Assembly: GCA_964431835.1 (NCBI GenBank)
Contig: CAYSKO010000011.1
Location: 1 to 54,591, forward strand
Reading direction: 5' to 3'
Origin: an uncultured Planctomycetia bacterium
GTDB taxonomy: Bacteria > Omnitrophota > Gorgyraeia > 2-02-FULL-51-18
DNA length: 54,591 bases
The position numbers were made by a program, and so were the translations under genes. Below are positions 1 to 54,591 of this stretch, one piece after another. The notes below the pieces were generated by a model, which worked only from the letters and a program-made list of their open reading frames with translations, was not told the DNA's origin and made no database searches. The number at the start of each line of letters is the position of its first letter. Within the stretch, counting starts at the first letter, position 1.

Positions 1-418
1 CCTGAACGCAGCCGACAAGCGCGCGATTTCCGAGGCGATCCGCGCGGCCGAGAAACGCACGAGCGGCGAAATTCGCGTGCATCTGGCGCGGCGTGCCGGA
101 AATGACCCGCTCCAAGTCGCCAAACGCGCGTTCAAGCGTTTGGGCATGGGGAAGACCCGCGAGCGCAATGCCGTCCTTCTTTTCGTGGCGATCGCCGACC
201 GCCGGTTCGCGATTCTGGGCGACAAGGGCATCGACGCCAAGGTCGGGGCGGATTTCTGGGACTGCACGCGCGATCTCATGCAGGCACGATTCGAGCGCGG
301 CGAGATCCGCGACGGCATCGTCGAAGGCGTACGGGCGGCCGGCGAGAGCCTCACCGTCCATTTTCCGCGGCGCACCGACGACCGGAACGAACTTTCGAAT
401 GAGGTCACATCGCATTGA
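1..418 (+). CDS. TPM-domain (YgcG/TLP18.3-like) protein, 5' end outside the window
   Basis: The frame of ORF 77..418 stays open back to nt 2 (LNAADKRAISEAIRAAEKRTSGEIRVHL...), so the gene starts upstream of the window. The core RNAVLLFVAIADRRFAILGDKGI...DFW resembles TPM-domain proteins. The stop at 416-418 overlaps the next start. Confidence 0.55.
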   Translation, partial: LNAADKRAISEAIRAAEKRTSGEIRVHLARRAGNDPLQVAKRAFKRLGMGKTRERNAVLLFVAIADRRFAILGDKGIDAKVGADFWDCTRDLMQARFERGEIRDGIVEGVRAAGESLTVHFPRRTDDRNELSNEVTSH

Positions 419-807
419 AAATGCAGCCTAAGCCGATCCTGAAGGCGATGCTCATCTGCGACCAAACGATCGTCGAGGAGGGCACACGCAAGCGCACCCT
501 CGTCGGCCTCTTCGACCGCGTGCGGGCCGCTGTTTTTCCGACGACGCACCCGTCGATGAGCATTTACGTGCAGTTTCGGGAGGTCGAAGGACGATTCACG
601 TTCGCGCTCGAGTTGTACGATCTCACGGAAGACCGCGTCCTGCATCGCGCCGAGATCGCCGATTTCGCCGTGAAAGAACGTTCGCGCGACTGCGAACTCG
701 TGTTCAACCTGCTTTCCGTACGGTTCGAGCACGCCGGGGATTACGAATTCAGAATTTACGTGGACGACTTCGTGTTCGGTCAAAAGTCTTTCAAGGTCCT
801 TCAATGA
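415..807 (+). CDS. hypothetical protein (130 aa), family not recognised
   Basis: Clean ORF with GC3-rich codon usage like its neighbours. TTG 415 overlaps the upstream stop, and ATG 421 is an alternative start. A GAGG lies 9-15 nt upstream. Confidence 0.5.
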   Translation: MKMQPKPILKAMLICDQTIVEEGTRKRTLVGLFDRVRAAVFPTTHPSMSIYVQFREVEGRFTFALELYDLTEDRVLHRAEIADFAVKERSRDCELVFNLLSVRFEHAGDYEFRIYVDDFVFGQKSFKVLQ

Positions 808-829
808 ACGGTCCGGAAAGGGGGTCACA

Positions 830-1822
830 ATGACGACGATGGATATCCGGCAAGTGGCTGAAAAAGTGGAGAAAGAAAGCGTCGGGATCCGCGCGCTGCA
901 GGCGGAGATCGGCAAGGTGATCGTGGGTCAGAGTTACCTCGTGGACCGTCTTCTTTTGTGCCTCCTCGCGGATGGGCACGTTCTTCTGGAAGGCGTGCCG
1001 GGCCTGGCCAAGACCCTCTCGGTCAAGACCCTCGCGACGGCCATCCGCACGCAGTTTCAGCGCATCCAGTTCACACCGGATCTCCTGCCGGCCGATCTTC
1101 TTGGAACCCAGATCTATAACCCGAAGACCGGTGACTTCACGACGAAGAAAGGCCCTCTCTTCGCGAACATCGTCCTCGCCGACGAGATCAACCGCGCGCC
1201 GGCGAAGGTCCAGGCCGCGCTCCTCGAGGCGATGCAGGAGCGGCAGATCACCCTCGGCGGCCAGACGTACCCGCTCGAAGCGCCGTTCCTCGTCATGGCC
1301 ACGCAGAATCCCATCGAGCAGGAAGGCACGTACCCGCTACCCGAGGCGCAGGTCGACCGTTTCATGCTGAAGCTCCACATCACGTATCCGAAGAAAACCG
1401 AAGAGCTCGAGATCATGGACCGCATGTCGGGCAAGCCGGTGCCGAGCGTGAGCCCCGTGCTTGATCCCGCGGACATTCTTCGCGCGCGCGAGGTCGTGAA
1501 GACAATCTACGTCGACGAAAAGATCAAACAGTACATCGTGAACATCATTCTGGCCACGCGCGAGCCCGAGGCGTATAAACTGAAGGATCTGAAGGGGCTC
1601 ATCCAGTTCGGTGCGAGCCCCCGCGGAACGATCAACTTGAGCATCGCGGCGCGCGCCTACGCCTTCCTGAAAGGCCGCGGCTACGTGGTTCCTGATGACG
1701 TGAAAGCAATTGGTCTGGACGTCCTTCGTCACCGCGTGATCCCCACCTACGAGGCGGAGGCTCAGGAGCTCAATTCCGAGGCCCTCGTCAAGCGCGTGTT
1801 CGACGAAATAGAGGTCCCGTAA
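830..1822 (+). CDS. moxR: MoxR-family AAA+ ATPase
   Basis: Walker A is LEGVPGLAKT and Walker B is VLADEINRA. ATQNPIEQEGTYPLPEAQVDRF is typical of the MoxR/AAA_3 family. It is followed by the canonical DUF58 and VWA genes. Confidence 0.92.
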   Translation: MTTMDIRQVAEKVEKESVGIRALQAEIGKVIVGQSYLVDRLLLCLLADGHVLLEGVPGLAKTLSVKTLATAIRTQFQRIQFTPDLLPADLLGTQIYNPKTGDFTTKKGPLFANIVLADEINRAPAKVQAALLEAMQERQITLGGQTYPLEAPFLVMATQNPIEQEGTYPLPEAQVDRFMLKLHITYPKKTEELEIMDRMSGKPVPSVSPVLDPADILRAREVVKTIYVDEKIKQYIVNIILATREPEAYKLKDLKGLIQFGASPRGTINLSIAARAYAFLKGRGYVVPDDVKAIGLDVLRHRVIPTYEAEAQELNSEALVKRVFDEIEVP

Positions 1823-1843
1823 GCGAGAGCTTCCAGGGACACC

Positions 1844-2725
1844 ATGATCCCCAAAGAGCTCTTCAAGAAGATCCGCTTCATCGAGATCACGACGTCTCGC
1901 CTGGTGAACACCGTGTTCGCCGGCGAGTACCACAGCGTGTTCAAAGGCCGCGGCATGGAGTTCGACGAGGTGCGCGAGTACGATGCATCCGACGACGTGC
2001 GCGACATCGACTGGAACGTCACCGCGCGGATGGGCCATCCTTACACGAAAAAATTCGTGGAAGAGCGCGAGCTGACCGTGATGTTCCTGGTGGACGCGAG
2101 CTCCTCCGGACGGTACGGCACACGCGGCCGCACCAAATCCGAGCTCATCGCCGAGATTTGCGCGCTACTGGCTTTCTCCGCGGTCAAGAACCACGACCGC
2201 GTCGGCCTCGTCATATTCAGCGACCGCGTCGAGAAATTCATCCCTCCCAAAAAAGGCCGCCGCCACGTCTTGCGCGTCGTGCGCGAGATCCTCACGTTCC
2301 GTCCCTCGCATCCGGGCACCGATCTCAACGCGCCTCTCAAGCTCCTGAACGACGTCGTCACGAAGCGCTCCACGGTCTTTCTTTTCTCGGACTTCATCGC
2401 CGAAGGCTTCGAGCGGATGCTGAAAGTCGCCCACAAGAAGCATGACCTCACGGCGGTCGTCGTGGAGGACGCCACCGAAAAGGAATTCCCGGCGCTCGGC
2501 GCCGCGGTCGAACTCGAGGACGCCGAGACGGGGGAGTCTTTCACGTTCCGGCCGGGCCGCGGATTCCGCGACCGTTTCCGCGGCGCCTGGGCCAAGCGCA
2601 AGGAAGAGCGCGACCGTCTCTTCTCGCGGGCGGGCATCGACCGCATCGAGCTCGAGACGGGTTCCGAATACATCGATCCCTTGATCCGCTTCTTCAAGAT
2701 GCGCGAACGCAGGGCCGTTCGGTGA
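1844..2725 (+). CDS. DUF58 (vWA-like) protein, MoxR partner
   Basis: Contains REY..GDD.R.IDWNVTAR and FLVD.S.SM-like motifs. Its position immediately after moxR is the conserved operon order. Confidence 0.85.
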   Translation: MIPKELFKKIRFIEITTSRLVNTVFAGEYHSVFKGRGMEFDEVREYDASDDVRDIDWNVTARMGHPYTKKFVEERELTVMFLVDASSSGRYGTRGRTKSELIAEICALLAFSAVKNHDRVGLVIFSDRVEKFIPPKKGRRHVLRVVREILTFRPSHPGTDLNAPLKLLNDVVTKRSTVFLFSDFIAEGFERMLKVAHKKHDLTAVVVEDATEKEFPALGAAVELEDAETGESFTFRPGRGFRDRFRGAWAKRKEERDRLFSRAGIDRIELETGSEYIDPLIRFFKMRERRAVR

Positions 2726-3657
2726 AGCGCGCCGCTGCGGTCTTGGTCTTTTTGCTTTTCGCCGCGCCGGCCGCGGCGGAGAGCGTGCGTATCGAGACGC
2801 GCGCGGTTCCAGCGAAGACGACGCTCGGCTCGGAAGTGAAGCTCTTCGTCACGGTCGAGCACCCGCGCGACTACGCGGTCACCCCTCCCGCCGCCAAGAA
2901 CTTCCCGAAGCCGTTCGAGGTCAAACGCGTCGATGTCTTTCCGCCGCGCGGAAAAAACCGCGTGCGCGACACGTTCGTGTACACCCTGACCGCTTTCGAG
3001 ATCGGGAAGTTCACCGTGCCCGCACTCGAGGTCGTCTATCGCGACGACCGCGGCCCCGAGAGGTCTGAAAAAACGCCTCCGGTCGAGATCGAGATCACCG
3101 GCGCGGGCGGCAAACTCCCCGCGCAAGCCCGGCTCAAGCCCATCAAGGGGCCCGTGGCCCTTCCGAAGGACGCGCTACGCGCCACGGTCCTCGGAGCGTT
3201 CGCGGCGCTTCTCGGCGCCCTACTTGCGGTGAAAGTGGTTCTTCGCCGGCGCTCGCGCCCGAAGATCGACCCGGACTCTCTTAGGTCTCCCCACGAGCGC
3301 GCGGAGCTCGAGCTCGAACGGCTCGACGAATCCGGCCTCGAGAGCGAGGGGAAGTGGAAAGAGCTCTACGCGGGATTCTCGGGCGTGATGCGCCGCTACC
3401 TCGAGCGCGGCCTCGGAGTCGACTCGGCCGATCGCACGACGAGCGAGGTCGTCGCGGACTTGAAGGCCGCGGGACGCCTCGCTCCCGGCGTTGTCGACCG
3501 AATCCGTGAAACGCTCGAAAACGCAGACCTCGTCAAATTCGCGAAGTTCGTTCCTCCGCGTGAAACGACCGCCGGCGTGAAACGCGCGATCCTCGAGGTC
3601 GTGCGGCTCACGAAGCCCGACGACGGCGGAGCCGCGCCGAAGGGGAAGCGGAAGTGA
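2722..3657 (+). CDS. Bat-operon membrane protein (signal peptide, BatD-like N-terminal part, TM, DUF4381-like C-terminal part)
   Basis: GTG 2722 overlaps the upstream stop. The signal peptide is AAVLVFLLFAAPAAA, there is a central TM LGAFAALLGALLAVKVVL, and the C-terminus carries an ADLVKFAKF motif as in DUF4381 proteins of MoxR/Bat operons. Confidence 0.6.
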   Translation: MKRAAAVLVFLLFAAPAAAESVRIETRAVPAKTTLGSEVKLFVTVEHPRDYAVTPPAAKNFPKPFEVKRVDVFPPRGKNRVRDTFVYTLTAFEIGKFTVPALEVVYRDDRGPERSEKTPPVEIEITGAGGKLPAQARLKPIKGPVALPKDALRATVLGAFAALLGALLAVKVVLRRRSRPKIDPDSLRSPHERAELELERLDESGLESEGKWKELYAGFSGVMRRYLERGLGVDSADRTTSEVVADLKAAGRLAPGVVDRIRETLENADLVKFAKFVPPRETTAGVKRAILEVVRLTKPDDGGAAPKGKRK

Positions 3658-4643
3658 AATTCGCGGACCCGGTTTATTTCCTCCTCGTCCTTCCGGCCGT
3701 GGTCCTTTTCGTCCTTTACGTCGGCGGAAAAGTCGGCCGCGGCGCGTCGATCCGCTACTCGAGCGTGGGGCTCGTCAAAAGCGCGGGCGCGCGCGGGCTC
3801 ACTGGCGGAAAGACGTTCACCGCGCTCCTGCGTTTGGTGGCCTTGTGTCTTTTGGCGGCCGCCCTCGCGCGCCCCCAGACGGGCACCGGCGAGGAGAAGA
3901 CCACGCAGCAGGTGATCGACGTGGCGATCGCGCTCGACGTCTCGGGGAGTATGGCCACGCTAGATTTTCATCCGGACAACCGCTTGATCGCGGCCAAGCG
4001 GGAAGCCCAGCGTTTCGTGAAGGGACGCCCCAACGACCGCATCGCGTTCGTGGTTTTCGCCGGGCAAAGCGTCACGCAATCGCCCTTGACCGTGGACCAC
4101 CGCGCCATCCAAACCCTGATCGACCGGGTCCAGCTAGGTATGCTCGAGGACGGCACGGCAATCGGTTTGGGACTCGCGAGCGCTGTGAACCGGCTGAAAG
4201 GTTCCGAAGCCAAGAGCAAAGTCGTGGTGCTCCTCACCGACGGCGTCAATAACGCGGGCGAAGTCGATCCGCTCACCGCCGCCGGCCTCGCCAAGGAGCT
4301 CGGCGTGCGCGTCTACACCATCGGGGTCGGCCGCGAAGGCGAGTCGATCCTACCGATCAACGATCCGCGTTTCGGCACGCGGCTTCTGCGCGTCCAGACA
4401 CAGATCGACGAAAAGGCACTCACCACGATCGCGCGACGCACGGGCGGCCGCTATTTCCGCGCGCAGGACGGCCGGGAGCTCCGCGACGTCTTCGAAGAGA
4501 TCGACCGCCTCGAGCGAACCGAGGTGTCCGTCGAGCGCTTCACGCATTTCGAGGAGCACTACCACCTCTTCCTTTGGCCCGCGCTCTTCCTCCTTCTCTT
4601 CGAAATCCTTTGGATGAACGTCGTCCGGGTGCGGCTGCCGTGA
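3654..4643 (+). CDS. batA: BatA-like VWA-domain membrane protein
   Basis: N-terminal TMs are followed by the MIDAS motif ALDVSGSM, then LLTDGVNNAG and a C-terminal TM. GTGA overlap with the upstream gene. Confidence 0.85.
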   Translation: MKFADPVYFLLVLPAVVLFVLYVGGKVGRGASIRYSSVGLVKSAGARGLTGGKTFTALLRLVALCLLAAALARPQTGTGEEKTTQQVIDVAIALDVSGSMATLDFHPDNRLIAAKREAQRFVKGRPNDRIAFVVFAGQSVTQSPLTVDHRAIQTLIDRVQLGMLEDGTAIGLGLASAVNRLKGSEAKSKVVVLLTDGVNNAGEVDPLTAAGLAKELGVRVYTIGVGREGESILPINDPRFGTRLLRVQTQIDEKALTTIARRTGGRYFRAQDGRELRDVFEEIDRLERTEVSVERFTHFEEHYHLFLWPALFLLLFEILWMNVVRVRLP

Positions 4644-6886
4644 CCGAGTGGGGCCAGCCCCAGAACTTCACGTGGCTCTGGAGCGTGCCGGCGGTCCTCG
4701 CGGCCTTCGTGCTGGCGTCGTGGCGCCGCCGCGGGCGCATGCGGGCGTTCGGCGAGCCCGCGCTCGTCGCGAAGCTCTTCACGAACCTTTCGCCTGGCCT
4801 TCGCCTGGCCAAGCGTGCGTTTCTTCTTACAGCGGTCACCCTCATCGTGGTGGCGCTCGCCCAGCCGCATTTCGCCAAGCGGGAGACGGTCGTGGAACGC
4901 CGCGGTACGGACGTTCTCATCGCGATCGACGTCTCGAACAGCATGCTCGCCAAGGACGTCGCGCCGAGCCGTCTCGAAAAAGCCAAGCTCGAACTCTCGG
5001 GCGTCGTCGACCGTCTGAAGGGCGACCGTATCGGCGTCGTCGCCTTCGCAGGGGAGGCGTTCATCCAGTGCCCCCTCACGCTCGACCGCGGGGCCGTGAA
5101 ACTTTTCCTTTCCACCGTGAATCCGAATCTCGTTTCGGTCCAGGGCACGTCGATTTCTAGGGCGATTGACACGGCGGTCCAGGCGTTCCCCGGGGAACAG
5201 GCCGAAGGCAAGGCGCTCGTGCTTCTCACCGACGGCGAGGACCACGAAGGCGCGGCGCTCGAGGCGGCCGACCGCGCGGGAAAAAAGGGAGTACGTATCT
5301 TCACGATCGGTATCGGAACGCCCGAGGGTCGCACGATCCCCGACGAAAGCGGCACCGGCTTCAAACGCGACAGCGCCGGCCGGCCCGTCGTGTCGAAACT
5401 GAACGAATCCCTGCTCAAGGAGATCGCCGGCAAAACGAAGGGAAAATATTACCGCTCCTCGCGTGGCGATCTCGAAGCGGACGACTTGGCGCGCGAAATC
5501 AAGCGGCTCACCCAGAAGGGAATGGGAAAGGACGTCTCGATCGAGTACGAAGAGAATTACAGGCTTTTTCTCCTGCCGTCTTTTCTGCTCCTTCTCCTGG
5601 AAGCGTTTCTTTCGGAACGGAAATCCGAACGCCGGAAGAAACCGGGAGGAAAAACGCCTCCGGCGCCGCAGGTGGCCGCACTCGCGGTGGCGATCGCCCT
5701 CGCGTGGCCGCTTCTTACCGGTTTTAAATTCGTTTCCGAAACCGAAAACGATCGCGGTAACCGCTATTATTCGAAAGGGCAGGTCGGGCGGGCGAAAAGC
5801 GCGTATCTATCCGCCCGCAAAGCGGATCCGAAATCCCCCGAGATTGCATTTAACCTAGGCAATGCTTATTATAAGGAAGAATCCCTGAAGGAATCGACCG
5901 AGGCTTACGAAAAAGCCGCCGCGGCTGCCACTGGCCCTTTGCGCGCACGCGCGTTCTACAACCTGGGCAACAGCTTGGCGCGACAGGAGCGGGTCGAGGC
6001 CGCGATCGAGGCGTATAAGGAGTCCCTTCGAAGCGACCCCCGGGACAAGGATGCTAAACACAATCTCGAGATCTTGATTCGCCGGAGAGAAGAGGAGGAG
6101 AAGAATCCGCCTCCGGATCCGAAGGAGAATCCCAAAGACCAGCCGAACCCGCAGCAAAAAAAAGAGAACCAAGAAAGCCAAGGAAAAGGCGAGCAAAGCG
6201 AACAAAACCAGCAGAACCAGCAAGACAAACAGAACCAGCAGGATCAGCAGAACCAGCAAGACAAGCAGAATCAGCAAAAACAGCAAGACCAGCAAGACCA
6301 GCAGAACCAAAAGAACGAAGGGCAGCAGGAAAACCAGCAGAATCAAGGTTCGAAGGATCAGCGGAGTCCGCAAGGTCAGGCGGGCCAGGAAGAAAAAGAG
6401 AGCGAGAAGGAAAAGAGCGAAGGCACAGAAGGCCAGGGCGAGACAGGCGGGGAAAAGAGCGACGGAGCCGAACCCAAAAAAGAAAAGGGCGAGGCCGGAG
6501 AACAGGGCGAAGAAAAAAAAGATTCGAAAGACGAACAAAAGAAACAGGGCGAGCAGCGTGAGAAAGGCGAGTCCGGCGAACAAGACGCGCCGGGCGAAGA
6601 GGGCAAGTCGGGCGAGAAAAAAGAAGAAGGCGAGGGTAAGGAACCCGGCGAAGCGCCGAAGGATCCCGGCGGGCAGGAGCCGCGGGAAGAAAGCGGTGAC
6701 ACGCCCGTGGGTGCATCCGCTGGCGAGCGCGAGGAAGGCCCGGCGGAGGCTCCCAAATCGGCAGCGCAGGTCCAGGCCGAGCAGCTTCTCGAGGCTCTCG
6801 AGGGCCAGGAAAGGCAAGTTCTCAAGATGAGCAGTGGCGGGGATCGGCGGCGCATCCAGCGCCGCGTCAACGAAAGGGATTGGTGA
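4640..6886 (+). CDS. batB: BatB-like VWA protein fused to BatC-like TPR repeats and a long Q/N/E/K-rich low-complexity tail
   Basis: The likely start is GTG 4640 (GTGA overlap with the batA stop); the track ORF begins at 4574. MIDAS AIDVSNSM and LLTDGEDHEG are present. After a TM there are TPR repeats (AFNLGNAYYKEE..., FYNLGNSLARQE...). The tail has QNQQDK repeats and E/K/G-rich segments. Confidence 0.8.
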   Translation: MTEWGQPQNFTWLWSVPAVLAAFVLASWRRRGRMRAFGEPALVAKLFTNLSPGLRLAKRAFLLTAVTLIVVALAQPHFAKRETVVERRGTDVLIAIDVSNSMLAKDVAPSRLEKAKLELSGVVDRLKGDRIGVVAFAGEAFIQCPLTLDRGAVKLFLSTVNPNLVSVQGTSISRAIDTAVQAFPGEQAEGKALVLLTDGEDHEGAALEAADRAGKKGVRIFTIGIGTPEGRTIPDESGTGFKRDSAGRPVVSKLNESLLKEIAGKTKGKYYRSSRGDLEADDLAREIKRLTQKGMGKDVSIEYEENYRLFLLPSFLLLLLEAFLSERKSERRKKPGGKTPPAPQVAALAVAIALAWPLLTGFKFVSETENDRGNRYYSKGQVGRAKSAYLSARKADPKSPEIAFNLGNAYYKEESLKESTEAYEKAAAAATGPLRARAFYNLGNSLARQERVEAAIEAYKESLRSDPRDKDAKHNLEILIRRREEEEKNPPPDPKENPKDQPNPQQKKENQESQGKGEQSEQNQQNQQDKQNQQDQQNQQDKQNQQKQQDQQDQQNQKNEGQQENQQNQGSKDQRSPQGQAGQEEKESEKEKSEGTEGQGETGGEKSDGAEPKKEKGEAGEQGEEKKDSKDEQKKQGEQREKGESGEQDAPGEEGKSGEKKEEGEGKEPGEAPKDPGGQEPREESGDTPVGASAGEREEGPAEAPKSAAQVQAEQLLEALEGQERQVLKMSSGGDRRRIQRRVNERDW
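6212..6319 (+). repeat. 18-nt coding tandem repeat (about 6 imperfect copies of CAGAACCAGCAAGACAAA, giving QNQQDK)
   Basis: Direct reading gives units starting at 6212, 6230, 6248, 6266, 6284 and 6302. The repeat lies in frame inside the batB/C-like gene. Confidence 0.85.
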
Positions 6887-9498
6887 TGAGAAAGGCGGCG
6901 CTCCTCGTTCTTTTCGCGGCCGCACTCGCCGCGCCCGCTTTCGCGCAGGTTTCGATAGAAACCGCCCTTTCAAGCGCGCGCGTGGAGATCGGCGAAGAGC
7001 TCCGGCTCGATTTCATCGTCATGAATGCCGGAGGCCCCGTTTCGCGGCCGACGTTCCCCCCTCTCGACGGGTTCACCTCCTATTCACAGGGCCACTCCCA
7101 GGAAATCTCCTTCGTCAACGGAAAGAGCTCCTCCAAGAGCATTTTCAGCTACATCCTCATCCCGAACGCCGAAGGAAAAAAGAAGATCGGCCCGTTCGAG
7201 ATCCGCATCGGGGAAAAAACCTACGCGGTCGCGCCGGTGGACGTCGACGTCCTTCCGGCGGGGTCTTCACCGCGGCCCGCGGCGGTCCGCGCGCCCATCA
7301 CCGCGCCCAGCGCCCGCGCCCTGCCAAGCCAGGGTTCATCGGTGTCCGGGCAGGATATTTTCGTGAAGGCCTGGCTCGATAAGGACGAGGCCTATGTGAA
7401 CGAACCCGTGATGCTCACTTATACTCTCTACACGCGGCTTTCGGCGACGTACAAGGGTTTTGAGAAGGAAGCCGTCACGACCGGTTTTTGGGTCGAGGAT
7501 TTCCCTCCGGAGAAAACGATCCGCCGCACCGAGCAGAATTTCAACGGCTCGCGTTACGTCGTCGCCGACGTGCGAAAAATGGCGCTTTTCCCGACGCAGG
7601 CGGGCGTCTTCACGATCGACCCGGGGACGCTCTCGGCCGTCGTCGAGGTCCGCGACGAGGGATTCGACAGCTTTTTCTCCTCCAACGTGTTCGGCCGTCG
7701 TTCGTCGCAGTTTCCGCCAACGTACGCGTCGCAGATCGTTCAAAAGCAGATTCCCGCGGACAAGATCACGCTCATCGTCAAAGCGCTCCCCGAGGCCGGC
7801 AAACCCGAAAGTTTCACGGGCGCGGTCGGCCGCTACACGGTAGAAAGCTCTCTCGATAAAGAAGAAGTCGACGCGGGCACGCCGGTCACGTACCGCGTGC
7901 GGGTGAAGGGCGAAGGAAACGTGAATACCGTCGTCCCGCCTTCTTTCCCGAAACTCGAAGGATTCAAAGTTTACGATTCCGCGACTTCCGCGAACGTCCA
8001 GAAAGACAGGCTCGTCGTCGAAGGGGAGAAGATCGCCGAGACCGTGATCGTGCCTCGCCGCGCCGGCGAGTACGCGATTCCGGAGACCGAGTTTTCATTC
8101 TTTGATCCCCGCTCCGGCAAGTACGAACGTGTGCGCACGAAGCCGCACGCGCTTAAAGTATCGCCCGGTGAGGGCGGGGACGCCTCCGCCGACGCTCCCG
8201 AAACCGCGGCCGAGCCCCCGCAACCGGTTCGAAAAGAAGAAGTGGCGCTCGCGGGGAAGGATATCCGCTACATCAAGACCGCATCGTCCGCGCGTACGCT
8301 TCCCGGCGGCTTCGGCCGAAATCCGCTCGTCTGGGCCGTGTTCGCGGCGATCGCGCTCGCCGGCTTCGCGGTGTCTGCCGCCGCCGGACGTCGCTCATCC
8401 GCGACGCGCGACGAACGCGCCTTCCGCGCCCGTGACTCGCACCGAGTCGCCCGCCGCCGGCTTCGCGCTGCCGCCGACCGGATGAAGTCCGGAAAGGGCG
8501 ACGAATTCTACGCCGAACTTTCGAAGGCCGTGTACGGCTACTTCGCTGACCGCCTCGGCGTCGCGCCGCAGTCGGTGACGGCCGATCTCGTCGACGAGCG
8601 TTTGGGCCACCGCGCCGAACCCGCGCTCGCGAACGATCTGCGTGCGCTTTTTGGCGAGCTGGGTTTCGGCCAGTACTCGAGCCTCGAGACGGACCACGGG
8701 CACATGGAAGACGCGTACCGCCGCGCGGAGAAGGTTCTTTCGGGATACGAGAAGGCGCTGCGGGACGGCAAGAAAGGACGCGGACCCACGGCCGCCGCGA
8801 TCGCGCTCCTTCTTCTGGCGGCTTCGCCGGCGTCCGCGGCCGGCGACGGGGACCAGCTTTATCAAACGGGTGACTTCAAAGGCGCCGCCGCCGCGTACGA
8901 AGCGGCGCTCAAGGATTCGGCGTCGCCGGAGATTCATTACAATCTCGGGAACGCGTACTTCCGTTCGAACCAAAAAGGGAAGACGATGGTCCAGTATCTG
9001 CGGGCGGCCCGCCGTCTCCCGCGCGACCCGGATCTACGGTGGAATCTGGGAGTTCTCCGAGACGCCGTGACGGACAAACTCGAGCCTTCGGGTTCCGCCG
9101 CGGTCCTTTCCGCCGCCGCGGGGTTCTACTCGGCGGACGAAGCCGCCGCCGCTTTCGGGGCGTCCGCGCTCCTTCTTTTACTCGTTTCCTTCGCGGGCTG
9201 GATCGTTCCCGTTTTCGGTGGACGCACGGCGCCGCTACGCGCGTTCGCGGCTTTTCTCGTGGTGCTGGCCGCCGTGGGAAACGCTTTCAAATGGTCCCAC
9301 GACCGCGAGCCCATCGCCGTCGTGCTCCGAAAGGAAGTGCCCGCGCGTTACGGGCCGTCGCTTAAGGAAACCCGCGCGTTCTCTCTCCACGAAGGGGCGG
9401 CACTGCGCGTCTCCGACCGTACGAAAGAGTGGGCGTACGTGTCGCTTCCCGGCGGCAATGGCGGCTGGATTCCGCTCGAAGCAGCGGAGATCGTCTGA
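6886..9498 (+). CDS. batD: BatD-like (oxygen-tolerance) protein fused to a BatE-like TPR + SH3 C-terminus
   Basis: ATG 6886 overlaps the upstream TGA; the track ORF starts at 6880. The signal peptide is AALLVLFAAALAAPAFAQ. BatD-like beta-domains are followed by a TM, TPR repeats (LYQTGDFKGAAAAYEAAL, HYNLGNAYFRSN), further TMs and a terminal SH3-like segment (WAYVSLPGGNGGWIPLEAAEIV). Confidence 0.75.
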   Translation: MRKAALLVLFAAALAAPAFAQVSIETALSSARVEIGEELRLDFIVMNAGGPVSRPTFPPLDGFTSYSQGHSQEISFVNGKSSSKSIFSYILIPNAEGKKKIGPFEIRIGEKTYAVAPVDVDVLPAGSSPRPAAVRAPITAPSARALPSQGSSVSGQDIFVKAWLDKDEAYVNEPVMLTYTLYTRLSATYKGFEKEAVTTGFWVEDFPPEKTIRRTEQNFNGSRYVVADVRKMALFPTQAGVFTIDPGTLSAVVEVRDEGFDSFFSSNVFGRRSSQFPPTYASQIVQKQIPADKITLIVKALPEAGKPESFTGAVGRYTVESSLDKEEVDAGTPVTYRVRVKGEGNVNTVVPPSFPKLEGFKVYDSATSANVQKDRLVVEGEKIAETVIVPRRAGEYAIPETEFSFFDPRSGKYERVRTKPHALKVSPGEGGDASADAPETAAEPPQPVRKEEVALAGKDIRYIKTASSARTLPGGFGRNPLVWAVFAAIALAGFAVSAAAGRRSSATRDERAFRARDSHRVARRRLRAAADRMKSGKGDEFYAELSKAVYGYFADRLGVAPQSVTADLVDERLGHRAEPALANDLRALFGELGFGQYSSLETDHGHMEDAYRRAEKVLSGYEKALRDGKKGRGPTAAAIALLLLAASPASAAGDGDQLYQTGDFKGAAAAYEAALKDSASPEIHYNLGNAYFRSNQKGKTMVQYLRAARRLPRDPDLRWNLGVLRDAVTDKLEPSGSAAVLSAAAGFYSADEAAAAFGASALLLLLVSFAGWIVPVFGGRTAPLRAFAAFLVVLAAVGNAFKWSHDREPIAVVLRKEVPARYGPSLKETRAFSLHEGAALRVSDRTKEWAYVSLPGGNGGWIPLEAAEIV

Positions 9499-9863
9499 TG
9501 AAAGCCGTCCTTCTCGTGGGCCACGGCAGCAAGATGAAAGGCTTCCAAGACGCCATGGAGAAGATCGCTCAGCGTCTCGCCGTGGACTTGAATCCCGTCG
9601 CGGTGCGCCTAGCGTTCCTCGAGATCGCGGCTCCTTCCATTCCGGACGCGATCGACTCTCTGGCCGCGCGCGGCTTCACGGAGGTTAAGATCCTTCCTTA
9701 TTTCGTCCAGGCCGGGAAGCACGTGCAGGTCGACCTTCCCGAGATCGCCGCTTGGGCGGCCGAGAAATACCGCGGCCGTGTGCGCGTTACGCTCTGCCCC
9801 TACCTCGGATTTCATGATAAGATCGTCGAAGTCGTGAAAGAGCGGATTGCGGAGGGGGAATGA
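9498..9863 (+). CDS. cbiX: CbiX/SirB-type small sirohydrochlorin chelatase
   Basis: ATG 9498 overlaps the batD stop. MKAVLLVGHGSK... and ILPYFVQAGKHV match the CbiX(S) pattern (about 120 aa). Confidence 0.75.
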   Translation: MKAVLLVGHGSKMKGFQDAMEKIAQRLAVDLNPVAVRLAFLEIAAPSIPDAIDSLAARGFTEVKILPYFVQAGKHVQVDLPEIAAWAAEKYRGRVRVTLCPYLGFHDKIVEVVKERIAEGE

Positions 9864-10300
9864 AGAGCGAAGAGCTGGAAAAGAAAAAGCGTTTCCCCGT
9901 TATTCCCTGCGGCGTCGCGATCATCCGCCGCGACCGCGAGTTCCTGATCGCCCAAAGGAACGCCGACGACACGTTCGGATCGTACTGGGAATTCCCCGGT
10001 GGCAAAAAGAACCGCGGCGAATCCTTCGAGGACTGCGTCGTTCGCGAGACCAAGGAAGAACTCGGGGTCGACATCTCGGTCCAGCGTAAATTCATGGAAA
10101 TCCGGAAGACCTACGGCGAAAAGGTCATCTGGCTCAATTTCTACCTCTGTTCGTACGTTGCCGGAGACCCGCGGCCCCTCGATTGCCAGCAAGTCCAGTG
10201 GGCGGACGCAGACGAGCTCCAGAATTTCCGTTTCCCTCCCGCCAACGACCGAGTGATCCGCCTTCTTCTCGAAAGCCTCGAATCCGGCGCCGCCCGATGA
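9860..10300 (+). CDS. NUDIX hydrolase (MutT-like)
   Basis: Nudix box GGKKNRGESFEDCVVRETKEELG. ATGA overlap with cbiX. Confidence 0.85.
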   Translation: MKSEELEKKKRFPVIPCGVAIIRRDREFLIAQRNADDTFGSYWEFPGGKKNRGESFEDCVVRETKEELGVDISVQRKFMEIRKTYGEKVIWLNFYLCSYVAGDPRPLDCQQVQWADADELQNFRFPPANDRVIRLLLESLESGAAR

Positions 10301-10845
10301 GCTCCCAAAAAGGACTCGTGATCGTCTACACCGGCGACGGCAAAGGGAAAACGTCGGCGGCTCTGGGAAACGCGTTCCGCGCCCTCGGTCACGGCTGGCG
10401 AGTGCTCATGATCCAGTTCTTCAAAGGCGACTGGCCCGTGAAATACGGCGAGCTCGAGAGCGCACGGCTTCACCCGAAGCTCGAGATCATCCAGCTCGGA
10501 AAAGGCTTCGTGAAGATCATGGGCGACAAGAAGCCCATCGAGGAGCATAAGGCCGCCGCGCGCGAGGCCATGGACCTGGCGAAGACCCGCATCTACTCCG
10601 GCGAATACGATCTCGTGATTCTGGACGAGATCAACTGCGCGGTCGATTATCTCGACGTGCGCTTGGTCGAGCTCGAGGACGTTCTTGAGATCGTCCGTAA
10701 GAAGCCCGAGCGCACCCACCTCATCTTCACCGGCCGCGGCGCGCGTCCCGAGCTTATCGCCGCCGCCGATCTCGTGACCGAGATGAAAGAGATCAAACAC
10801 CCGTTCCAAAAAGGCATCCAGGCGCAGGAGGGGATCGACTTCTGA
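10297..10845 (+). CDS. cobO: cob(I)yrinic acid a,c-diamide adenosyltransferase (CobO/BtuR type)
   Basis: ATG 10297 overlaps the upstream stop. GLVIVYTGDGKGKTSAALG (P-loop), VLMIQFFKG, ILDEI and HPF..GI.A..GIDF are all typical of CobO. Confidence 0.88.
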   Translation: MSSQKGLVIVYTGDGKGKTSAALGNAFRALGHGWRVLMIQFFKGDWPVKYGELESARLHPKLEIIQLGKGFVKIMGDKKPIEEHKAAAREAMDLAKTRIYSGEYDLVILDEINCAVDYLDVRLVELEDVLEIVRKKPERTHLIFTGRGARPELIAAADLVTEMKEIKHPFQKGIQAQEGIDF

Positions 10846-13058
10846 TGAAGACCCCTTACGTGCTCGCGCTCGATCTCGGCACGACCGGCAACCGCGCGAT
10901 CGTCTTCGACCGCACGCAGAAGCCAGTGTTCCGTGCCTACGAGGAATTTCCCCAGTTTTTCCCGAAACCGGGCTGGGTTGAGCATGACGCGGAGGCGATT
11001 TGGCGGAGCGCCCGCCGCGTGCTCCAGAGGGTGTTCGACCGTTATCCGGTTTCGAAGATGGCCGCGCTCGGCCTCACGAATCAGCGCGAGACGGTCGTAC
11101 TCTGGGACCGCGCGACAGGAAAGCCCATCCACCGCGCGATCGTGTGGCAGGACCGCCGCACCGCCGCCGCGTGCGAGGCACTGAAAGCCAAAGCCCTCGA
11201 AAAGAAGATCCGGGCAAAGACGGGTCTCTTCTTGGACCCTTACTTCAGCGCGACCAAGCTCGCGTGGCTCCTCGACAACGTGAAGGGCGCGCGCCGCCGC
11301 GCCGAGAAGGGCGAGCTCCTCGCCGGAACCATCGACACGTGGATCGCCTGGAAATTATCCGCCGGCGCTCTCCACGTCACCGACGCTTCGAACGCCTCCC
11401 GTACGCTTCTGTACGACATCCGTTCGCTTTCGTGGGACCCCTGGCTCTGCGGCGTGTTCGGCGTGCCGGAGGCGATCCTGCCCCGCGTCGTGCCGACGAG
11501 CGGTTTCGCCGGAGCCGTCGACAAAGATCTCTTTAGGGGCGAGCTTCCGATCGCGTCCCTGGTCGGTGACCAGCAGGCCGCCTCGTTCGCGCAAGGATGC
11601 TTCGGCCCCGGTATCGTAAAAAACACTTACGGAACGGGCCTCTTTCTCGTCGAGAACACGGGGCGTACGCCGCGTTTCTCGAAGGACCTCCTCACGACCG
11701 TGGCTTGGTCCGAAGGCACGCCGCGCGGCACCGAATACGCCGTCGAGGGAAGCGTGTTCGTCGGAGGCGCGGCCGTCCAGTGGCTGCGCGACGGACTCGG
11801 CATCATCGAGGCTTCGCGCGACGTCGAGCCGCTTGCGCGCTCGGTCGCGTCCAACGACGGCGTCTACTTCGTTCCCGCCCTCTCGGGCCTTGGCGCGCCG
11901 TATTGGGATCCGAACGCGCGTGGTCTTCTCATCGGTCTCACGCGCGGCACGACGCGCGCGCACGTGGCGCGCGCCGCGCTCGAAGCGATCGCCTACCAAA
12001 CGCGCGACGTCATGGAAGCCATGCGCCGCGACACCGGCCACCGCTTCAAGCGCCTGCGCGTGGACGGCGGAGCCGCCGCCGACGATTTTCTCATGCAATT
12101 CCAAGCCGACGTGCTCGGCATTCCCGTGGAACGCCCGAAAGTGCTCGATACCACCGCGCTCGGCGCGGCGGGCCTCGCCGGCCTCGCGGCCGGGTTTTGG
12201 AAGAGCCGCGCGGAATTCGACCGCGGCCGTCGGGTGGAGCGCACGTTCAAGCCGCGGGCTGGCCGCGGCGCCGACGCGCTTTACGCCCGCTGGAAGCGCG
12301 CGGTCGAGCGTTCCCGCGGATGGGCGCTCGCGCTCGCTCTGCTCGCTCTTTTCTCAGCCTCGCCCGCGTCCGCCGAAAAAGTCGTCCTGAAGGGCGGGCA
12401 TATCCGCGACGGAAAGGTCGTCGAACGCACGAAGGATTACGTCGTCGTCGACGTGAGCGGGATCCGGACGCCCTATTATTACGAGGAGATCGAATCGATC
12501 GACGGCGCGCCGCCGCGCGAAACGCCGCGGACCGCTTCCGCTCCCGCGCCTTCTCCGGATATCCCGGCGGAGAAACTTTCCGCGGCTCCGCCGCCCGGCG
12601 ACGCGCTCGAGAACGACCCGCGGAAACTGGCAGCCGTTTCTCTCCAACTTTTCAACGAGAAACGCTTTCTGGAAGCGATCCGCGTCGACGAGCGCGCGCT
12701 TACGATGCCGCTCGACAACGGTCTCCGAGCCCATTTCGCGCTGAATGCGAGCTCCTCGCATCTCGAGCTCGGCGTTCCCGAGTGGGCGCTTGCCCGCGAC
12801 GACGCGCACTACAAAAAATCGATCGAATATGCGCGGATGTGCCTCGACGCCGATCCCGTCGCGTGGCAGGCGCTGGGCAACATTGCGACCGTCCACATGA
12901 ACATGGGGCGGCTCGAGGAGGCCGAAGCCGCGTACGCGGAGGCTCAAGGCCTCGCCGATCCCGAATCGCCCTATTACCGCCAGCTCGTCCGTCAGCGCGC
13001 CATGGTGCGCGGCGCTCTCGAGGCGAGCCGCCGCATCGACCAGGAGGGTACAAGCTGA
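10845..13058 (+). CDS. glpK: glycerol kinase (about 495 aa) reading through in frame into a signal-peptide-like hydrophobic segment plus a roughly 240-aa TPR-like domain
   Basis: The N-terminus YVLALDLGTTGNRAIVFD, GDQQAA, and the end ...YARWKRAVERSRGW correspond to the normal GlpK C-terminus. No stop follows. The frame continues as ALALALLALFSASPASA-EKVVLKGG... down to the TGA at 13056-13058. Confidence 0.8.
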   Translation: MKTPYVLALDLGTTGNRAIVFDRTQKPVFRAYEEFPQFFPKPGWVEHDAEAIWRSARRVLQRVFDRYPVSKMAALGLTNQRETVVLWDRATGKPIHRAIVWQDRRTAAACEALKAKALEKKIRAKTGLFLDPYFSATKLAWLLDNVKGARRRAEKGELLAGTIDTWIAWKLSAGALHVTDASNASRTLLYDIRSLSWDPWLCGVFGVPEAILPRVVPTSGFAGAVDKDLFRGELPIASLVGDQQAASFAQGCFGPGIVKNTYGTGLFLVENTGRTPRFSKDLLTTVAWSEGTPRGTEYAVEGSVFVGGAAVQWLRDGLGIIEASRDVEPLARSVASNDGVYFVPALSGLGAPYWDPNARGLLIGLTRGTTRAHVARAALEAIAYQTRDVMEAMRRDTGHRFKRLRVDGGAAADDFLMQFQADVLGIPVERPKVLDTTALGAAGLAGLAAGFWKSRAEFDRGRRVERTFKPRAGRGADALYARWKRAVERSRGWALALALLALFSASPASAEKVVLKGGHIRDGKVVERTKDYVVVDVSGIRTPYYYEEIESIDGAPPRETPRTASAPAPSPDIPAEKLSAAPPPGDALENDPRKLAAVSLQLFNEKRFLEAIRVDERALTMPLDNGLRAHFALNASSSHLELGVPEWALARDDAHYKKSIEYARMCLDADPVAWQALGNIATVHMNMGRLEEAEAAYAEAQGLADPESPYYRQLVRQRAMVRGALEASRRIDQEGTS

Positions 13059-13336
13059 TGGGTTTCCAACACGTCGACATCCCCGCGATGGTGACCGTCA
13101 TCGACTCGGAGCTCGAGCGCCAACGGCGCTCGTTCTTCACGCCGATCGAGGCCAATGAGATCCTGCATAAGGCCGGAGTCCTCATAAACAACCCCAAGGA
13201 ACCGGGAAAAAACCTCCGGATCGTCCTGAATTCGGGACGCATTCAGCACGCCTACAAACTGGCCGGCCCCACGAGTCACTGGGTGATCCCGCACTCGAAC
13301 GCGCGCCGCACGCTCGACAAGCCCACGACCGACTGA
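13058..13336 (+). CDS. hypothetical protein (92 aa)
   Basis: ATG 13058 overlaps the glpK-fusion stop (TGATG). This is the only non-Arg-rich part of the long alternate-frame ORF 11597..13336. No family recognised. Confidence 0.5.
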   Translation: MGFQHVDIPAMVTVIDSELERQRRSFFTPIEANEILHKAGVLINNPKEPGKNLRIVLNSGRIQHAYKLAGPTSHWVIPHSNARRTLDKPTTD

Positions 13337-13397
13337 TTTAACGCGCTTTTTACATTTCCTTCACGCGGCGCACACGCGGCGGGGCTACACTCGCCGC

Positions 13398-13781
13398 ATG
13401 AACATCACCCGCCGCAGGGTCGTTCTCGTCGAGGACGACCCAGACGATCTTTACTTCGCGCTCGAGGCCCTGGGCCCCGACGAGATGGTCGTCGTCGTTT
13501 GCCGGGACGGGGAGTCGGCGATCCGCTACCTGGAAAACGCATCTCCTCCAGACGTCATCCTTCTCGACCTTCAGCTTCCTCTCCGGAGCGGGTGGGAGGT
13601 GCTCGAGTCGATCATCGCCAACCCCGCGCTCGGATTCGTGCCCGTCTTTATCTTAAGCACGCTCGCTTCGCGTCCGCAGCCTCTTCGCACGCTCGCGTTT
13701 CGCATCGACGGCTATCTGCATAAGCCGCTCGACCGCGCTTCTTGGATAAAAATTCGGCACATCAGCCAACACGTGGATTGA
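13398..13781 (+). CDS. single-domain response-regulator receiver (CheY-like)
   Basis: VVLVEDDPDD, DVILLDLQLP and HKPL give the receiver acidic pocket, phospho-Asp and Lys. There is no output domain. Confidence 0.85.
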   Translation: MNITRRRVVLVEDDPDDLYFALEALGPDEMVVVVCRDGESAIRYLENASPPDVILLDLQLPLRSGWEVLESIIANPALGFVPVFILSTLASRPQPLRTLAFRIDGYLHKPLDRASWIKIRHISQHVD

Positions 13782-13806
13782 CAATTGAACGTTCGTTCAA
13801 TATAAT
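13778..13806 (+). promoter_or_regulatory. perfect sigma70 consensus promoter (TTGACA-17 nt-TATAAT) with an 8+8 inverted repeat filling the spacer
   Basis: TTGACA is at 13778-13783, the spacer at 13784-13800 (17 nt) and TATAAT at 13801-13806. The palindrome is ATTGAACG-TT-CGTTCAAT at 13784-13801. An AGAGGAG Shine-Dalgarno is at 13816-13822 and the ATG at 13831. Confidence 0.7.
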
Positions 13807-13830
13807 ACTTTTAAAAGAGGAGCGAACGCT

Positions 13831-14043
13831 ATGAAGACTCTCGATCGCAAGGAAATGGAGATCATGATCGCCGACGCGCGCATGCAGAAGGATCTGATCG
13901 AGATGCTGGTGCGGGATTTCGAGCAGAAAACCCGGCTGGAAGACTCGGACATGCGTTACCTGGACAGTGTCCTTCATAACGTGGAAAGCGGGCTCAAACG
14001 GATTCGTCGGTCGTATTCCAAGACCCCGATCCGGTACTTATGA
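13831..14043 (+). CDS. small hypothetical helical protein (70 aa)
   Basis: It has a strong SD 8 nt upstream and a consensus promoter. It is locally lower in GC than the flanking genes. No family recognised. Confidence 0.55.
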   Translation: MKTLDRKEMEIMIADARMQKDLIEMLVRDFEQKTRLEDSDMRYLDSVLHNVESGLKRIRRSYSKTPIRYL

Positions 14044-14065
14044 GTCGATTCAATATCTCCGCTCC

Positions 14066-14094
14066 TTGAAAAGGGGAGGGTGACCGGGTATAAT
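14066..14094 (+). promoter_or_regulatory. near-consensus sigma70 promoter (TTGAAA-17 nt-TATAAT)
   Basis: TTGAAA is at 14066-14071, the 17-nt spacer at 14072-14088 and TATAAT at 14089-14094. It opens a roughly 370-nt stretch with no convincing ORF before the dCMP deaminase ATG. Confidence 0.55.
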
Positions 14095-14244
14095 TTCTTC
14101 TAGTCCTATGAAGACGGCTCGAAGGCGCAACGCGTCCCCCCGGCAATGGGGTACGGCGATCGGCAACTTCGAATCCGCCCCTGTAAAAGTCTTAAAAATG
14201 ACGGCTATCGCTCTCCGCGGGGGCCTTTTTCCTTGAAAATCTTC

Positions 14245-14263
14245 CTCGTGAGCACGAGTTTTT
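14245..14263 (+). terminator. weak intrinsic-terminator-like hairpin plus T5
   Basis: CTCGT-GAGC-ACGAG (5-bp stem) is followed by TTTTT at 14259-14263, about 160 nt after the 14089 -10 box. Confidence 0.3.
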
Positions 14264-14462
14264 GGGGACTCCTCGGGCAGCTGTGGTTCGCCGTCTCGGG
14301 GCTCTTTTTGCTCAAGGTGCTCCTCGTAGGCGACCGTCCGACGAGCCGTATTTTTTCACGTCTGGCCGCCTACAAGCGCAAACTCCTCCGCTGATTTTCC
14401 CTGGCCCTCCCCGGGGCCGAATCCGCTTGAGGAAAGCCCTCCGAATAGATAGAATCGTTTTC

Positions 14463-14945
14463 ATGCCTACTTCCGCCAAAAGAGTCCGCGCCGGTTGGGA
14501 TGAGTATTTCATGGACGTCGCCCGCGTGGTCTCAAGCCGCTCCACCTGCGACCGCAAGTTCGTAGGGGCGGCGATCGTGCGCGACCGCACCATCCTTTCG
14601 ACCGGGTATAACGGCTCTGTCCGCAAACTCGAGCACTGCGACGAGGTGGGGCACATGATGGAAAATGGCCACTGCGTGGGCACCGTCCACGCGGAAGCCA
14701 ACTCGATCCTTCAGGCAGCCAAAAACGGCGTCTCGACCGACGGCGCCACGATCTACACTACCGCGAGCCCCTGCTGGCCCTGCTTCAAGCTCATCGCCAA
14801 TTCCGGAATCCGGCGCATCTGTTACGCGGAGTTTTACCGCGACGAACGGATCTTCCAATTCGCGAAAAAGGCTCAAATCGAGCTCGTCGGTCCCGGTCCC
14901 GCACCGGAGACGACGGCGCCTAAAAACGGAAAGAAAGCACGATGA
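14463..14945 (+). CDS. dCMP deaminase (ComEB/CDA zinc-deaminase family)
   Basis: Start taken at ATG 14463 (MPTSAKRV..WDEYFM). Zinc motifs HAEANSI and PCWPC are present. The track's upstream extension (14262) is Arg/Pro-rich and not deaminase-like. Confidence 0.85.
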   Translation: MPTSAKRVRAGWDEYFMDVARVVSSRSTCDRKFVGAAIVRDRTILSTGYNGSVRKLEHCDEVGHMMENGHCVGTVHAEANSILQAAKNGVSTDGATIYTTASPCWPCFKLIANSGIRRICYAEFYRDERIFQFAKKAQIELVGPGPAPETTAPKNGKKAR

Positions 14946-15601
14946 CGCAGGGACTCTATCTCAAGCAGATGGAAATCGGTCCCATGGAGAACTTCGTCTA
15001 TTTCGTGGGCGACGCAGCCACGCGCGAAGTGCTCGTGGTCGATCCGGCATGGCAGGTGGACACGATCCTGCGCGTCGCCAAGGAGGAGGGCCTGACGATC
15101 AAGGGCGCCCTCGTCAGCCATTATCATTTCGATCACACGAACGGCATCGAGGAGCTTCTGGCGGCCGTCGACTGCCCGATTTACGTGAACAAGAACGACG
15201 TGCCTTACCTCGACTGCTCGCCGTCCCAGATCAAGCCGCTCTCGGGCGCGGACAAGATCAAGGTGGGCGCGGTCGAGGTCGAGTGCGTGCACACGCCCGG
15301 CCACACACCGGGATCGCAGTGCTTCCACGTGCGTGGCCATCTGATCTCCGGCGACACCCTTTTTATCGGCGCCTGCGGCCGAACCGACCTTCCGGGCGGA
15401 AAGGCCGAGGACCTCTACTATTCCCTTACGCAGAAACTCGCGAAGTTCGACGACGCGACGGTGCTCTGCCCGGGCCATAATTACGCGGACCGCGCCACCA
15501 CCACGATGGGGGACGAAAAGCGCACGAACCCGTACCTCCTCGTGGATTCCCTCCAGAATTTCCTTAAATTCCGCACCGGCGTCTCCGAATCCGGCCATTA
15601 A
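14942..15601 (+). CDS. MBL-fold metallo-hydrolase (glyoxalase II-like)
   Basis: HYHFDH (HxHxDH), HTPGHTPGS and GD.LF..GCGR pattern. ATGA overlap with the upstream gene. Confidence 0.85.
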   Translation: MTQGLYLKQMEIGPMENFVYFVGDAATREVLVVDPAWQVDTILRVAKEEGLTIKGALVSHYHFDHTNGIEELLAAVDCPIYVNKNDVPYLDCSPSQIKPLSGADKIKVGAVEVECVHTPGHTPGSQCFHVRGHLISGDTLFIGACGRTDLPGGKAEDLYYSLTQKLAKFDDATVLCPGHNYADRATTTMGDEKRTNPYLLVDSLQNFLKFRTGVSESGH

Positions 15602-15663
15602 TTCCGAAAAAGGAAAAGTTCGTTGACGCCTCGGTTTCGCCGGGTTACACTCTTTACTCATTT

Positions 15664-16554
15664 ATGACAACAGCTTCCGCGACCCAGAAAACGAACCCTA
15701 CGGCCGACATCGAGGCGCTCAAGAAAGTCGCGCTCCTTATCCGCCGCGACGTCATCAAGATGCTCGGCATCGCCGGCAACGGCCACCCCGGCGGGTCGCT
15801 TTCGGCGACCGACCTCCTGGCCGCCCTCTATTTCCACCACATGAAAATCGACGCGAAAAATCCCAAATGGGCCGACCGCGATCGCCTCGTCTTCTCGAAA
15901 GGCCATGGCTGCCCGGCGCTTTATTCCGCGCTCGCGCGCGCCGGCTATTTCCCGATCGATTGGCTCCTGACGCTCCGCAAGCTCGGAAGCCCGCTCCAGG
16001 GGCATCCCGACGTGCGCCGCCTCGCGGGCATCGAAGCCTCCACCGGCTCGCTCGGCCAGGGGCTTTCCATCGCGATCGGCATGGCCCTGGCGGCCCGCTT
16101 CGACAAAAAAGATTACAAGTCCTACGCGTTCATTTCAGACGGCGAGCTTAACGAGGGCCAGATCTGGGAAGCGGCCGCCTTCGCGTCGTTCCACAAGCTG
16201 AAGGACTGCATCACGATCCTCGACTACAACAAGTACCAGCTCGGCGGCGCCACGAAGGACATGCTCGACATGGAGCCCGTCGCGGACAAGTGGAAGGCGT
16301 TCGGCTGGGAGACGCGCGAAATCGACGGCCACGACATGAAGCAGGTCGACGAGGCTCTGACGTGGGCCCGCTCGGCCGTCTCCGCTCCGCGCATTATCAT
16401 CGCGCACACCGTGAAGGGCAAGGGTGTTTCTTTCATGGAGAACAACAACAATTTCCACGGGGTCGCCAACACGAAGGACGAAACCGAGAAGGCTCTTCGC
16501 GAGCTGGGCGAGGAAGACGCCGAAATCCGCCGCATCTCCGGGATGATCAAATGA
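15664..16554 (+). CDS. transketolase, N-terminal (TPP-binding) subunit
   Basis: GHPGGSLS, DRDRLVFSKGH, GSLGQGLS and SDGELNEGQIWEA are the split-transketolase N-section motifs. Confidence 0.9.
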   Translation: MTTASATQKTNPTADIEALKKVALLIRRDVIKMLGIAGNGHPGGSLSATDLLAALYFHHMKIDAKNPKWADRDRLVFSKGHGCPALYSALARAGYFPIDWLLTLRKLGSPLQGHPDVRRLAGIEASTGSLGQGLSIAIGMALAARFDKKDYKSYAFISDGELNEGQIWEAAAFASFHKLKDCITILDYNKYQLGGATKDMLDMEPVADKWKAFGWETREIDGHDMKQVDEALTWARSAVSAPRIIIAHTVKGKGVSFMENNNNFHGVANTKDETEKALRELGEEDAEIRRISGMIK

Positions 16555-17513
16555 CGGCTCTCACGCCTCGCAAAATCGGCGCCGCGACCCGCGACGCGTA
16601 CGGCAAGGCCCTGGTCGAGCTCGGCAAAGAGAGCCAGGACATCATCGTGATGGACGCGGACCTTTCGAAGTCCACCCGCACCGAAAAATTCGGCAAGGCG
16701 TATCCCGACCGTTTCATCGACATCGGCATCCAGGAAATGAACCTGATCGGCATTGCGACAGGCCTGGCCTCCTGCGGCAAAATTCCGTTCGTCTCCTCGT
16801 TCGCGTGCTTCCTGATGTGCAAAGGCTACGAGCAGCTGCGCGTCGGCGTCGCGTTCCCGGAGCTCAACGTGAAAGTCGTCACGTCGCACGGCGGCATCTC
16901 GGTCGGCGAGGACGGCGCGTCCCAACAGTCGGTCGAAGACTTCGCGCTCGCGCTCTCGCTTCCGGGTTTTACGGTCATCGTGCCGTCGGACGAGCACTGC
17001 GCCAAGGCGCTCATCAAGAAATCGGCGTTCCATAAGGGTCCGGTCTACGTCCGCACCGGCCGCGCGAACACCGCGCTTCTCTACGACGAGAAGACTGAAT
17101 TCAAGATCGGCAAAGGCATCCATCTCCGTCAGGGCAAGGACGTCACGCTGATCGGCTGCGGCATGCTCGCGTACGAATGCCTCGAAGCCGCCGAGATCCT
17201 TTCCAAAGAAGGCATCGAAGCCTCTGTCATCGACATGCACACGCTGAAGCCGCTGGACGAAGAGCTCGTGATCAAGGAAGCGAAAGCCACCGGCGCGGTG
17301 GTCGTCGCCGAAGAACACCTGACGTTCGGTGGGCTCGGTAGCGTGGTTTCCCAGTGCCTGTCCCGCAAATACCCCGTTCCTATGGAATTCGTCGGTCTGA
17401 ACGACACGTACGCCGAGTCCGGAGCTCCGCAGGAGCTTATGGACAAGTACGGCCTCAATTCCAAGGGCGTCGCCGACGCGGCCCGCCGCGTCCTTCCACT
17501 CAAGAGACGATAA
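16551..17513 (+). CDS. transketolase, C-terminal (pyrimidine-binding) subunit
   Basis: ATG 16551 overlaps the stop of the N-subunit gene (ATGA). Motifs: TRDAYGKALVELG, DADLSKST, IDIGIQEMNL, HGGISVGEDGASQQ. Confidence 0.9.
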   Translation: MTALTPRKIGAATRDAYGKALVELGKESQDIIVMDADLSKSTRTEKFGKAYPDRFIDIGIQEMNLIGIATGLASCGKIPFVSSFACFLMCKGYEQLRVGVAFPELNVKVVTSHGGISVGEDGASQQSVEDFALALSLPGFTVIVPSDEHCAKALIKKSAFHKGPVYVRTGRANTALLYDEKTEFKIGKGIHLRQGKDVTLIGCGMLAYECLEAAEILSKEGIEASVIDMHTLKPLDEELVIKEAKATGAVVVAEEHLTFGGLGSVVSQCLSRKYPVPMEFVGLNDTYAESGAPQELMDKYGLNSKGVADAARRVLPLKRR

Positions 17514-17595
17514 GCCCGAGGGCGTCACGCCTCGGGTGCGGCCGCACGGCCGCTTGGGCTCCAGACCCGACCCCGTTGACGTCACCCCTCAAGCA

Positions 17596-17622
17596 CCCGA
17601 AAAAGATTCGGGCCATTTTTTT
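17596..17622 (+). terminator. intrinsic terminator after the transketolase genes
   Basis: CCCGAA-aaaga-TTCGGG hairpin at 17596-17612, then CCA and a T7 run at 17616-17622. An additional 8-bp hairpin CCCGAGGC-gtcac-GCCTCGGG at 17515-17535 has no T-tract. Confidence 0.6.
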
Positions 17623-17633
17623 GTAACGTTTTA

Positions 17634-17713
<80 letters not shown>

Positions 17714-17716
17714 CTC

Positions 17717-17790
17717 GTCCCCGTAGCTCAGTTGGATAGAGCATCTGCCTTCTAAGCAGAGGGTCGTGCGTTCGAATCGCGCCGGGGACA
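17717..17790 (+). tRNA. tRNA-Arg (anticodon TCT)
   Basis: Acceptor GTCCCCG/CGGGGAC. Anticodon stem TCTGC/GCAGA with loop CTTCTAA. T-loop TTCGAAT. Confidence 0.9.
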
Positions 17791-17818
17791 CGTTTTGTTT
17801 CACGAAGCCCGGAAAAAT

Positions 17819-19015
17819 ATGATCAAGAAAATCGTCCTCATCCTTCTTCTGGTTGCCGCCGCGACCGCCGGTGCCGCCGGAGTGGCTTATCGCAAGGCTC
17901 CCGGTTTCCTGCGCCAGTCGCTGACCGATGCGCTCGGAAAGACCGTGCGTATCCGCGACGTGCGTTACCGGTTTCCCGCGACCTTCCGTATCGAAGGCTT
18001 CGAAATCCTGGAAGGCGCGCCATTCGAAGGGGAGACGGCGTTCTCCGTCTCGCGTATGAACTTGACCCTCGCGCCGATGGCCGCGCTTAAAGGCAGGCTC
18101 GTGGTCCGTCGGGCCGAAGTCGACGGCGCCGAGGTGGTCTTACGAAAATCCAAGGACCGTTTTTACCACGCCCTCTCCGAAGCGATCCGGCCGGCTTCGA
18201 ACAAGCCGGCTCTGCCGGGATCCCCAGACAGCCCCTCTCCGGACGAGCGGAAAGAGCGGACGACGCTCGTCGTGCGCGAGTTCGTGCTGAACGGCGGGCA
18301 GTTCCGATTCGTCGACTACGACGTGCAGGAGGGCGGTTTTGTCGTCGAATTCTCCAGCATCCGCGCCCTCGTTCACGACGCTTCCCTGCCTCCTCGCGAT
18401 GAGCGGACTTCGTATCGCGTGAACGCCGAACTCGTTCAAGGCAGGGACCGCGTGCGGGGTAAGGTTGAACTGCAAGGCGTCACGCGGTTCGACACGCTGG
18501 ACGGCGAAACCCGCCTGGACGCGACCGGGATCCAACTGCCCTATTTCAAGCCGTACGCGTCTCGCGTGACCCCCGCCGACATCCGCGAGGGAGAGCTCGA
18601 GTCCCGCGCGGCGGTCGAAATCCGTGACAAAAAAATCCAGCTCTCGGCGGATCTCACCCTGACGGGGCTCCTTTTTCAGGACTACGAAGCCGGAGAGGAA
18701 CTCTTCGGCATGAAGGCCGACGAGATTCTTTCGTTCATGAAGGATTCGGCGGGGCGTCTTAAGCTTTCGATCCGTACGGGGTGGAATCTGGCCGACCCGT
18801 CGGTGAAGGCAAGCGACGTGATGCGCCGGGCCATCGGCCGTTCTCTGAAAGCCACCGTCGTCGGCAACGCGGGCACGCTCCTTCACCGCGCGATCCAGAA
18901 ATACGGAGAGGTCGAACAGGCGGAGACGCCGAATCCGTCGGGCATGCCGGAGACGGACGAGAACCGCGAACGGCTGGAAGACGCGTTCGACAAGGTGAAA
19001 GGTTTCTTCGACTGA
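17819..19015 (+). CDS. DUF748/AsmA-like membrane-anchored protein
   Basis: Start taken at ATG 17819 (MIKKIVLILLLVAAATAGAAG is a TM anchor). The remainder is a repetitive beta-rich body resembling DUF748/AsmA-type proteins. The family call is tentative. Confidence 0.5.
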   Translation: MIKKIVLILLLVAAATAGAAGVAYRKAPGFLRQSLTDALGKTVRIRDVRYRFPATFRIEGFEILEGAPFEGETAFSVSRMNLTLAPMAALKGRLVVRRAEVDGAEVVLRKSKDRFYHALSEAIRPASNKPALPGSPDSPSPDERKERTTLVVREFVLNGGQFRFVDYDVQEGGFVVEFSSIRALVHDASLPPRDERTSYRVNAELVQGRDRVRGKVELQGVTRFDTLDGETRLDATGIQLPYFKPYASRVTPADIREGELESRAAVEIRDKKIQLSADLTLTGLLFQDYEAGEELFGMKADEILSFMKDSAGRLKLSIRTGWNLADPSVKASDVMRRAIGRSLKATVVGNAGTLLHRAIQKYGEVEQAETPNPSGMPETDENRERLEDAFDKVKGFFD

Positions 19016-20541
19016 TGGCGCAATCACCGAGAGCCGCCGAGCCGCTCTTGCACGCCGCGGCGCGGTACGCGATGCCCTTTGTGGCAGTCGCGGGTGCGAC
19101 GGGCCTCCACTTCGCGTTCATGCGCGTGTGGGGCCACGACTTTCCGTATATTTTCTTCTTTCCCGTCGCGCTCGTGGCGGGTCTTTACGGCGGCCGCGGC
19201 CCGGGTATTCTCGCCGTGGTTCTCGCGACGCTCGCGTCGCAATACTTCTTCATCGAGCCCATTTACTCGTTCGCCGTGTCCGGCTTTTCGGATGCGCTCA
19301 GTCTGGCGTCGTTCGCCGGAGTTATGTTTATGATTGCCTTCGTTTCGGCCGGACACCGCCGCGGGTGGCTCGAGCTCGCCCGCGTCAGCGAACGGCACGC
19401 GGCGTTTATCCGGCAGTCGACCGAGGGGATCTGGCGGTTCGAGCTCGAACGGCCGCTCTCCACGCTGCTCAAGGAGGATGACCAGCTCGCGAATTTCTTC
19501 CGCTACGGTTTCCTCGCCGAGTGCAACGACGCGATGGCGCGGATGTACGGGTTCGCTTCGGCGTCCGAAATGATCGGGAAGAGGCTCGAGGACATTCTCG
19601 TGCCGTCCGACCGCATGAACATCGACTACCTTCGCGGCTTCATCCGTTCCGGCTACAGGCTAACCGGCGCCGAATCACACGAGGTGGACCGCGAAGGCCG
19701 GCGAAAATACTTTTTGAACGGCCTCGTCGGCATCGTGGAAAACGGCCACCTGGTCCGGGTTTGGGGCACGCAGGTCGACATCACCGAGCGGAAGCGGGCG
19801 GAACACGCGCTCGAGGAGACCGCCGAGGAGCTCGCGGCGTCTAATCGCGAGCTCGAGGAATTCGCCTACGTCGCCTCGCACGATCTCCAGGAGCCGGTCC
19901 GTAAAATTCTCACGTACGGAGAACGCCTTCGTTTGCGGCTCGGCGGGATTCCGGCGGAAGACCTCGACGGATTGGACCGTCTTTTGGGCGCCGCCAAGCG
20001 CATGCGCTCGGTGATCGAAGACCTGCTTCTATTTTCAAGGGTCGCCCGCGCGGACACGAGCTTCGAGCAGGTGAGCCTGAATGACGTGCTGGACGATGTC
20101 CTCGCCGACCTCGAGGTGGCCGTCGACGAATCGAAAGCCGTCGTCCGGGTGGAGGAACTGCCCGAGGTGTATGCGAACCCCTCTCAGATGAGACATGTCT
20201 TCCAGAACCTGATTTCGAACTCCATTAAGTTCGCCCGAATCGGCGTCGCGCCTATCGTGGAGGTCCGCATGCAGTCGGCCGACGGAGGGCGGGTCGAAAT
20301 CGAAGTTTCGGACAACGGCATCGGCTTCGACGAAAAGTACGTCGACCGGATTTTCAAGCCGTTCCAGCGCCTGCACGGGCGCGACCATTACCAGGGGACC
20401 GGTATCGGCCTCTCGATTGCGCATAAGATCATCCAGCGCCACGGAGGCTCTATCCGGGCCTCGAGTCGGCCAGGAGAGGGAACGTCGTTCGTCGTGACCC
20501 TGCCCCTAGACCGCATTGACGCTGGCTCCAAACTCCATTAA
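19015..20541 (+). CDS. sensor histidine kinase (DUF4118-type TM domain, PAS, HisKA, HATPase_c)
   Basis: ATG 19015 overlaps the upstream stop. There are KdpD-like DUF4118 TMs (FFFPVALVAGLYGGRGPGILAVVLATLASQYFF), a PAS region, the H-box FAYVASHDLQEPVRKI, an N-box QNLISNSIKF and a G-box GTGIGLSI. Confidence 0.9.
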   Translation: MAQSPRAAEPLLHAAARYAMPFVAVAGATGLHFAFMRVWGHDFPYIFFFPVALVAGLYGGRGPGILAVVLATLASQYFFIEPIYSFAVSGFSDALSLASFAGVMFMIAFVSAGHRRGWLELARVSERHAAFIRQSTEGIWRFELERPLSTLLKEDDQLANFFRYGFLAECNDAMARMYGFASASEMIGKRLEDILVPSDRMNIDYLRGFIRSGYRLTGAESHEVDREGRRKYFLNGLVGIVENGHLVRVWGTQVDITERKRAEHALEETAEELAASNRELEEFAYVASHDLQEPVRKILTYGERLRLRLGGIPAEDLDGLDRLLGAAKRMRSVIEDLLLFSRVARADTSFEQVSLNDVLDDVLADLEVAVDESKAVVRVEELPEVYANPSQMRHVFQNLISNSIKFARIGVAPIVEVRMQSADGGRVEIEVSDNGIGFDEKYVDRIFKPFQRLHGRDHYQGTGIGLSIAHKIIQRHGGSIRASSRPGEGTSFVVTLPLDRIDAGSKLH

Positions 20542-20566
20542 ACTAGGACCTCTTCTTCGGATTTTT

Positions 20567-20644
20567 GGTAGGTGTAGCTCAGCTGGTTAGAGCGTCTGAC
20601 TGTGGCTCAGAAGGTCGCGGGTTCAAATCCCGTCACTTACCCCA
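20567..20644 (+). tRNA. tRNA-His (anticodon GTG) with the extra 5' G(-1), CCA encoded
   Basis: G-1 is at 20567. Acceptor GTAGGTG/CACTTAC. Anticodon stem TCTGA/TCAGA with loop CTGTGGC. T-loop TTCAAAT. Discriminator is C. Confidence 0.9.
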
Positions 20645-20766
20645 TTTTTAAGCCAGTTCTAGAGGGGAATGCCATTAGGGCATTTGCTTGGTTTACTACT
20701 AACTAGCCTGTGTTTGCCCGACGATTAGCACAAAACTAGCACAGTCGGGGTTGGCGCAGAGATCGG

Positions 20767-20806
20767 AAGGGGGCTATGGCTTAAACGCTGTAGCCCCTTT
20801 CTTTTG
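20767..20806 (+). terminator. terminator-like hairpin in the spacer after tRNA-His
   Basis: AAGGGGGCTA (20767-20776) pairs with TAGCCCCTTT (20791-20800) around a 14-nt loop, followed by CTTTTG. Confidence 0.4.
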
Positions 20807-21059
20807 CCTCTTGGGCGAGCCGCAAGGCGGCTCTGCACCCTCTTTCCTCAGAGCTGCCGCCGCGCAGACCGCTTCGGGGGGGGGTGCCCCGGGGTAGCGG
20901 TCAAGATGAGGGGTGCCCACGGAAAATTCTATAAAATTTTTAGAAATGGACCCCTCTCAGAACTATGCATAGAATTAGCGCGTATGAGGGTTAAATGACC
21001 TCGTCAGAGCCAGAGCGCGGTGCTCCCGCCCCAGATGATCTTGTCGTTATTAGTCACTT

Positions 21060-21103
21060 CTAATCCGATTCTAATCTTCCTCTAACAGACCCTGCTGTAT
21101 ATT
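21060..21103 (+). promoter_or_regulatory. phased CTAAT-repeat promoter (site 1)
   Basis: CTAAT(21060)-ccgatt-CTAAT(21071)-cttcct-CTAAC(21082)-agaccctgctg-TATATT(21098-21103). It lies 77 nt upstream of the tpsA-like ATG. Confidence 0.65.
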
Positions 21104-21180
21104 AAAATCTAACCCCATATTTATTTCCGTCTTTCAGAAAAATTAACCGAGTTTAGCTAACGTTCCAGCTAAAGGATCCC

Positions 21181-24100
21181 ATGAGACGCAATCCCCTAAG
21201 GGCCGCATCAGGCCTCGTGGCTTTTTTTGTGCTTTTTATCCAAACTTTCGCTTACGCTGAAGATCTCCCCGCCGGCTACCAACCCGTCTCAGGCAGCTCG
21301 ACTTACAAAGTGGAAGGCAAGACCGGGACGCTCCAAGCGTCCGACGCCGTCACGATAGGCGAGTGGTCGAAAGGGTTCGACATCGCCCAAGGAAACACAT
21401 TCAACGCCCTTTTGCCAGCGAATGGGGCGCATCTGTCGCGCGACATCACCCAAAGCCCGTCGGAGATATTCGGCTCGCTGAACGTCCCCCAAGGTAAATT
21501 CTTTCTCGTGAATTCCAGCGGCGTGTATTTCTCTCCGACGGCCCAGGTCAACGCCGCTGGCCTAGTGGCCTCGACACTCGACATCAAAAACGACGACTTT
21601 CTCCGTCAAAACTTCAAATTCTTCCAAAACGGCAGCGCCTCATCCCTCGTGAATGAAGGGAAGATCACCGTCGGCGCGGGAGGCCTCGCGTTCCTGGGCG
21701 GGTCCGTCGAAAATAAAGGCGTCCTTTTGGCCCGGGAAGGAAACGTGGCGCTCGCCTCCGGAAAGGCCATGACCTTGAGCTTCGACCCGGAAGGGCTTGT
21801 GTCCGTCCTCGTCGATGAGAAGCTATCGGACGTTCCCGCGCCTAGGACAGACGCCGTCAAAAACAGCGGTTTCATCCGCGCCGAAGGCGGAAACGTGCTC
21901 TTGACCGCCGAGGCGCAGGACGGCCTCTTCGCGTCGCTTGTGAATCAGGAAGGCATCATCGAGGCGGGCAGCCTGTCAAACGCGAACGGAAAAATCACCC
22001 TTGTCTCCAACATAAGCACCGGAGTCGTCGGGAATTCAGGCATTTTAAAAGCGCCGGGCGGGTCTATCGAGGTTTTGGGCGAGAAGGCCGGAATGTTCGC
22101 GGGAGAAGCCACTGTCTCCGGCCCTAAAGCCGGGACCATCAATATCGGCGGAAACTTTCAAGGCAACGGCCCGCTCCGCGATGCGCAGTACACCACTGTC
22201 GGCAAAGACGCGAGCCTGAAAGCCGACTCTTCTCTAGGCGAAGGTGGAAGGATCATCGTCTGGTCGGACAAGGCCACTCAAGTTTATGGCAACTTATCGG
22301 CTAAAGGCGCAACGAAAGGCGGCTTCGTTGAGACCTCCGGCAAAGATTATCTCTATGTGGATAAGGCGCCTGAGATCGGCAGCGGAGGCACATGGCTTCT
22401 TGACCCGAGAAATATCACAATAACCAATTCGACAAGCGGCACAAGCCAAAGTGGCGGGACGTTTACACCCGCGTCCGACAACGCGACGGTGAGCGCCTCG
22501 TCCATCAATAGCGCGCTCAATGTGGGTACGAATGTCATCGTTAACACCAACAACTCTACCGGTTTCCAATCGGGGAACATCACGGTCGCAAGCGCTATTT
22601 CAAAAACGTCCGGTCCCGATGTCTCTTTAACCTTGACGGCGGCGAATAACATCAACGTCAACGCCACAATCACCTCCACGGCGGCAAAGCTAAACCTGAA
22701 TCTTCTCGCGGACGACGATGCTTCCGGTGCGGGGGGAACATTCGTGACCCAGAGGATAGAGACAAATGGAGGGGATTTAGATAGCCGCGGACGAACGTTC
22801 CGCAACAGCGGTGCCGGGGAAATCCAGATGAATTCCGGCAGATTGAACATCGATGCGGGGAGCAGTATTTTTATCCAGACCCCGCTTCATTCGACATTTA
22901 GAGTCGATTTGGACGCGGCGCAAATAGAGATCACCGGCTCGCTGACCGACCCTTTCGATCTGTTCATTAACGGCTCGAATGTTTCGGCGCAAGGCGTTAT
23001 TTCAGGCCTACGATCGGTGTCGATCCACTCGAATGAACTTCGTTTGGGAAGCGTTACCACTTCCGGGACCCAAAATTATGGTCCGATCCTGGACAATCTG
23101 CTGGAAAACACGAACATTTTATACGGCAATCTGACTGCCAGTGACAGCATTGCTTTGACCGGAAATACAATATTGGGTGCGCCCGTGCGTATTCAAAGCC
23201 CGTCGATCTCTTTCCAAAGCGCACTGATTCTTGCAGATAGCGGATATTATTATCAATTCGGATCTCTGACCGGCCCTTACAGTCTTGTTTTAGATGCAGG
23301 CACCAGCGGCGGCATCGGGTTTGCCGGCAGCTTCATCGAGGACCAGTGGGGCGATTACCGTTATACCGGCTATATGACGGACATCGGCAGCTTGAGGGCA
23401 GACTCGCTATATTTCAGGGGCTCCATCAACGCGCAGGGGCCGATCGACGTCCGATCGCCGAATATCGGGGTGGATCCGGGGTATATAAGTCCGCACGGCA
23501 GCGGTGGAGGGGGGTTCACGTCGCAGGGCGGCGATATCCATCTTGGGGGAGACCTGCATTCGGACGGTTACGGGGTCGCGATCCAAAGTAACGGGGGAGA
23601 CATCACCGTAGATGGGGATGTCAGTAACAGCGGAAATTATTATGACACTCTCAATGTCAGCTCGGGCGCCGGGGACGTTTTTTTCAACGGCTCGGTCGCG
23701 ACGGGCGCTCTTACGGTCACAAACACTAATAATTTGCGTTTCGGGGGAAACGTTATAACGCCCGAAGGCCAGACGATCACCGCAAGGACGATACGGACGA
23801 ACGGGACGCATGAAGTAGGGGGCTTCGGCCCGCACCGGGATTTCACGATGACGGGCGATATCCTTGTCGAAAGCAACACGATCTTCCGCCAAACAACGGG
23901 AAACATCCAGATCGACGGCACGATCAATACGGCCACCGGCAACGAATCCCTGGCTATGATCGCCAGCCAATATCATGGGTCGGGAGAAGAATTTTATCCC
24001 GATGGAAATGTCACGCTGAATGGATCCGCCGGCGTCACGACCAAATTGAACGATATTTCGATCTCTGCGGAACGGGCTATTAGCATCAACAGAAATATCC

Positions 24101-26031
24101 ACGCCTCGACGATCACGATGAACTCCCCTGTCAATACGGGCGCCAATACTTTTGCCTTGGCCGGAGATGAAATCAATCTTTTGGGCGCCGTTTCGGGAAC
24201 CGGCAATTTGACGCTGCGGCCGCTATTTTTGAACCGCGGCATGAATATCGGCGGAACCGTCGACAGCGCCACCGCGCTCGACCTCACCCAATCCGACCTT
24301 TCTCAGCTGTCCAACGGGTTTAATTCCCTGACCCTCGGCAACTCCGGCGGTTTCGGGTACGTGAACATTGTCATGCCTGTCACATTTAACGATCCCGTTT
24401 CCCTCCTGTCTTCGGCCGGAGGCGCGATCAACGTGAATGGTCAAATTACTGGCGCCGATAATGCCTCCGTTTTACTGAATGGCGTCGCGACTAATTTAAA
24501 TGCCAACATTCTGACCAATGGCAATGCCGTCACGATCAATGACAATGTCAGACTCCAGCGCGACTTGTCGATTCAAACGACCGGCGGAGGGAGGCCGGGA
24601 GCCAATATCGCCATCAATGGGACAGTAAACGGACTGACATCGGGCCAGGAAGACTTGTCGCTTTTGGCCGGTACGGGCAATATCAATCTGACGGGACAGG
24701 TGGGGTATAATCCGGCCACGGCAGTCGGCACTCGCGTGGGAAGGCTCTCGCTTCAGGGCACGTCGATCACAGCTAATAGCCTCGTTACCGCCTCCTCCAT
24801 CGTTCAATCGCCCGCATCCGGCACGACGACGCTAAGCTCGTTGAATACCAACGGAGCGCTGGGCATCGATCTGAATGGAAATCTTTTTACGCTGAACGGC
24901 CCGATCACGACGTCCGGCGGCGGACCTTTGAGCATCACCAATTCAGGGCTTCTGACCATCGGTTCGGCGGCGGACATGACGTTGGACGGATCGTTTCTAC
25001 AGGATGGAGCGGGACCTGTGCGTCTGGCAGGCGATATCCGCACGACCAATGATAATCTCACGTTTTTAGGTCCCATCACCTTGACCGGCGATCTTTTCCT
25101 TGGCACCGGAACTGGCATCGGAAATATTCTCTTTAACCGTTCTCTCTACGGAACGACTGCCGGACAGGAAGATTTGACGCTCCAAGCCGGCACCGGAAAT
25201 ATCACTTACAACGGCATCGGCGCCGGAGTCGGCCCGTCTCTTGGACGTCTGGTCATCCAAAGCGCGTTTAACGTCACGGCAAATAACGGCCTGTCGGCTT
25301 CTTCGCTATTGCAGACGGCCGGCACCGGAACGACGACGCTGAGCGGCTCCCTTCTGACGACCGGCGGACTGGGCATCGATCTAAACGGAACTAATTTTGT
25401 CCTAAATAATCCGATCACAACCACAGGCGGCGGGCCGCTGAGCATCACCAATTCGGGCACACTGACGATAGGGCTTAACGCCGACATGGCGCTCGATGGC
25501 GCCTTTTTACAGGACGGCACGGGACCTGTACGTCTGGCAGGCGATATCCGAACGACCAATGACAACATCACGTTCCAGCGAGCTGTCACGCTTACCGGCG
25601 ACCTCTTCTTGGGAACTGGCACGGGCCTTGGCAATATTCTTTTTAACAGCACCCTTTATGGGACCACGTCGGGACAGGAAGACCTCACCCTCCAAGCGGG
25701 AACGGGGAATATTACCTTCAACGGGCAAGTCGGTTACAACCCGTCCACCGGTGTTGGTGTTCGTATCGGAAAACTCGTAGTCCAAAGCGTGCAAAATCTC
25801 TTGGCGAACAACATCATTACTGCCGCTTCGATCACCCAGCAGGAAGGCTTCGGCACCTCGACGTTCAGAAACATCCTGAGGACAAACATTTTGCCGGGGA
25901 TCAGCCTTACGGGGAATAACTTCAGCCTGGCCGGCGCTATCGCGACGGCCGGACAGATCGTCATCAATTACCGCGGCACCGTCACACGCACCGGCACCTA
26001 TTCCCCGACGCCGATATTAAGGAGAAGGTAG
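21181..26031 (+). CDS. TpsA/filamentous-haemagglutinin-family giant secreted protein (1616 aa)
   Basis: Signal peptide LVAFFVLFIQTFAYA. The N-terminal TPS (haemagglutination-activity) domain pattern is GKTGTLQ...ITIGEWSKGFDIAQGNTFNAL...SEIFGSLN..GKFFLVNSSGVYFSPTAQVNAAGLVAST. The rest is long G/T/N/S-rich beta-helix repeats. Confidence 0.85.
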   Translation: MRRNPLRAASGLVAFFVLFIQTFAYAEDLPAGYQPVSGSSTYKVEGKTGTLQASDAVTIGEWSKGFDIAQGNTFNALLPANGAHLSRDITQSPSEIFGSLNVPQGKFFLVNSSGVYFSPTAQVNAAGLVASTLDIKNDDFLRQNFKFFQNGSASSLVNEGKITVGAGGLAFLGGSVENKGVLLAREGNVALASGKAMTLSFDPEGLVSVLVDEKLSDVPAPRTDAVKNSGFIRAEGGNVLLTAEAQDGLFASLVNQEGIIEAGSLSNANGKITLVSNISTGVVGNSGILKAPGGSIEVLGEKAGMFAGEATVSGPKAGTINIGGNFQGNGPLRDAQYTTVGKDASLKADSSLGEGGRIIVWSDKATQVYGNLSAKGATKGGFVETSGKDYLYVDKAPEIGSGGTWLLDPRNITITNSTSGTSQSGGTFTPASDNATVSASSINSALNVGTNVIVNTNNSTGFQSGNITVASAISKTSGPDVSLTLTAANNINVNATITSTAAKLNLNLLADDDASGAGGTFVTQRIETNGGDLDSRGRTFRNSGAGEIQMNSGRLNIDAGSSIFIQTPLHSTFRVDLDAAQIEITGSLTDPFDLFINGSNVSAQGVISGLRSVSIHSNELRLGSVTTSGTQNYGPILDNLLENTNILYGNLTASDSIALTGNTILGAPVRIQSPSISFQSALILADSGYYYQFGSLTGPYSLVLDAGTSGGIGFAGSFIEDQWGDYRYTGYMTDIGSLRADSLYFRGSINAQGPIDVRSPNIGVDPGYISPHGSGGGGFTSQGGDIHLGGDLHSDGYGVAIQSNGGDITVDGDVSNSGNYYDTLNVSSGAGDVFFNGSVATGALTVTNTNNLRFGGNVITPEGQTITARTIRTNGTHEVGGFGPHRDFTMTGDILVESNTIFRQTTGNIQIDGTINTATGNESLAMIASQYHGSGEEFYPDGNVTLNGSAGVTTKLNDISISAERAISINRNIHASTITMNSPVNTGANTFALAGDEINLLGAVSGTGNLTLRPLFLNRGMNIGGTVDSATALDLTQSDLSQLSNGFNSLTLGNSGGFGYVNIVMPVTFNDPVSLLSSAGGAINVNGQITGADNASVLLNGVATNLNANILTNGNAVTINDNVRLQRDLSIQTTGGGRPGANIAINGTVNGLTSGQEDLSLLAGTGNINLTGQVGYNPATAVGTRVGRLSLQGTSITANSLVTASSIVQSPASGTTTLSSLNTNGALGIDLNGNLFTLNGPITTSGGGPLSITNSGLLTIGSAADMTLDGSFLQDGAGPVRLAGDIRTTNDNLTFLGPITLTGDLFLGTGTGIGNILFNRSLYGTTAGQEDLTLQAGTGNITYNGIGAGVGPSLGRLVIQSAFNVTANNGLSASSLLQTAGTGTTTLSGSLLTTGGLGIDLNGTNFVLNNPITTTGGGPLSITNSGTLTIGLNADMALDGAFLQDGTGPVRLAGDIRTTNDNITFQRAVTLTGDLFLGTGTGLGNILFNSTLYGTTSGQEDLTLQAGTGNITFNGQVGYNPSTGVGVRIGKLVVQSVQNLLANNIITAASITQQEGFGTSTFRNILRTNILPGISLTGNNFSLAGAIATAGQIVINYRGTVTRTGTYSPTPILRRR
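24646..25800 (+). repeat. internal tandem coding repeat (about 2.3 units of 510-519 nt) in the tpsA-like gene
   Basis: Units start with QEDL(S/T)L.AGTGNI at 24646, 25165 and 25675. Long near-identical stretches occur, e.g. GPVRLAGDIRTTNDN(L/I)TF and GGGPLSITNSG.LTIG in consecutive units. Confidence 0.85.
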
Positions 26032-26043
26032 GACTATCGACGC

Positions 26044-27207
26044 ATGGAAAAAAATCGGGGCTGGTTCGACGAGGCGCTTTATCTCCGCGGTATTGCGGCC
26101 ACTTGTGTCTTGGTTACACACGCCTGGGGCCAGACCGTCAATCACGCCTCTCTACTAACCCCCGCGTATCTCATAGGCGTGACCACTTTCATCCTCACCA
26201 AAGGATTCATGACGTTTATGGCAGTGTCCGGGTTCGTATTGACGAATAAATACGCGCCCGACACCAACTGGATGGAGTTTTACACCAAGCGTCTCAGGGC
26301 GGTCGTGCCGCCTTACATTGCGTTTTCAGCGATCAATGTCGTGGGCCTGGCCTGGGGCACGAACGATTCTCACGGGCTTCAGAGAATCATCAAGGCGATC
26401 GCCAAAGGCGACAGCGCCGCGCATATGTGGTTTTTTGTCAGCATCATTCAGCTCTATCTTCTTTTTCCTCTCATTTATAAGATCTATCTATGGTTCGAAA
26501 GCCGACAGCGGGCGATTTGGCCCGTCGTCATCTCTTTTGCTCTCTTTGCCCTGTGGATCGGCCTCGAAGCCTTTGTACGCGTGATCGGGCCGGATAGGGG
26601 CACTCATCAGGGCTTTGACGCGGCAATCGAAGTTCTGCCGCCCCGCGTTTTCTTGAATGGGCTTCCATTTTTTGTAATGGGGATTTACGCGAGACGCCAC
26701 TATGAAATGATCAAAGAAAAAGTGCTTAGGATGTCTGTCCCCATCTTGTTCATGGCACCGTTTGCGCTTGCGGTCACGGCGGCCCTAATAGAAGCCAATC
26801 GAGCCGCGACTTCTTTGAGAGGTGTCTATATTGAAGAGACCCCAATGGCGCTATTCATAAGCTGCCTGATAAAACCTTTATTGATAGTGCTGCATTTTCG
26901 CTTGGCGATATATTTGACCATGCATCCGTCTTTTGCTTTGGCGAAAATGTTCCGGCATATCGGCGGGCTCTCGTTCGGAATATTTTTGATTCATGTTTTA
27001 GTGCAGGTTCACGTTCAAAGAAGCCTCACTTCACTAGGGTTCGCCTATGACAATATTTTATTGTATCCCGTCTTATTTGCTCTGACACTCTGCCTCTCGT
27101 ATGGAAGTGTATGGCTGCTCAGCAGGCTTCCATACAGCGAGTGGTATATCGGCGTCAAAAAACCTTCCCTTGCGAATGAACGCGTCGTGATAAGAGCCGC
27201 CGCCTAA
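26044..27207 (+). CDS. acyltransferase family 3 (OafA-like) integral membrane protein
   Basis: About 10 predicted TM segments. The N-terminal pattern ...LRGIAATCVLVTHAW... (conserved His) is typical of acyltransferase_3. Confidence 0.75.
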   Translation: MEKNRGWFDEALYLRGIAATCVLVTHAWGQTVNHASLLTPAYLIGVTTFILTKGFMTFMAVSGFVLTNKYAPDTNWMEFYTKRLRAVVPPYIAFSAINVVGLAWGTNDSHGLQRIIKAIAKGDSAAHMWFFVSIIQLYLLFPLIYKIYLWFESRQRAIWPVVISFALFALWIGLEAFVRVIGPDRGTHQGFDAAIEVLPPRVFLNGLPFFVMGIYARRHYEMIKEKVLRMSVPILFMAPFALAVTAALIEANRAATSLRGVYIEETPMALFISCLIKPLLIVLHFRLAIYLTMHPSFALAKMFRHIGGLSFGIFLIHVLVQVHVQRSLTSLGFAYDNILLYPVLFALTLCLSYGSVWLLSRLPYSEWYIGVKKPSLANERVVIRAAA

Positions 27208-27233
27208 AAACAGGCACCGGATGAGCTTGTTTT
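27208..27233 (+). terminator. weak hairpin after the acyltransferase gene
   Basis: AAACAGGC-accggatga-GCTTGTTT (8 bp including one G-T pair), with the T-run forming part of the stem. Confidence 0.25.
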
Positions 27234-27329
27234 AGTCGTCCCTATATATTGTCATTAATCCAACACAGCGCCCGTCTGACTGCAATTAACGGAGTTATCG
27301 CTAAAGCAACAACTGGAAGGAAGGCCTCC

Positions 27330-27594
27330 ATGAAACTCATGCCTCTACGGGCCGCCTCGGGCCTCGTGGCTTTTTTTTGTTTTTTATTCAAACCTTCGCG
27401 TACGCCGGAGACCTCCCCGCCGGCTACCAACCCGTCTCAGGCAATTCGTCTTACAAAATAGAAGGTAAGACCGGGACGCTCCAGGCGTCCGACGCCGTCA
27501 CGATAGGCGAGTGGTCCAAAGGCTTCGACATTGCCCAAGGACACACGTTCAACGCGCTTTTGCCGGCCAACGGAGCGCATCTGTCGCGTGACAT
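27330..27594 (+). pseudogene. frameshifted, 3'-truncated fragment of a second tpsA-like gene
   Basis: nt 27342-27594 align with nt 21193-21446 of the intact gene (mostly identical, net -1 nt around the T-run: T8-GT versus T7-GTGC). The homologous peptide is therefore split over two frames (MKLMPLRAASGLVAFF / FIQTFAYAGDLPAGYQPVSG...HLSRDI). Homology stops exactly where the IS end begins (27595). Confidence 0.85.
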
Positions 27595-27629
27595 TGACGT
27601 TACCCCTCTAAGCGTACAGGTTTTAAAGG
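27595..27629 (-). mobile_element. solo terminal 35 nt (right end, inverted orientation) of the IS3-family element found intact at 33133-34362
   Basis: TGACGTTACCCCTCTAAGCGTACAGGTTTTAAAGG is the exact reverse complement of nt 34328-34362. Identity ends at nt 36. Confidence 0.85.
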
Positions 27630-27896
27630 GTTCGACCAAATCGTCGAAGGCGGCATTCCAAAAAATAGAACCATTTTGATTTGCGGGGGCGCGGGTAGCG
27701 TTGTTTTGATTGTGGCAAATGCCTTAAGATTGCGCAGGATTCCTCTTTGAAAGGAGTCCAATAGGACCCCTCTCAAGTATACGTATCTATTTCCCCGCAT
27801 TAAGCATAGAATTCATCCATCTTGCCTTCCGGTACTTGCCAAGCAGGCCTTTCTTTCCGTTTTCTCCTCCTCCACGCCCGTTAAAAGGAGCTCCAA

Positions 27897-28337
27897 ATGG
27901 CCAAACTCAAAACTCAGCAAACCGAGAGACAAAACAACACGCCGGTCAGCATCGTCTGGGACGGCATCCTGCTTCTGCCGATCTTCGGCATGATCGATTC
28001 CACGAAGGTGCAGAGCACCATGGAAGCGATGCTTGAAAAGATCCTGGAAACCGAAGCGAAGATCATCATTCTGGACATCCTCGGCGTCGCGGCCGTCGAC
28101 AGCGCCGTCGCCAACAACATCGTCAAAATCACCAAAGCCACGAAGCTCATGGGCTGCGACTGCATCGTATCCGGTATTTCGCCCGCCATCGCACAGACCA
28201 TCGTGCATCTGGGCGTCAGCCTCGGCGAGGTCGTGACGAAGGCCACCTTGAAGGACGCGCTCGAACTCGCTTTTGCGGCCTGCTCGCTCGAAGTCCGGGA
28301 CAAGACCAAAGAGCCGACGTTCAGGAAAAAAGAATAG
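27897..28337 (+). CDS. rsbR: RsbR-type STAS protein lacking an N-terminal sensor domain
   Basis: AAGGAG SD sits 7 nt upstream. TPVSIVWDGILLLPIFGMIDSTKVQSTMEAML...IIILDILGVAAVDSAVANNIV...LMGCDCIVSGISPAIAQTIVHLG aligns by eye with the C-terminal STAS domain of B. subtilis RsbR. Only about 30 aa precede the STAS domain. Confidence 0.8.
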   Translation: MAKLKTQQTERQNNTPVSIVWDGILLLPIFGMIDSTKVQSTMEAMLEKILETEAKIIILDILGVAAVDSAVANNIVKITKATKLMGCDCIVSGISPAIAQTIVHLGVSLGEVVTKATLKDALELAFAACSLEVRDKTKEPTFRKKE

Positions 28338-28344
28338 CGATCCG

Positions 28345-28797
28345 GTGAAGATCGCCTACAACTGCCTGATCGTCGATTACAGGGACGAAGTGACCGACCA
28401 GAAGGTTTCTTCGTTTCAAAAGCTCGTTCTCGACCAGGCGCTCCTCGGAAACGTCAAAGGAGTGATCCTGGACGTGTCGGCGGTCACTCTCATGGATTCG
28501 TTCGCGAGCCGGAGCCTTCTCGACACCTGCCGGATGACGAACCTTTTGGGAAAACGCGCGATCGTGGTCGGCATGAAGCCCGCCGTCGTTTTTTCGCTGG
28601 TCGACATGGATGTCGAGCTGAACGGTGTCGAGACGGCCGTAAATGTCGAGAGCGCGATGACTCTTATCGATCCGCCCGCGGACAAAATCATAAAAGACAT
28701 CGGAGAAGAGCTTGACGAAAACGAAGATTCGGAAGAATCCGAAGGCGACGAAAAAGACGCCGTCGCAGATGCCGCCCAAGAGGGCCGGGAAGACTAA
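28345..28797 (+). CDS. rsbS: RsbS-type STAS protein with an acidic roughly 40-aa C-terminal tail
   Basis: Start taken at GTG 28345. YNCLIVDYRDEVTD...VILDVSAVTLMDSFASRSL...GMKPAVVFSLVDM resembles RsbS, including the phospho-Ser context MDSF. The tail is DENEDSEESEGDEKD. Confidence 0.75.
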   Translation: MKIAYNCLIVDYRDEVTDQKVSSFQKLVLDQALLGNVKGVILDVSAVTLMDSFASRSLLDTCRMTNLLGKRAIVVGMKPAVVFSLVDMDVELNGVETAVNVESAMTLIDPPADKIIKDIGEELDENEDSEESEGDEKDAVADAAQEGRED

Positions 28798-29182
28798 GCT
28801 TGTCCGTATCTCCTGCAGGGCGGATATCGAAACGGCCGTCGACTGTTCGATATCATACGCCTCTGAAATAGGTTTTAAGTCCGCCGAGCGATGCATGATC
28901 GGCACGACGGTGTCAGAGCTGGCGACGAATATCTTTCGTTACGCGACTGCGGGTGGTGAGATACGGATCGCGGAGTCTTCGTCGCGAAAGACCGGAATAG
29001 TAATCATCGCAAAAGACGACGGTCCCGGCATCAAGAACCTGAAAAAAGCGATGAAGGACAGCTACACCACGACGGTCGGAAGCCTCGGCATCGGCCTGCC
29101 CGGAGCCCGGAGGCTGATGGACGTATTTCGTATCCAATCGGGCAGAGGCACGGTCGTGACGGTAAAAAAATGGCTCAAGTGA
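28769..29182 (+). CDS. rsbT: RsbT-type serine kinase / switch protein (HATPase_c, anti-sigma regulatory factor family)
   Basis: Start probably at ATG 28769, overlapping the rsbS-like tail. VSELATNIFRYA, IIAKDDGPGI and LGIGLPGARRLMD resemble RsbT N/G boxes. Size is about 137 aa. Confidence 0.75.
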   Translation: MPPKRAGKTKLVRISCRADIETAVDCSISYASEIGFKSAERCMIGTTVSELATNIFRYATAGGEIRIAESSSRKTGIVIIAKDDGPGIKNLKKAMKDSYTTTVGSLGIGLPGARRLMDVFRIQSGRGTVVTVKKWLK

Positions 29183-29772
29183 CCCCAGCCGCCGACTTTC
29201 ATTTTTTAAACAAGCGCTGGTCTCCGGCAGAACCCTGCGCGGATACGGGATTCATTAAGGAAAGCAAGGGATCCGTCTTTTTCGCTCTCGCCGACGTGGC
29301 CGGTCACGGCCGCAGCGCCGCCGTGTTCGTCCCCAAGATTCTGAAGCATTTTAAAAAAAATTACGACAAAGACCTCGTCGATACGATGAACAGCCTTCAC
29401 GACCTCCTGAGGGGGACCCGGGGCGCCGCCGCGGTGGCGGGCCGGATGAATCTGACGGGTGGGCGCGTGGAGTACGTGGGGCTCGGCAACATCTCCGTGC
29501 GGAAGTTCGGAAAAAACCCGGTCAGGAAGGTTTCCAACGAGGGGATCATCGGGTACGTGATCCCCGCGGCGAAAAAAGAAAGCGTTAAGATGTCCAAAAA
29601 GGACGTCCTGTTACTTTATACCGACGGAATCAGGGATCACTTCGATGCGTCGGAATGCCCGTCCGGTTTTTTCGACCTTTCGGCAAAAAAAATAGCGGGC
29701 GGCATCATGAAGTTCTTCAATAAAGGCAATGATGATGCAGGATGCATCGTTTTACGGTATAAAAACGGCTGA
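29170..29772 (+). CDS. rsbX: RsbX-like PP2C/SpoIIE-family phosphatase (200 aa)
   Basis: CADTGF...FFALADVAGHGRSAAV and LLLYTDGIRD match the GD...DG.GHG and ..TDG motifs of SpoIIE/RsbX phosphatases. It overlaps the rsbT-like stop by 13 nt. Confidence 0.7.
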   Translation: MAQVTPAADFHFLNKRWSPAEPCADTGFIKESKGSVFFALADVAGHGRSAAVFVPKILKHFKKNYDKDLVDTMNSLHDLLRGTRGAAAVAGRMNLTGGRVEYVGLGNISVRKFGKNPVRKVSNEGIIGYVIPAAKKESVKMSKKDVLLLYTDGIRDHFDASECPSGFFDLSAKKIAGGIMKFFNKGNDDAGCIVLRYKNG

Positions 29773-30928
29773 GCTCGCCGAGCTGTCGATTTCCGATCAA
29801 AACTCTATCCCGGAGAATCGGAAAAAAATCGACCGCGTGTTCAGCCTCTTCGGCTACGATGTTTTTTTATCGACCTACATCGCCACGCTCTTCTCCGACA
29901 TTTTTCGTGAAATGCTCCTGGGACAGACGCCCAAATTAAAGATCAGCATCCACGGCAAGAAGGAGCCCTATTTCCTCGCGTTTTCCTTTTCGCTGCCCCG
30001 CGGGAGCGGCCTCATGCGGCGCATCAAATGCTCGTTCGACGAGGTCAAGGTCACGGCCGGGCCGAAAGCGAATCACATCCTGGCTTTCTCGCGCCTACAC
30101 GTCAATGGCATGTCCGGCCAACTCCTCAAGGAACTGAGGAAGGCTCTTGAATTCAAGTCGAAGGAAGAACTCTACCGGGAGCTGGATTCGACGTATACAA
30201 AATTGAATTCGTCGAAAAAAATGGCGCAGATGGAGAAGATGAGCGCCGTCGGGACCCTTTCGGCCGGCATCGCCCATGAGCTGAACAATCCCCTCATGGG
30301 AATTATCAATTTCGTGCAGTACTGCCTGAAGCACACTCCGCCGGAGGACAAAAGGCACGGTGTTCTGAGTGACGCCAAGCGAGAGGCGCTTCGCTGCGCG
30401 GAACTCGTTCAGAACATGCTGTCGTTTTCGCGTCTGGAAGAAAGCGGCGTCGAAGAGATTACCATAGAAGAGCACGATATCGGCCCGGTTTTCGACGAAG
30501 CGCTGAAGCTTCTGCTTTACAGGATCGAAAAAGAGAACGTCCAGGTGGTGAGGGAAAAGAGCGCCGCGGTGTCCGTCGCGATGAACAGGAATCAGCTGAA
30601 GCAGGTCCTGCTCAGCGTGACTTCCAACGCCCTCGACGCCATGCGGCTGTCGAAAAAGAAAATACTGACGCTCAAGACGATTGTCAGCGGCAAGGTGGTC
30701 TCCATTTTCATCGGGGATACGGGAACGGGCATTTCCAAGGACGTCCTTTCCCGGATATTCGACCCCTTTTTCACGACCAAGCCGGTCGGGCAGGGCACCG
30801 GCCTGGGACTCACCATCTGCCAGACGATCGTCGGGAAGCACGCCGGGGAAATCAAAGTCAATTCGGAATCCGGTAAAGGAACCGTCTTCGAGATTCTTTT
30901 GCCATTACAGGGGACGCCACATGCCTAA
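29729..30928 (+). CDS. histidine kinase with an unrecognised roughly 170-aa N-terminal domain (HisKA + HATPase_c)
   Basis: H-box GTLSAGIAHELNNPL, N-box SNALDAM, and G-boxes GDTGTGI and GQGTGLGLTIC. No TM segment. The start is uncertain (ATG triplet 29729-29737 overlapping the phosphatase gene). Confidence 0.8.
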   Translation: MMMQDASFYGIKTAELAELSISDQNSIPENRKKIDRVFSLFGYDVFLSTYIATLFSDIFREMLLGQTPKLKISIHGKKEPYFLAFSFSLPRGSGLMRRIKCSFDEVKVTAGPKANHILAFSRLHVNGMSGQLLKELRKALEFKSKEELYRELDSTYTKLNSSKKMAQMEKMSAVGTLSAGIAHELNNPLMGIINFVQYCLKHTPPEDKRHGVLSDAKREALRCAELVQNMLSFSRLEESGVEEITIEEHDIGPVFDEALKLLLYRIEKENVQVVREKSAAVSVAMNRNQLKQVLLSVTSNALDAMRLSKKKILTLKTIVSGKVVSIFIGDTGTGISKDVLSRIFDPFFTTKPVGQGTGLGLTICQTIVGKHAGEIKVNSESGKGTVFEILLPLQGTPHA

Positions 30929-31301
30929 AAAAATACTCGTGATCGACGACGAAGATTCGATCAGAAAATCGTTCGTGCTGGCGCTCGAGGACGTGGACTG
31001 CAAAGTCGACACGGCCTCTTCCGGCGAGGAGGGTGTCAAAAAGACCGCCGCGAAATACGATATCATTTTTTGCGACTTGAAGATGCCGGGGCTGAGCGGC
31101 GTCGAGACGGTGAGATTGATCCGGAAGAAAGACAAGAAGACCCCGATTTTCATTGTCACCGCTTTTTCGAAGGAATTTGCCGAAGGACTAAAAAAACTCG
31201 AAAAGGACGACATCGACTTTCAGTTGCTCAGCAAGCCCCTTTCGAGCGACAAGATCGTGGCGATCGTAGAGGGAACGTTGGAAGGGCTGGCGAGTTATTG
31301 A
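30921..31301 (+). CDS. single-domain response-regulator receiver
   Basis: ILVIDDEDS, IIFCDLKMPG, IFIVTAF and LSKPL give a complete DD/D/T/K set with no output domain. It overlaps the HK stop. Confidence 0.88.
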   Translation: MPKKILVIDDEDSIRKSFVLALEDVDCKVDTASSGEEGVKKTAAKYDIIFCDLKMPGLSGVETVRLIRKKDKKTPIFIVTAFSKEFAEGLKKLEKDDIDFQLLSKPLSSDKIVAIVEGTLEGLASY

Positions 31302-31576
31302 TGAAACATGAATACGCGCTGTACGTCGCAGGAAAAAACGGTACAATGAGCCGAAAAATCATCGCGTGCGTCACCGAGTACCTTAAGAAGAGGCTTGGCA
31401 ACGGCTTTAAGCTCAATATCATCGACGTGATCGACAACCCCGAGACGGCGCTGAAAGAAGGGATTCTGGTCACCCCTTCCTGGGTCCGCACTTCGCCCGC
31501 GCCGAAGAAAAAAATCGTCGGTAATTTTTGCCTGGAAGCCAACGTCTCCCGCGGACTGGACATCCTTTCCTCATGA
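31301..31576 (+). CDS. kaiB: KaiB-family protein (91 aa)
   Basis: YALYVAGKNGTMSRKIIACVTEYLKKRL...FKLNIIDVIDNPETALKEGILVTPSWV...P.KKIVGNF aligns by eye with cyanobacterial KaiB (LKLYVAG.T..S..A...L..IL...Y.L.VIDV..NP.LAE...I.ATPTL). ATG 31301 overlaps the receiver gene's stop. Confidence 0.75.
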   Translation: MKHEYALYVAGKNGTMSRKIIACVTEYLKKRLGNGFKLNIIDVIDNPETALKEGILVTPSWVRTSPAPKKKIVGNFCLEANVSRGLDILSS

Positions 31577-32697
31577 ACCCCACACCCGAAGAAAAAGCGT
31601 TGAATTTCGACCAGATCATTCAGAACAGCTGCGAAGGCATCCTGATCGTCGACGCCGCTGGCCTGATCCGATTCGCCAATCCGGCGGCCTACAGGCTACT
31701 CAGCCATCAGGGCGACCTCATCGACAAGTCGTTCGGCCAACCGTTGAAAGACGACAAAGCCGTCGAGCTGGGCATCATGCGCCTGAACGAAAAGATGGGC
31801 ATCGGCGAGATGCGGATCACGGAAACCATCTGGCAAGGAGAAAAAGCCTCTCTCGTGCTTCTTTTGGACATCACGGAGCTGAAGTACGCCCAGGACGATC
31901 TGCAAAAAATCAACGATCAGCTGGAGCTTAGGGTTAAAGAACGGACCGCGGAGATCCTTCGTTACGTCGAGGAGCTCAAAGGTTCCAACGAACGCCTTTT
32001 CAGCGCGAATAAAGAACTCGAGCAATTTGCCTACGTCGCTTCACACGATCTCCAGGAGCCTCTTCGAAAAATCACCACTTACGGCGACCGTCTGGTGGAC
32101 TACAAATTTACCGACCCCAAGTACAAAGACTATCTCGTCCGCATGACCAAGGCGGCGCTCGGGATGTCGCACCTCGTCGAAAGCCTCCTCGAATTTTCAA
32201 GATTTCCGGACGAGCTGTCTATGGAAGTTTGCGATCTCGGAGAGGTGATTCAGGATGTCATCGATGCGCTGGAGGTGAAGATCGAGCAGACCGGGACGAC
32301 TGTCCAATTCAAGAATCTCCCGAAGGTGCAGGCCAACAAAGCTCAAATGAGCCACCTTTTCCAGAATTTGATCGAGAACTCCATCAAATTCACACGCAAA
32401 GGAATCGCGCCTTTGATCCTACTGGAAAGCGTGCCGGAAAACGACGAGAACGTCGTGATCAGTATCAAGGACAACGGGATCGGCATCGATGAACAATACT
32501 TCGAGGTCGTGTTCATGCCTTTTAAAAGACTTCACGCCCGCTCCGAATACGAAGGTGCGGGCATCGGCCTGTCCATCGTGAAAAAGATCGCCGATAACCA
32601 TAAAGGAAGCGTGCGAATAACCAGCGTCGTCAACGAAGGCTCCGTTTTTATCCTCACGCTACCGGTGGTTCGGGATTTGTCTGAATCGACCTCCTGA
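31573..32697 (+). CDS. PAS-domain histidine kinase
   Basis: ATG 31573 overlaps the kaiB stop (ATGA). PAS region SCEGILIVDAAGLIRFANPAA. H-box FAYVASHDLQEPLRKI, N-box QNLIENSIKF, G-box GAGIGLSI. Confidence 0.88.
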   Translation: MNPTPEEKALNFDQIIQNSCEGILIVDAAGLIRFANPAAYRLLSHQGDLIDKSFGQPLKDDKAVELGIMRLNEKMGIGEMRITETIWQGEKASLVLLLDITELKYAQDDLQKINDQLELRVKERTAEILRYVEELKGSNERLFSANKELEQFAYVASHDLQEPLRKITTYGDRLVDYKFTDPKYKDYLVRMTKAALGMSHLVESLLEFSRFPDELSMEVCDLGEVIQDVIDALEVKIEQTGTTVQFKNLPKVQANKAQMSHLFQNLIENSIKFTRKGIAPLILLESVPENDENVVISIKDNGIGIDEQYFEVVFMPFKRLHARSEYEGAGIGLSIVKKIADNHKGSVRITSVVNEGSVFILTLPVVRDLSESTS

Positions 32698-32738
32698 CAA
32701 TCGCCGCGCGCCTTTTACTCGCTACGCAGTAGATTTAG

Positions 32739-32782
32739 CTAATATTTTCTTAACCTTCGTATAATGGCGTTTAGGCTAATTT
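32739..32782 (+). promoter_or_regulatory. degenerate phased-pentamer promoter (site 5, weaker)
   Basis: CTAAT(32739)-attttc-TTAAC(32750)-cttcgt-ATAAT(32761)-ggcgtttaggc-TAATTT(32777-32782). It lies 45 nt upstream of ATG 32828. Confidence 0.35.
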
Positions 32783-32827
32783 ATTAACGAAAAGCCATAA
32801 TCGAGACAGCAACAGTAATCGGACAAG

Positions 32828-33112
32828 ATGAACAGCGAAAAACCGTTTCTTACGGACGTAATGGAGCTTCGGCGGCGCGCGCTAGCCAAGACTCCCGTAA
32901 AAGTAATTTTTTTGATGGAGACAGCCCAACATAATGCGTTCAGGTCGCCTGGCGCCCCGTCAATTGAGGGGCTGAGGAACAAGCCGACGCGATGGCCCAA
33001 GAAAGAAATTGAGAGCGGGAGAGACGAGGATCGACAAGCGAAGAAGAAACACTTTAATACCCACGGGATATGGGATTCTATTCGCCGACGAGGCACTAGA
33101 CGAGACAAATGA
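32828..33112 (+). CDS. possible small basic hydrophilic protein (94 aa)
   Basis: The ORF follows the site-5 promoter-like element at the same 40-45 nt spacing seen for sites 3 and 4. It has a weak RBS, K/R/E-rich composition and no recognised family, and an antisense ORF of similar size exists. Confidence 0.3.
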   Translation: MNSEKPFLTDVMELRRRALAKTPVKVIFLMETAQHNAFRSPGAPSIEGLRNKPTRWPKKEIESGRDEDRQAKKKHFNTHGIWDSIRRRGTRRDK

Positions 33113-33210
33113 AGAATATGATTGAGCTGTTTTGACCTTACCCCCTAAAACCGTACAGTTGCCAAAGGCGTTCTCCTGGGTGTAAAAGTAAGAATAAGGA
33201 GACGCATCCC

Positions 33211-33492
33211 ATGCCCAAAGGCATCAAGAACACCGAAGAACAGATCATCGCCGTACTAAAACAAGCCGCCGCCGGAGTCCCGATCCAGGACCTCTGCCGC
33301 CAGCAGAATATCTCAAGCGCCACCTTCTACAAGTGGAAGTCGAAGTTTGGCGGGATGGAGGTCTCCGACGCCAGGAGGCTCCGCTCCCTAGAGGATGAGA
33401 ACCGCAAGCTTAAGACCATCGTCGCGGATCTGACGCTGGACAACCAAGCCCTGAGGGCCCTCTCCTCAAAAAACTTCTTAAGCCCAAGGTGA
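33211..33492 (+). CDS. IS3-family transposase OrfA (HTH)
   Basis: EEQIIAVLKQAAAGVPIQDLCRQQNISSATFYKWKSKFGGMEVSDARRLRSLEDEN is the classic IS3/IS407 OrfA with a leucine-zipper tail. Confidence 0.9.
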   Translation: MPKGIKNTEEQIIAVLKQAAAGVPIQDLCRQQNISSATFYKWKSKFGGMEVSDARRLRSLEDENRKLKTIVADLTLDNQALRALSSKNFLSPR

Positions 33493-34334
33493 AGCGCCTG
33501 GCGGCGGGCCGCCTGTGTGAGTCCTTTGGGCTTTCCGTGGGCCGGGCAACGGGCCTCGTGTCTCTAAGACGGGCGATTTTTTATTACAAGCCAAGCGCTG
33601 TCAGGGATGATTCAGGCGTTGTCGCGCGCATGAGGCAGCTCATCGACAAGAATAAGTCGATAGGACTTCCCATGATGCACGTGATTCTAAGAAGAGAAGG
33701 CCTTGTGAAGAATCACAAGCGCACCGAGAGGATCTACCGGGAGCAGAACCTGGCTATCAAGCTCAGGAAGAGCCGTAAGCGCGCCGCGGGGACCCGGATC
33801 GTACTGTCGGCCGCCCGTCGACCCAACGAGCGCTGGTCGATGGACTTTGTGCGGTGCGCTCTCTGGGGTGGCAGGAGATTTAGGATGCTGACGGTTGTCG
33901 ATCAGTTCACGAAGGAGTGTCCTGTAATCGAAGTTGATACTTCCATCACAGGATTCAGAGTTTCAAGGGTTCTTGAATGGCTCTCTATGACTAGAGGGTT
34001 GCCGGAATCCATCACCGTCGACAATGGCCCTGAGTTTGCGGGAATGGCGCTCGACCGGTGGGCCTACACGAAGAACGTAAAGCTGAGCTTCATTCGGCCG
34101 GGCAAGCCGGTTGAGAATGCGTTCATCGAATCCTTCAACGGCAGACTACGGCAGGTATGCTTAAATCAACATCACTTCCTGGACCTTGAGGAAGCCAGGA
34201 AGACGATCGAAGAATGGCGCATGAGCTATAATGACTTCAGGCCTCATCGGTCACTGGATGGATTGACGCCTGAGGGATTTGCTAGGCAGTGGCAGGATAA
34301 AAACGACAACCAAACACCCAAGAATTGCCTTTAA
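33489..34334 (+). CDS. IS3-family transposase OrfB (DDE/rve integrase core), normally expressed as an OrfAB -1 frameshift fusion
   Basis: RPNERWSMDF, ...VDNGPEF... and ...PGKPVENAFIESFNGRLR.ECLN give the DDE triad context. The frame is open upstream to the slippery site. Confidence 0.9.
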   Translation: MKRLAAGRLCESFGLSVGRATGLVSLRRAIFYYKPSAVRDDSGVVARMRQLIDKNKSIGLPMMHVILRREGLVKNHKRTERIYREQNLAIKLRKSRKRAAGTRIVLSAARRPNERWSMDFVRCALWGGRRFRMLTVVDQFTKECPVIEVDTSITGFRVSRVLEWLSMTRGLPESITVDNGPEFAGMALDRWAYTKNVKLSFIRPGKPVENAFIESFNGRLRQVCLNQHHFLDLEEARKTIEEWRMSYNDFRPHRSLDGLTPEGFARQWQDKNDNQTPKNCL

Positions 34335-34459
34335 AACCTGTACGCTTAGAGGGGTAACGTCATGCTGACCGCTGTGATTTTACTGTCGAAGAGAATAGCT
34401 GCCAACTGAGGAGGGAGTATGAAGTCGATCGCCAAGTCAATGAAGGGTGGGGGTGGGCG

Positions 34460-34759
34460 ATGAAAAAATTTAGCGTGGCAGCGGCGTTCGCTCTGATTGT
34501 TTTGCTGGGGTTTTGCGGGTTGTCGTCGGCAGATTCCATGAGCGGAGAGGTCGTTTCGCTTGATTTGGACGTCAAGGCTATGACTTTAAAAGTGAAAAAT
34601 CCGTTCACCCAAAAAGAGATTCCTACGAGGTTCGTCTGGGTGACGGGTTCTTCGGAGGGGGCCGTCCTCAAAGATCTGAAGCCGGGCGACCGCATTCGGG
34701 TGAGGGCGGACAAGGACGTCTTCGGTCGCTATTTGGTTAAAAAAGTCGTCAGGGCCTGA
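34460..34759 (+). CDS. small secreted protein (99 aa) with signal peptide
   Basis: MKKFSVAAAFALIVLLGFCGLSSA is followed by a beta-rich mature part. No family recognised. Confidence 0.55.
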   Translation: MKKFSVAAAFALIVLLGFCGLSSADSMSGEVVSLDLDVKAMTLKVKNPFTQKEIPTRFVWVTGSSEGAVLKDLKPGDRIRVRADKDVFGRYLVKKVVRA

Positions 34760-34829
34760 AATTATCCGTTAAGCCGAATTACTTTGGCTTCTCCGGGCCT
34801 TTCCTTTGTAATAGTCCGGGAGGTGATTT

Positions 34830-35915
34830 ATGCATGATTTCCGCGAACTGCTCGACCTTTCGGTGCTCAACAACACCCTGAAAGACTATCTTGTCGCACT
34901 AGCCTGTCTGGTCGGGCTCGTGCTTGTTTTGTTTTTCTTGAAGCGGGTACTGATCGGGCATTTAAGCCGGTTGGCGACGAAAACGGCCACGGATTTCGAC
35001 GATTTTCTCGTTTCCGTTCTGGCGCAAATCGGCGCCCCCACTTTCATCGCCGTGTCCTTGTACGCCGTGACTCTCCCGCTCGAACTGGAGGGCGCCTCTC
35101 GCCAGTTCGTCCGGTATATCTTCATTTTTGTTCTGACGATCCGGGTGGTGCTCATCCTGCAGGCGATCATCCGTTACGCAGTCGGAAAATCGTACCGGCG
35201 CGCGCGACCCAGCGACCTTGCGGCCGACACGATGGTCAGGAACATTTCGAACGTGTTGGGGGTGGCGGTTTGGGCGTTGGGCGTCGTTTTCATTCTCGAC
35301 AACATGGGATTCGACATTTCGGCGCTGGTGGCCGGCCTGGGAATCGGCGGTATTGCCATCGCGATGGCGGCCCAGGCGATTTTGGGCGACCTCTTCAGTG
35401 CGGTCTCCATTTTCACGGATAAGCCGTTCGAAGTCGGAGACTTTATCATCGTCGACGACCTGCTGGGGACGGTTGAGTACGTGGGCCTGAAAACGACGCG
35501 CATCCGCAGTCTTCACGGCGAACAGCTGATTTTCGCCAATTCGGACCTCACCAAAAGCAGGATCAAAAATTACAAGCGCATGGAAATCCGCCGGATCGCG
35601 TTCAAAATCGGCGTGGTTTACCAGACCCCCGCCGACAAGGTGAAGGCCATCCCCATCCTGATCCGGAAAATTATCGCCGAGACGCAGGATGTGAGGATCG
35701 ACCGCGTTCACTTCCAGAGCTTCGGGGACTTTTCCTTGGTCTATGAGATCGTTTATTTCGTCCTTTCCCCGGACTATAACGTCTACATGGACAAGCAGCA
35801 GGCCATCAACGTCGCCATCAAGGAAGCTTTCGAAAGCGAGGGCATTGAATTCGCTTATCCGACCCAGATGCTGTATCATTCCGGCCTCGCTGCCCCCGCA
35901 GAAATGCGGAAGTGA
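34830..35915 (+). CDS. MscS-family mechanosensitive channel
   Basis: N-terminal TMs, then the pore helix GIGGIAIAMAAQAILGDLFSAVSIF and FEVGDFIIVDDLLGTVEYVGLKTTRIRSLHGEQLIFANS, which is the canonical MscS core. Confidence 0.88.
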   Translation: MHDFRELLDLSVLNNTLKDYLVALACLVGLVLVLFFLKRVLIGHLSRLATKTATDFDDFLVSVLAQIGAPTFIAVSLYAVTLPLELEGASRQFVRYIFIFVLTIRVVLILQAIIRYAVGKSYRRARPSDLAADTMVRNISNVLGVAVWALGVVFILDNMGFDISALVAGLGIGGIAIAMAAQAILGDLFSAVSIFTDKPFEVGDFIIVDDLLGTVEYVGLKTTRIRSLHGEQLIFANSDLTKSRIKNYKRMEIRRIAFKIGVVYQTPADKVKAIPILIRKIIAETQDVRIDRVHFQSFGDFSLVYEIVYFVLSPDYNVYMDKQQAINVAIKEAFESEGIEFAYPTQMLYHSGLAAPAEMRK

Positions 35916-35988
35916 TTGGATAGCCCCACCCTACCCCGCCTCCCTGGCGGATTCGGTAACCGATGTTTCCGATCCTAGAACCCAGCCT

Positions 35989-37662
35989 ATGAAAAAAAAC
36001 AACTCTAGGAAACGGACCGTACTCATCGTTATTTTCTTTTTTTTGATTGTGACCGTGGCAGGTGTTTCGTGGGCGGCCGTCAACAGCGCAAAAGCCTCGG
36101 CGCTGGTCCTTTCGACGCTATTGAGGGCTTCTTTTCCCGTGGAGACGCTTCAGTATGGGCGCGTTACGGGGAGCCTGATCGCGGGACTGACGGCGAGAGA
36201 GGTCCACATAGGGCTCGTCAGTGGAGAATCCGCTTTTATTTCGGAACTTTCTTTGGAACCTGTGCGCCGATGGCCGCTCATAATCCAGCTCAAGGGGAGA
36301 GGAATCGCGCTCAAGACCTTGAGTGCCGGCGATTGCTTTGCGGACGAAGCCCGGTTCGAGGCGGGGCGTCTGGAAGCGGAGGGTGTTCATGCGGGGGCTG
36401 TGTCTTGGGGCGGCGTTGAGGCGGCGATCGCTTTGAAAAGCGTGACGTTGGATTTTTCGGACGCCGAGAACTTGAAAGCAAAAATCGAGTCGGTGCGTCT
36501 CGATTCCAAAGAATTCGGATCCGCCGAGGCCAAAAGCGCGTTTTGGGAATCGTCCGGCGCCCTTCGCTTTTCCGGCATTAAAATCGGACGAATCCGTGAA
36601 CTGCCCGAAGCGGCCGTCGAAATTCAGGGCTTGTCTTTGGACTTGAATTCCGCAATGAAGGTCATGAAGATCGACAACGGGCAGCTCCGTATCGGTTCTT
36701 CGCAGCCGGTTCTTTTCTATGGAAGCGCCGAGTCCGGCGAAGTGGATTTTCGGGTCTTCACCAAGGAGCTGGAGTTGCGGGATCTGCTCCCTATTTTCTC
36801 GGACCACGCGATCCCGAGGCACCTTTCCGGTTTCCTTGAAGACGTCGACCTTGAAATAAGGGGGACTCCGCAGCAACCGCTGATTTCCGGGAGTCTCTAT
36901 GCCCGCAAATTTTCATACCGCCAATTCTATCTCCGCGATTCCGCATGGAAGACGGAAGGGCTGCGTTTTAAAATCAAAAAGGACGCGTTTGCGGTGTCGG
37001 GCCGTCTTTCCGTCGAGGGGGGTCGATTGAGCCGGGGCGACACCGTCGTGACCGTGGAGCCGGGCCGCCTGGATTTTGACGAAAATCCCATGGAACCCAA
37101 GATGAATTTGAACGGAGTCTCGCTTATCGATAAAACCAAGATCCGGCTTTCATTGAGAGGCTCTCCGGAGAAGCCTGATTTTCGCCTGCTCTCCGACCCG
37201 TCTTACCCCGAAGAAAAGCTCGTCGTGATGCTGGCTACCGGACGGATTTGGAGGGGTTCCGAAAAAGCGATTGAGGAGGGAAGACTATCACTAGACGCTG
37301 CCAAGGAATTTTTGGATTATTTTTTGCTCGGTGGTTCGGGGCACCGGATCGCTTCGCGGCTTGGAATCAGGGAAATGTCGCTGGCCGTCACCGAGGAATC
37401 CGAAAGTGTTCGCTTGAAGAAGGAAATATCGAAGAAGGTGGATCTCGGTTATGGGGTCGAAAGAAAAAAGATCGTCGAGAAAGAGCCGTCCGCGGTTGCG
37501 CAATTGGTGGGCCTTGATTACAGGGTATCAAGGAATACGATCGTTTCTGTGGAGGGAAAAATCGCCACGAAGCCCACGCCCTCTCCCGAAGAGGTTTTGG
37601 AGGACAAATCGGCTCCCGCGACCAATAAGAGCGTTCTTGTTAAGGTGGACCGCCGGTTTTAG
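35989..37662 (+). CDS. TamB/DUF490-like translocation-and-assembly-module domain protein (557 aa, short form)
   Basis: Start at ATG 35989 (MKKNNSRKRTVLIVIFFFLIVTVAG is an N-terminal anchor). The C-terminal pattern ...LGYGVERKK...VGLDYRVSRNTIVSVEG resembles the TamB C-terminal DUF490 signature. Confidence 0.55.
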   Translation: MKKNNSRKRTVLIVIFFFLIVTVAGVSWAAVNSAKASALVLSTLLRASFPVETLQYGRVTGSLIAGLTAREVHIGLVSGESAFISELSLEPVRRWPLIIQLKGRGIALKTLSAGDCFADEARFEAGRLEAEGVHAGAVSWGGVEAAIALKSVTLDFSDAENLKAKIESVRLDSKEFGSAEAKSAFWESSGALRFSGIKIGRIRELPEAAVEIQGLSLDLNSAMKVMKIDNGQLRIGSSQPVLFYGSAESGEVDFRVFTKELELRDLLPIFSDHAIPRHLSGFLEDVDLEIRGTPQQPLISGSLYARKFSYRQFYLRDSAWKTEGLRFKIKKDAFAVSGRLSVEGGRLSRGDTVVTVEPGRLDFDENPMEPKMNLNGVSLIDKTKIRLSLRGSPEKPDFRLLSDPSYPEEKLVVMLATGRIWRGSEKAIEEGRLSLDAAKEFLDYFLLGGSGHRIASRLGIREMSLAVTEESESVRLKKEISKKVDLGYGVERKKIVEKEPSAVAQLVGLDYRVSRNTIVSVEGKIATKPTPSPEEVLEDKSAPATNKSVLVKVDRRF

Positions 37663-37843
37663 GCGTTGAGAGGACGGAGAAATACGCTTTCCCTTGCCCA
37701 GTCACAAGTAATTCATTATAATTATTAATATTTAGCAAGTGGGTCTAAGAAAAAGCATATTTCTTAGAGGGCTTTTCAGATGGTCGGGCCGCCGTCTGGT
37801 GTGCATCAAATTACACCAGATGGCGGTCTTCTATATTAAACGG

Positions 37844-38659
37844 ATGAAATTTGAAAGTATTACCGCGCTAATAACTTTTTCATTGATTTGTTTTTTTACG
37901 CCCATCGTTTATGCCGAGGACCTGCTTTACACGGACGAGCAGGCTGATTGCGCCGCTCAAATGATTTTTATGAATGAATGCTCGGGTAAGGAGCAGAATC
38001 TGCTTTATTGGTCGCCCGATGAGGATTTCCCATCTTTGGGAATCGGGCATTTTATTTGGTATCCCGAAAAATTTACAGGGCCTTACTGGGAGTCCTTTCC
38101 GGGCTATCTTGATTTTGCCAAAGAGATCGGTCTTAAAATGCCGGATTGGATTGAAGCCTTGCCTGACAAGCGCGCTCCGTGGAAAAGCCGGGAGGAGTTT
38201 GAGCAGGATCTCGGTAGCGATAGAGTGGGCGAGCTTCGTCAGTTTTTAAGCCACACCAAGCGCGAGCAGGCCCATTACATCCTTCGCCGATTCCGCAAGG
38301 TTTTTCCTCAAATCCTGAACGACTTGGATGAGGCGGACCGTCAACCGGTTCAAGAGAAATACGATCTATTGATGATGCGGCATGAGCGGGCATTTGCGAT
38401 GATCGATTACGTTAATTTTAAAGGGGAAGGGTTTCGTGTGGACGCGCGATATGAAGGGGTTGGCTGGGGATTGGCCCAGGTTCTTCTGGAGATGCGGGTG
38501 CCCGATGATCCCGACAACACCCTGGCTGAGTTTATTCTCGCGGCTGAACGTGTTCTTGAACGGCGCGTTAGCCATGCGCCAAAACCCGAACTGGAAGCCA
38601 AGTGGTTGCCGGGTTGGAAAAATCGTGTCCGTGGTTATAATAAGATTAATTGTAAATAA
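37844..38659 (+). CDS. secreted hypothetical protein (271 aa)
   Basis: Start at ATG 37844 (signal peptide ITALITFSLICFFTPIVYA). No family recognised. Its stop lies 3 nt before the sensor-OtsA gene. Confidence 0.55.
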   Translation: MKFESITALITFSLICFFTPIVYAEDLLYTDEQADCAAQMIFMNECSGKEQNLLYWSPDEDFPSLGIGHFIWYPEKFTGPYWESFPGYLDFAKEIGLKMPDWIEALPDKRAPWKSREEFEQDLGSDRVGELRQFLSHTKREQAHYILRRFRKVFPQILNDLDEADRQPVQEKYDLLMMRHERAFAMIDYVNFKGEGFRVDARYEGVGWGLAQVLLEMRVPDDPDNTLAEFILAAERVLERRVSHAPKPELEAKWLPGWKNRVRGYNKINCK

Positions 38660-38662
38660 CCC

Positions 38663-40879
38663 ATGAAAGTAACCTTAAGACTCATTCTTTCGCTCATCCT
38701 CGTTACCACAGTTGTCGCGCTGGGATCTTCTGTCTGGCAGGCGCGCCAGGAAGAGACACGCCTGAAAATTGAACTCGAAAAACGCGTGGATTTTGTCGCC
38801 GACGGGCTCGGGGATCTTCTTCTTCCTTCCTTGGTAAGCGGCCAGATAGACGTTTCGAAGCGTATCATCGAAAAATTTTCGAATCGGGAGAAACTTCTCG
38901 GGATATCTATTTACGATTCAACCCGGCACTTGATCGTCGCGTCGCAAAATATTGAATCGATCATCGGAGATGTGTCGAGGTCCGCCGTTGAACCCGTCCT
39001 GTCTGATGAAAATAAAAGCTACGGACGCCTTATCGACCTGGGAAAGGACAAGGCCCACGCCTATTCGGTGATTCTTAATCCCGAAGGCCCTAACACGTAT
39101 GTTTTGACACTATTTCATCAGACTCAATATATCCATGACCGGGTAAAGAGGATTTGGATCAACGCTTTTTGGCGTCTCAGCCTGCAGATATTGGTCATTT
39201 CGCTTACAACGCTTCTTATTTTTTATTTGAACGTCATGTCGCCGATCAGAAGAACTGCCGAATGGGTCAAAAAGATTCGTTTGGGGGAAGACACCGATCA
39301 CGAAAAGCCTGAGCCGCTGCTGGGGCCGCTCGCCAAAGAGGTTTCGCACATGGCTAAAAGCCTTCAAATGGCGCGCCGATCCGCGGAAGAAGAGGCCAGA
39401 CTGCGCCATGCCTCGGAATCGGTTTGGACGGCGGAACGATTAAAGGAATTCGTCCGAATCAAATTAGACAAAAGGCCTTTGTTTGTCGTTTCTCACCGGG
39501 AACCTTATATGCACGTGAAAAAGGGGAGCGCCGTCGAATGGATCGTTCCGGCGAGCGGTCTTGTGACTGCCATCGAACCGGTTTTGAAGGCTTGTGGCGG
39601 CACGTGGATTGCCCAGGGCGCGGGAAATGCCGACAAAGATACGGTCGACCAGAACGACAAAATCCGGGTCCCGCCGGACGACCCGCAGTACACCCTCAAG
39701 AGAATCTGGTTATCCCGAGGTGAAGAAGAAGGCTACTATTATGGTTTTTCCAATGAGGGGCTATGGCCGCTTTGCCATATCGCGCACACGAGGCCCACGT
39801 TCCGCGCCACCGATTGGTTTGCCTATAGGGAAGTGAATAAAAAATTTGCCGAATCGGTCCTGAAAGAGCTCGAAGGAACCAGTGAGCCATGTGTCCTCAT
39901 CCAGGATTATCATTTTGCGCTGCTACCTGCACTTATCAAAGCCGCGCGGCCCGATGCTCGCGTGGCGTTATTTTGGCATATCCCGTGGCCGAATCCAGAG
40001 TCGTTTGGAATTTGTCCCTGGCACAAGGAGGTTTTGAAGGGAATGCTTGGTGCTGATATTATCGGCTTCCACACTCAATTTCATTGCAACAATTTCATCC
40101 AAACCGTCGATCGTTTCCTCGAAAGCCGCATCGATTACGAACATTTCACCGTGACGCGGGAAGCCCACACGACTTCAATCAAGCCGTTTCCTATCAGCAT
40201 CGCCGACGATGCGCCAAAGAAGCCCCTCCAAACCGATAGGGCGGGCCTATTGAAACCATATGGAATTCACGCGCAATACCTTGGCATCGGCGTCGATCGT
40301 CTGGATTATACCAAAGGAATCATCGAGCGCTTTCGCGCGGTCGAGTACTTCCTCGAGACGAACCCTATTTACCAGGGAAAATTCACTTTCATCGAGCTGG
40401 GAGCACCGAGCCGGACGCTTATTCCGAAATATCAGGAATTCATGAACGAAATCGAGAAGGAAGTGGAAAGGATCAACGAGAAGTTCAAGGTCAAAAATTG
40501 GCAGGCGATTCTATTTTTAAAGAAGCACCACAGCCACGAGGAAATCGCCCCGTTTTACCGGTTCTCGGACGTCTGCCTTGTGACTTCTTTGCATGACGGC
40601 ATGAATCTTGTTGCAAAGGAATTTGTTCATGCGCGGGAAGACGAGAAAGGAGTTCTGGTCCTCAGCGAATTTACGGGAGCGGCCAGGGAGCTCAAGGATG
40701 CCTTGATCGTGAATCCTTATGATGCGATACAGACTTCCGAGGCAATACGCGCCGCACTCGAGATGTCGGATCAGGAGCAAACGAAGCGCATGAAACGCAT
40801 GCGAGCCGGAGTGAAATCGAGAAATATTTATAAATGGGCCGCTGATCTTGTGGGTGACTTGGCGGAAGTTAGCAGATGA
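38663..40879 (+). CDS. otsA: trehalose-6-phosphate synthase (GT20/OtsA) with an N-terminal TM, periplasmic domain, TM and HAMP-like extension
   Basis: The C-terminal roughly 470 aa read PLFVVSHREPY...GLVTAIEPV...YYYGFSNEGLWPLCH...IQDYHF.LLP...GIGVDRLDYTKG..., which is the GT20 core. The N-terminal roughly 260 aa contain two TMs (ILSLILVTTVVALGS, LQILVISLTTLLIFYL) flanking about 150 aa, followed by an amphipathic HAMP-like segment (VMSPIRRTAEWVKKI...LAKEVSHMAKSLQ). Confidence 0.85.
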   Translation: MKVTLRLILSLILVTTVVALGSSVWQARQEETRLKIELEKRVDFVADGLGDLLLPSLVSGQIDVSKRIIEKFSNREKLLGISIYDSTRHLIVASQNIESIIGDVSRSAVEPVLSDENKSYGRLIDLGKDKAHAYSVILNPEGPNTYVLTLFHQTQYIHDRVKRIWINAFWRLSLQILVISLTTLLIFYLNVMSPIRRTAEWVKKIRLGEDTDHEKPEPLLGPLAKEVSHMAKSLQMARRSAEEEARLRHASESVWTAERLKEFVRIKLDKRPLFVVSHREPYMHVKKGSAVEWIVPASGLVTAIEPVLKACGGTWIAQGAGNADKDTVDQNDKIRVPPDDPQYTLKRIWLSRGEEEGYYYGFSNEGLWPLCHIAHTRPTFRATDWFAYREVNKKFAESVLKELEGTSEPCVLIQDYHFALLPALIKAARPDARVALFWHIPWPNPESFGICPWHKEVLKGMLGADIIGFHTQFHCNNFIQTVDRFLESRIDYEHFTVTREAHTTSIKPFPISIADDAPKKPLQTDRAGLLKPYGIHAQYLGIGVDRLDYTKGIIERFRAVEYFLETNPIYQGKFTFIELGAPSRTLIPKYQEFMNEIEKEVERINEKFKVKNWQAILFLKKHHSHEEIAPFYRFSDVCLVTSLHDGMNLVAKEFVHAREDEKGVLVLSEFTGAARELKDALIVNPYDAIQTSEAIRAALEMSDQEQTKRMKRMRAGVKSRNIYKWAADLVGDLAEVSR

Positions 40880-41015
40880 AGGTCGCCACCAATGAGCGCG
40901 TATGCAACCCCATCCAGTCCTCTCGTGAAAGCCATTTCGATAGGGGGGAGGTTCTGATCCAATTGCTGGCAAATTAGGAAGGCGTTAGGCTGATTCTGAC
41001 CTTTCTTAAATATCT

Positions 41016-41059
41016 CTAATTCAAATCTAATCCCGTCCTAATATCTAGTGCGATATTTT
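41016..41059 (+). promoter_or_regulatory. phased CTAAT-repeat promoter (site 2)
   Basis: CTAAT(41016)-tcaaat-CTAAT(41027)-cccgtc-CTAAT(41038)-atctagtgcga-TATTTT(41054-41059). It lies 76 nt upstream of the BON gene ATG. Confidence 0.65.
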
Positions 41060-41135
41060 ATAAGAAGAGATAAGTTTTCCCGCCCGTCGCACCCCTTTCT
41101 TTACAAGCCTGTCCAATTTTTAGAAAGGAGTTTTT

Positions 41136-41669
41136 ATGAAAAAGCATATATTTCTTGCCGCGTGCGCGCTAGTTTCCGCGCCCTTGGCTGTTTACGCCGA
41201 CACAGGCCCTGGATTATCCAATCAAATAACCGATCGGCAAATAACGTCCGCCATCGAAAAAGACATGCAGACAGACTCCGCGATATCGGCGCACCTGGTG
41301 GAAGTAGACACGAAAAGCGGCGTCGTGACGATTTCCGGATATGTGGGCAACCTTCTTGAGAAAGACCGGGCGCTTGAGATAGCTGAATCCAACCGTGGGG
41401 TCCGCGCGGTGATTAACAAGCTTCAAGTCCGCTCGTTGTACAGAGGAGATCAGGAGATATTAAACGACGTTAAGATGGCGCTCGTTGAAGATCCCGCAAC
41501 GGACGGATATGAAATCGCGGTGTCCGTGTACGGAGGCGTTGTAAAGCTGACCGGCACGGTGGATTCGTGGGCCAAAAAACAATTATCGATGGAAGTGGCC
41601 CGCGGAGTCAGAGGAGTTAAAGATGTGAAAGATAATTTGACCGCGGCGTCGCCTCAACCCGTTGTTTAA
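41136..41669 (+). CDS. periplasmic BON-domain protein (two BON domains)
   Basis: Signal peptide IFLAACALVSAPLAVYA. Two copies of the BON pattern are present (...V.V....GVVT(I/L)(S/T)G.V.......A.E.A....GV..V.N.L). Confidence 0.8.
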   Translation: MKKHIFLAACALVSAPLAVYADTGPGLSNQITDRQITSAIEKDMQTDSAISAHLVEVDTKSGVVTISGYVGNLLEKDRALEIAESNRGVRAVINKLQVRSLYRGDQEILNDVKMALVEDPATDGYEIAVSVYGGVVKLTGTVDSWAKKQLSMEVARGVRGVKDVKDNLTAASPQPVV

Positions 41670-41809
41670 AATTTCGGAGGCGTTCCTCCCCGTAACACCC
41701 CTGCACGACATTTCACAGAAAAATTCCACCCCGTTTAATCTTAAACGCCCTCACGCCATTCGTCCCGCCGCTCTTCTTTTATTGAGGAAGGGTATGACCT
41801 ATAAATAAG

Positions 41810-43273
41810 TTGAAGCGTTCACTGATGCGACAATCGATTTATTGCAATCGCCGAATGCTATGGGTGGCTTTGTTTGGTTTGCTCTGCTGGGGTGCGATGG
41901 CGCCAATGCTTGGGGCAAAGGAAGTCGGTAATACGTCAAACAATCAACCCGATGCAAACGAAAAAGAGCTTTCCTTCCCATTGGTGAAGGTGGCGGTGCA
42001 ACCCACCGCTAGCGATGAGGATATCCGCAAGCGGCTCCAGAGTGTTATGAATACCACTCACTGGTTTTCCGACCCCGAAGTCCAAGTCAATGACGGGGTT
42101 GTTTTTCTTAGGGGCAGGGCGCAGACCGATGAGATAAGGATGTGGGCCGGCCACCTAGCGCGCAATACCCAGGATGTGGTTGCCGTGGCCAACTTGATTG
42201 AAACATCCAAGCCATCTGTATGGAAATTTCGCGGTGCGTTGAATGCGTTGTCTTTGTTAGGACGTGATTTCATTCAGTCCCTGCCTCTCTTAATTTTTGG
42301 ATTATTTATCATGTGTTTGTCGGCAGGGGCTTGTTGGTTAGCAAAGCGTTATGCTCAATTATTTCTGCAGAACCGAGTTCGTCCGAAACTCCTGAGGAGT
42401 GTGCTTTCGTGGGTGGTAGGGGCGTTTGTGTTTCTTTTAGGCACCTATATTGTCTTGAGAGTCTCAGGATTGACCCAACTGGCTTTAACCATAATTGGTG
42501 GCACAGGTCTGGTTGGTTTGGTGGTTGGGATTGCCTTTCGCGATATTGTGGAAGGCTTTCTGGCTAGTATTTTCCTAAGTATGCAAAGGCCGTTTGAGAC
42601 AGGCGATCTGATCGAAATTGTTGGTGTGGTCGGGTATGTGCACCAGCTGAACATTAGAACGACCGTTCTAATGACGCTTGACGGTAACCTGGCGCAAGTT
42701 CCTAATGCCTTGGTTTACAAGAGTACACTTTGTAATTTTACGAGCAGTCCAAACCGTCGTGAGAGCTTCATCATTGGCATTGGTTATGATGACTCGATTG
42801 ACGAAGCTCAAGAAGCTGCTCGGAGAGTTTTGATGAATCACCCCGCTGTCCTGAAGGATCCGGAACCTTGGGTATTGGCTGATGACCTGGGTAAAGCAAC
42901 CGTTAATTTGAAAGTCTATTTTTGGCTCAATGGGCATGAACATAGCTGGCTGAAGGTGCGATCTTCAGTTATACGCCTTGTGAAACGCGCTTTTCAACAA
43001 CAAGGCATTACAATGCCTGATGAAGCAAGGGAAGTTATTTTTCCGAGTGGCGTTCCTGTTACCCTGCTTGATGCGAAGCAAGAAAAATTACAGGAACCCG
43101 AGGCGCTTAAATCGACGACCCCCAAGAAGCCCCAACCTTTAAAAGGATTGGATGAAGTGTCCACTAAAGCGGAAGCGGGGTTCTCAAGTGATGCTGATGA
43201 GTTAGGGCAACAGGCAGGTCAAGCCAAGTCCTTGGACGAAGGTGAGAATCTTTTACGGGATACCGCGACATAA
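41810..43273 (+). CDS. BON-domain / MscS-family mechanosensitive channel fusion
   Basis: The N-terminal secreted BON-like segment is PEVQVNDGVVFLRGRAQTDEIRMWAGHLARNTQDVVAVANLI. TMs follow, then the MscS core GTGLVGLVVGIAFRDIVEGFLASIFL...FETGDLIEIVGVVGYVHQLNIRTTVLMTLDGN. The start is uncertain (TTG 41810 or ATG 41825). Confidence 0.8.
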   Translation: MKRSLMRQSIYCNRRMLWVALFGLLCWGAMAPMLGAKEVGNTSNNQPDANEKELSFPLVKVAVQPTASDEDIRKRLQSVMNTTHWFSDPEVQVNDGVVFLRGRAQTDEIRMWAGHLARNTQDVVAVANLIETSKPSVWKFRGALNALSLLGRDFIQSLPLLIFGLFIMCLSAGACWLAKRYAQLFLQNRVRPKLLRSVLSWVVGAFVFLLGTYIVLRVSGLTQLALTIIGGTGLVGLVVGIAFRDIVEGFLASIFLSMQRPFETGDLIEIVGVVGYVHQLNIRTTVLMTLDGNLAQVPNALVYKSTLCNFTSSPNRRESFIIGIGYDDSIDEAQEAARRVLMNHPAVLKDPEPWVLADDLGKATVNLKVYFWLNGHEHSWLKVRSSVIRLVKRAFQQQGITMPDEAREVIFPSGVPVTLLDAKQEKLQEPEALKSTTPKKPQPLKGLDEVSTKAEAGFSSDADELGQQAGQAKSLDEGENLLRDTAT

Positions 43274-43282
43274 GATTTGCTT

Positions 43283-44620
43283 ATGAATAAACTCAAACAA
43301 CTCTGGATCGATCTCCGATCAAGTTTTTGGTTTGTGCCGTCCTTGATTGTCTCGGCTAGTATTGTCCTTGCAGTCACATTGATTGAATTCGATGCCATCG
43401 AGGGAGATCGATGGTTGGCGCGGTGGCCGCGTCTCTTCGGAGCCGGAGCGGAAGGTGCGCGTGGGATTTTATCTACGATTGCTGGTTCGATGATGTCTGT
43501 GGTAGGTGTTACATTTTCCATGACCTTAGTGGTGCTAGCGCTAGCTTCGAGTCAATACACCTCACGTATCCTGCGGAATTTCATGAAAAGCCGCGTTACG
43601 CAAAGTACCATCGGAATCTTCGCCGGTATTTTCACTTATTGCCTGATCGTGTTGCGTACCATTCGAAGCGGTTCCGACGGCTCATTTGTCCCAAATATAG
43701 CTGTTTTTTTCAGCGTTGTACTGGCTATTTGCGGAATCGGGGTTCTCATAGCTTTCATTCATCATATGAGCTCTTCCATTCAAGCTTCAAATATTGTCGC
43801 CTCCGTGGCCGAGGAAACCATACAAAGCATAGACGAGTGTTTCCCTGAACAGCTTGAAAATGAAGCAGAGAAGGACATTCAGGAGCAAACTAAAATTTAT
43901 AACACAGAACGGAAGTGGCAAGTTATTCCAGCCAACAAAAGCGGTTATATTCAGAGCGCGGACCGTGCAGTCCTGTTGCGGCTAGCGCGAGAGAAAAAAG
44001 CTGTCGTACGAATGGAGCGTGGGGTTGGAGAATTCGTTGTACAAGGTACTTCGCTAGTATCACTCTCACTGGAAAAGTCATCAGATCACGAGACCATTAC
44101 CACCCTTCAAAAAGCCTTTGTTATTAGTCGGCACCGTACGATAGAACAGGATATGGCCTTCGGTATCAGGCAAATCGTGGACGTGGCATTGAAGGCGCTT
44201 TCACCCGGGATCAATGACGTTACAACAGCCGTGATGTGTATAGATTATCTTGCGGCGATTTTAACGCGACTCGCAACCCGGAAGATCCCTCCATTTGATT
44301 TTTACGAGGATCAGGAGCTGCGGGTGATTGCCAAGGGTCCAAGTTATGAAAGTTTATTGGATGAAGCATTTGATCAAATTCGGAACAATTCTTCAGGGAA
44401 TGTCACCATTATGGTGCGAATGCTCGGGGCTCTTCAAACTTGCGCCAGCAAAACGGTGAGTCCGAGCCGGCGGCAGGCACTTGAGCAACATGTGCGACGG
44501 ATTGCTGAACTAGCCGAACATAGTGTTACGTTTGCCCACGACCGTGCACGAATCGATACACAATTGACAACTATACGCGAAGCGCTTAATGCCACCCCAT
44601 TTCCCCACGACACACTCTGA
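43283..44620 (+). CDS. DUF2254-family membrane protein
   Basis: Start at ATG 43283 (the track's TTG 43277 is also possible). LWIDLRSSFWFVPSLIV and four N-terminal TMs plus a soluble C-terminal half are typical of DUF2254. Confidence 0.7.
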   Translation: MNKLKQLWIDLRSSFWFVPSLIVSASIVLAVTLIEFDAIEGDRWLARWPRLFGAGAEGARGILSTIAGSMMSVVGVTFSMTLVVLALASSQYTSRILRNFMKSRVTQSTIGIFAGIFTYCLIVLRTIRSGSDGSFVPNIAVFFSVVLAICGIGVLIAFIHHMSSSIQASNIVASVAEETIQSIDECFPEQLENEAEKDIQEQTKIYNTERKWQVIPANKSGYIQSADRAVLLRLAREKKAVVRMERGVGEFVVQGTSLVSLSLEKSSDHETITTLQKAFVISRHRTIEQDMAFGIRQIVDVALKALSPGINDVTTAVMCIDYLAAILTRLATRKIPPFDFYEDQELRVIAKGPSYESLLDEAFDQIRNNSSGNVTIMVRMLGALQTCASKTVSPSRRQALEQHVRRIAELAEHSVTFAHDRARIDTQLTTIREALNATPFPHDTL

Positions 44621-44806
44621 ACGAAAACAGCCCCTCCATCGTCTTATCCTCCCGTTTTAGGATGGTGGTCATTGATGTTGCCCCTCCAAGCACACAGTTC
44701 CTAAGGGCAACTTCTGTGGGTTTGGGTTGTCGTTTTTCCTACCACTGTCCAGCAAATTGCTCAGGCGACATGATGTCGGAGTAAAGAAAATGAGCGTTAA
44801 ATTTTT

Positions 44807-44849
44807 CTAATCCAACATTAATGATGTCTTAACCTGATGATTCTATAAT
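44807..44849 (+). promoter_or_regulatory. phased CTAAT-repeat promoter (site 3)
   Basis: CTAAT(44807)-ccaaca-TTAAT(44818)-gatgtc-TTAAC(44829)-ctgatgattc-TATAAT(44844-44849). It lies 39 nt upstream of the DUF305 ATG. Confidence 0.6.
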
Positions 44850-44888
44850 CATAGATATTTCTCGCAACGCAGGCAAGAAAGGCAAGTT

Positions 44889-45353
44889 ATGATGCCATAC
44901 CCAAAATTCGCCGCGATGATTGCGACCTCCACGGTCGTGATGTTTGGCCTGATGTATCTCAACGCTTACGCGTTCGACCACGTTTTCTTCAGCGAGACCC
45001 GCGCTTACATGGCGCTGCTCATGGGCGCTACGATGGCCGTCGTCATGCTCGGTTTCATGCTGAAGATGTATGACAATCGAAAAGCGAATATTGGCATCTT
45101 CGTGGGCAGTGCAGTTGTTTTTGCCGTGTCGCTTTGGCTCGTGCGCAGTCAGGCGACGGTCGAGGACGTTTCCTGGATGAAGGCGATGATCCCGCACCAT
45201 TCGATAGCGATTCTGACGAGCGAGCGCGCACACATTTCCGATCCGCGTATTCGGAAGCTCGCGGCTGGCATTATCGAAACGCAGCGCAAAGAGATCTTCG
45301 AGATGAAGGTGCTAATCGAAGACCTCGAGAAGAAAATCCCCAAGAAAGCGTGA
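44889..45353 (+). CDS. DUF305-family protein with N-terminal TM segments
   Basis: MIPHHSIAILTSE and ...KLAAGIIETQRKEIFEMK match the DUF305 pattern (M..HH..AI.M and A..I...Q..EI..M). Confidence 0.7.
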   Translation: MMPYPKFAAMIATSTVVMFGLMYLNAYAFDHVFFSETRAYMALLMGATMAVVMLGFMLKMYDNRKANIGIFVGSAVVFAVSLWLVRSQATVEDVSWMKAMIPHHSIAILTSERAHISDPRIRKLAAGIIETQRKEIFEMKVLIEDLEKKIPKKA

Positions 45354-45380
45354 TGCCCGAGCTTACGAGAAGGTTTTGAC

Positions 45381-46637
45381 ATGTTAAAGAAAATACGCTT
45401 TTTTCTAACGCATGATCTTTGGAGGATCCGCGCGAAACGACTTCCCAGGAAAAAGGCCGTCCCGATCGGATTCCTTCGTGTCGTGATGCTCACCGCAAGA
45501 CAGTTTCGAAAGGATAATTGTCAGCTGAGAGCGTCGGCATTGACCTATTTCACGTTGATGTCGGTCGTGCCAATCTTGGCTTTGGCGTTCGGAATTGCGA
45601 AGGGATTTGGACTCGAACGGCGCTTCGAGGCGATGCTTCTTCGCGAACTGCCGAGCCAGGAAGAAGCGCTTCGGCGAATCATCGGTTTTGCGGTGGAAAT
45701 GCTCAAGTCGGCGCAGGGGGGCGCCATCGCCGGCATCGGCATCGTATTCCTCATTTGGGCGATCATCCGGATGCTTGGGCAGATCGAAAACGCTTTCAAC
45801 GACATATGGGGCGTTAAAAAGGGACGCACGCTCGGGAGAAAGTTCACGGACTACATTTCGTTGATGTTCTTGTTTCCCATTACTCTCGTTCTTGCCGGCA
45901 GTCTGAACGTGTTTCTGGCGGGACAGCTGGCCAGCGGCACAATTGGCGCGTTACCCGATGCGATTGAGAAGCTCCTGATTATATCGTTGCCACTGCTTTC
46001 GTTTCTCGTCATCTGCGGGCTCCTCAGTTTTTTGTACGTGTACTTGCCCAATACGCCGGTGCATATCGGATCCGGCATCATCGGCGGGGTGAGCGCAGCG
46101 CTCGTCTATGAGGCGGTGCAGTGGGGCTATATCCATGCGCAGATTTTCTTCAGCAGCTATGGCGCGGTTTATGGAAGCTTTGCGGCGTTGCCTCTTTTCT
46201 TAATCTGGCTTCAGCTCAGTTGGATGGTCATCCTTCTCGGCGCCGAGCTGGCATTTGCGCATCAAAACGCGGACACCTATGAATTCGAACCGGATGCGCA
46301 ACGGGCGAGTTTCGGCTTGAGGAAGGTCTTGGCCATGCGAATAACCGCTTTATGCGTCGAACGCTTCAAGCGCTCGGAGCCTCCGTTGATGGACGAGGCG
46401 ATTTCATCGTCGCTGGACATACCGATCCGTCTTTGCAGATCGCTGATTGAGGATCTCATGAGTTGCGGGATTCTTTCTGAATCGCGGGGGAGCGGGGATC
46501 GATGCTTCGGTTACCAGCCGGCGATGCCGATCGAAGCGATTACACACGAGAAAATAGTGGCCGGTCTTGAGCGGGTGGGGTTCAATGACCTGCCTGTCGC
46601 CTCCATGCGCGAAGCGGGAGCGGAGGGACACAGTTAA
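45381..46637 (+). CDS. YihY/BrkB-family membrane protein with a C-terminal soluble extension
   Basis: ASALTYFTLMSVVPILALAFGIAKGFG and the six-TM layout are typical of the YihY family. An extra roughly 120-aa C-terminal domain is present. Confidence 0.8.
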   Translation: MLKKIRFFLTHDLWRIRAKRLPRKKAVPIGFLRVVMLTARQFRKDNCQLRASALTYFTLMSVVPILALAFGIAKGFGLERRFEAMLLRELPSQEEALRRIIGFAVEMLKSAQGGAIAGIGIVFLIWAIIRMLGQIENAFNDIWGVKKGRTLGRKFTDYISLMFLFPITLVLAGSLNVFLAGQLASGTIGALPDAIEKLLIISLPLLSFLVICGLLSFLYVYLPNTPVHIGSGIIGGVSAALVYEAVQWGYIHAQIFFSSYGAVYGSFAALPLFLIWLQLSWMVILLGAELAFAHQNADTYEFEPDAQRASFGLRKVLAMRITALCVERFKRSEPPLMDEAISSSLDIPIRLCRSLIEDLMSCGILSESRGSGDRCFGYQPAMPIEAITHEKIVAGLERVGFNDLPVASMREAGAEGHS

Positions 46638-46687
46638 AAGGAACTGGACGGATGAAAAGAGGTGTCTGCTTAAGCGGTTAAAAAATT

Positions 46688-46731
46688 CTAATTTACTTCT
46701 AACCCCGCTTTAATCCCGGGGGACTTATACT
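46688..46731 (+). promoter_or_regulatory. phased CTAAT-repeat promoter (site 4)
   Basis: CTAAT(46688)-ttactt-CTAAC(46699)-cccgct-TTAAT(46710)-cccgggggact-TATACT(46726-46731). It lies 40 nt upstream of ATG 46772. Confidence 0.65.
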
Positions 46732-46771
46732 GATAAATGCCCGGGGTGAGCACCCTTATTAAGGAGGCGTT

Positions 46772-46921
46772 ATGAAAAAAAAGCCGGTAAACGCGGTTAA
46801 AAACCTCACCCAGCCCGCGTCGATGAATCGGAAGCTGGTCGGACAAAGAAAGACGATCCAGTCTCACTTAAAGAGCGCCGGGAAGCGCAATCAATCCCGT
46901 CGGGATTCCAAAAACGCTTAA
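46772..46921 (+). CDS. small, very basic hydrophilic protein (49 aa), below the ORF-track size cutoff
   Basis: My own translation is MKKKPVNAVKNLTQPASMNRKLVGQRKTIQSHLKSAGKRNQSRRDSKNA. A consensus AAGGAGG SD (46761-46767) sits 4 nt before the ATG, and a site-4 promoter lies upstream. Confidence 0.45.
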   Translation: MKKKPVNAVKNLTQPASMNRKLVGQRKTIQSHLKSAGKRNQSRRDSKNA

Positions 46922-46922
46922 C

Positions 46923-47156
46923 ATGAGACGGCCGCGTAAAACGTTCATTTTTTTGGCGGTCGCCGCCGTCGTTTCGGCGGTGGGGCCGCTTACTAAGATC
47001 GAGCTGTCCGGCTCATTCGACGATCCGGACGTCCATGTCTGGAATGCGGTAGGCCTGTTCATCCGCAACGCTTTCTTCAAAGCCGTCGTTCCCGGATTCG
47101 AAGGCGCCGCGGGACTACCCGGAAACGCTTTAAGCGCCGGCGGCTCCCCGTCGTGA
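46923..47156 (+). CDS. small membrane-anchored hypothetical protein (77 aa)
   Basis: The ATG lies 1 nt after the previous stop. The N-terminal anchor is FIFLAVAAVVSAVG. Its stop overlaps the GTG start of the GH15 gene (GTGA). Confidence 0.4.
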   Translation: MRRPRKTFIFLAVAAVVSAVGPLTKIELSGSFDDPDVHVWNAVGLFIRNAFFKAVVPGFEGAAGLPGNALSAGGSPS

Positions 47157-48979
47157 GCGTCGGAGCCGGCGAACGCTACCGGCCAATCAGCGACTACGCG
47201 ATGATCGGCGACATGCACAGCGCCGCGCTCATCTCCTCCGACGGTTCGATGGATTGGTGCTGCTTTCCGCATTTCGACGACCCCGCCGTTTTTTGCCGCA
47301 TTCTGGACTCGGACAAGGGCGGCTATTTCGCGATCACTCCGGCCTCCAAGTCCGCGGTTTCGCGAAAATACGTCGAGGATTCGAATGTTCTTGAAACGCG
47401 GCATGATACAGCAGAGGGCGCGGCTCGGGTTTTCGATCTGATGCCCGTCGAAAAAGTGGCCCACGAAGAAGGCTCGAAACACTCCCTTCACAGTGTTTAC
47501 AGGATTCTCGAGGGACTCGAGGGCACCGTGGCGTTCGATGTGGTTTTTAAGCCCACCTTCGGTTTCGCCGAAAATAAAACCGACATTCGCGTCGAGGCGG
47601 GAAAAGTCGTCGCCACTTGCGGGGAAGAAACCCTTCTTTTGAGTTCTCCCGCCGTCTTCGCGCCTAGCGGCGCCGGTTTCGTGTCCGCTACCGTTCGAGT
47701 CCGAAAAGGGGAGAAGTTCTGTTTCGGGCTCTTTTATTTCAAAGGCGAAGGTCGGGATCCTCTCAAAAAGCCGGCTGATTATCAGGGCGATCTCGACGAA
47801 ACCGTCGCGTTCTGGCGGGCGTGGCTGTCCCGCTGCCGTTACCACGGCTACCACGCGGATCTGGTGCGCCGCAGCGCGCTCGTCCTTAAGCTCCTCATCT
47901 ACGAACCCACCGGCGCTTTGATCGCCGCTCCGACGACTTCGCTGCCCGAAGAAATCGGCGGCGTGCGGAACTGGGATTACCGGTTTTCTTGGATTCGCGA
48001 CTCCACGCTCATCCTCTCCGCCCTCATGGAACTGGATTATCAAGACGAGGCGCTCCGGTTTTTTCGCTGGATCGAGAGCTTACAGGAGAAGGCCTCGCTT
48101 CAGATTATGTACACGATTCACGGCTCGCCGGATATTCCGGAACGGGAGCTGGCGCATCTGGAAGGATATAAAAAATCCTCTCCCGTCCGTGTGGGAAACG
48201 CCGCGGCCGCGCAAACGCAGCTCGACCGGTTTGGCCAGCTGCTAAACGCCGCCTATTACTGCTATAAAAAAATAGCGCCTCCCGCAGAAAATATCCGCAG
48301 TTTTCTGAGCGGCCTGGTCGACGAAGCGTGTCTGCACTGGAAGGATCCCGACCACGGCATCTGGGAGGTGCGCGACCGGCCGCGGCATTATCTGCACTCG
48401 AAGCTCATGTGTTGGGTGGCCCTCGACCGGGGGATCAAGCTGGCGGAGTTGGGCGTCCTCGAAGGTCCGCTCGAGCGCTGGATTGGGGTTCGCGAGGAAA
48501 TCTCTACGGAGATTTTGCAGCGCGGTTACAATTCGCGCATCGGTGCGTTCACGCAGTCCTTCGATTCGGATACGCTCGACGCCAGCGCGCTCACCGTCCC
48601 GCTCGTCGGTTTTCTTCCGTTCGACGATCCGCGCGTGCTTTCCACGGTCGATGTCGTGCGCCGCCGCCTCGTATCGAACGGTCTTGTTTACCGTTATTTG
48701 AACGACGACGGTCTGCCCGGAGGCGAGGGGACGTTTCTCCTGTGTACTTTCTGGCTCGTGGATAATCTCGCCAATCAGGGGTGCCTGGACGAAGCCAAAG
48801 CGCTCTTCGAAAGCGTCGCGAAACACGCGAACAACGTGGGACTTTTTTCCGAAGAGATCGATCCGAAAAGCGGCGAACTCCTCGGAAACTTTCCGCAAGG
48901 ATTCACTCATCTGGCGCTAATCCGGTCCGCGATTCACATCCAGAATGCAGAGGAGCGTCAGCGTGCGAAACGCTCCTGA
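47153..48979 (+). CDS. glycoside hydrolase family 15 (glucoamylase/trehalase-like)
   Basis: YRPISDYAMIGDMHSAALISSDGSMDWCCFPHFD, NWDYRFSWIRDS and FLLCTFWLVDNLA are the hallmark blocks of bacterial GH15 proteins. Confidence 0.88.
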   Translation: MSVGAGERYRPISDYAMIGDMHSAALISSDGSMDWCCFPHFDDPAVFCRILDSDKGGYFAITPASKSAVSRKYVEDSNVLETRHDTAEGAARVFDLMPVEKVAHEEGSKHSLHSVYRILEGLEGTVAFDVVFKPTFGFAENKTDIRVEAGKVVATCGEETLLLSSPAVFAPSGAGFVSATVRVRKGEKFCFGLFYFKGEGRDPLKKPADYQGDLDETVAFWRAWLSRCRYHGYHADLVRRSALVLKLLIYEPTGALIAAPTTSLPEEIGGVRNWDYRFSWIRDSTLILSALMELDYQDEALRFFRWIESLQEKASLQIMYTIHGSPDIPERELAHLEGYKKSSPVRVGNAAAAQTQLDRFGQLLNAAYYCYKKIAPPAENIRSFLSGLVDEACLHWKDPDHGIWEVRDRPRHYLHSKLMCWVALDRGIKLAELGVLEGPLERWIGVREEISTEILQRGYNSRIGAFTQSFDSDTLDASALTVPLVGFLPFDDPRVLSTVDVVRRRLVSNGLVYRYLNDDGLPGGEGTFLLCTFWLVDNLANQGCLDEAKALFESVAKHANNVGLFSEEIDPKSGELLGNFPQGFTHLALIRSAIHIQNAEERQRAKRS

Positions 48980-48991
48980 GCGGCTTCTCCC

Positions 48992-50110
48992 ATGAAATCT
49001 ATAGTGGTATTGCCGAAAGAAAGAAAGGTCGAAATCGTCGATGGGCTCGAGCCTCAAATCGGCGCCCCCGATCAAGTGAAACTGCGCGTGCGCGAAGTCG
49101 GCGTCTGCGGGACGGACCGGGAGATCGCCCAATTCAAATACGGGACACCGCCGCCGGGATCGGATTGTCTGGTCCTGGGCCACGAGTGCCTGGCCGAGGT
49201 GATGGACGCCGGGTGCGATGTGAAAGGTTTCAAGCCGGGCGATCTTGCGGCGGTCATGGTAAGGCGTCCTTGCCCGCATCCTGAGTGTCGCGCATGCCTG
49301 GCGGGCAGGCCGGATTTTTGCATCACCGGCGACTTTACCGAGCGCGGGATAAGGGACCGCCACGGCTTCATGAGCGAATACGTCGTCGATGAAGAGCGGT
49401 ATTTGATCCCGGTTCCGGGCGCTCTTGCGTCCGTCGGCGTTCTGACGGAGCCCTTGTCGGTCGCTGAGAAAGCGCTGTCTCAAGTCATGCAGATGCAAGA
49501 CCGCTTGCCATGGTTCGCCGAACGCGTCGAAGCGGGGAGGTCTTTCGAGGGTTTCAATGCCGTCGTCTTGGGCGCGGGGCCGATCGGGATCCTCGGCAGT
49601 ATGCTGCTCTTTAAAAGTGGTTTCCGGACGACCGTTCTTTCCCGGGGATTGCCTTCGAGCGAAAGCGCCGCGCTTTTGAAGTCGATTGGCATCGAATACG
49701 TGTCCACCGAATGCGACGATCCGAGGAAGCTTTGTAAGAATATCCCTAATATCGATCTGGTGTTTGAGGCTACCGGCGCTTCGCGGTTCTCTTTCAAAAT
49801 GCTTCCCTATCTAGGACGTAACGGCATCTTCATTTTTACTGGCATACCGGGCATAAAAGAACCCATCGAAGTCGATACGGAACGGTTCATGCGGGACGTG
49901 GTCTTGAAGAACCAGGTTTTGATGGGGACGGTCAATGCGGACAAGGCCGCATTCACGGCGGCCGTCGCGGATCTGGCGGAGTTTAAAAAACGATGGCCGG
50001 GGGCCCTCGAATCCATGCTGTCGAGGATTCCGGTTGCGGAGGCGGGACAGCACATCCTTGGAGCTGCAAAGGGGATCAAGACGGTCATTTCATTCATAAC
50101 CGGAGGCTGA
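48992..50110 (+). CDS. zinc-dependent glucose 1-dehydrogenase-like MDR dehydrogenase
   Basis: VGVCGTDREI...LVLGHECLAEV and the Rossmann motif VLGAGPIGILG are present. The overall layout resembles archaeal-type glucose dehydrogenase (N-terminal GroES-like fold plus a Glu_dehyd_C-like part). Confidence 0.7.
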   Translation: MKSIVVLPKERKVEIVDGLEPQIGAPDQVKLRVREVGVCGTDREIAQFKYGTPPPGSDCLVLGHECLAEVMDAGCDVKGFKPGDLAAVMVRRPCPHPECRACLAGRPDFCITGDFTERGIRDRHGFMSEYVVDEERYLIPVPGALASVGVLTEPLSVAEKALSQVMQMQDRLPWFAERVEAGRSFEGFNAVVLGAGPIGILGSMLLFKSGFRTTVLSRGLPSSESAALLKSIGIEYVSTECDDPRKLCKNIPNIDLVFEATGASRFSFKMLPYLGRNGIFIFTGIPGIKEPIEVDTERFMRDVVLKNQVLMGTVNADKAAFTAAVADLAEFKKRWPGALESMLSRIPVAEAGQHILGAAKGIKTVISFITGG

Positions 50111-50111
50111 C

Positions 50112-50300
50112 ATGATTCCGATCGAACGAGAAAGAGAAGGCGCCTTCTCTTCTGATTTCCATGAAAACTTAAAGTTGGACTATGCTCGTGAAGCGCGTTA
50201 TGCAAGATCAGATGCTGATCGTAACGGCGGATATGATATTGAAAACCAAATAGAACAAGTGAGAGAAGAATATCGAATACACATGCAACTAACTCGCTAA
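50112..50300 (+). CDS. doubtful small ORF (62 aa)
   Basis: The ATG lies 1 nt after the dehydrogenase stop. The ORF is acidic and hydrophilic with no SD, and it contains a perfect 18-nt palindrome (50133-50150) that could equally be a terminator. Confidence 0.2.
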   Translation: MIPIEREREGAFSSDFHENLKLDYAREARYARSDADRNGGYDIENQIEQVREEYRIHMQLTR

Positions 50301-50325
50301 TTAAGATATATCACAAGGAGTTCTT

Positions 50326-50943
50326 ATGAGCCAAACCAAAGCAGGCCCCTTCACTTTACCAGCCCTTCCCTATGAACAAAATGCGTTACAACCCGCAATT
50401 TCCTCGAGGACGCTTAATTTTCACTATGGCCAGCATCACCAGGGGTATGTGAATAAACTCAACAAGCTTGTTTTGGATACTGAACTTGAGGGCCTGACGC
50501 TCGAAGAGATTATTGTCAAGACTACCGGCAGACCCGAAAAACTCAGTATTTTCAACAATGCGGCGCAAGTCTGGAATCATACATTTTATTGGAATAGTCT
50601 GTCACCAAATGGTGGCGGTGAGGCATCTGGAGAGTTGCACCGTAAAATTGAAGCCAGTTTCGGCAGTTACGAAAACCTCATTAAAGAATTCGCTAAATCC
50701 GGAATGGAGCAGTTCGGGAGCGGCTGGGCATGGCTCGTTAAAGAAGATGATGCTCTTAAGATCATCAAAACCCCGAACGCAGAAAACCCTCTTTCCCAGA
50801 AAAAGGGGACGGCGCTTCTGACTCTGGATGTGTGGGAACACGCTTATTATTTAGATTATCAAAATAAACGAAACGATTATCTAGAAACGGTCTTGAATAA
50901 ATTGATCAACTGGGAATTCGCTTCAAAGAATTTAGCGGCTTAA
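50326..50943 (+). CDS. sodB: Fe/Mn superoxide dismutase
   Basis: FTLPALPYEQNALQPAIS..TLNFHYGQHHQGYV, AQVWNHTFYW, GSGWAWL and DVWEHAYYLDYQNKR are present. AAGGAG SD upstream. Confidence 0.93.
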   Translation: MSQTKAGPFTLPALPYEQNALQPAISSRTLNFHYGQHHQGYVNKLNKLVLDTELEGLTLEEIIVKTTGRPEKLSIFNNAAQVWNHTFYWNSLSPNGGGEASGELHRKIEASFGSYENLIKEFAKSGMEQFGSGWAWLVKEDDALKIIKTPNAENPLSQKKGTALLTLDVWEHAYYLDYQNKRNDYLETVLNKLINWEFASKNLAA

Positions 50944-51044
50944 TGGAATTCGAGAAAGAGAAGGACTGCTAGCATGGGGAGAGCATGTCGGTCGTACGCA
51001 ACTGAATTTTTGAGTTTTCATCCTACTAAAACACGAGGCAGAAA

Positions 51045-52208
51045 ATGACACAGAAAATCAATTTACTCACCATCGAATCATTGGCTGAGTTGGTATCCGT
51101 CCAACAGCAGCCGTGTCTCTCGCTTTATCAGCCGACTCATCGGAGCCGGCCCGAGAATCAGCAGGATCCGATCCGATTTCGCAATCTTGTAAAGGAGTTG
51201 GAGGTATCGCTCCGGCAGAAGTATCCGGCCGTCGAGATTGGGCGGCTTTTGGAACCGTTTGCAGCCCTCTCTCACGATGATGAATTCTGGAACCATATGC
51301 GGGAGGGCTTGGCCGTACTGGGTGGGCCGGGCCTGTTTCGAGTGTTCCAGCTTCAGCGGCCAGTCGCCGAATTGGCCGTCGTGGCCGACAGTTTTCACAC
51401 CAAGCCCTTGCGACGCTTTCTGCAATCGGTCGCTCACTATCAGGTTCTGGGATTGAGCCTCCAGAAGATCCAGCTCTTCGAAGGAAACCGCGATACGCTC
51501 GACAAGATCGATCTGGCTCCGGGCGTCCCGCGGACGATCACCGAGGCGCTGGGCGATGAGCTGACCGAGCCCCATTCAACCGTCGCCTCCCACGGTGGTG
51601 TCGGTCATGCGAGCACGTCCATGCACCACGGCCACGGCGGGAAAAAGGACGAGGTGGACATCGATGCAGAACGGTTTTTTCGTGCCGTCGACCGCGCGGT
51701 GCTCGAGCACCATTCCCGACCATCGAGCCTGCCGCTGATCCTGGCGGCGTTGCCGGAGCATCATGATCTTTTCCGCCGGATCAGCCACAACCCATTTCTG
51801 ATCGCGGAGGGGCTCATGATTAATCCCGACGTCCTGCCAATCGATAAACTTCGGGAACGCGCCTGGCAAGTCGTCGAGCCGCAGTATCAGGCGCGGCTGG
51901 CTAAGCTGAACGAAGAGTTTGAACAAGCCCGATCCAAGGGGCTTGGCAATGACGACTTGGCGCAGGTTGTTCAGGCGGCTACCGCCGGACGGGTCGCGAC
52001 GCTGCTGATCCAGGCCGACCGTCAGATTGCCGGCCGACTCGACCGCGCGGCGGGGCTGGTCGAAGTTGCTGATCTGAGCCACCCGCAAGTCGATGACGTG
52101 CTCGACGATCTGGGCGAACTGGTCGAAAAGATGGGCGGCCAGGTCCTGGTCATGCCAGCCGAGCAGATGCCGGGGCGAACGGGACTGGCTGCCACTTACC
52201 GGTATTGA
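51045..52208 (+). CDS. bacterial aeRF1-like (baeRF family, probably family 3) protein
   Basis: The N-terminal pattern ...PCLSLYQPTHRSRPENQQDPIRFRNLVKELE... and a size of about 390 aa match my recollection of baeRF-family proteins. The call is from memory only. Confidence 0.5.
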   Translation: MTQKINLLTIESLAELVSVQQQPCLSLYQPTHRSRPENQQDPIRFRNLVKELEVSLRQKYPAVEIGRLLEPFAALSHDDEFWNHMREGLAVLGGPGLFRVFQLQRPVAELAVVADSFHTKPLRRFLQSVAHYQVLGLSLQKIQLFEGNRDTLDKIDLAPGVPRTITEALGDELTEPHSTVASHGGVGHASTSMHHGHGGKKDEVDIDAERFFRAVDRAVLEHHSRPSSLPLILAALPEHHDLFRRISHNPFLIAEGLMINPDVLPIDKLRERAWQVVEPQYQARLAKLNEEFEQARSKGLGNDDLAQVVQAATAGRVATLLIQADRQIAGRLDRAAGLVEVADLSHPQVDDVLDDLGELVEKMGGQVLVMPAEQMPGRTGLAATYRY

Positions 52209-52236
52209 ACCAACCGTGCTCACAAAGGAGAACGAC

Positions 52237-52632
52237 ATGCATATCCAATTGCATACCGACGGTAACATCGAAGGTCACGAGGAGCTGGCCACTCAGGTGA
52301 GTGGCGTAGTGGAGAGTGCCTTGAAACGATTCAGCGAGCACATCGCGCGAGTGGAGGTCCACTTGAGCGATGAGAACAGCGACAAGAAAGGCGGCAATGA
52401 CGACATGCGCTGTGTGATGGAAGCCCGCCTCGAAGGCCGCCGGCCTATCGCGGTCACGCATCAGGCAGCGACCTTGGACCAAACCGTCGACGGCGCTGCA
52501 GATAAGTTGACCAGATTGATTGAGAGCACTCTCGGGCGGCTGCGCGATCAAAAGCGGGGCAGGACTGACCCGCCTCCGCCTGGGTCGCTTGACAATTCAC
52601 AAACTACTGAGGAATCAGAGATGAATGAGTAA
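52237..52632 (+). CDS. short HPF/RaiA-family ribosome-associated protein
   Basis: Start at ATG 52237 (AAGGAG SD). MHIQLHTDGNIEGHEELATQVSGVVESALKRFSEHIARVEVHLSDENSDKKGGNDDMRCVMEARLEGRRPIAVTHQAATLDQTVDGAADKL matches the widespread short HPF/RaiA-like family as I remember it. Confidence 0.6.
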   Translation: MHIQLHTDGNIEGHEELATQVSGVVESALKRFSEHIARVEVHLSDENSDKKGGNDDMRCVMEARLEGRRPIAVTHQAATLDQTVDGAADKLTRLIESTLGRLRDQKRGRTDPPPPGSLDNSQTTEESEMNE

Positions 52633-52707
52633 GAGCTGATAGACACCGTAAACGCTTTGGTCGCCGACGAATGTGGCCCCTTATTACTTATATAAAAGCA
52701 GAGGAGA

Positions 52708-54021
52708 ATGAGCATGCACGACCCTCCTAGAGGTTTTAAACGGCTCGCCTGGCTTGGACCGGGATTTCTTTGGATGGTTTCGGCCGCCGGCTCGGGAGAG
52801 CTTCTTTTCACGCCGCGCATCGGCGCTCTCTACGGCTATACGCTTCTCTGGGCTTTACTAGGGGCGGTCGTTTTTAAATGGTTTATCAATCGCGAGGTCG
52901 GGCGCTTCACTGTCTGCACGGGCAAGGCGATCCTGGATGGATTTAATACCATTCCCGGCCCGAAGTCCTGGGCCGTCTGGATTATTCTGGTGCCCCAGCT
53001 TTTCGTGGCCATCGCCACCATTTCGGGTTTGGCCGGTTCCGCCGCGACGGCCCTGGTGTTAATGTTTCCAGGAGACATACGCATTTGGATGGTGGCGGCT
53101 GTTTTTGCTTCCACCGGTCTTGTGTTTTGGGGGAGATACAAGGTCATCGAAAGAACGGCGGTTGCTATCGCGGTAGCCCTGGCCATTACTTCGGTCATCG
53201 CCGCTTTAAGCGTGTTCCCGAGCTACGGCCGGCTTATTTCGGGCCTCATTCCTCGTTTTCCGCCCGGCGCCGATTTTGGGGAAATCCTGCCCTGGCTGGG
53301 ATTCACGCTCTCCGGCGCGGCGGGAATGATGTGGTATTCCTATTGGATCAAGGCCAAGGGGTATGGACTGGCCGGTTTGAAAGAAGAACGCGAGACTCAG
53401 CCTCTGAGCTCCGAAGACACACGCCGCCTCAAAGGCTGGGTGGGCCAAATGACGCTCGATAACAGCATGGCCGTCATCGGAACCCTTATCGTGACGCTCG
53501 CCTTTTTAATTCTTGGAACCGAACTCCTGCAGCCTCGCGGGCTTGTGCCCGAAGAAAACAAAGTCGCGGAAGTCCTTGGACGGCTTCTCGGCGACCTATG
53601 GGGACCCGTTGGTTTCTGGTTCATGATCGTGAGCGTTTTTGTCGGATTTTGGGACACAGTTTTGTCCGATCAGGACGGTTTTACGCGTTTTTTTACGAGT
53701 GGAACAAAAATCCTCCTGAAAACACTTCGAGTGGAAAGAGATTTTAACGAAAAGACGCTGAAAAATATTTATCTTTGGGGGCTTCTGGCAATTTTGCCGA
53801 TTCTTATCTATCTTTTTTTTGGAAATCCGGTGACCCTTTTGAAATGGGCGGGCGCCATCGAAGCGGCCCAGATTCCGGTGCTAGCCGGGTTTACTTTATA
53901 TTTAAATCATCGTTTGCCAAAGAGTTTAAGGCCGTCCCGGACCGCGACTCTCGCGACGATGGCCGCGGCTTTATTCTTCGCGGCGTTCGCCATCGGTTAC
54001 ATTTTCAAGTTCATCCATTGA
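52708..54021 (+). CDS. Nramp-family divalent metal (Mn/Fe) transporter
   Basis: LGPGFLWMVSAAGSGELLFTPRIGALYGY and about 11 TM segments are present. The ATG at 52714 is an alternative start. Confidence 0.8.
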   Translation: MSMHDPPRGFKRLAWLGPGFLWMVSAAGSGELLFTPRIGALYGYTLLWALLGAVVFKWFINREVGRFTVCTGKAILDGFNTIPGPKSWAVWIILVPQLFVAIATISGLAGSAATALVLMFPGDIRIWMVAAVFASTGLVFWGRYKVIERTAVAIAVALAITSVIAALSVFPSYGRLISGLIPRFPPGADFGEILPWLGFTLSGAAGMMWYSYWIKAKGYGLAGLKEERETQPLSSEDTRRLKGWVGQMTLDNSMAVIGTLIVTLAFLILGTELLQPRGLVPEENKVAEVLGRLLGDLWGPVGFWFMIVSVFVGFWDTVLSDQDGFTRFFTSGTKILLKTLRVERDFNEKTLKNIYLWGLLAILPILIYLFFGNPVTLLKWAGAIEAAQIPVLAGFTLYLNHRLPKSLRPSRTATLATMAAALFFAAFAIGYIFKFIH

Positions 54022-54074
54022 AGCTTATTTAATGGGGATCAAAGACGTCATCGCGTTTGCATAGGAGAAACAAA

Positions 54075-54440
54075 ATGAAACCGATCGGAAAAACCAGATG
54101 GGCGATCGCGGAAGGCTACATCCCCGCGACAAGCAGCGGTCCGGCGCCGCAGATGACGAGCCACGAAACGGTCTGTATTTTGAACGCGGGTGACGAAGAC
54201 GCCGACGTGCGGATCACTGTCTTCTACGCCGACAAGGAGCCGGCGGATTCGTATCGCGTCTGCGTTCCCGCCCGCAGGACGCGGCACATTCGTTTTAATG
54301 ACCTTCGTCCAGCCATTTCCGTGGGCACTGATTTCGCGAGCGTCGTCGAGGCCAGTGTTCCGATCGTCGTTCAGCACACGCGCCTCGACTCGAGGCAGGC
54401 CGAGAACGCACTTTTAAGTACGATCGCTTATGCGGAGTGA
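54075..54440 (+). CDS. sensory-rhodopsin-transducer (ASRT) family protein
   Basis: IGKTRWAIAEGYIP...SHETVCILNAGDEDADVRITVFYADKEP...RVCVPARRTRHIRFNDL...TDFASVVEASVPIVVQHTRLDSRQAENALLSTIAYA is nearly collinear with Anabaena ASRT as I remember it. AGGAGA SD. The track ORF starts at 54057. Confidence 0.75.
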   Translation: MKPIGKTRWAIAEGYIPATSSGPAPQMTSHETVCILNAGDEDADVRITVFYADKEPADSYRVCVPARRTRHIRFNDLRPAISVGTDFASVVEASVPIVVQHTRLDSRQAENALLSTIAYAE

Positions 54441-54486
54441 CGAGCGCGAATGCTCGATCCGGATCTCGCCCTTTCTCGCATAAGTG

Positions 54487-54591
54487 TGACCTTCCCCCCA
54501 AAAACTGTCCCACTTGAAGCTTAGTTTCCGAAGGTGTTGACCTTCTCCCAAAAACTAGACCGTTTTGATCTTTAGAATTCCGTCTTCCTGA
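54487..54591 (+). mobile_element. two tandem IS3-family-like terminal repeats (possible start of another IS or a MITE), cut by the window end
   Basis: TGACCTTCCCCCCAAAAACTGTCC (54487) and TGACCTTCTCCCAAAAACTAGACC (54538) both resemble the left end TGACCTTACCCCCTAAAACCGTAC of the IS at 33133. Confidence 0.4.

Follow-up and report, generated by a model that had tools for sequence, protein, structure and literature searches.

WalR/VicR and SaeR of Firmicutes recognize direct repeats with an 11-bp period (TGTWAH-N5-TGTWAH and GTTAA-N6-GTTAA, respectively). The Pho box, which is read by PhoB in E. coli and by SphR in cyanobacteria, is built of direct repeats in tandem, one every 11 bp, in an array that ends ∼10 nt before the −10 box and takes the place of the −35 box. 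PhoB sits on its tandem direct repeats across the −35 region and makes contact with sigma (PMC3348028), and SphR requires three or more 8-bp repeats in tandem (CTTAACCT), separated by 3-bp linkers (PMC1906773). At pceAB of Sulfurospirillum multivorans, the OmpR-family regulator RR2 was found by EMSA to bind three CTATA repeats with 6-nt gaps (i.e., an 11-nt period) that overlap the −35 region, and its published consensus comprises the outer two copies, CTATW-N17-CTATW (PMC7755780).

Here we describe five arrays of this kind in the window, by which we mean the whole 54,591-nt (54.6-kb) stretch of Omnitrophota DNA that was analyzed. Their layout, with phased direct repeats that abut a −10 box in the absence of a −35 box, supports reading them as putative sites of an OmpR/PhoB-type activator. 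They resemble Pho box promoters in the period of the repeats, in the distance to the −10 box, and in the missing −35 box, but the commonest half-site in the window is tCTAAT and the genes downstream are unrelated to phosphate. The half-sites of WalR/VicR and SaeR (TGTAAT and GTTAA) are very like that of the window, but their boxes have two repeats rather than three or four, stand at a variable distance from the −10 box, and belong to other regulator subfamilies. The SphR repeat resembles the cTTAACct of sites 3 and 5 (PMC1906773). RR2 shares period and placement, but it reads another pentamer and serves a phylum and a regulon (organohalide respiration) unrelated to the window. Searching the literature for CTAAT or TCTAAT together with response regulators returned mostly primers, and we found neither this half-site described nor any regulon or transcription-factor site described for Omnitrophota, which are uncultured. 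What we see has the look of a regulon of ordinary type, here in a phylum for which we found none described; the mechanism would be a textbook one, so current understanding is not overturned.

Five phased arrays in the window

On rereading the sequence, we found the five sites at the coordinates, and at the distances from start codons, that an earlier note on this DNA had given. The scores are those of a matrix derived from the sites.

21060..21103, + strand: site 1, CTAAT at 21060 and 21071, CTAAC at 21082, an 11-nt gap, and −10 TATATT at 21098-21103 (33.9 bits); ATG of the tpsA-like gene at 21181, 77 nt downstream on the + strand
41016..41059, + strand: site 2, CTAAT at 41016, 41027, and 41038, an 11-nt gap, and −10 TATTTT at 41054-41059 (32.7 bits); ATG of the BON gene at 41136, 76 nt downstream on the + strand
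44807..44849, + strand: site 3, CTAAT at 44807, TTAAT at 44818, TTAAC at 44829, a 10-nt gap, and −10 TATAAT at 44844-44849 (26.8 bits); ATG of the DUF305 gene at 44889, 39 nt downstream on the + strand
46688..46731, + strand: site 4, CTAAT at 46688, CTAAC at 46699, TTAAT at 46710, an 11-nt gap, and −10 TATACT at 46726-46731 (35.3 bits); ATG of a 49-aa ORF at 46772, 40 nt downstream on the + strand
32739..32782, + strand: site 5 (weaker), CTAAT at 32739, TTAAC at 32750, ATAAT at 32761, and TAATTT at 32777-32782 (21.3 bits); ATG of ORF94 at 32828, 45 nt downstream on the + strand

Each site has three pentamers in one orientation whose starts are exactly 11 nt apart, and all five arrays are intergenic, on the same strand as the downstream start codon and 39 to 77 nt before it. 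The five sites fall in a low-GC island that starts at tRNA-His. Rfam returned no match at the arrays themselves. In sites 2 to 4, a distal TTAAA lies 10 nt (not 11) upstream of the first pentamer.

Site 5 was placed correctly in the earlier note, but the gene assigned to it is doubtful. The reading frame, ORF94, has no Pfam match and is uncalled in a near-identical JGI contig, and there may be no genuine gene after site 5. Its third “pentamer” also sits inside a perfect TATAAT (32760-32765), so the true −10 box is ambiguous. We considered a gene split by the neighboring IS3-family element; ORF94 stops 20 nt before the element begins, and splitting is therefore not supported.

A TANNNT hexamer follows the array after 10 to 11 nt at all five sites and no −35 box is recognizable at any of them, both as had been claimed. 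In a consensus scan of positions 40000-54591, none of sites 2 to 4 was called as a −35/−10 sigma-70 promoter, and reading sites 1 and 5 by eye revealed no −35 box. A canonical sigma-70 promoter, with a TTGACA-like −35 box 16 to 18 nt before the −10 box, was thus rejected for the five sites, and the four strong sites have no TGn extended −10 either. What the sites do have is what defines a pho-box-like promoter: a period of ∼10 to 11 bp in one orientation, an array that ends ∼10 nt before the −10 box, and a co-oriented gene downstream.

A motif this short and A+T-rich might be a product of chance or of the composition of A+T-rich spacers. When we shuffled the window 1000 times in 500-nt blocks with dinucleotides preserved, however, TAA-N8-TAA-N8-TAA turned up 0.09 times on average (maximum, 2), against five matches observed, all on the + strand at the five sites and none on the − strand. 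Three phased YTAAY pentamers had an expectation of 0, and the pattern with its −10 box one of 0.001. Among periods of 7 to 18 nt, only 11 gave any match in the window, and no array was found in 1.0 Mb of control DNA from other bacteria with a GC content of at least 0.5. We consider the probability of a chance or composition artefact negligible. The earlier note had judged that the pattern should occur far less than once by chance, and these counts agree; hits in random orientation or inside genes, which would have told against it, did not appear within the window. The site-derived matrix, also proposed there, scored the five sites at 21 to 35 bits and the next-best unrelated place in the window at 12.8, which argues that the window holds no hidden weaker copies. 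A mobile or duplicated promoter cassette was rejected as the origin of the arrays: the flanks of the five regions are not alignable and only the motif columns are conserved, so no single mobile sequence was copied to the five places.

We think it probable that one winged-helix response regulator of the OmpR/PhoB family, with its gene outside the window, recognizes each array as its operator. By analogy with PhoB, the phosphorylated regulator would bind head-to-tail to three (perhaps four) tTCTAAYc units, which are one helical turn apart, so that all copies would line up along one face of the helix. If transcription starts ∼7 nt past the −10 box, the units would stand at about −51, −40, and −29, and the promoter-proximal copy could fill the place of the missing −35 box and recruit sigma-70-type RNA polymerase to a good −10 box. 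It is from the missing −35 box that we infer activation rather than repression. As the earlier note had stated, no DNA-binding response regulator turned up in the window, whether among its ORFs, with Pfam, or in a phmmer search with a Trans_reg_C query.

OmpR-family regulators beside similar arrays

We looked for similar arrays in metagenomes with a pattern of four in-phase pentamers and an unspecified −10 box; the five window sites do not fit this pattern, and its matches are no census of the exact window motif. At least 80 loci (587 kb) matched. A TANNNT hexamer lies exactly 10 nt past the array in 18 of the 79 matches listed; in the class with a GC content of at least 0.44, this offset accounts for 11 of the 28 matches listed, and every other offset for 0 to 2. 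At three Bacteroidota-like loci, the box at the 10-nt offset is the phylum's own TAnnTTTG. Thirteen OmpR-family regulators, CusR/CopR-like and 47 to 97% identical to each other, are encoded in 12 of the 80 listed loci (587 kb), compared with one OmpR-family regulator in 1.16 Mb of control DNA. Nine listed loci have the array ∼30 to 140 nt from the regulator start codon, and several carry two or three arrays each. These data support the conclusion that YTAAY arrays with a −10 box at a fixed offset adjoin, across phyla, genes of one OmpR-family clade far above chance, which may aid regulon prediction in metagenomes.

The family of the binding protein bears on one alternative, namely that the arrays are bound by a winged-helix protein outside the two-component class, such as a one-component ToxR/CadC-like or a SARP/AfsR-like activator. 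SARPs use repeats with an 11-bp periodicity near the −10 box, and ToxR likewise has a direct repeat as its box; the sequence layout by itself cannot separate such proteins from a response regulator, and the cognate response regulator is absent from the window. The candidate genes adjoining the listed arrays, however, are always classical regulators with REC and Trans_reg_C domains, and none of the listed metagenome arrays has a ToxR- or SARP-like gene as its neighbor. We therefore rate this alternative as improbable.

The five array-adjoining regulators we tested had TIGR01387 (heavy-metal response regulator; CusR/CopR/HprR) as their best model, at 225 to 240 bits. All five fall below its curated cut-off of 279.2, which makes them a sister clade rather than members. 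Their neighboring targets vary by locus (HPF, MgtA/MgtC, TolC, Usp, and OmpA-like proteins) and, unlike those expected of CusR/CopR/HprR, are mostly not metal genes, so the half-site does not predict the signal. One window target, DUF305, does belong to a family found in plasmid copper/metal-resistance loci. No CusR/CopR-like regulator was found for the window organism in the 54.6-kb window, and the scan itself differs from the window in its four pentamers and in an offset to the −10 box of 10 nt rather than mostly 11; the clade is thus linked to the window by motif similarity, not identity. With that reservation, the regulator of the window arrays is most likely a member of the CusR/CopR-like clade that adjoins such arrays in other phyla.

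In related Omnitrophota, the geometry of the window arrays comes with another half-site. Their PhoB-like loci carry four CTTCAY repeats phased at 11 nt and, after a further 10 nt, a TATCCT or TATACT box; the promoters concerned are those of pstS and a phosphate porin, adjacent to the PhoB-like gene. OmpR/PhoB-family regulators thus use this geometry in the phylum. We had also considered the window motif as the Pho box of the lineage and rejected it, given YTAAY in the window and CTTCAY at pstS and the porin of the relatives. The earlier description of the arrays as pho-box-like therefore stands for their design, as these loci and the metagenome arrays illustrate, but not for identity with the lineage's Pho box.

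Geometry also bears on whether the regulator might instead act as a repressor or roadblock, occluding polymerase by binding over −50 to −25 at promoters that otherwise work through the −10 box, with an extended −10 or some other upstream element. Members of the OmpR family can act as repressors where their sites cover promoter elements, and boxes such as TATAAT, TATATT, and TATACT are strong. We find this improbable, since the four strong sites offer neither a −35 box nor a TGn extension, PhoB-type promoters of the same phylum share the identical geometry, and a constant offset between array and −10 box across unrelated phyla is a demand of recruitment, not of occlusion.

Downstream genes and a sixth array

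The genes that follow the arrays are listed below together with the IS3-family element.

21181..27207, + strand: presumed target operon 1 (site 1), TpsA-like exoprotein (TPS domain, 1616 aa) and Acyl_transf_3 membrane acyltransferase
41136..44620, + strand: presumed target operon 2 (site 2), BON-domain protein, BON-MscS mechanosensitive channel, and DUF2254 membrane protein
44889..46637, + strand: presumed target operon 3 (site 3), DUF305 protein and BrkB/YihY-family membrane protein
46772..50110, + strand: presumed target operon 4 (site 4), two small ORFs (49 and 77 aa), GH15 trehalase-like hydrolase (TREH_N + Glyco_hydro_15), and glucose dehydrogenase
32828..33112, + strand: ORF94, after site 5, of doubtful coding status
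33133-34362: IS3-family element

A phosphate-acquisition role was rejected for this set, which comprises TpsA, BON, MscS, DUF2254, DUF305, BrkB, GH15, and glucose dehydrogenase. Elsewhere in the island, a sensory row encodes stressosome-like STAS/RsbT/PP2C proteins, two orphan histidine kinases, a REC-only protein, and KaiB.

Homologues of the target genes gave no further arrays. Plasmid DUF305 homologues of Paracoccus and Sagittula adjoin CsoR-type regulators in copper loci and are without an array, and 1.16 Mb around DUF2254 homologues (up to 67% identity) from 80 genomes of many phyla contained none. For the BON protein, no homologue below 99% identity was found, and the contigs that carry it represent the same strain (99.9% identity). 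With no orthologous promoters at intermediate divergence, phylogenetic footprinting was impossible.

In ∼200 kb of other Omnitrophota DNA around MoxR and TpsA homologues, we detected one array, on contig L206, and none elsewhere. It reads CTAAG/CTAAT/TTAAT/CTAAG, 11 nt, and TATGCT, and stands before the hemerythrin gene of a hemerythrin-MsrB operon. L206 comes from the same sample series and correlates with the window core at 0.96 in tetranucleotide composition; it is probably from the same organism. Its array lies in core-like DNA of 63% GC, and the motif is thus not confined to the island: foreign low-GC genes share a motif with core-like DNA that probably belongs to the same organism.

This sixth site weighs on the idea that the repeats are read without a specific factor, whether by an alternative sigma with an unusual upstream element, by a nucleoid-associated protein that silences AT-rich foreign DNA, or by a UP-element-like alpha contact. 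All five window sites lie in the low-GC island and the repeats are A+T-rich, as such a route would predict, but the sixth does not share that setting, and arrays elsewhere are linked to response-regulator genes. Strict 11-nt phasing in one orientation with a TAA core in a C/T frame is atypical of silencer or UP sites, and three to five equivalent copies misfit a sigma −35 element. We hold this route to be very improbable, somewhat more so than repression or a one-component activator.

Returning to a response regulator as the reader of the arrays, its proposed regulon would comprise the TpsA operon, BON/MscS/DUF2254, DUF305/BrkB, GH15/glucose dehydrogenase, and the hemerythrin-MsrB operon outside the window. 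We infer that these genes are co-regulated, and their content suggests a response to envelope, osmotic, and oxidative stress. The motif therefore offers a concrete, testable regulon candidate that spans trehalose turnover, mechanosensitive channels, BON, DUF305, and a two-partner-secretion exoprotein. A bolder version, which we consider unlikely, is that the TCTAAY array is the shared DNA code of an undescribed cross-phylum CusR-like regulator clade (Bacteroidota, Acidobacteriota-like, Firmicutes-like, and Omnitrophota contigs), whose member here would serve the island's sensory row as its DNA-binding output and would join horizontally acquired osmotic, desiccation, and oxidative-stress genes and the secreted TpsA adhesin in one regulon.

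Architecture and chance expectation of the arrays

The earlier note had reported five plus-strand repeat arrays in the window, and upon re-reading we found each one where it had been placed and exactly as described. The sites consist of three pentamers of the form YTAAY (the generalised CTAAT), the one exception being the third pentamer of site 5, ATAAT, which falls within a perfect TATAAT. At all five sites the sequence read gave an 11-nt step between pentamer starts, and the array is separated by 11 nt (at site 3, 10 nt) from a TANNNT hexamer downstream. The distances below run from the end of this hexamer to the following start codon in the same orientation.

Array start 21060, + strand: site 1, presumed target TpsA-like gene, 77 nt
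Array start 41016, + strand: site 2, presumed target BON gene, 76 nt
Array start 44807, + strand: site 3, presumed target DUF305 gene, 39 nt
Array start 46688, + strand: site 4, presumed target small-ORF/GH15 genes, 40 nt
Array start 32739, + strand: site 5, downstream ORF94, 45 nt

Ahead of the first pentamer, sites 2 to 4 carry an additional TTAAA at a distance of 10 nt. As had been claimed, there is no -35/-10 pair, judged by a consensus scan at sites 2 to 4 and by eye at sites 1 and 5. A further, isolated CTAAC occurs shortly after the site 1 -10 box (21111-21115), out of phase with the array.

We asked how often such arrays would be expected. The expression TAA-N8-TAA-N8-TAA matched five times in the 54,591 bases, always on the plus strand and always at one of the five sites, and the same triplet expression at periods of 7 to 10 and 12 to 18 had no match in the window. 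In 1000 shuffles that kept dinucleotide content inside 500-nt blocks, the mean was 0.09 matches (maximum 2), falling to 0.001 when the -10 was included; the earlier rough estimate was therefore right, and chance is excluded as the origin of the arrays. A position matrix built from the 15 units of the five sites scored them at 21 to 35 bits and the best unrelated position at 12.8 bits, which leaves no room for weaker copies elsewhere in the window. Control DNA of GC ≥ 0.5, 1.0 Mb in all, had no array. Copies of a mobile cassette were also considered and rejected, as the five regions align at the motif columns only. Reading from sequence, we conclude that the motif is a real cis-regulatory element defining a small predicted regulon, the first testable one for the uncultured phylum Omnitrophota.

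Site 5 is doubtful as the promoter of a protein gene because the ORF behind it (ORF94, 32828-33112) has no family hit and is not called as a gene on a near-identical JGI contig from the same strain (99.9% identity). An insertion sequence starts 20 nt after ORF94, with terminal inverted repeats TGACCTTACCCCCTAAAACCGTACAG and TGACGTTACCCCTCTAAGCGTACAG, and may sever site 5 from the MscS and TamB-like genes downstream.

33133-34362: IS3-family insertion sequence (orfA 33211-33492, orfB 33489-34334)

Pho-type layout in Omnitrophota promoters

The design of the motif is the well-known OmpR/PhoB type. This assignment, made in the earlier note, found support in additional Omnitrophota DNA, reached via TpsA homologues, where promoters next to a PhoB-like gene in two contigs (L209 and L211) have the same geometry with another half-site. 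In these contigs a regulator matching PhoB best adjoins pstSCAB or a phosphate porin, and four CTTCAY-type repeats in 11-nt phase precede the phosphate porin and pstS, probably constituting the Pho box of Omnitrophota. A third contig, L206, holds a sixth array of the window's kind.

L211, 22120-22174: promoter, CTTCAC-N5-CTTCAT-N5-CCTCAT-N5-CTTCAA, 10 nt, TATACT
L209, 22776-22830: promoter, CTTCAT-N5-CTTCAT-N5-TTTCAA-N5-CTTCAT, 10 nt, TATCCT
L206, 3291-3345: sixth array, CTAAG-N6-CTAAT-N6-TTAAT-N6-CTAAG, 11 nt, TATGCT

The two phosphate promoters therefore indicate that OmpR-family activators of the phylum use the window layout with a different half-site, which supports the mechanism class and excludes PhoB itself as the binder of the window arrays, since promoters beside the PhoB-like gene carry CTTCAY and the window carries YTAAY. 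Pho boxes end about 10 bp before the -10.

The L206 array lies outside the island and precedes a hemerythrin-MsrB-receiver operon, whose probable start codon is 43 nt further on. L206 belongs to the window's sample series and has a GC of 0.63 and a tetranucleotide correlation of 0.96 with the window core; the two contigs probably share one source organism. No array turned up in about 200 kb of DNA from other Omnitrophota.

Over the -35 region PhoB binds in tandem to direct repeats and makes contact with sigma (PMC3348028). SphR requires three or more 8-bp repeats, separated by 3-bp linkers (PMC1906773), and in Sulfurospirillum an OmpR-family regulator binds, over the -35, a pentamer that recurs at 6-nt gaps (PMC7755780). 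By analogy with PhoB, we infer a model of activation in which a phosphorylated OmpR-family regulator would bind head-to-tail to the three or four units on one helix face. A start site about 7 nt after the -10 would put the pentamers near -51, -40 and -29, and the proximal protomer would replace the -35 element and contact sigma region 4. The same kind of protein could possibly act as a repressor, a reading that is hard to square with the absence of a -35 and with the constant spacing between array and -10.

Arrays and adjacent regulators in metagenome contigs

Orthologous promoters were not found: DUF2254 homologue loci, scattered over many phyla, had no array, and the BON protein had no relatives beyond the same strain. 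Metagenome contigs were therefore searched for the repeat part alone, with no -10 specified, as four in-phase pentamers (TTAA-N6-TCTAAT-N6-YTAAY-N6-YTAAY). The window's distal TTAA is one base closer and its sites do not match this pattern, so the scan tests the general architecture and is no census of the window motif.

Among the matches listed, 18 of 79 usable cases had TANNNT at an offset of exactly 10 nt from the last pentamer; on contigs of GC ≥ 0.44 this held for 11 of 28, with 0-2 at each of the other offsets from 0 to 29. At three Bacteroidota-like loci the box at the 10-nt offset reads TAnnTTTG, the Bacteroidota's own -7 element. Among the metagenome arrays listed, all those with a -10 have an offset of 10 nt, versus 11 nt in L206 and in the window (site 3 excepted, with 10 nt). 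Two or three arrays occur together at several loci.

Thirteen OmpR-family regulators, 47-97% identical to one another, were encoded in 12 of the 80 loci (587 kb) among the matches listed, and one of that kind in a 1.16-Mb control set. At nine loci among these matches, ~30-140 nt separate an array from the start codon of the regulator gene; in L158 the array is upstream and co-oriented, and the arrangement is divergent in L162, L113, L144, L146, L153, L105, L137 and L155. The best-scoring model for these regulators, the heavy-metal subfamily TIGR01387, scores them below its cut-off. Neighbouring targets vary by locus and include a ribosome hibernation factor (HPF), a RIC/hemerythrin-like protein, Usp, an OmpA-like protein, MgtA and MgtC, a cation antiporter, TolC and Hsp20. 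A second value of the motif is that its YTAAY half-site seems to travel with one regulator clade, which we call CusR-like, across phyla.

These neighbours bear on what reads the arrays. A one-component winged-helix activator of the ToxR/CadC or SARP type would fit the sequence too, and we consider it unlikely, as this is not the kind of gene that adjoins such arrays elsewhere. Recognition by a silencer, a UP element or an alternative sigma factor appears very improbable, leaving unaccounted for the strict phasing, the three to five equivalent copies and the link to regulator genes. An OmpR-family regulator is the reading we prefer.

Two high-GC contigs, L084 and L122, each have a four-pentamer array with a -10 and, behind it, a common non-coding stretch, GATTTGCGGTGGTCG ... 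CACACCGCC (L084, - strand, downstream of 1808-1845; L122, + strand, downstream of 133-170). This stretch contains neither an ORF nor an Rfam match, and may represent a small RNA or leader that a regulator of this type controls.

Gene content of the island

The left 20 kb of the window shares synteny with Omnitrophota contigs, and the best named relatives of its MoxR ATPase (830-1822) are Candidatus Omnitrophota/Omnitrophica MAG proteins (75-84% identity). GC drops from ~63% to ~52% just after tRNA-His (20568-20644), and the low-GC part holds all five sites. The drop coincides with the tRNA gene, the usual signature of an island integrated there.

The low-GC part begins with the TpsA-like exoprotein (21181-26031) and an Acyl_transf_3 acyltransferase. 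No TpsB transporter gene was found in the window; TpsB is adjacent to the TpsA homologues in all four Omnitrophota contigs L206, L209, L211 and L213. A stressosome-like row follows, continuing after the phosphatase with a histidine kinase, a receiver-only protein, KaiB and a PAS histidine kinase.

27897-32697: stressosome-like row (STAS, STAS, RsbT-like kinase, PP2C phosphatase)
37741-37798: nhaA-I Na+ riboswitch (RF03057, 44.9 bits; gathering score 37)

The row is a candidate input for the regulon; neither KaiC nor a DNA-binding output was found near it. Consistent with the earlier reading, the window encodes no protein with Trans_reg_C or another response-regulator DNA-binding domain, as judged by Pfam on the main ORFs and by phmmer, with an OmpR-type C-terminal domain as query, on all ORFs of 90 aa or longer.

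After the IS3 element come MscS and the TamB-like protein, then the riboswitch, directly preceding a ~279-aa ORF and a fused OtsB-OtsA gene for making trehalose (38663-40879). Sodium may therefore control trehalose production here, independently of the CTAAT regulon. BON, BON-MscS and DUF2254 follow, then DUF305 and BrkB, two small ORFs, a GH15 trehalase-like enzyme and glucose dehydrogenase, and finally superoxide dismutase, a baeRF protein and an Nramp-like transporter. It is this gene content that suggests a stress theme for the predicted regulon.

The baeRF family-3 protein (51045-52208), a bacterial relative of archaeo-eukaryotic release factors, adjoins the Fe/Mn superoxide dismutase, and a homologue of the Anabaena sensory rhodopsin transducer lies at the window's end (54057-54440).

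Follow-up and report, generated by a model that had tools for sequence, protein, structure and literature searches.

Stressosomes are characterized by a pseudo-icosahedral STAS core of approximately 1.8 MDa that sequesters RsbT. KaiB is a textbook metamorphic protein. In the output of the cyanobacterial clock, fold-switched KaiB binds the pseudo-receiver of CikA, and the N-terminal domain of SasA is KaiB-like. To our knowledge, every description of bacterial KaiB casts it as a partner of KaiC. Its occurrence has been reported solely alongside full-length KaiC (Schmelling et al. 2017, PMC5520375). For rsbRSTX modules, eleven downstream types have been described, and KaiB is absent from the domains listed for them; furthermore, the Vibrio study found neither an RsbU_N domain nor an interaction between RsbT and VvD1 (PMC9237108). 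Wiring of stressosomes to two-component systems is already known, and the new part of the locus described below is the link to KaiB, together with the assignment of the N-terminal domain of its first histidine kinase. Neither was found in the literature searched, where "stressosome" and "KaiB" were never mentioned together, in agreement with the sequence-only reading of this DNA, which knew of no such circuit.

The window, i.e. the whole stretch of DNA analysed, is one contig of 54.6 kb, and the absence of KaiC at the home locus refers to this sequence. Open reading frames and junctions at 27897-32697 confirm a single operon of eight co-directional genes with overlapping or near-abutting junctions (g1-g8, Table 1), with an AAAGGAG ribosome-binding site 5' of g1. 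The GTG start of g2 was picked from the orthologue alignment (the mechanical ORF begins at 28273). Domains of KaiC, KaiA, RsbU/V/W or sigma factors were found neither among approximately 45 window ORFs searched with Pfam nor in all window ORFs covered by local HMM and Walker-A scans, as the sequence-only reading had stated for both the Kai proteins and the sigma-factor partner switch. In addition, the window holds no further STAS gene beyond the g1/g2 pair.

Table 1 Features of the operon and its surroundings (positions within the window)
Feature	Position	Strand	Remarks
Solo 35-bp terminal inverted repeat	27595..27629		100% complementary to 34328-34362, right end of downstream IS3
g1, short RsbR-type STAS protein	27897..28337	+	146 aa; no N-terminal sensor domain
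g2, RsbS-type STAS protein	28345..28797	+	150 aa; 43-aa acidic C-terminal tail
g3, RsbT-type GHKL serine kinase	28769..29182	+	137 aa; 29-nt overlap with g2
g4, RsbX-type single-domain PP2C phosphatase	29170..29772	+	200 aa; 13-nt overlap with g3
g5, soluble kinase HK1, whole gene	29729..30928	+	399 aa; 44-nt overlap with g4
g5 N-domain (HK1 residues 1-137), predicted pseudo-GHKL, RsbW/SpoIIAB/RsbT-like	29729..30139	+	AlphaFold2/Foldseek/hhalign; proposed stressosome-signal input domain
g5 C-terminal part, HK1 HisKA (His183) and HATPase_c core	30140..30928	+	Pfam
g6, receiver-only response regulator (RR)	30921..31301	+	126 aa; 8-nt overlap with g5
g7, KaiB-family protein	31301..31576	+	91 aa; 1-nt overlap with g6; translationally coupled to g6 and g8
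g8, PAS-HisKA-HATPase_c kinase HK2	31573..32697	+	374 aa; 4-nt ATGA overlap with g7
IS3-family insertion sequence	33134..34362	+	orfA 33211-33492, orfB 33489-34334; directly 3' of operon

The first four genes are of the RsbR, RsbS, RsbT and RsbX type, as had been read by eye. The STAS domain of g1 (residues 22-120, Pfam) is highly similar to that of Vibrio vulnificus RsbR (g1 residues 13-133 against 7o0i_B residues 177-297, E 1e-43, 151.8 bits), with 83 bits for Listeria RsbR, and the equivalents of the B. subtilis phospho-sites T171 and T205 are kept as VDS, with Ser replacing Thr, and AQT. Merely 13-21 residues, approximately, precede the STAS domain, so that the protein indeed has no sensory turret. 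This short form is a conserved class, found in 19 of 67 relatives and, among the related loci, in L001, L004, L006, L007, L090 and L172. The lack of a sensor is a property of g1 itself, and sensor-bearing paralogues may be encoded elsewhere in the genome; L004 carries one downstream. The g2 protein is a STAS protein (Pfam) whose best matches are RsbS of B. subtilis (top PDB match 6jhk, E 3e-17), Listeria, Moorella and Vibrio, and it retains the Ser59-type DSF phospho-site. Its acidic tail, noted earlier as about 40 residues long, has 19 Asp/Glu among 43 residues, and such tails are also present in L001, L004, L006 and L007. The g3 protein (HATPase_c_2, Pfam) shares 44% identity with B. subtilis RsbT (E 2e-32), and its N-box Asn, DxGPG and GxG motifs are invariant across orthologues. 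Directly 3' of rsbT, as in rsbRSTX modules, g4 encodes a SpoIIE/PP2C protein (Pfam, 46 bits) with 30-56% identity to its orthologues in related loci. A SpoIIAA/AB-type identity of g1-g4 is ruled out by the RsbR, RsbS and RsbT matches.

HK1 consists of a HisKA (residues 175-238) and a HATPase_c domain (287-394, Pfam), preceded by a region (residues 1-170) without any Pfam match, PF08673 (RsbU_N) included; its full-length orthologues share 33-61% identity. The AlphaFold2 model of the N-domain (pLDDT 84.3, pTM 0.78) was compared with the PDB by Foldseek, and the top 19 matches were all RsbW, SpoIIAB or UsfX (E from 6e-5, TM approximately 0.55). Profile comparison with RsbT orthologues by hhalign agrees with this (probability 84%, E 7.7e-6). 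In the alignment of the N-domain only L16, S56 and R60 are invariant, and the N-box Asn, DxGxG and GxG ATP-binding motifs are not conserved; the domain is therefore predicted to be a pseudokinase, with a degenerate GHKL fold of the RsbW/SpoIIAB/RsbT type. A helical RsbU_N domain was rejected, given the missing PF08673 match and the predicted alpha/beta GHKL-like sandwich. Of 43 rsbRSTX loci surveyed, 38 have the pseudo-GHKL domain at the start of the gene that follows rsbX, where it heads histidine kinases, hybrid HK-REC-Hpt, GGDEF-EAL, HK-GGDEF, PP2C and PP2C-HATPase_c_2 proteins and cyclases. Because one domain heads so many different effectors in this position, reception of the stressosome signal by the HK1 N-domain is supported. 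Thus, of the earlier proposal that this region serves as an RsbT docking site like that of RsbU, the resemblance to RsbU_N has to be abandoned, while the signal-receiving role gains support.

The g6 protein (Response_reg, 78.5 bits, Pfam) retains D9/D10, D52, T80 and K104, the intact set ascribed to it from the sequence, and with 40-76% identity across all related loci it is the best-conserved partner of HK1. The family of the 91-aa g7 protein had been proposed as KaiB, and this holds: it scores 53.1 bits against PF07689 (Pfam cutoff 27), and in the PDB search it matches Thermosynechococcus elongatus KaiB at E 4e-10. PDB entries 5jyv and 6x61 are among its structure-database matches. It falls under the NCBIfam equivalog cutoffs for circadian KaiB (NF006798, 41.8 against 110; TIGR02654, 38.2 against 145.3), and it stands apart as a divergent sequence: among 1.8 billion representatives, a single relative exceeds 50% identity. 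It belongs to a small clade, in which every member with known context is stressosome-linked. The AlphaFold2 model has a pLDDT of 65.4, with 47-66 for residues 50-78 in the fold-switching half; a C-terminal helix at residues 79-90 is suggestive of the fold-switched topology, but the model is unreliable in this region.

At least eight further, distinct loci from uncultured bacteria, Aminicenantes genomes among them, show the order stressosome-HK1-RR-KaiB-PAS-HK, so the arrangement is conserved in relatives and withstands the refutation test set by the sequence-only reading. The full eight-gene order with KaiB is seen in L002/L003, L007 (= L095), L090, L172, L173 and L174, and the contig of L005 begins at HK1, with HK1-RR-KaiB-HK2 as its visible order. 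Since the arrangement recurs in independent loci, the adjacency is not due to chance. This bears on the view that g7 encodes some generic protein with a thioredoxin fold or redox function, or that its position here results from an accidental IS-mediated rearrangement. Weak thioredoxin matches exist (E 0.006-0.6), and IS3 terminal repeats flank the operon on both sides: an element with HTH_Tnp_1 and rve/rve_3 domains (Pfam) has an imperfect left end at approximately 33134 and its right terminal repeat at 34328-34362, and the solo repeat at 27595-27629 shows no target-site duplication. However, g7 has no CxxC motif, its KaiB scores beat those of thioredoxin by five to seven orders of magnitude, and the gene order is kept in the at least eight other loci without such an IS context. 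Conservation and profile scores effectively refute this highly implausible reading.

Stressosome-linked KaiBs of different subclades share 30-35% identity and split into two non-sister clades in a distance tree. Repeated acquisition of the RR-KaiB-PAS cassette is possible. In nine stressosome-linked KaiB loci, the genes called within 7-8 kb included no PF06745/KaiC gene, and the same approach detected KaiC in the control locus L175. Given that at least eight other uncultured bacteria have the same layout, KaiB may function at this locus independently of its usual partner. Alternatively, it could work with a KaiC encoded elsewhere. The operon would then belong to a KaiBC hourglass or clock as its input or output branch, with KaiB moving back and forth between KaiC and either the RR or HK2. 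A KaiC partner elsewhere would agree with the reported restriction of KaiB to organisms with full-length KaiC, and with two observations from the loci themselves: KaiC-linked loci, like the stressosome-linked ones, have KaiB followed by a kinase or PAS protein, and the Aminicenantes stressosome-linked KaiBs lie fairly near canonical KaiB (distance approximately 0.5). However, in the KaiC-linked controls kaiB adjoins kaiC (three of four plasmid loci and L175), whereas kaiC is missing from the surveyed surroundings of the nine loci and from the window, and the KaiB of the window is divergent and far under the circadian cutoffs. A distant KaiC partner is thus rather unlikely.

HK2 contains PAS, HisKA and HATPase_c domains (Pfam), and the ATGA junction with g7 bears out its supposed translational coupling to kaiB. 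The PAS domain is kept in all KaiB-adjacent kinases (55, 46, 29 and 29% identity), while their cores are HisKA, HisKA_3+REC or HisKA_2; the conserved cassette, as judged from these sequences, is RR-KaiB-PAS, joined to a variable kinase core. Sister loci keep rsbRSTX-HK1-RR, with KaiB and the PAS kinase replaced by a sensor-less HisKA_3 kinase or other proteins. In L001, L006/L089 and L091 the RR is followed by a HisKA_3 kinase of 229-266 aa without an input domain, and in L006 and L091 this kinase is followed by a LuxR-type RR. KaiB and HK2 could also be regarded as a split SasA-like kinase, with KaiB docking HK2 (e.g. to the STAS core or HK1) and the RR, not bound by KaiB, being the shared substrate of one kinase and one phosphatase. 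The 4-nt overlap of the two genes, the matches of both proteins to the SasA-type model PRK09303 (KaiB E 6.5e-5, HK2 107 bits) and the presence of one receiver for two kinases speak for this; the last point equally fits a kinase and a phosphatase that target one RR. However, the proteins are encoded by separate genes, and the match of g7 to the SasA N-domain is not significant (E 0.31, compared to 4e-10 for true KaiB). Beside KaiB, only the PAS domain and the RR encoded before it are conserved, and the sister-locus RR precedes a kinase without any input domain, which makes a split SasA improbable.

Taken together, the operon can be read as encoding a stressosome whose signal enters a two-tier two-component relay in which a KaiB-family protein is the built-in adaptor, a reading for which we consider the chances about even. 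The sequences show that RsbS and the short RsbR provide the proteins for a STAS core, with RsbT as switch kinase and RsbX as reset phosphatase. The signal would reach HK1 through its pseudo-GHKL N-domain, a catalytically dead relative of RsbT and RsbW whose fold and distribution are documented above; it may pair with released RsbT, or compete with RsbT for binding to the STAS proteins. HK1 would then phosphorylate the receiver-only RR, as suggested by their co-conservation, and the RR would act on HK2 via KaiB, independently of KaiC. We infer this step from the conserved, translationally coupled RR-KaiB-PAS cassette, from the sister-locus RR that directly precedes an input-less second kinase, and from the established fact that KaiB, once fold-switched, binds the receiver-like PsR domain of CikA. 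The target regulator of HK2 would be encoded outside the operon. More tentatively, with somewhat less than even confidence, a KaiB lineage would have left the KaiC clock to become a KaiC-independent, possibly slow fold-switching adaptor that, downstream of a stressosome, links a phosphorylated receiver to a PAS histidine kinase, and non-Bacillales stressosomes would signal to their effectors via a previously unassigned pseudo-RsbT/RsbW domain rather than RsbU_N.

If true, a conserved KaiB in a stressosome/two-component operon would amount to a second, KaiC-independent job for this protein, and would offer a simple system to ask what fold switching serves outside the clock, e.g. delay or memory in a stress response. 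For the route from Gram-negative-type stressosomes to non-sigma outputs, the pseudo-GHKL domain of the post-rsbX effectors is a concrete candidate docking module.

The closest known system is the rsbRSTX module of the V. vulnificus type (Pane-Farre et al. 2005; Heinz et al. 2022, PMC9237108). Both share the rsbR-rsbS-rsbT-rsbX order with rsbX right after rsbT, a highly similar RsbR STAS domain (151.8 bits), a histidine kinase encoded next without RsbU/V/W or SigB, and downstream proteins without RsbU_N (PMC9237108). However, the RsbR of the window lacks a sensor domain, whether globin or another kind, HK1 is a plain kinase of 399 aa compared to the c-di-GMP-linked VvD1 kinase of more than 1000 aa, and the operon continues with a receiver-only RR, KaiB and a PAS kinase. 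As in the activation of RsbU by RsbT via RsbU_N in B. subtilis, the effector after the stressosome genes has a dedicated modular N-terminal input domain that is found on varied catalytic outputs, but here this domain is a predicted alpha/beta pseudo-GHKL domain instead of a helical RsbU_N. Its modelled fold resembles that of the anti-sigma kinases RsbW and SpoIIAB (TM approximately 0.55 to 6m36, 1th8 and 8ih8, complexes with STAS partners or sigma factors), from which it differs by the loss of the ATP-binding motifs, by fusion to a histidine-kinase core and by the lack of an involved sigma factor. In cyanobacterial CikA and SasA a KaiB-fold module is likewise coupled to a receiver-fold domain and a histidine kinase, as would be the case here if the proposed interaction holds; in the window, however, the receiver is a protein of its own whose phospho-acceptor set is intact, KaiB and the kinase are encoded separately, and no KaiC ring is known as a platform. 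Finally, the non-cyanobacterial kaiC-kaiB-histidine kinase operons (e.g. the Falsirhodobacter and Pararhizobium plasmids, and L175) also have a kaiB gene followed, often with overlap, by a sensor kinase, RR-kinase or PAS protein. In the window, by contrast, kaiB is not preceded by kaiC, and that place is taken by a receiver-only RR that would be fed by the stressosome and HK1.

The eight open reading frames of the operon are co-directional, with junctions that are either overlaps of 1-44 nt or a gap of 7 nt and with a ribosome-binding site (AAAGGAG) upstream of g1. Together with the Pfam domains of all eight proteins, these junctions confirm the single operon proposed by the sequence-only reading. 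Its further statements that the window holds no KaiC or KaiA and that no RsbU/V/W or sigma-factor gene follows are also correct: neither these nor a second STAS gene were found by Pfam among the ~45 other window ORFs, or by local HMMs and a Walker-A pattern among all window ORFs. An Rfam search of 26900-33300 found no RNA element, and promoter and terminator scans gave weak consensus matches only, which do not clearly mark the operon boundaries.

Positions and domain content of the operon, its surroundings and selected features of comparison loci
Feature	Position	Pfam match or remark
Operon g1-g8	27897-32697	
g1 (RsbR)		STAS
g2 (RsbS)		STAS
g3 (RsbT)		HATPase_c_2
g4 (RsbX)		SpoIIE/PP2C
g5 (HK1)		HisKA + HATPase_c; residues 1-170 without any match
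g6 (RR)		Response_reg
g7 (KaiB)		KaiB PF07689, 53.1 bits vs cutoff 27
g8 (HK2)		PAS + HisKA + HATPase_c
Top sigma-70-like match of the region	31395-31422	10/12; within kaiB, 5' of HK2; consensus match only
35-bp inverted repeat, left arm	27595-27629	
35-bp inverted repeat, right arm	34328-34362	IS3 right end
IS3 left end	~33134	imperfect
Adhesin gene, 5' start	21172-21446	1616-aa TPS-domain adhesin
Partial copy of adhesin start	27321-27594	75-88% identical
Repeats in adhesin gene	24847-25574	internal, tandem-like; 510-nt spacing, 72-82% identical
GC boundary region	~17600-21200	GC ~0.63 to ~0.55 near 20 kb
Stress-type gene run	34830-54021	downstream of the IS
Bat aerotolerance-type operon	830-9498	high-GC left part; MoxR AAA ATPase, DUF58, VWA/BatA, VWA-TPR, BatD-TPR-SH3
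L004, sensor-bearing RsbR	9565-10449	protoglobin-STAS, after RR
L126, post-rsbX protein	9729-11594	pseudo-GHKL + PP2C + full HATPase_c_2
L161, post-rsbX protein	9854-11626	pseudo-GHKL + PP2C + full HATPase_c_2
L168, RR then KaiB-family gene	4180-5264	Hymenobacter tibetensis plasmid NZ_CP094675.1

Judged by sequence similarity, g1-g4 encode a stressosome module and not a SpoIIAA/AB pair. Vibrio vulnificus has a globin-coupled RsbR whose STAS domain (7o0i_B 177-297) is matched by residues 13-133 of g1 with an E-value of 1e-43 and 151.8 bits; these residues also match Listeria RsbR (E 1e-22). At the position equivalent to T171, g1 has Ser (VDS), and it retains the AQT threonine. The best matches of g2 are RsbS proteins (B. 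subtilis 6jhk, E 3e-17), with the DSF serine retained. g3 is 44% identical (E 2e-32) to a provisional reference sequence of B. subtilis RsbT. It has no sequence match in the PDB, and in NCBIfam the SpoIIAB model scores best (43.6 bits, below its cutoff) and RsbW 15.7 bits, with no discriminating RsbT match. g4 is a 200-aa single-domain PP2C at the RsbX position, and the earlier naming of the four genes as RsbR-, RsbS-, RsbT- and RsbX-type is upheld by these comparisons.

Two peculiarities pointed out at first sight, a short RsbR without a sensor turret and an acidic tail on RsbS, are conserved clade traits and not defects of the window genome. RsbR is equally short (143-154 aa) in L001, L004, L006, L007, L090 and L172, and a short form is found in 19 of the 67 evaluable RsbR relatives from metagenomes. 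The RsbS tail holds 19 Asp/Glu in 43 residues and is shared with L001, L004, L006 and L007. A turret-less RsbR need not be non-functional. Recent work on B. subtilis argues that stress may be sensed by RsbT itself rather than by the N-domains of RsbR (PMC11821858). Sensor-bearing RsbR paralogues could also be encoded elsewhere in the genome. The L004 operon begins with a short RsbR and has a protoglobin-STAS protein encoded separately behind the RR, so that sensor-less and sensor-bearing RsbR can share one locus. A second, long (~410-600 aa) RsbR-like STAS protein is encoded divergently on the minus strand, just upstream of rsbR, in L119, L141, L146, L149, L151, L152 and L158.

The N-terminal domain of HK1, whose full-length orthologues share 33-61% identity, was modelled confidently with AlphaFold2 over residues 1-137 using 12 orthologues (pLDDT 84.3, pTM 0.78), yielding the order beta-alpha-alpha-beta-beta-alpha-beta-beta-alpha. 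In a Foldseek search of the PDB, the first 19 ranks go exclusively to RsbW, SpoIIAB and UsfX (E from 6e-5, TM ~0.55), anti-sigma serine kinases whose crystals also contain a STAS partner or a sigma factor. In agreement with this, comparing the domain's profile with that of the RsbT orthologues from the same operons gave a probability of 84% and an E-value of 7.7e-6 over 49 columns. The orthologue alignment contains no conserved N-box Asn and no glycine motifs, so the domain cannot be an active kinase; it is a pseudo-RsbT/RsbW domain, here called the pseudo-GHKL domain. The earlier comparison with RsbU_N therefore fails on fold, which is RsbW/SpoIIAB/RsbT-like, but its functional side is strongly supported, as the domain heads the gene directly after rsbX in 38 of 43 loci. 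This count derives from a survey anchored on RsbR, comprising 80 metagenome loci with the gene after rsbX visible in 43; a separate genome scan with the full-length HK1 alignment, by which generic kinase motifs were chosen, gave a different set of 80 loci, none of which carried the system.

Beyond plain kinases, seven output types bear the pseudo-GHKL domain, the N-terminal part of each being without a Pfam match: hybrid HisKA-HATPase-REC-Hpt kinases, GGDEF-EAL, HK-GGDEF, PP2C, PP2C-HATPase_c_2 and adenylate/guanylate cyclases (two loci). That the domain is a general stressosome output module is strongly supported. Most proteins downstream of rsbRSTX, including the Vibrio vulnificus kinase VvD1, are without RsbU_N, and an interaction between RsbT and VvD1 could not be shown (Heinz et al. 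2022, PMC9237108). The post-rsbX proteins of L126 and L161 thus unite a phosphatase of RsbU type and a kinase of RsbW type in one chain, a compact output for partner switching. GHKL anti-sigma kinases form dimers, and for this reason the HK1 domain may heterodimerise with released RsbT; it may instead bind the STAS domains of RsbS/RsbR directly, in competition with RsbT. Both candidate docking modes fit the predicted fold.

The order rsbR-rsbS-rsbT-rsbX-HK1-RR-KaiB-PAS-HK recurs in at least eight other loci, so that the proximity of kaiB to rsbT and rsbS described by the sequence-only reading is also present in other genomes. These are Aminicenantes GCA_011771225.1 (L002/L003), the Aminicenantes chromosome CP070627.1 (L173), GCA_034680565.1 (L172), a locus shared by JGI and ENA metagenomes (L007 = L095), an ENA metagenome whose RsbR is 74% identical to that of the window (L090), and two JGI metagenomes (L174 and L005), the contig of L005 beginning at HK1 with HK1-RR-KaiB-HK2 alone visible. 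The link of KaiB to the stressosome operon is thus conserved. KaiB has been stated to occur only with full-length KaiC (PMC5520375), and KaiC could be encoded elsewhere in the genome as the partner of KaiB; we consider this unlikely, and no PF06745/KaiC gene was called within 7-8 kb in any of these loci.

Sister loci L001, L006/L089 and L091 carry rsbRSTX-HK1-RR followed by a 229-266-aa HisKA_3 kinase without an input domain, after which a LuxR-type RR is found in L006 and L091, the contig of L001 stopping short of that position. The same six genes are kept in L088 and L092, with two receiver proteins, and in L004, with a globin-RsbR. The RR is 40-76% identical across loci. The kinase core beside KaiB varies: the window and L095 have HisKA, L090 has HisKA_3 with REC, and Aminicenantes has HisKA_2. 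The N-terminal PAS domain is conserved in all of them (55, 46, 29 and 29% identity to that of the window), which makes RR-KaiB-PAS the conserved unit.

The 91-aa g7 was rightly assigned to the KaiB family, matching T. elongatus KaiB at E 4e-10 compared to 0.006 or weaker for thioredoxins, and it has no CxxC motif; it lies well under the NCBIfam circadian-KaiB equivalog cutoffs. AlphaFold2 is confident for the N-terminal beta-alpha-beta only, and the C-terminal helix of the model hints at a thioredoxin-like state, at a pLDDT (47-66) too low to assign the fold state of the switching half. With these matches and the recurring gene order, it is very improbable that g7 is an ordinary thioredoxin or stands here by accident. 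A word-index search for KaiB returned two relatives only, and exhaustive and profile searches were added. The exhaustive search of 1.8 billion representatives yielded ~1000 family members, one only being >50% identical to g7; the profile search brought up mainly cyanobacterial KaiB, because its profile included a T. elongatus row. A distance tree places the window KaiB with P0124 and with the KaiBs of L090, L007 and L172, a clade in which all members of known context are stressosome-linked. A second clade, closer to canonical KaiB, is made up of the four KaiBs from Aminicenantes. The two stressosome-linked clades are not sisters, so that more than one recruitment of KaiB is possible at the limited resolution of 90-aa proteins.

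The RR matches are generic CheY-like only, and the named matches of HK2 are ordinary sensor kinases and bacteriophytochromes, the best (8f71_A) being deposited only as 'Histidine kinase'; no clock-specific similarity of either was seen in sequence matches. A split SasA-like kinase, with KaiB serving the adjacent HK2 only, seems distinctly unlikely; g7 matches the SasA N-domain at E 0.31. The best-supported reading, with about an even chance of being right, runs from the stressosome through HK1 and the RR to KaiB/PAS and HK2. The stressosome, reset by RsbX, would control HK1 via the pseudo-GHKL domain, HK1 would phosphorylate the co-conserved receiver, and the receiver would act on HK2 via KaiB and the PAS domain. 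Fold-switched KaiB binds the receiver-like PsR domain of CikA, and this precedent underlies the last step. The family assignments, the fold and modular distribution of the HK1 N-domain and the conservation of the cassette have been demonstrated; we infer every protein-protein contact of this pathway and the direction of phosphate flow, as well as any timing role KaiB may have.

The operon may lie within horizontally acquired DNA. A perfect 35-bp inverted repeat flanks the operon and the IS3 transposase as a 6.77-kb unit. Mobilisation of this stretch as a unit is possible; its transposition as a unit was rejected, since no target-site duplication is present at the repeats (flanks …ACAT and TGCT…). 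The duplicate of the adhesin start, just upstream of the operon, is truncated exactly at the left arm, and its break at a solo IS repeat is a sign of past rearrangement. The GC drop lies beside genes for tRNA-Pro, tRNA-Arg and tRNA-His, the adhesin gene beginning right after tRNA-His. The downstream run consists of osmotic/oxidative stress-type genes: MscS channel, TamB-like protein, BON-MscS fusion, DUF2254, BrkB, Nramp transporter, GT20 trehalose-6-phosphate synthase, a BON protein, GH15 glucoamylase/trehalase, glucose dehydrogenase, Fe/Mn superoxide dismutase and a baeRF-family protein. The stress pathway may act on these genes or work alongside them. Repeats, GC drop at the tRNAs and stress-gene run are consistent with a stress locus of island type that is exchanged horizontally.

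It is already known that stressosome modules can feed two-component systems. The domains given for the eleven downstream types by Heinz et al. 2022 (PMC9237108) do not include KaiB. No literature joining 'stressosome' and 'KaiB' was found, at incomplete coverage that makes an earlier description possible, and the top-ranked literature for KaiB combined with RsbR/S/T does not mention KaiB. Little literature mentions both 'stressosome' and 'pseudokinase', and what there is apparently does not deal with the HK1 N-domain type.

Pairing of an RR with KaiB may also occur outside stressosome loci: on the plasmid L168 the RR is receiver-only, a large PAS protein lies on the opposite strand, and no kaiC is present within 5 kb. 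Of the four plasmid kaiB genes with an annotation, three adjoin kaiC, as does the kaiB of the control L175. A kinase, RR-kinase or PAS gene follows kaiB in three of these four kaiC-linked loci, and in the fourth (Aquisphaera) an ATP-binding gene precedes it. The window cassette resembles the output end of such a kaiC-kaiB-kinase operon in which a receiver protein takes the place of KaiC.
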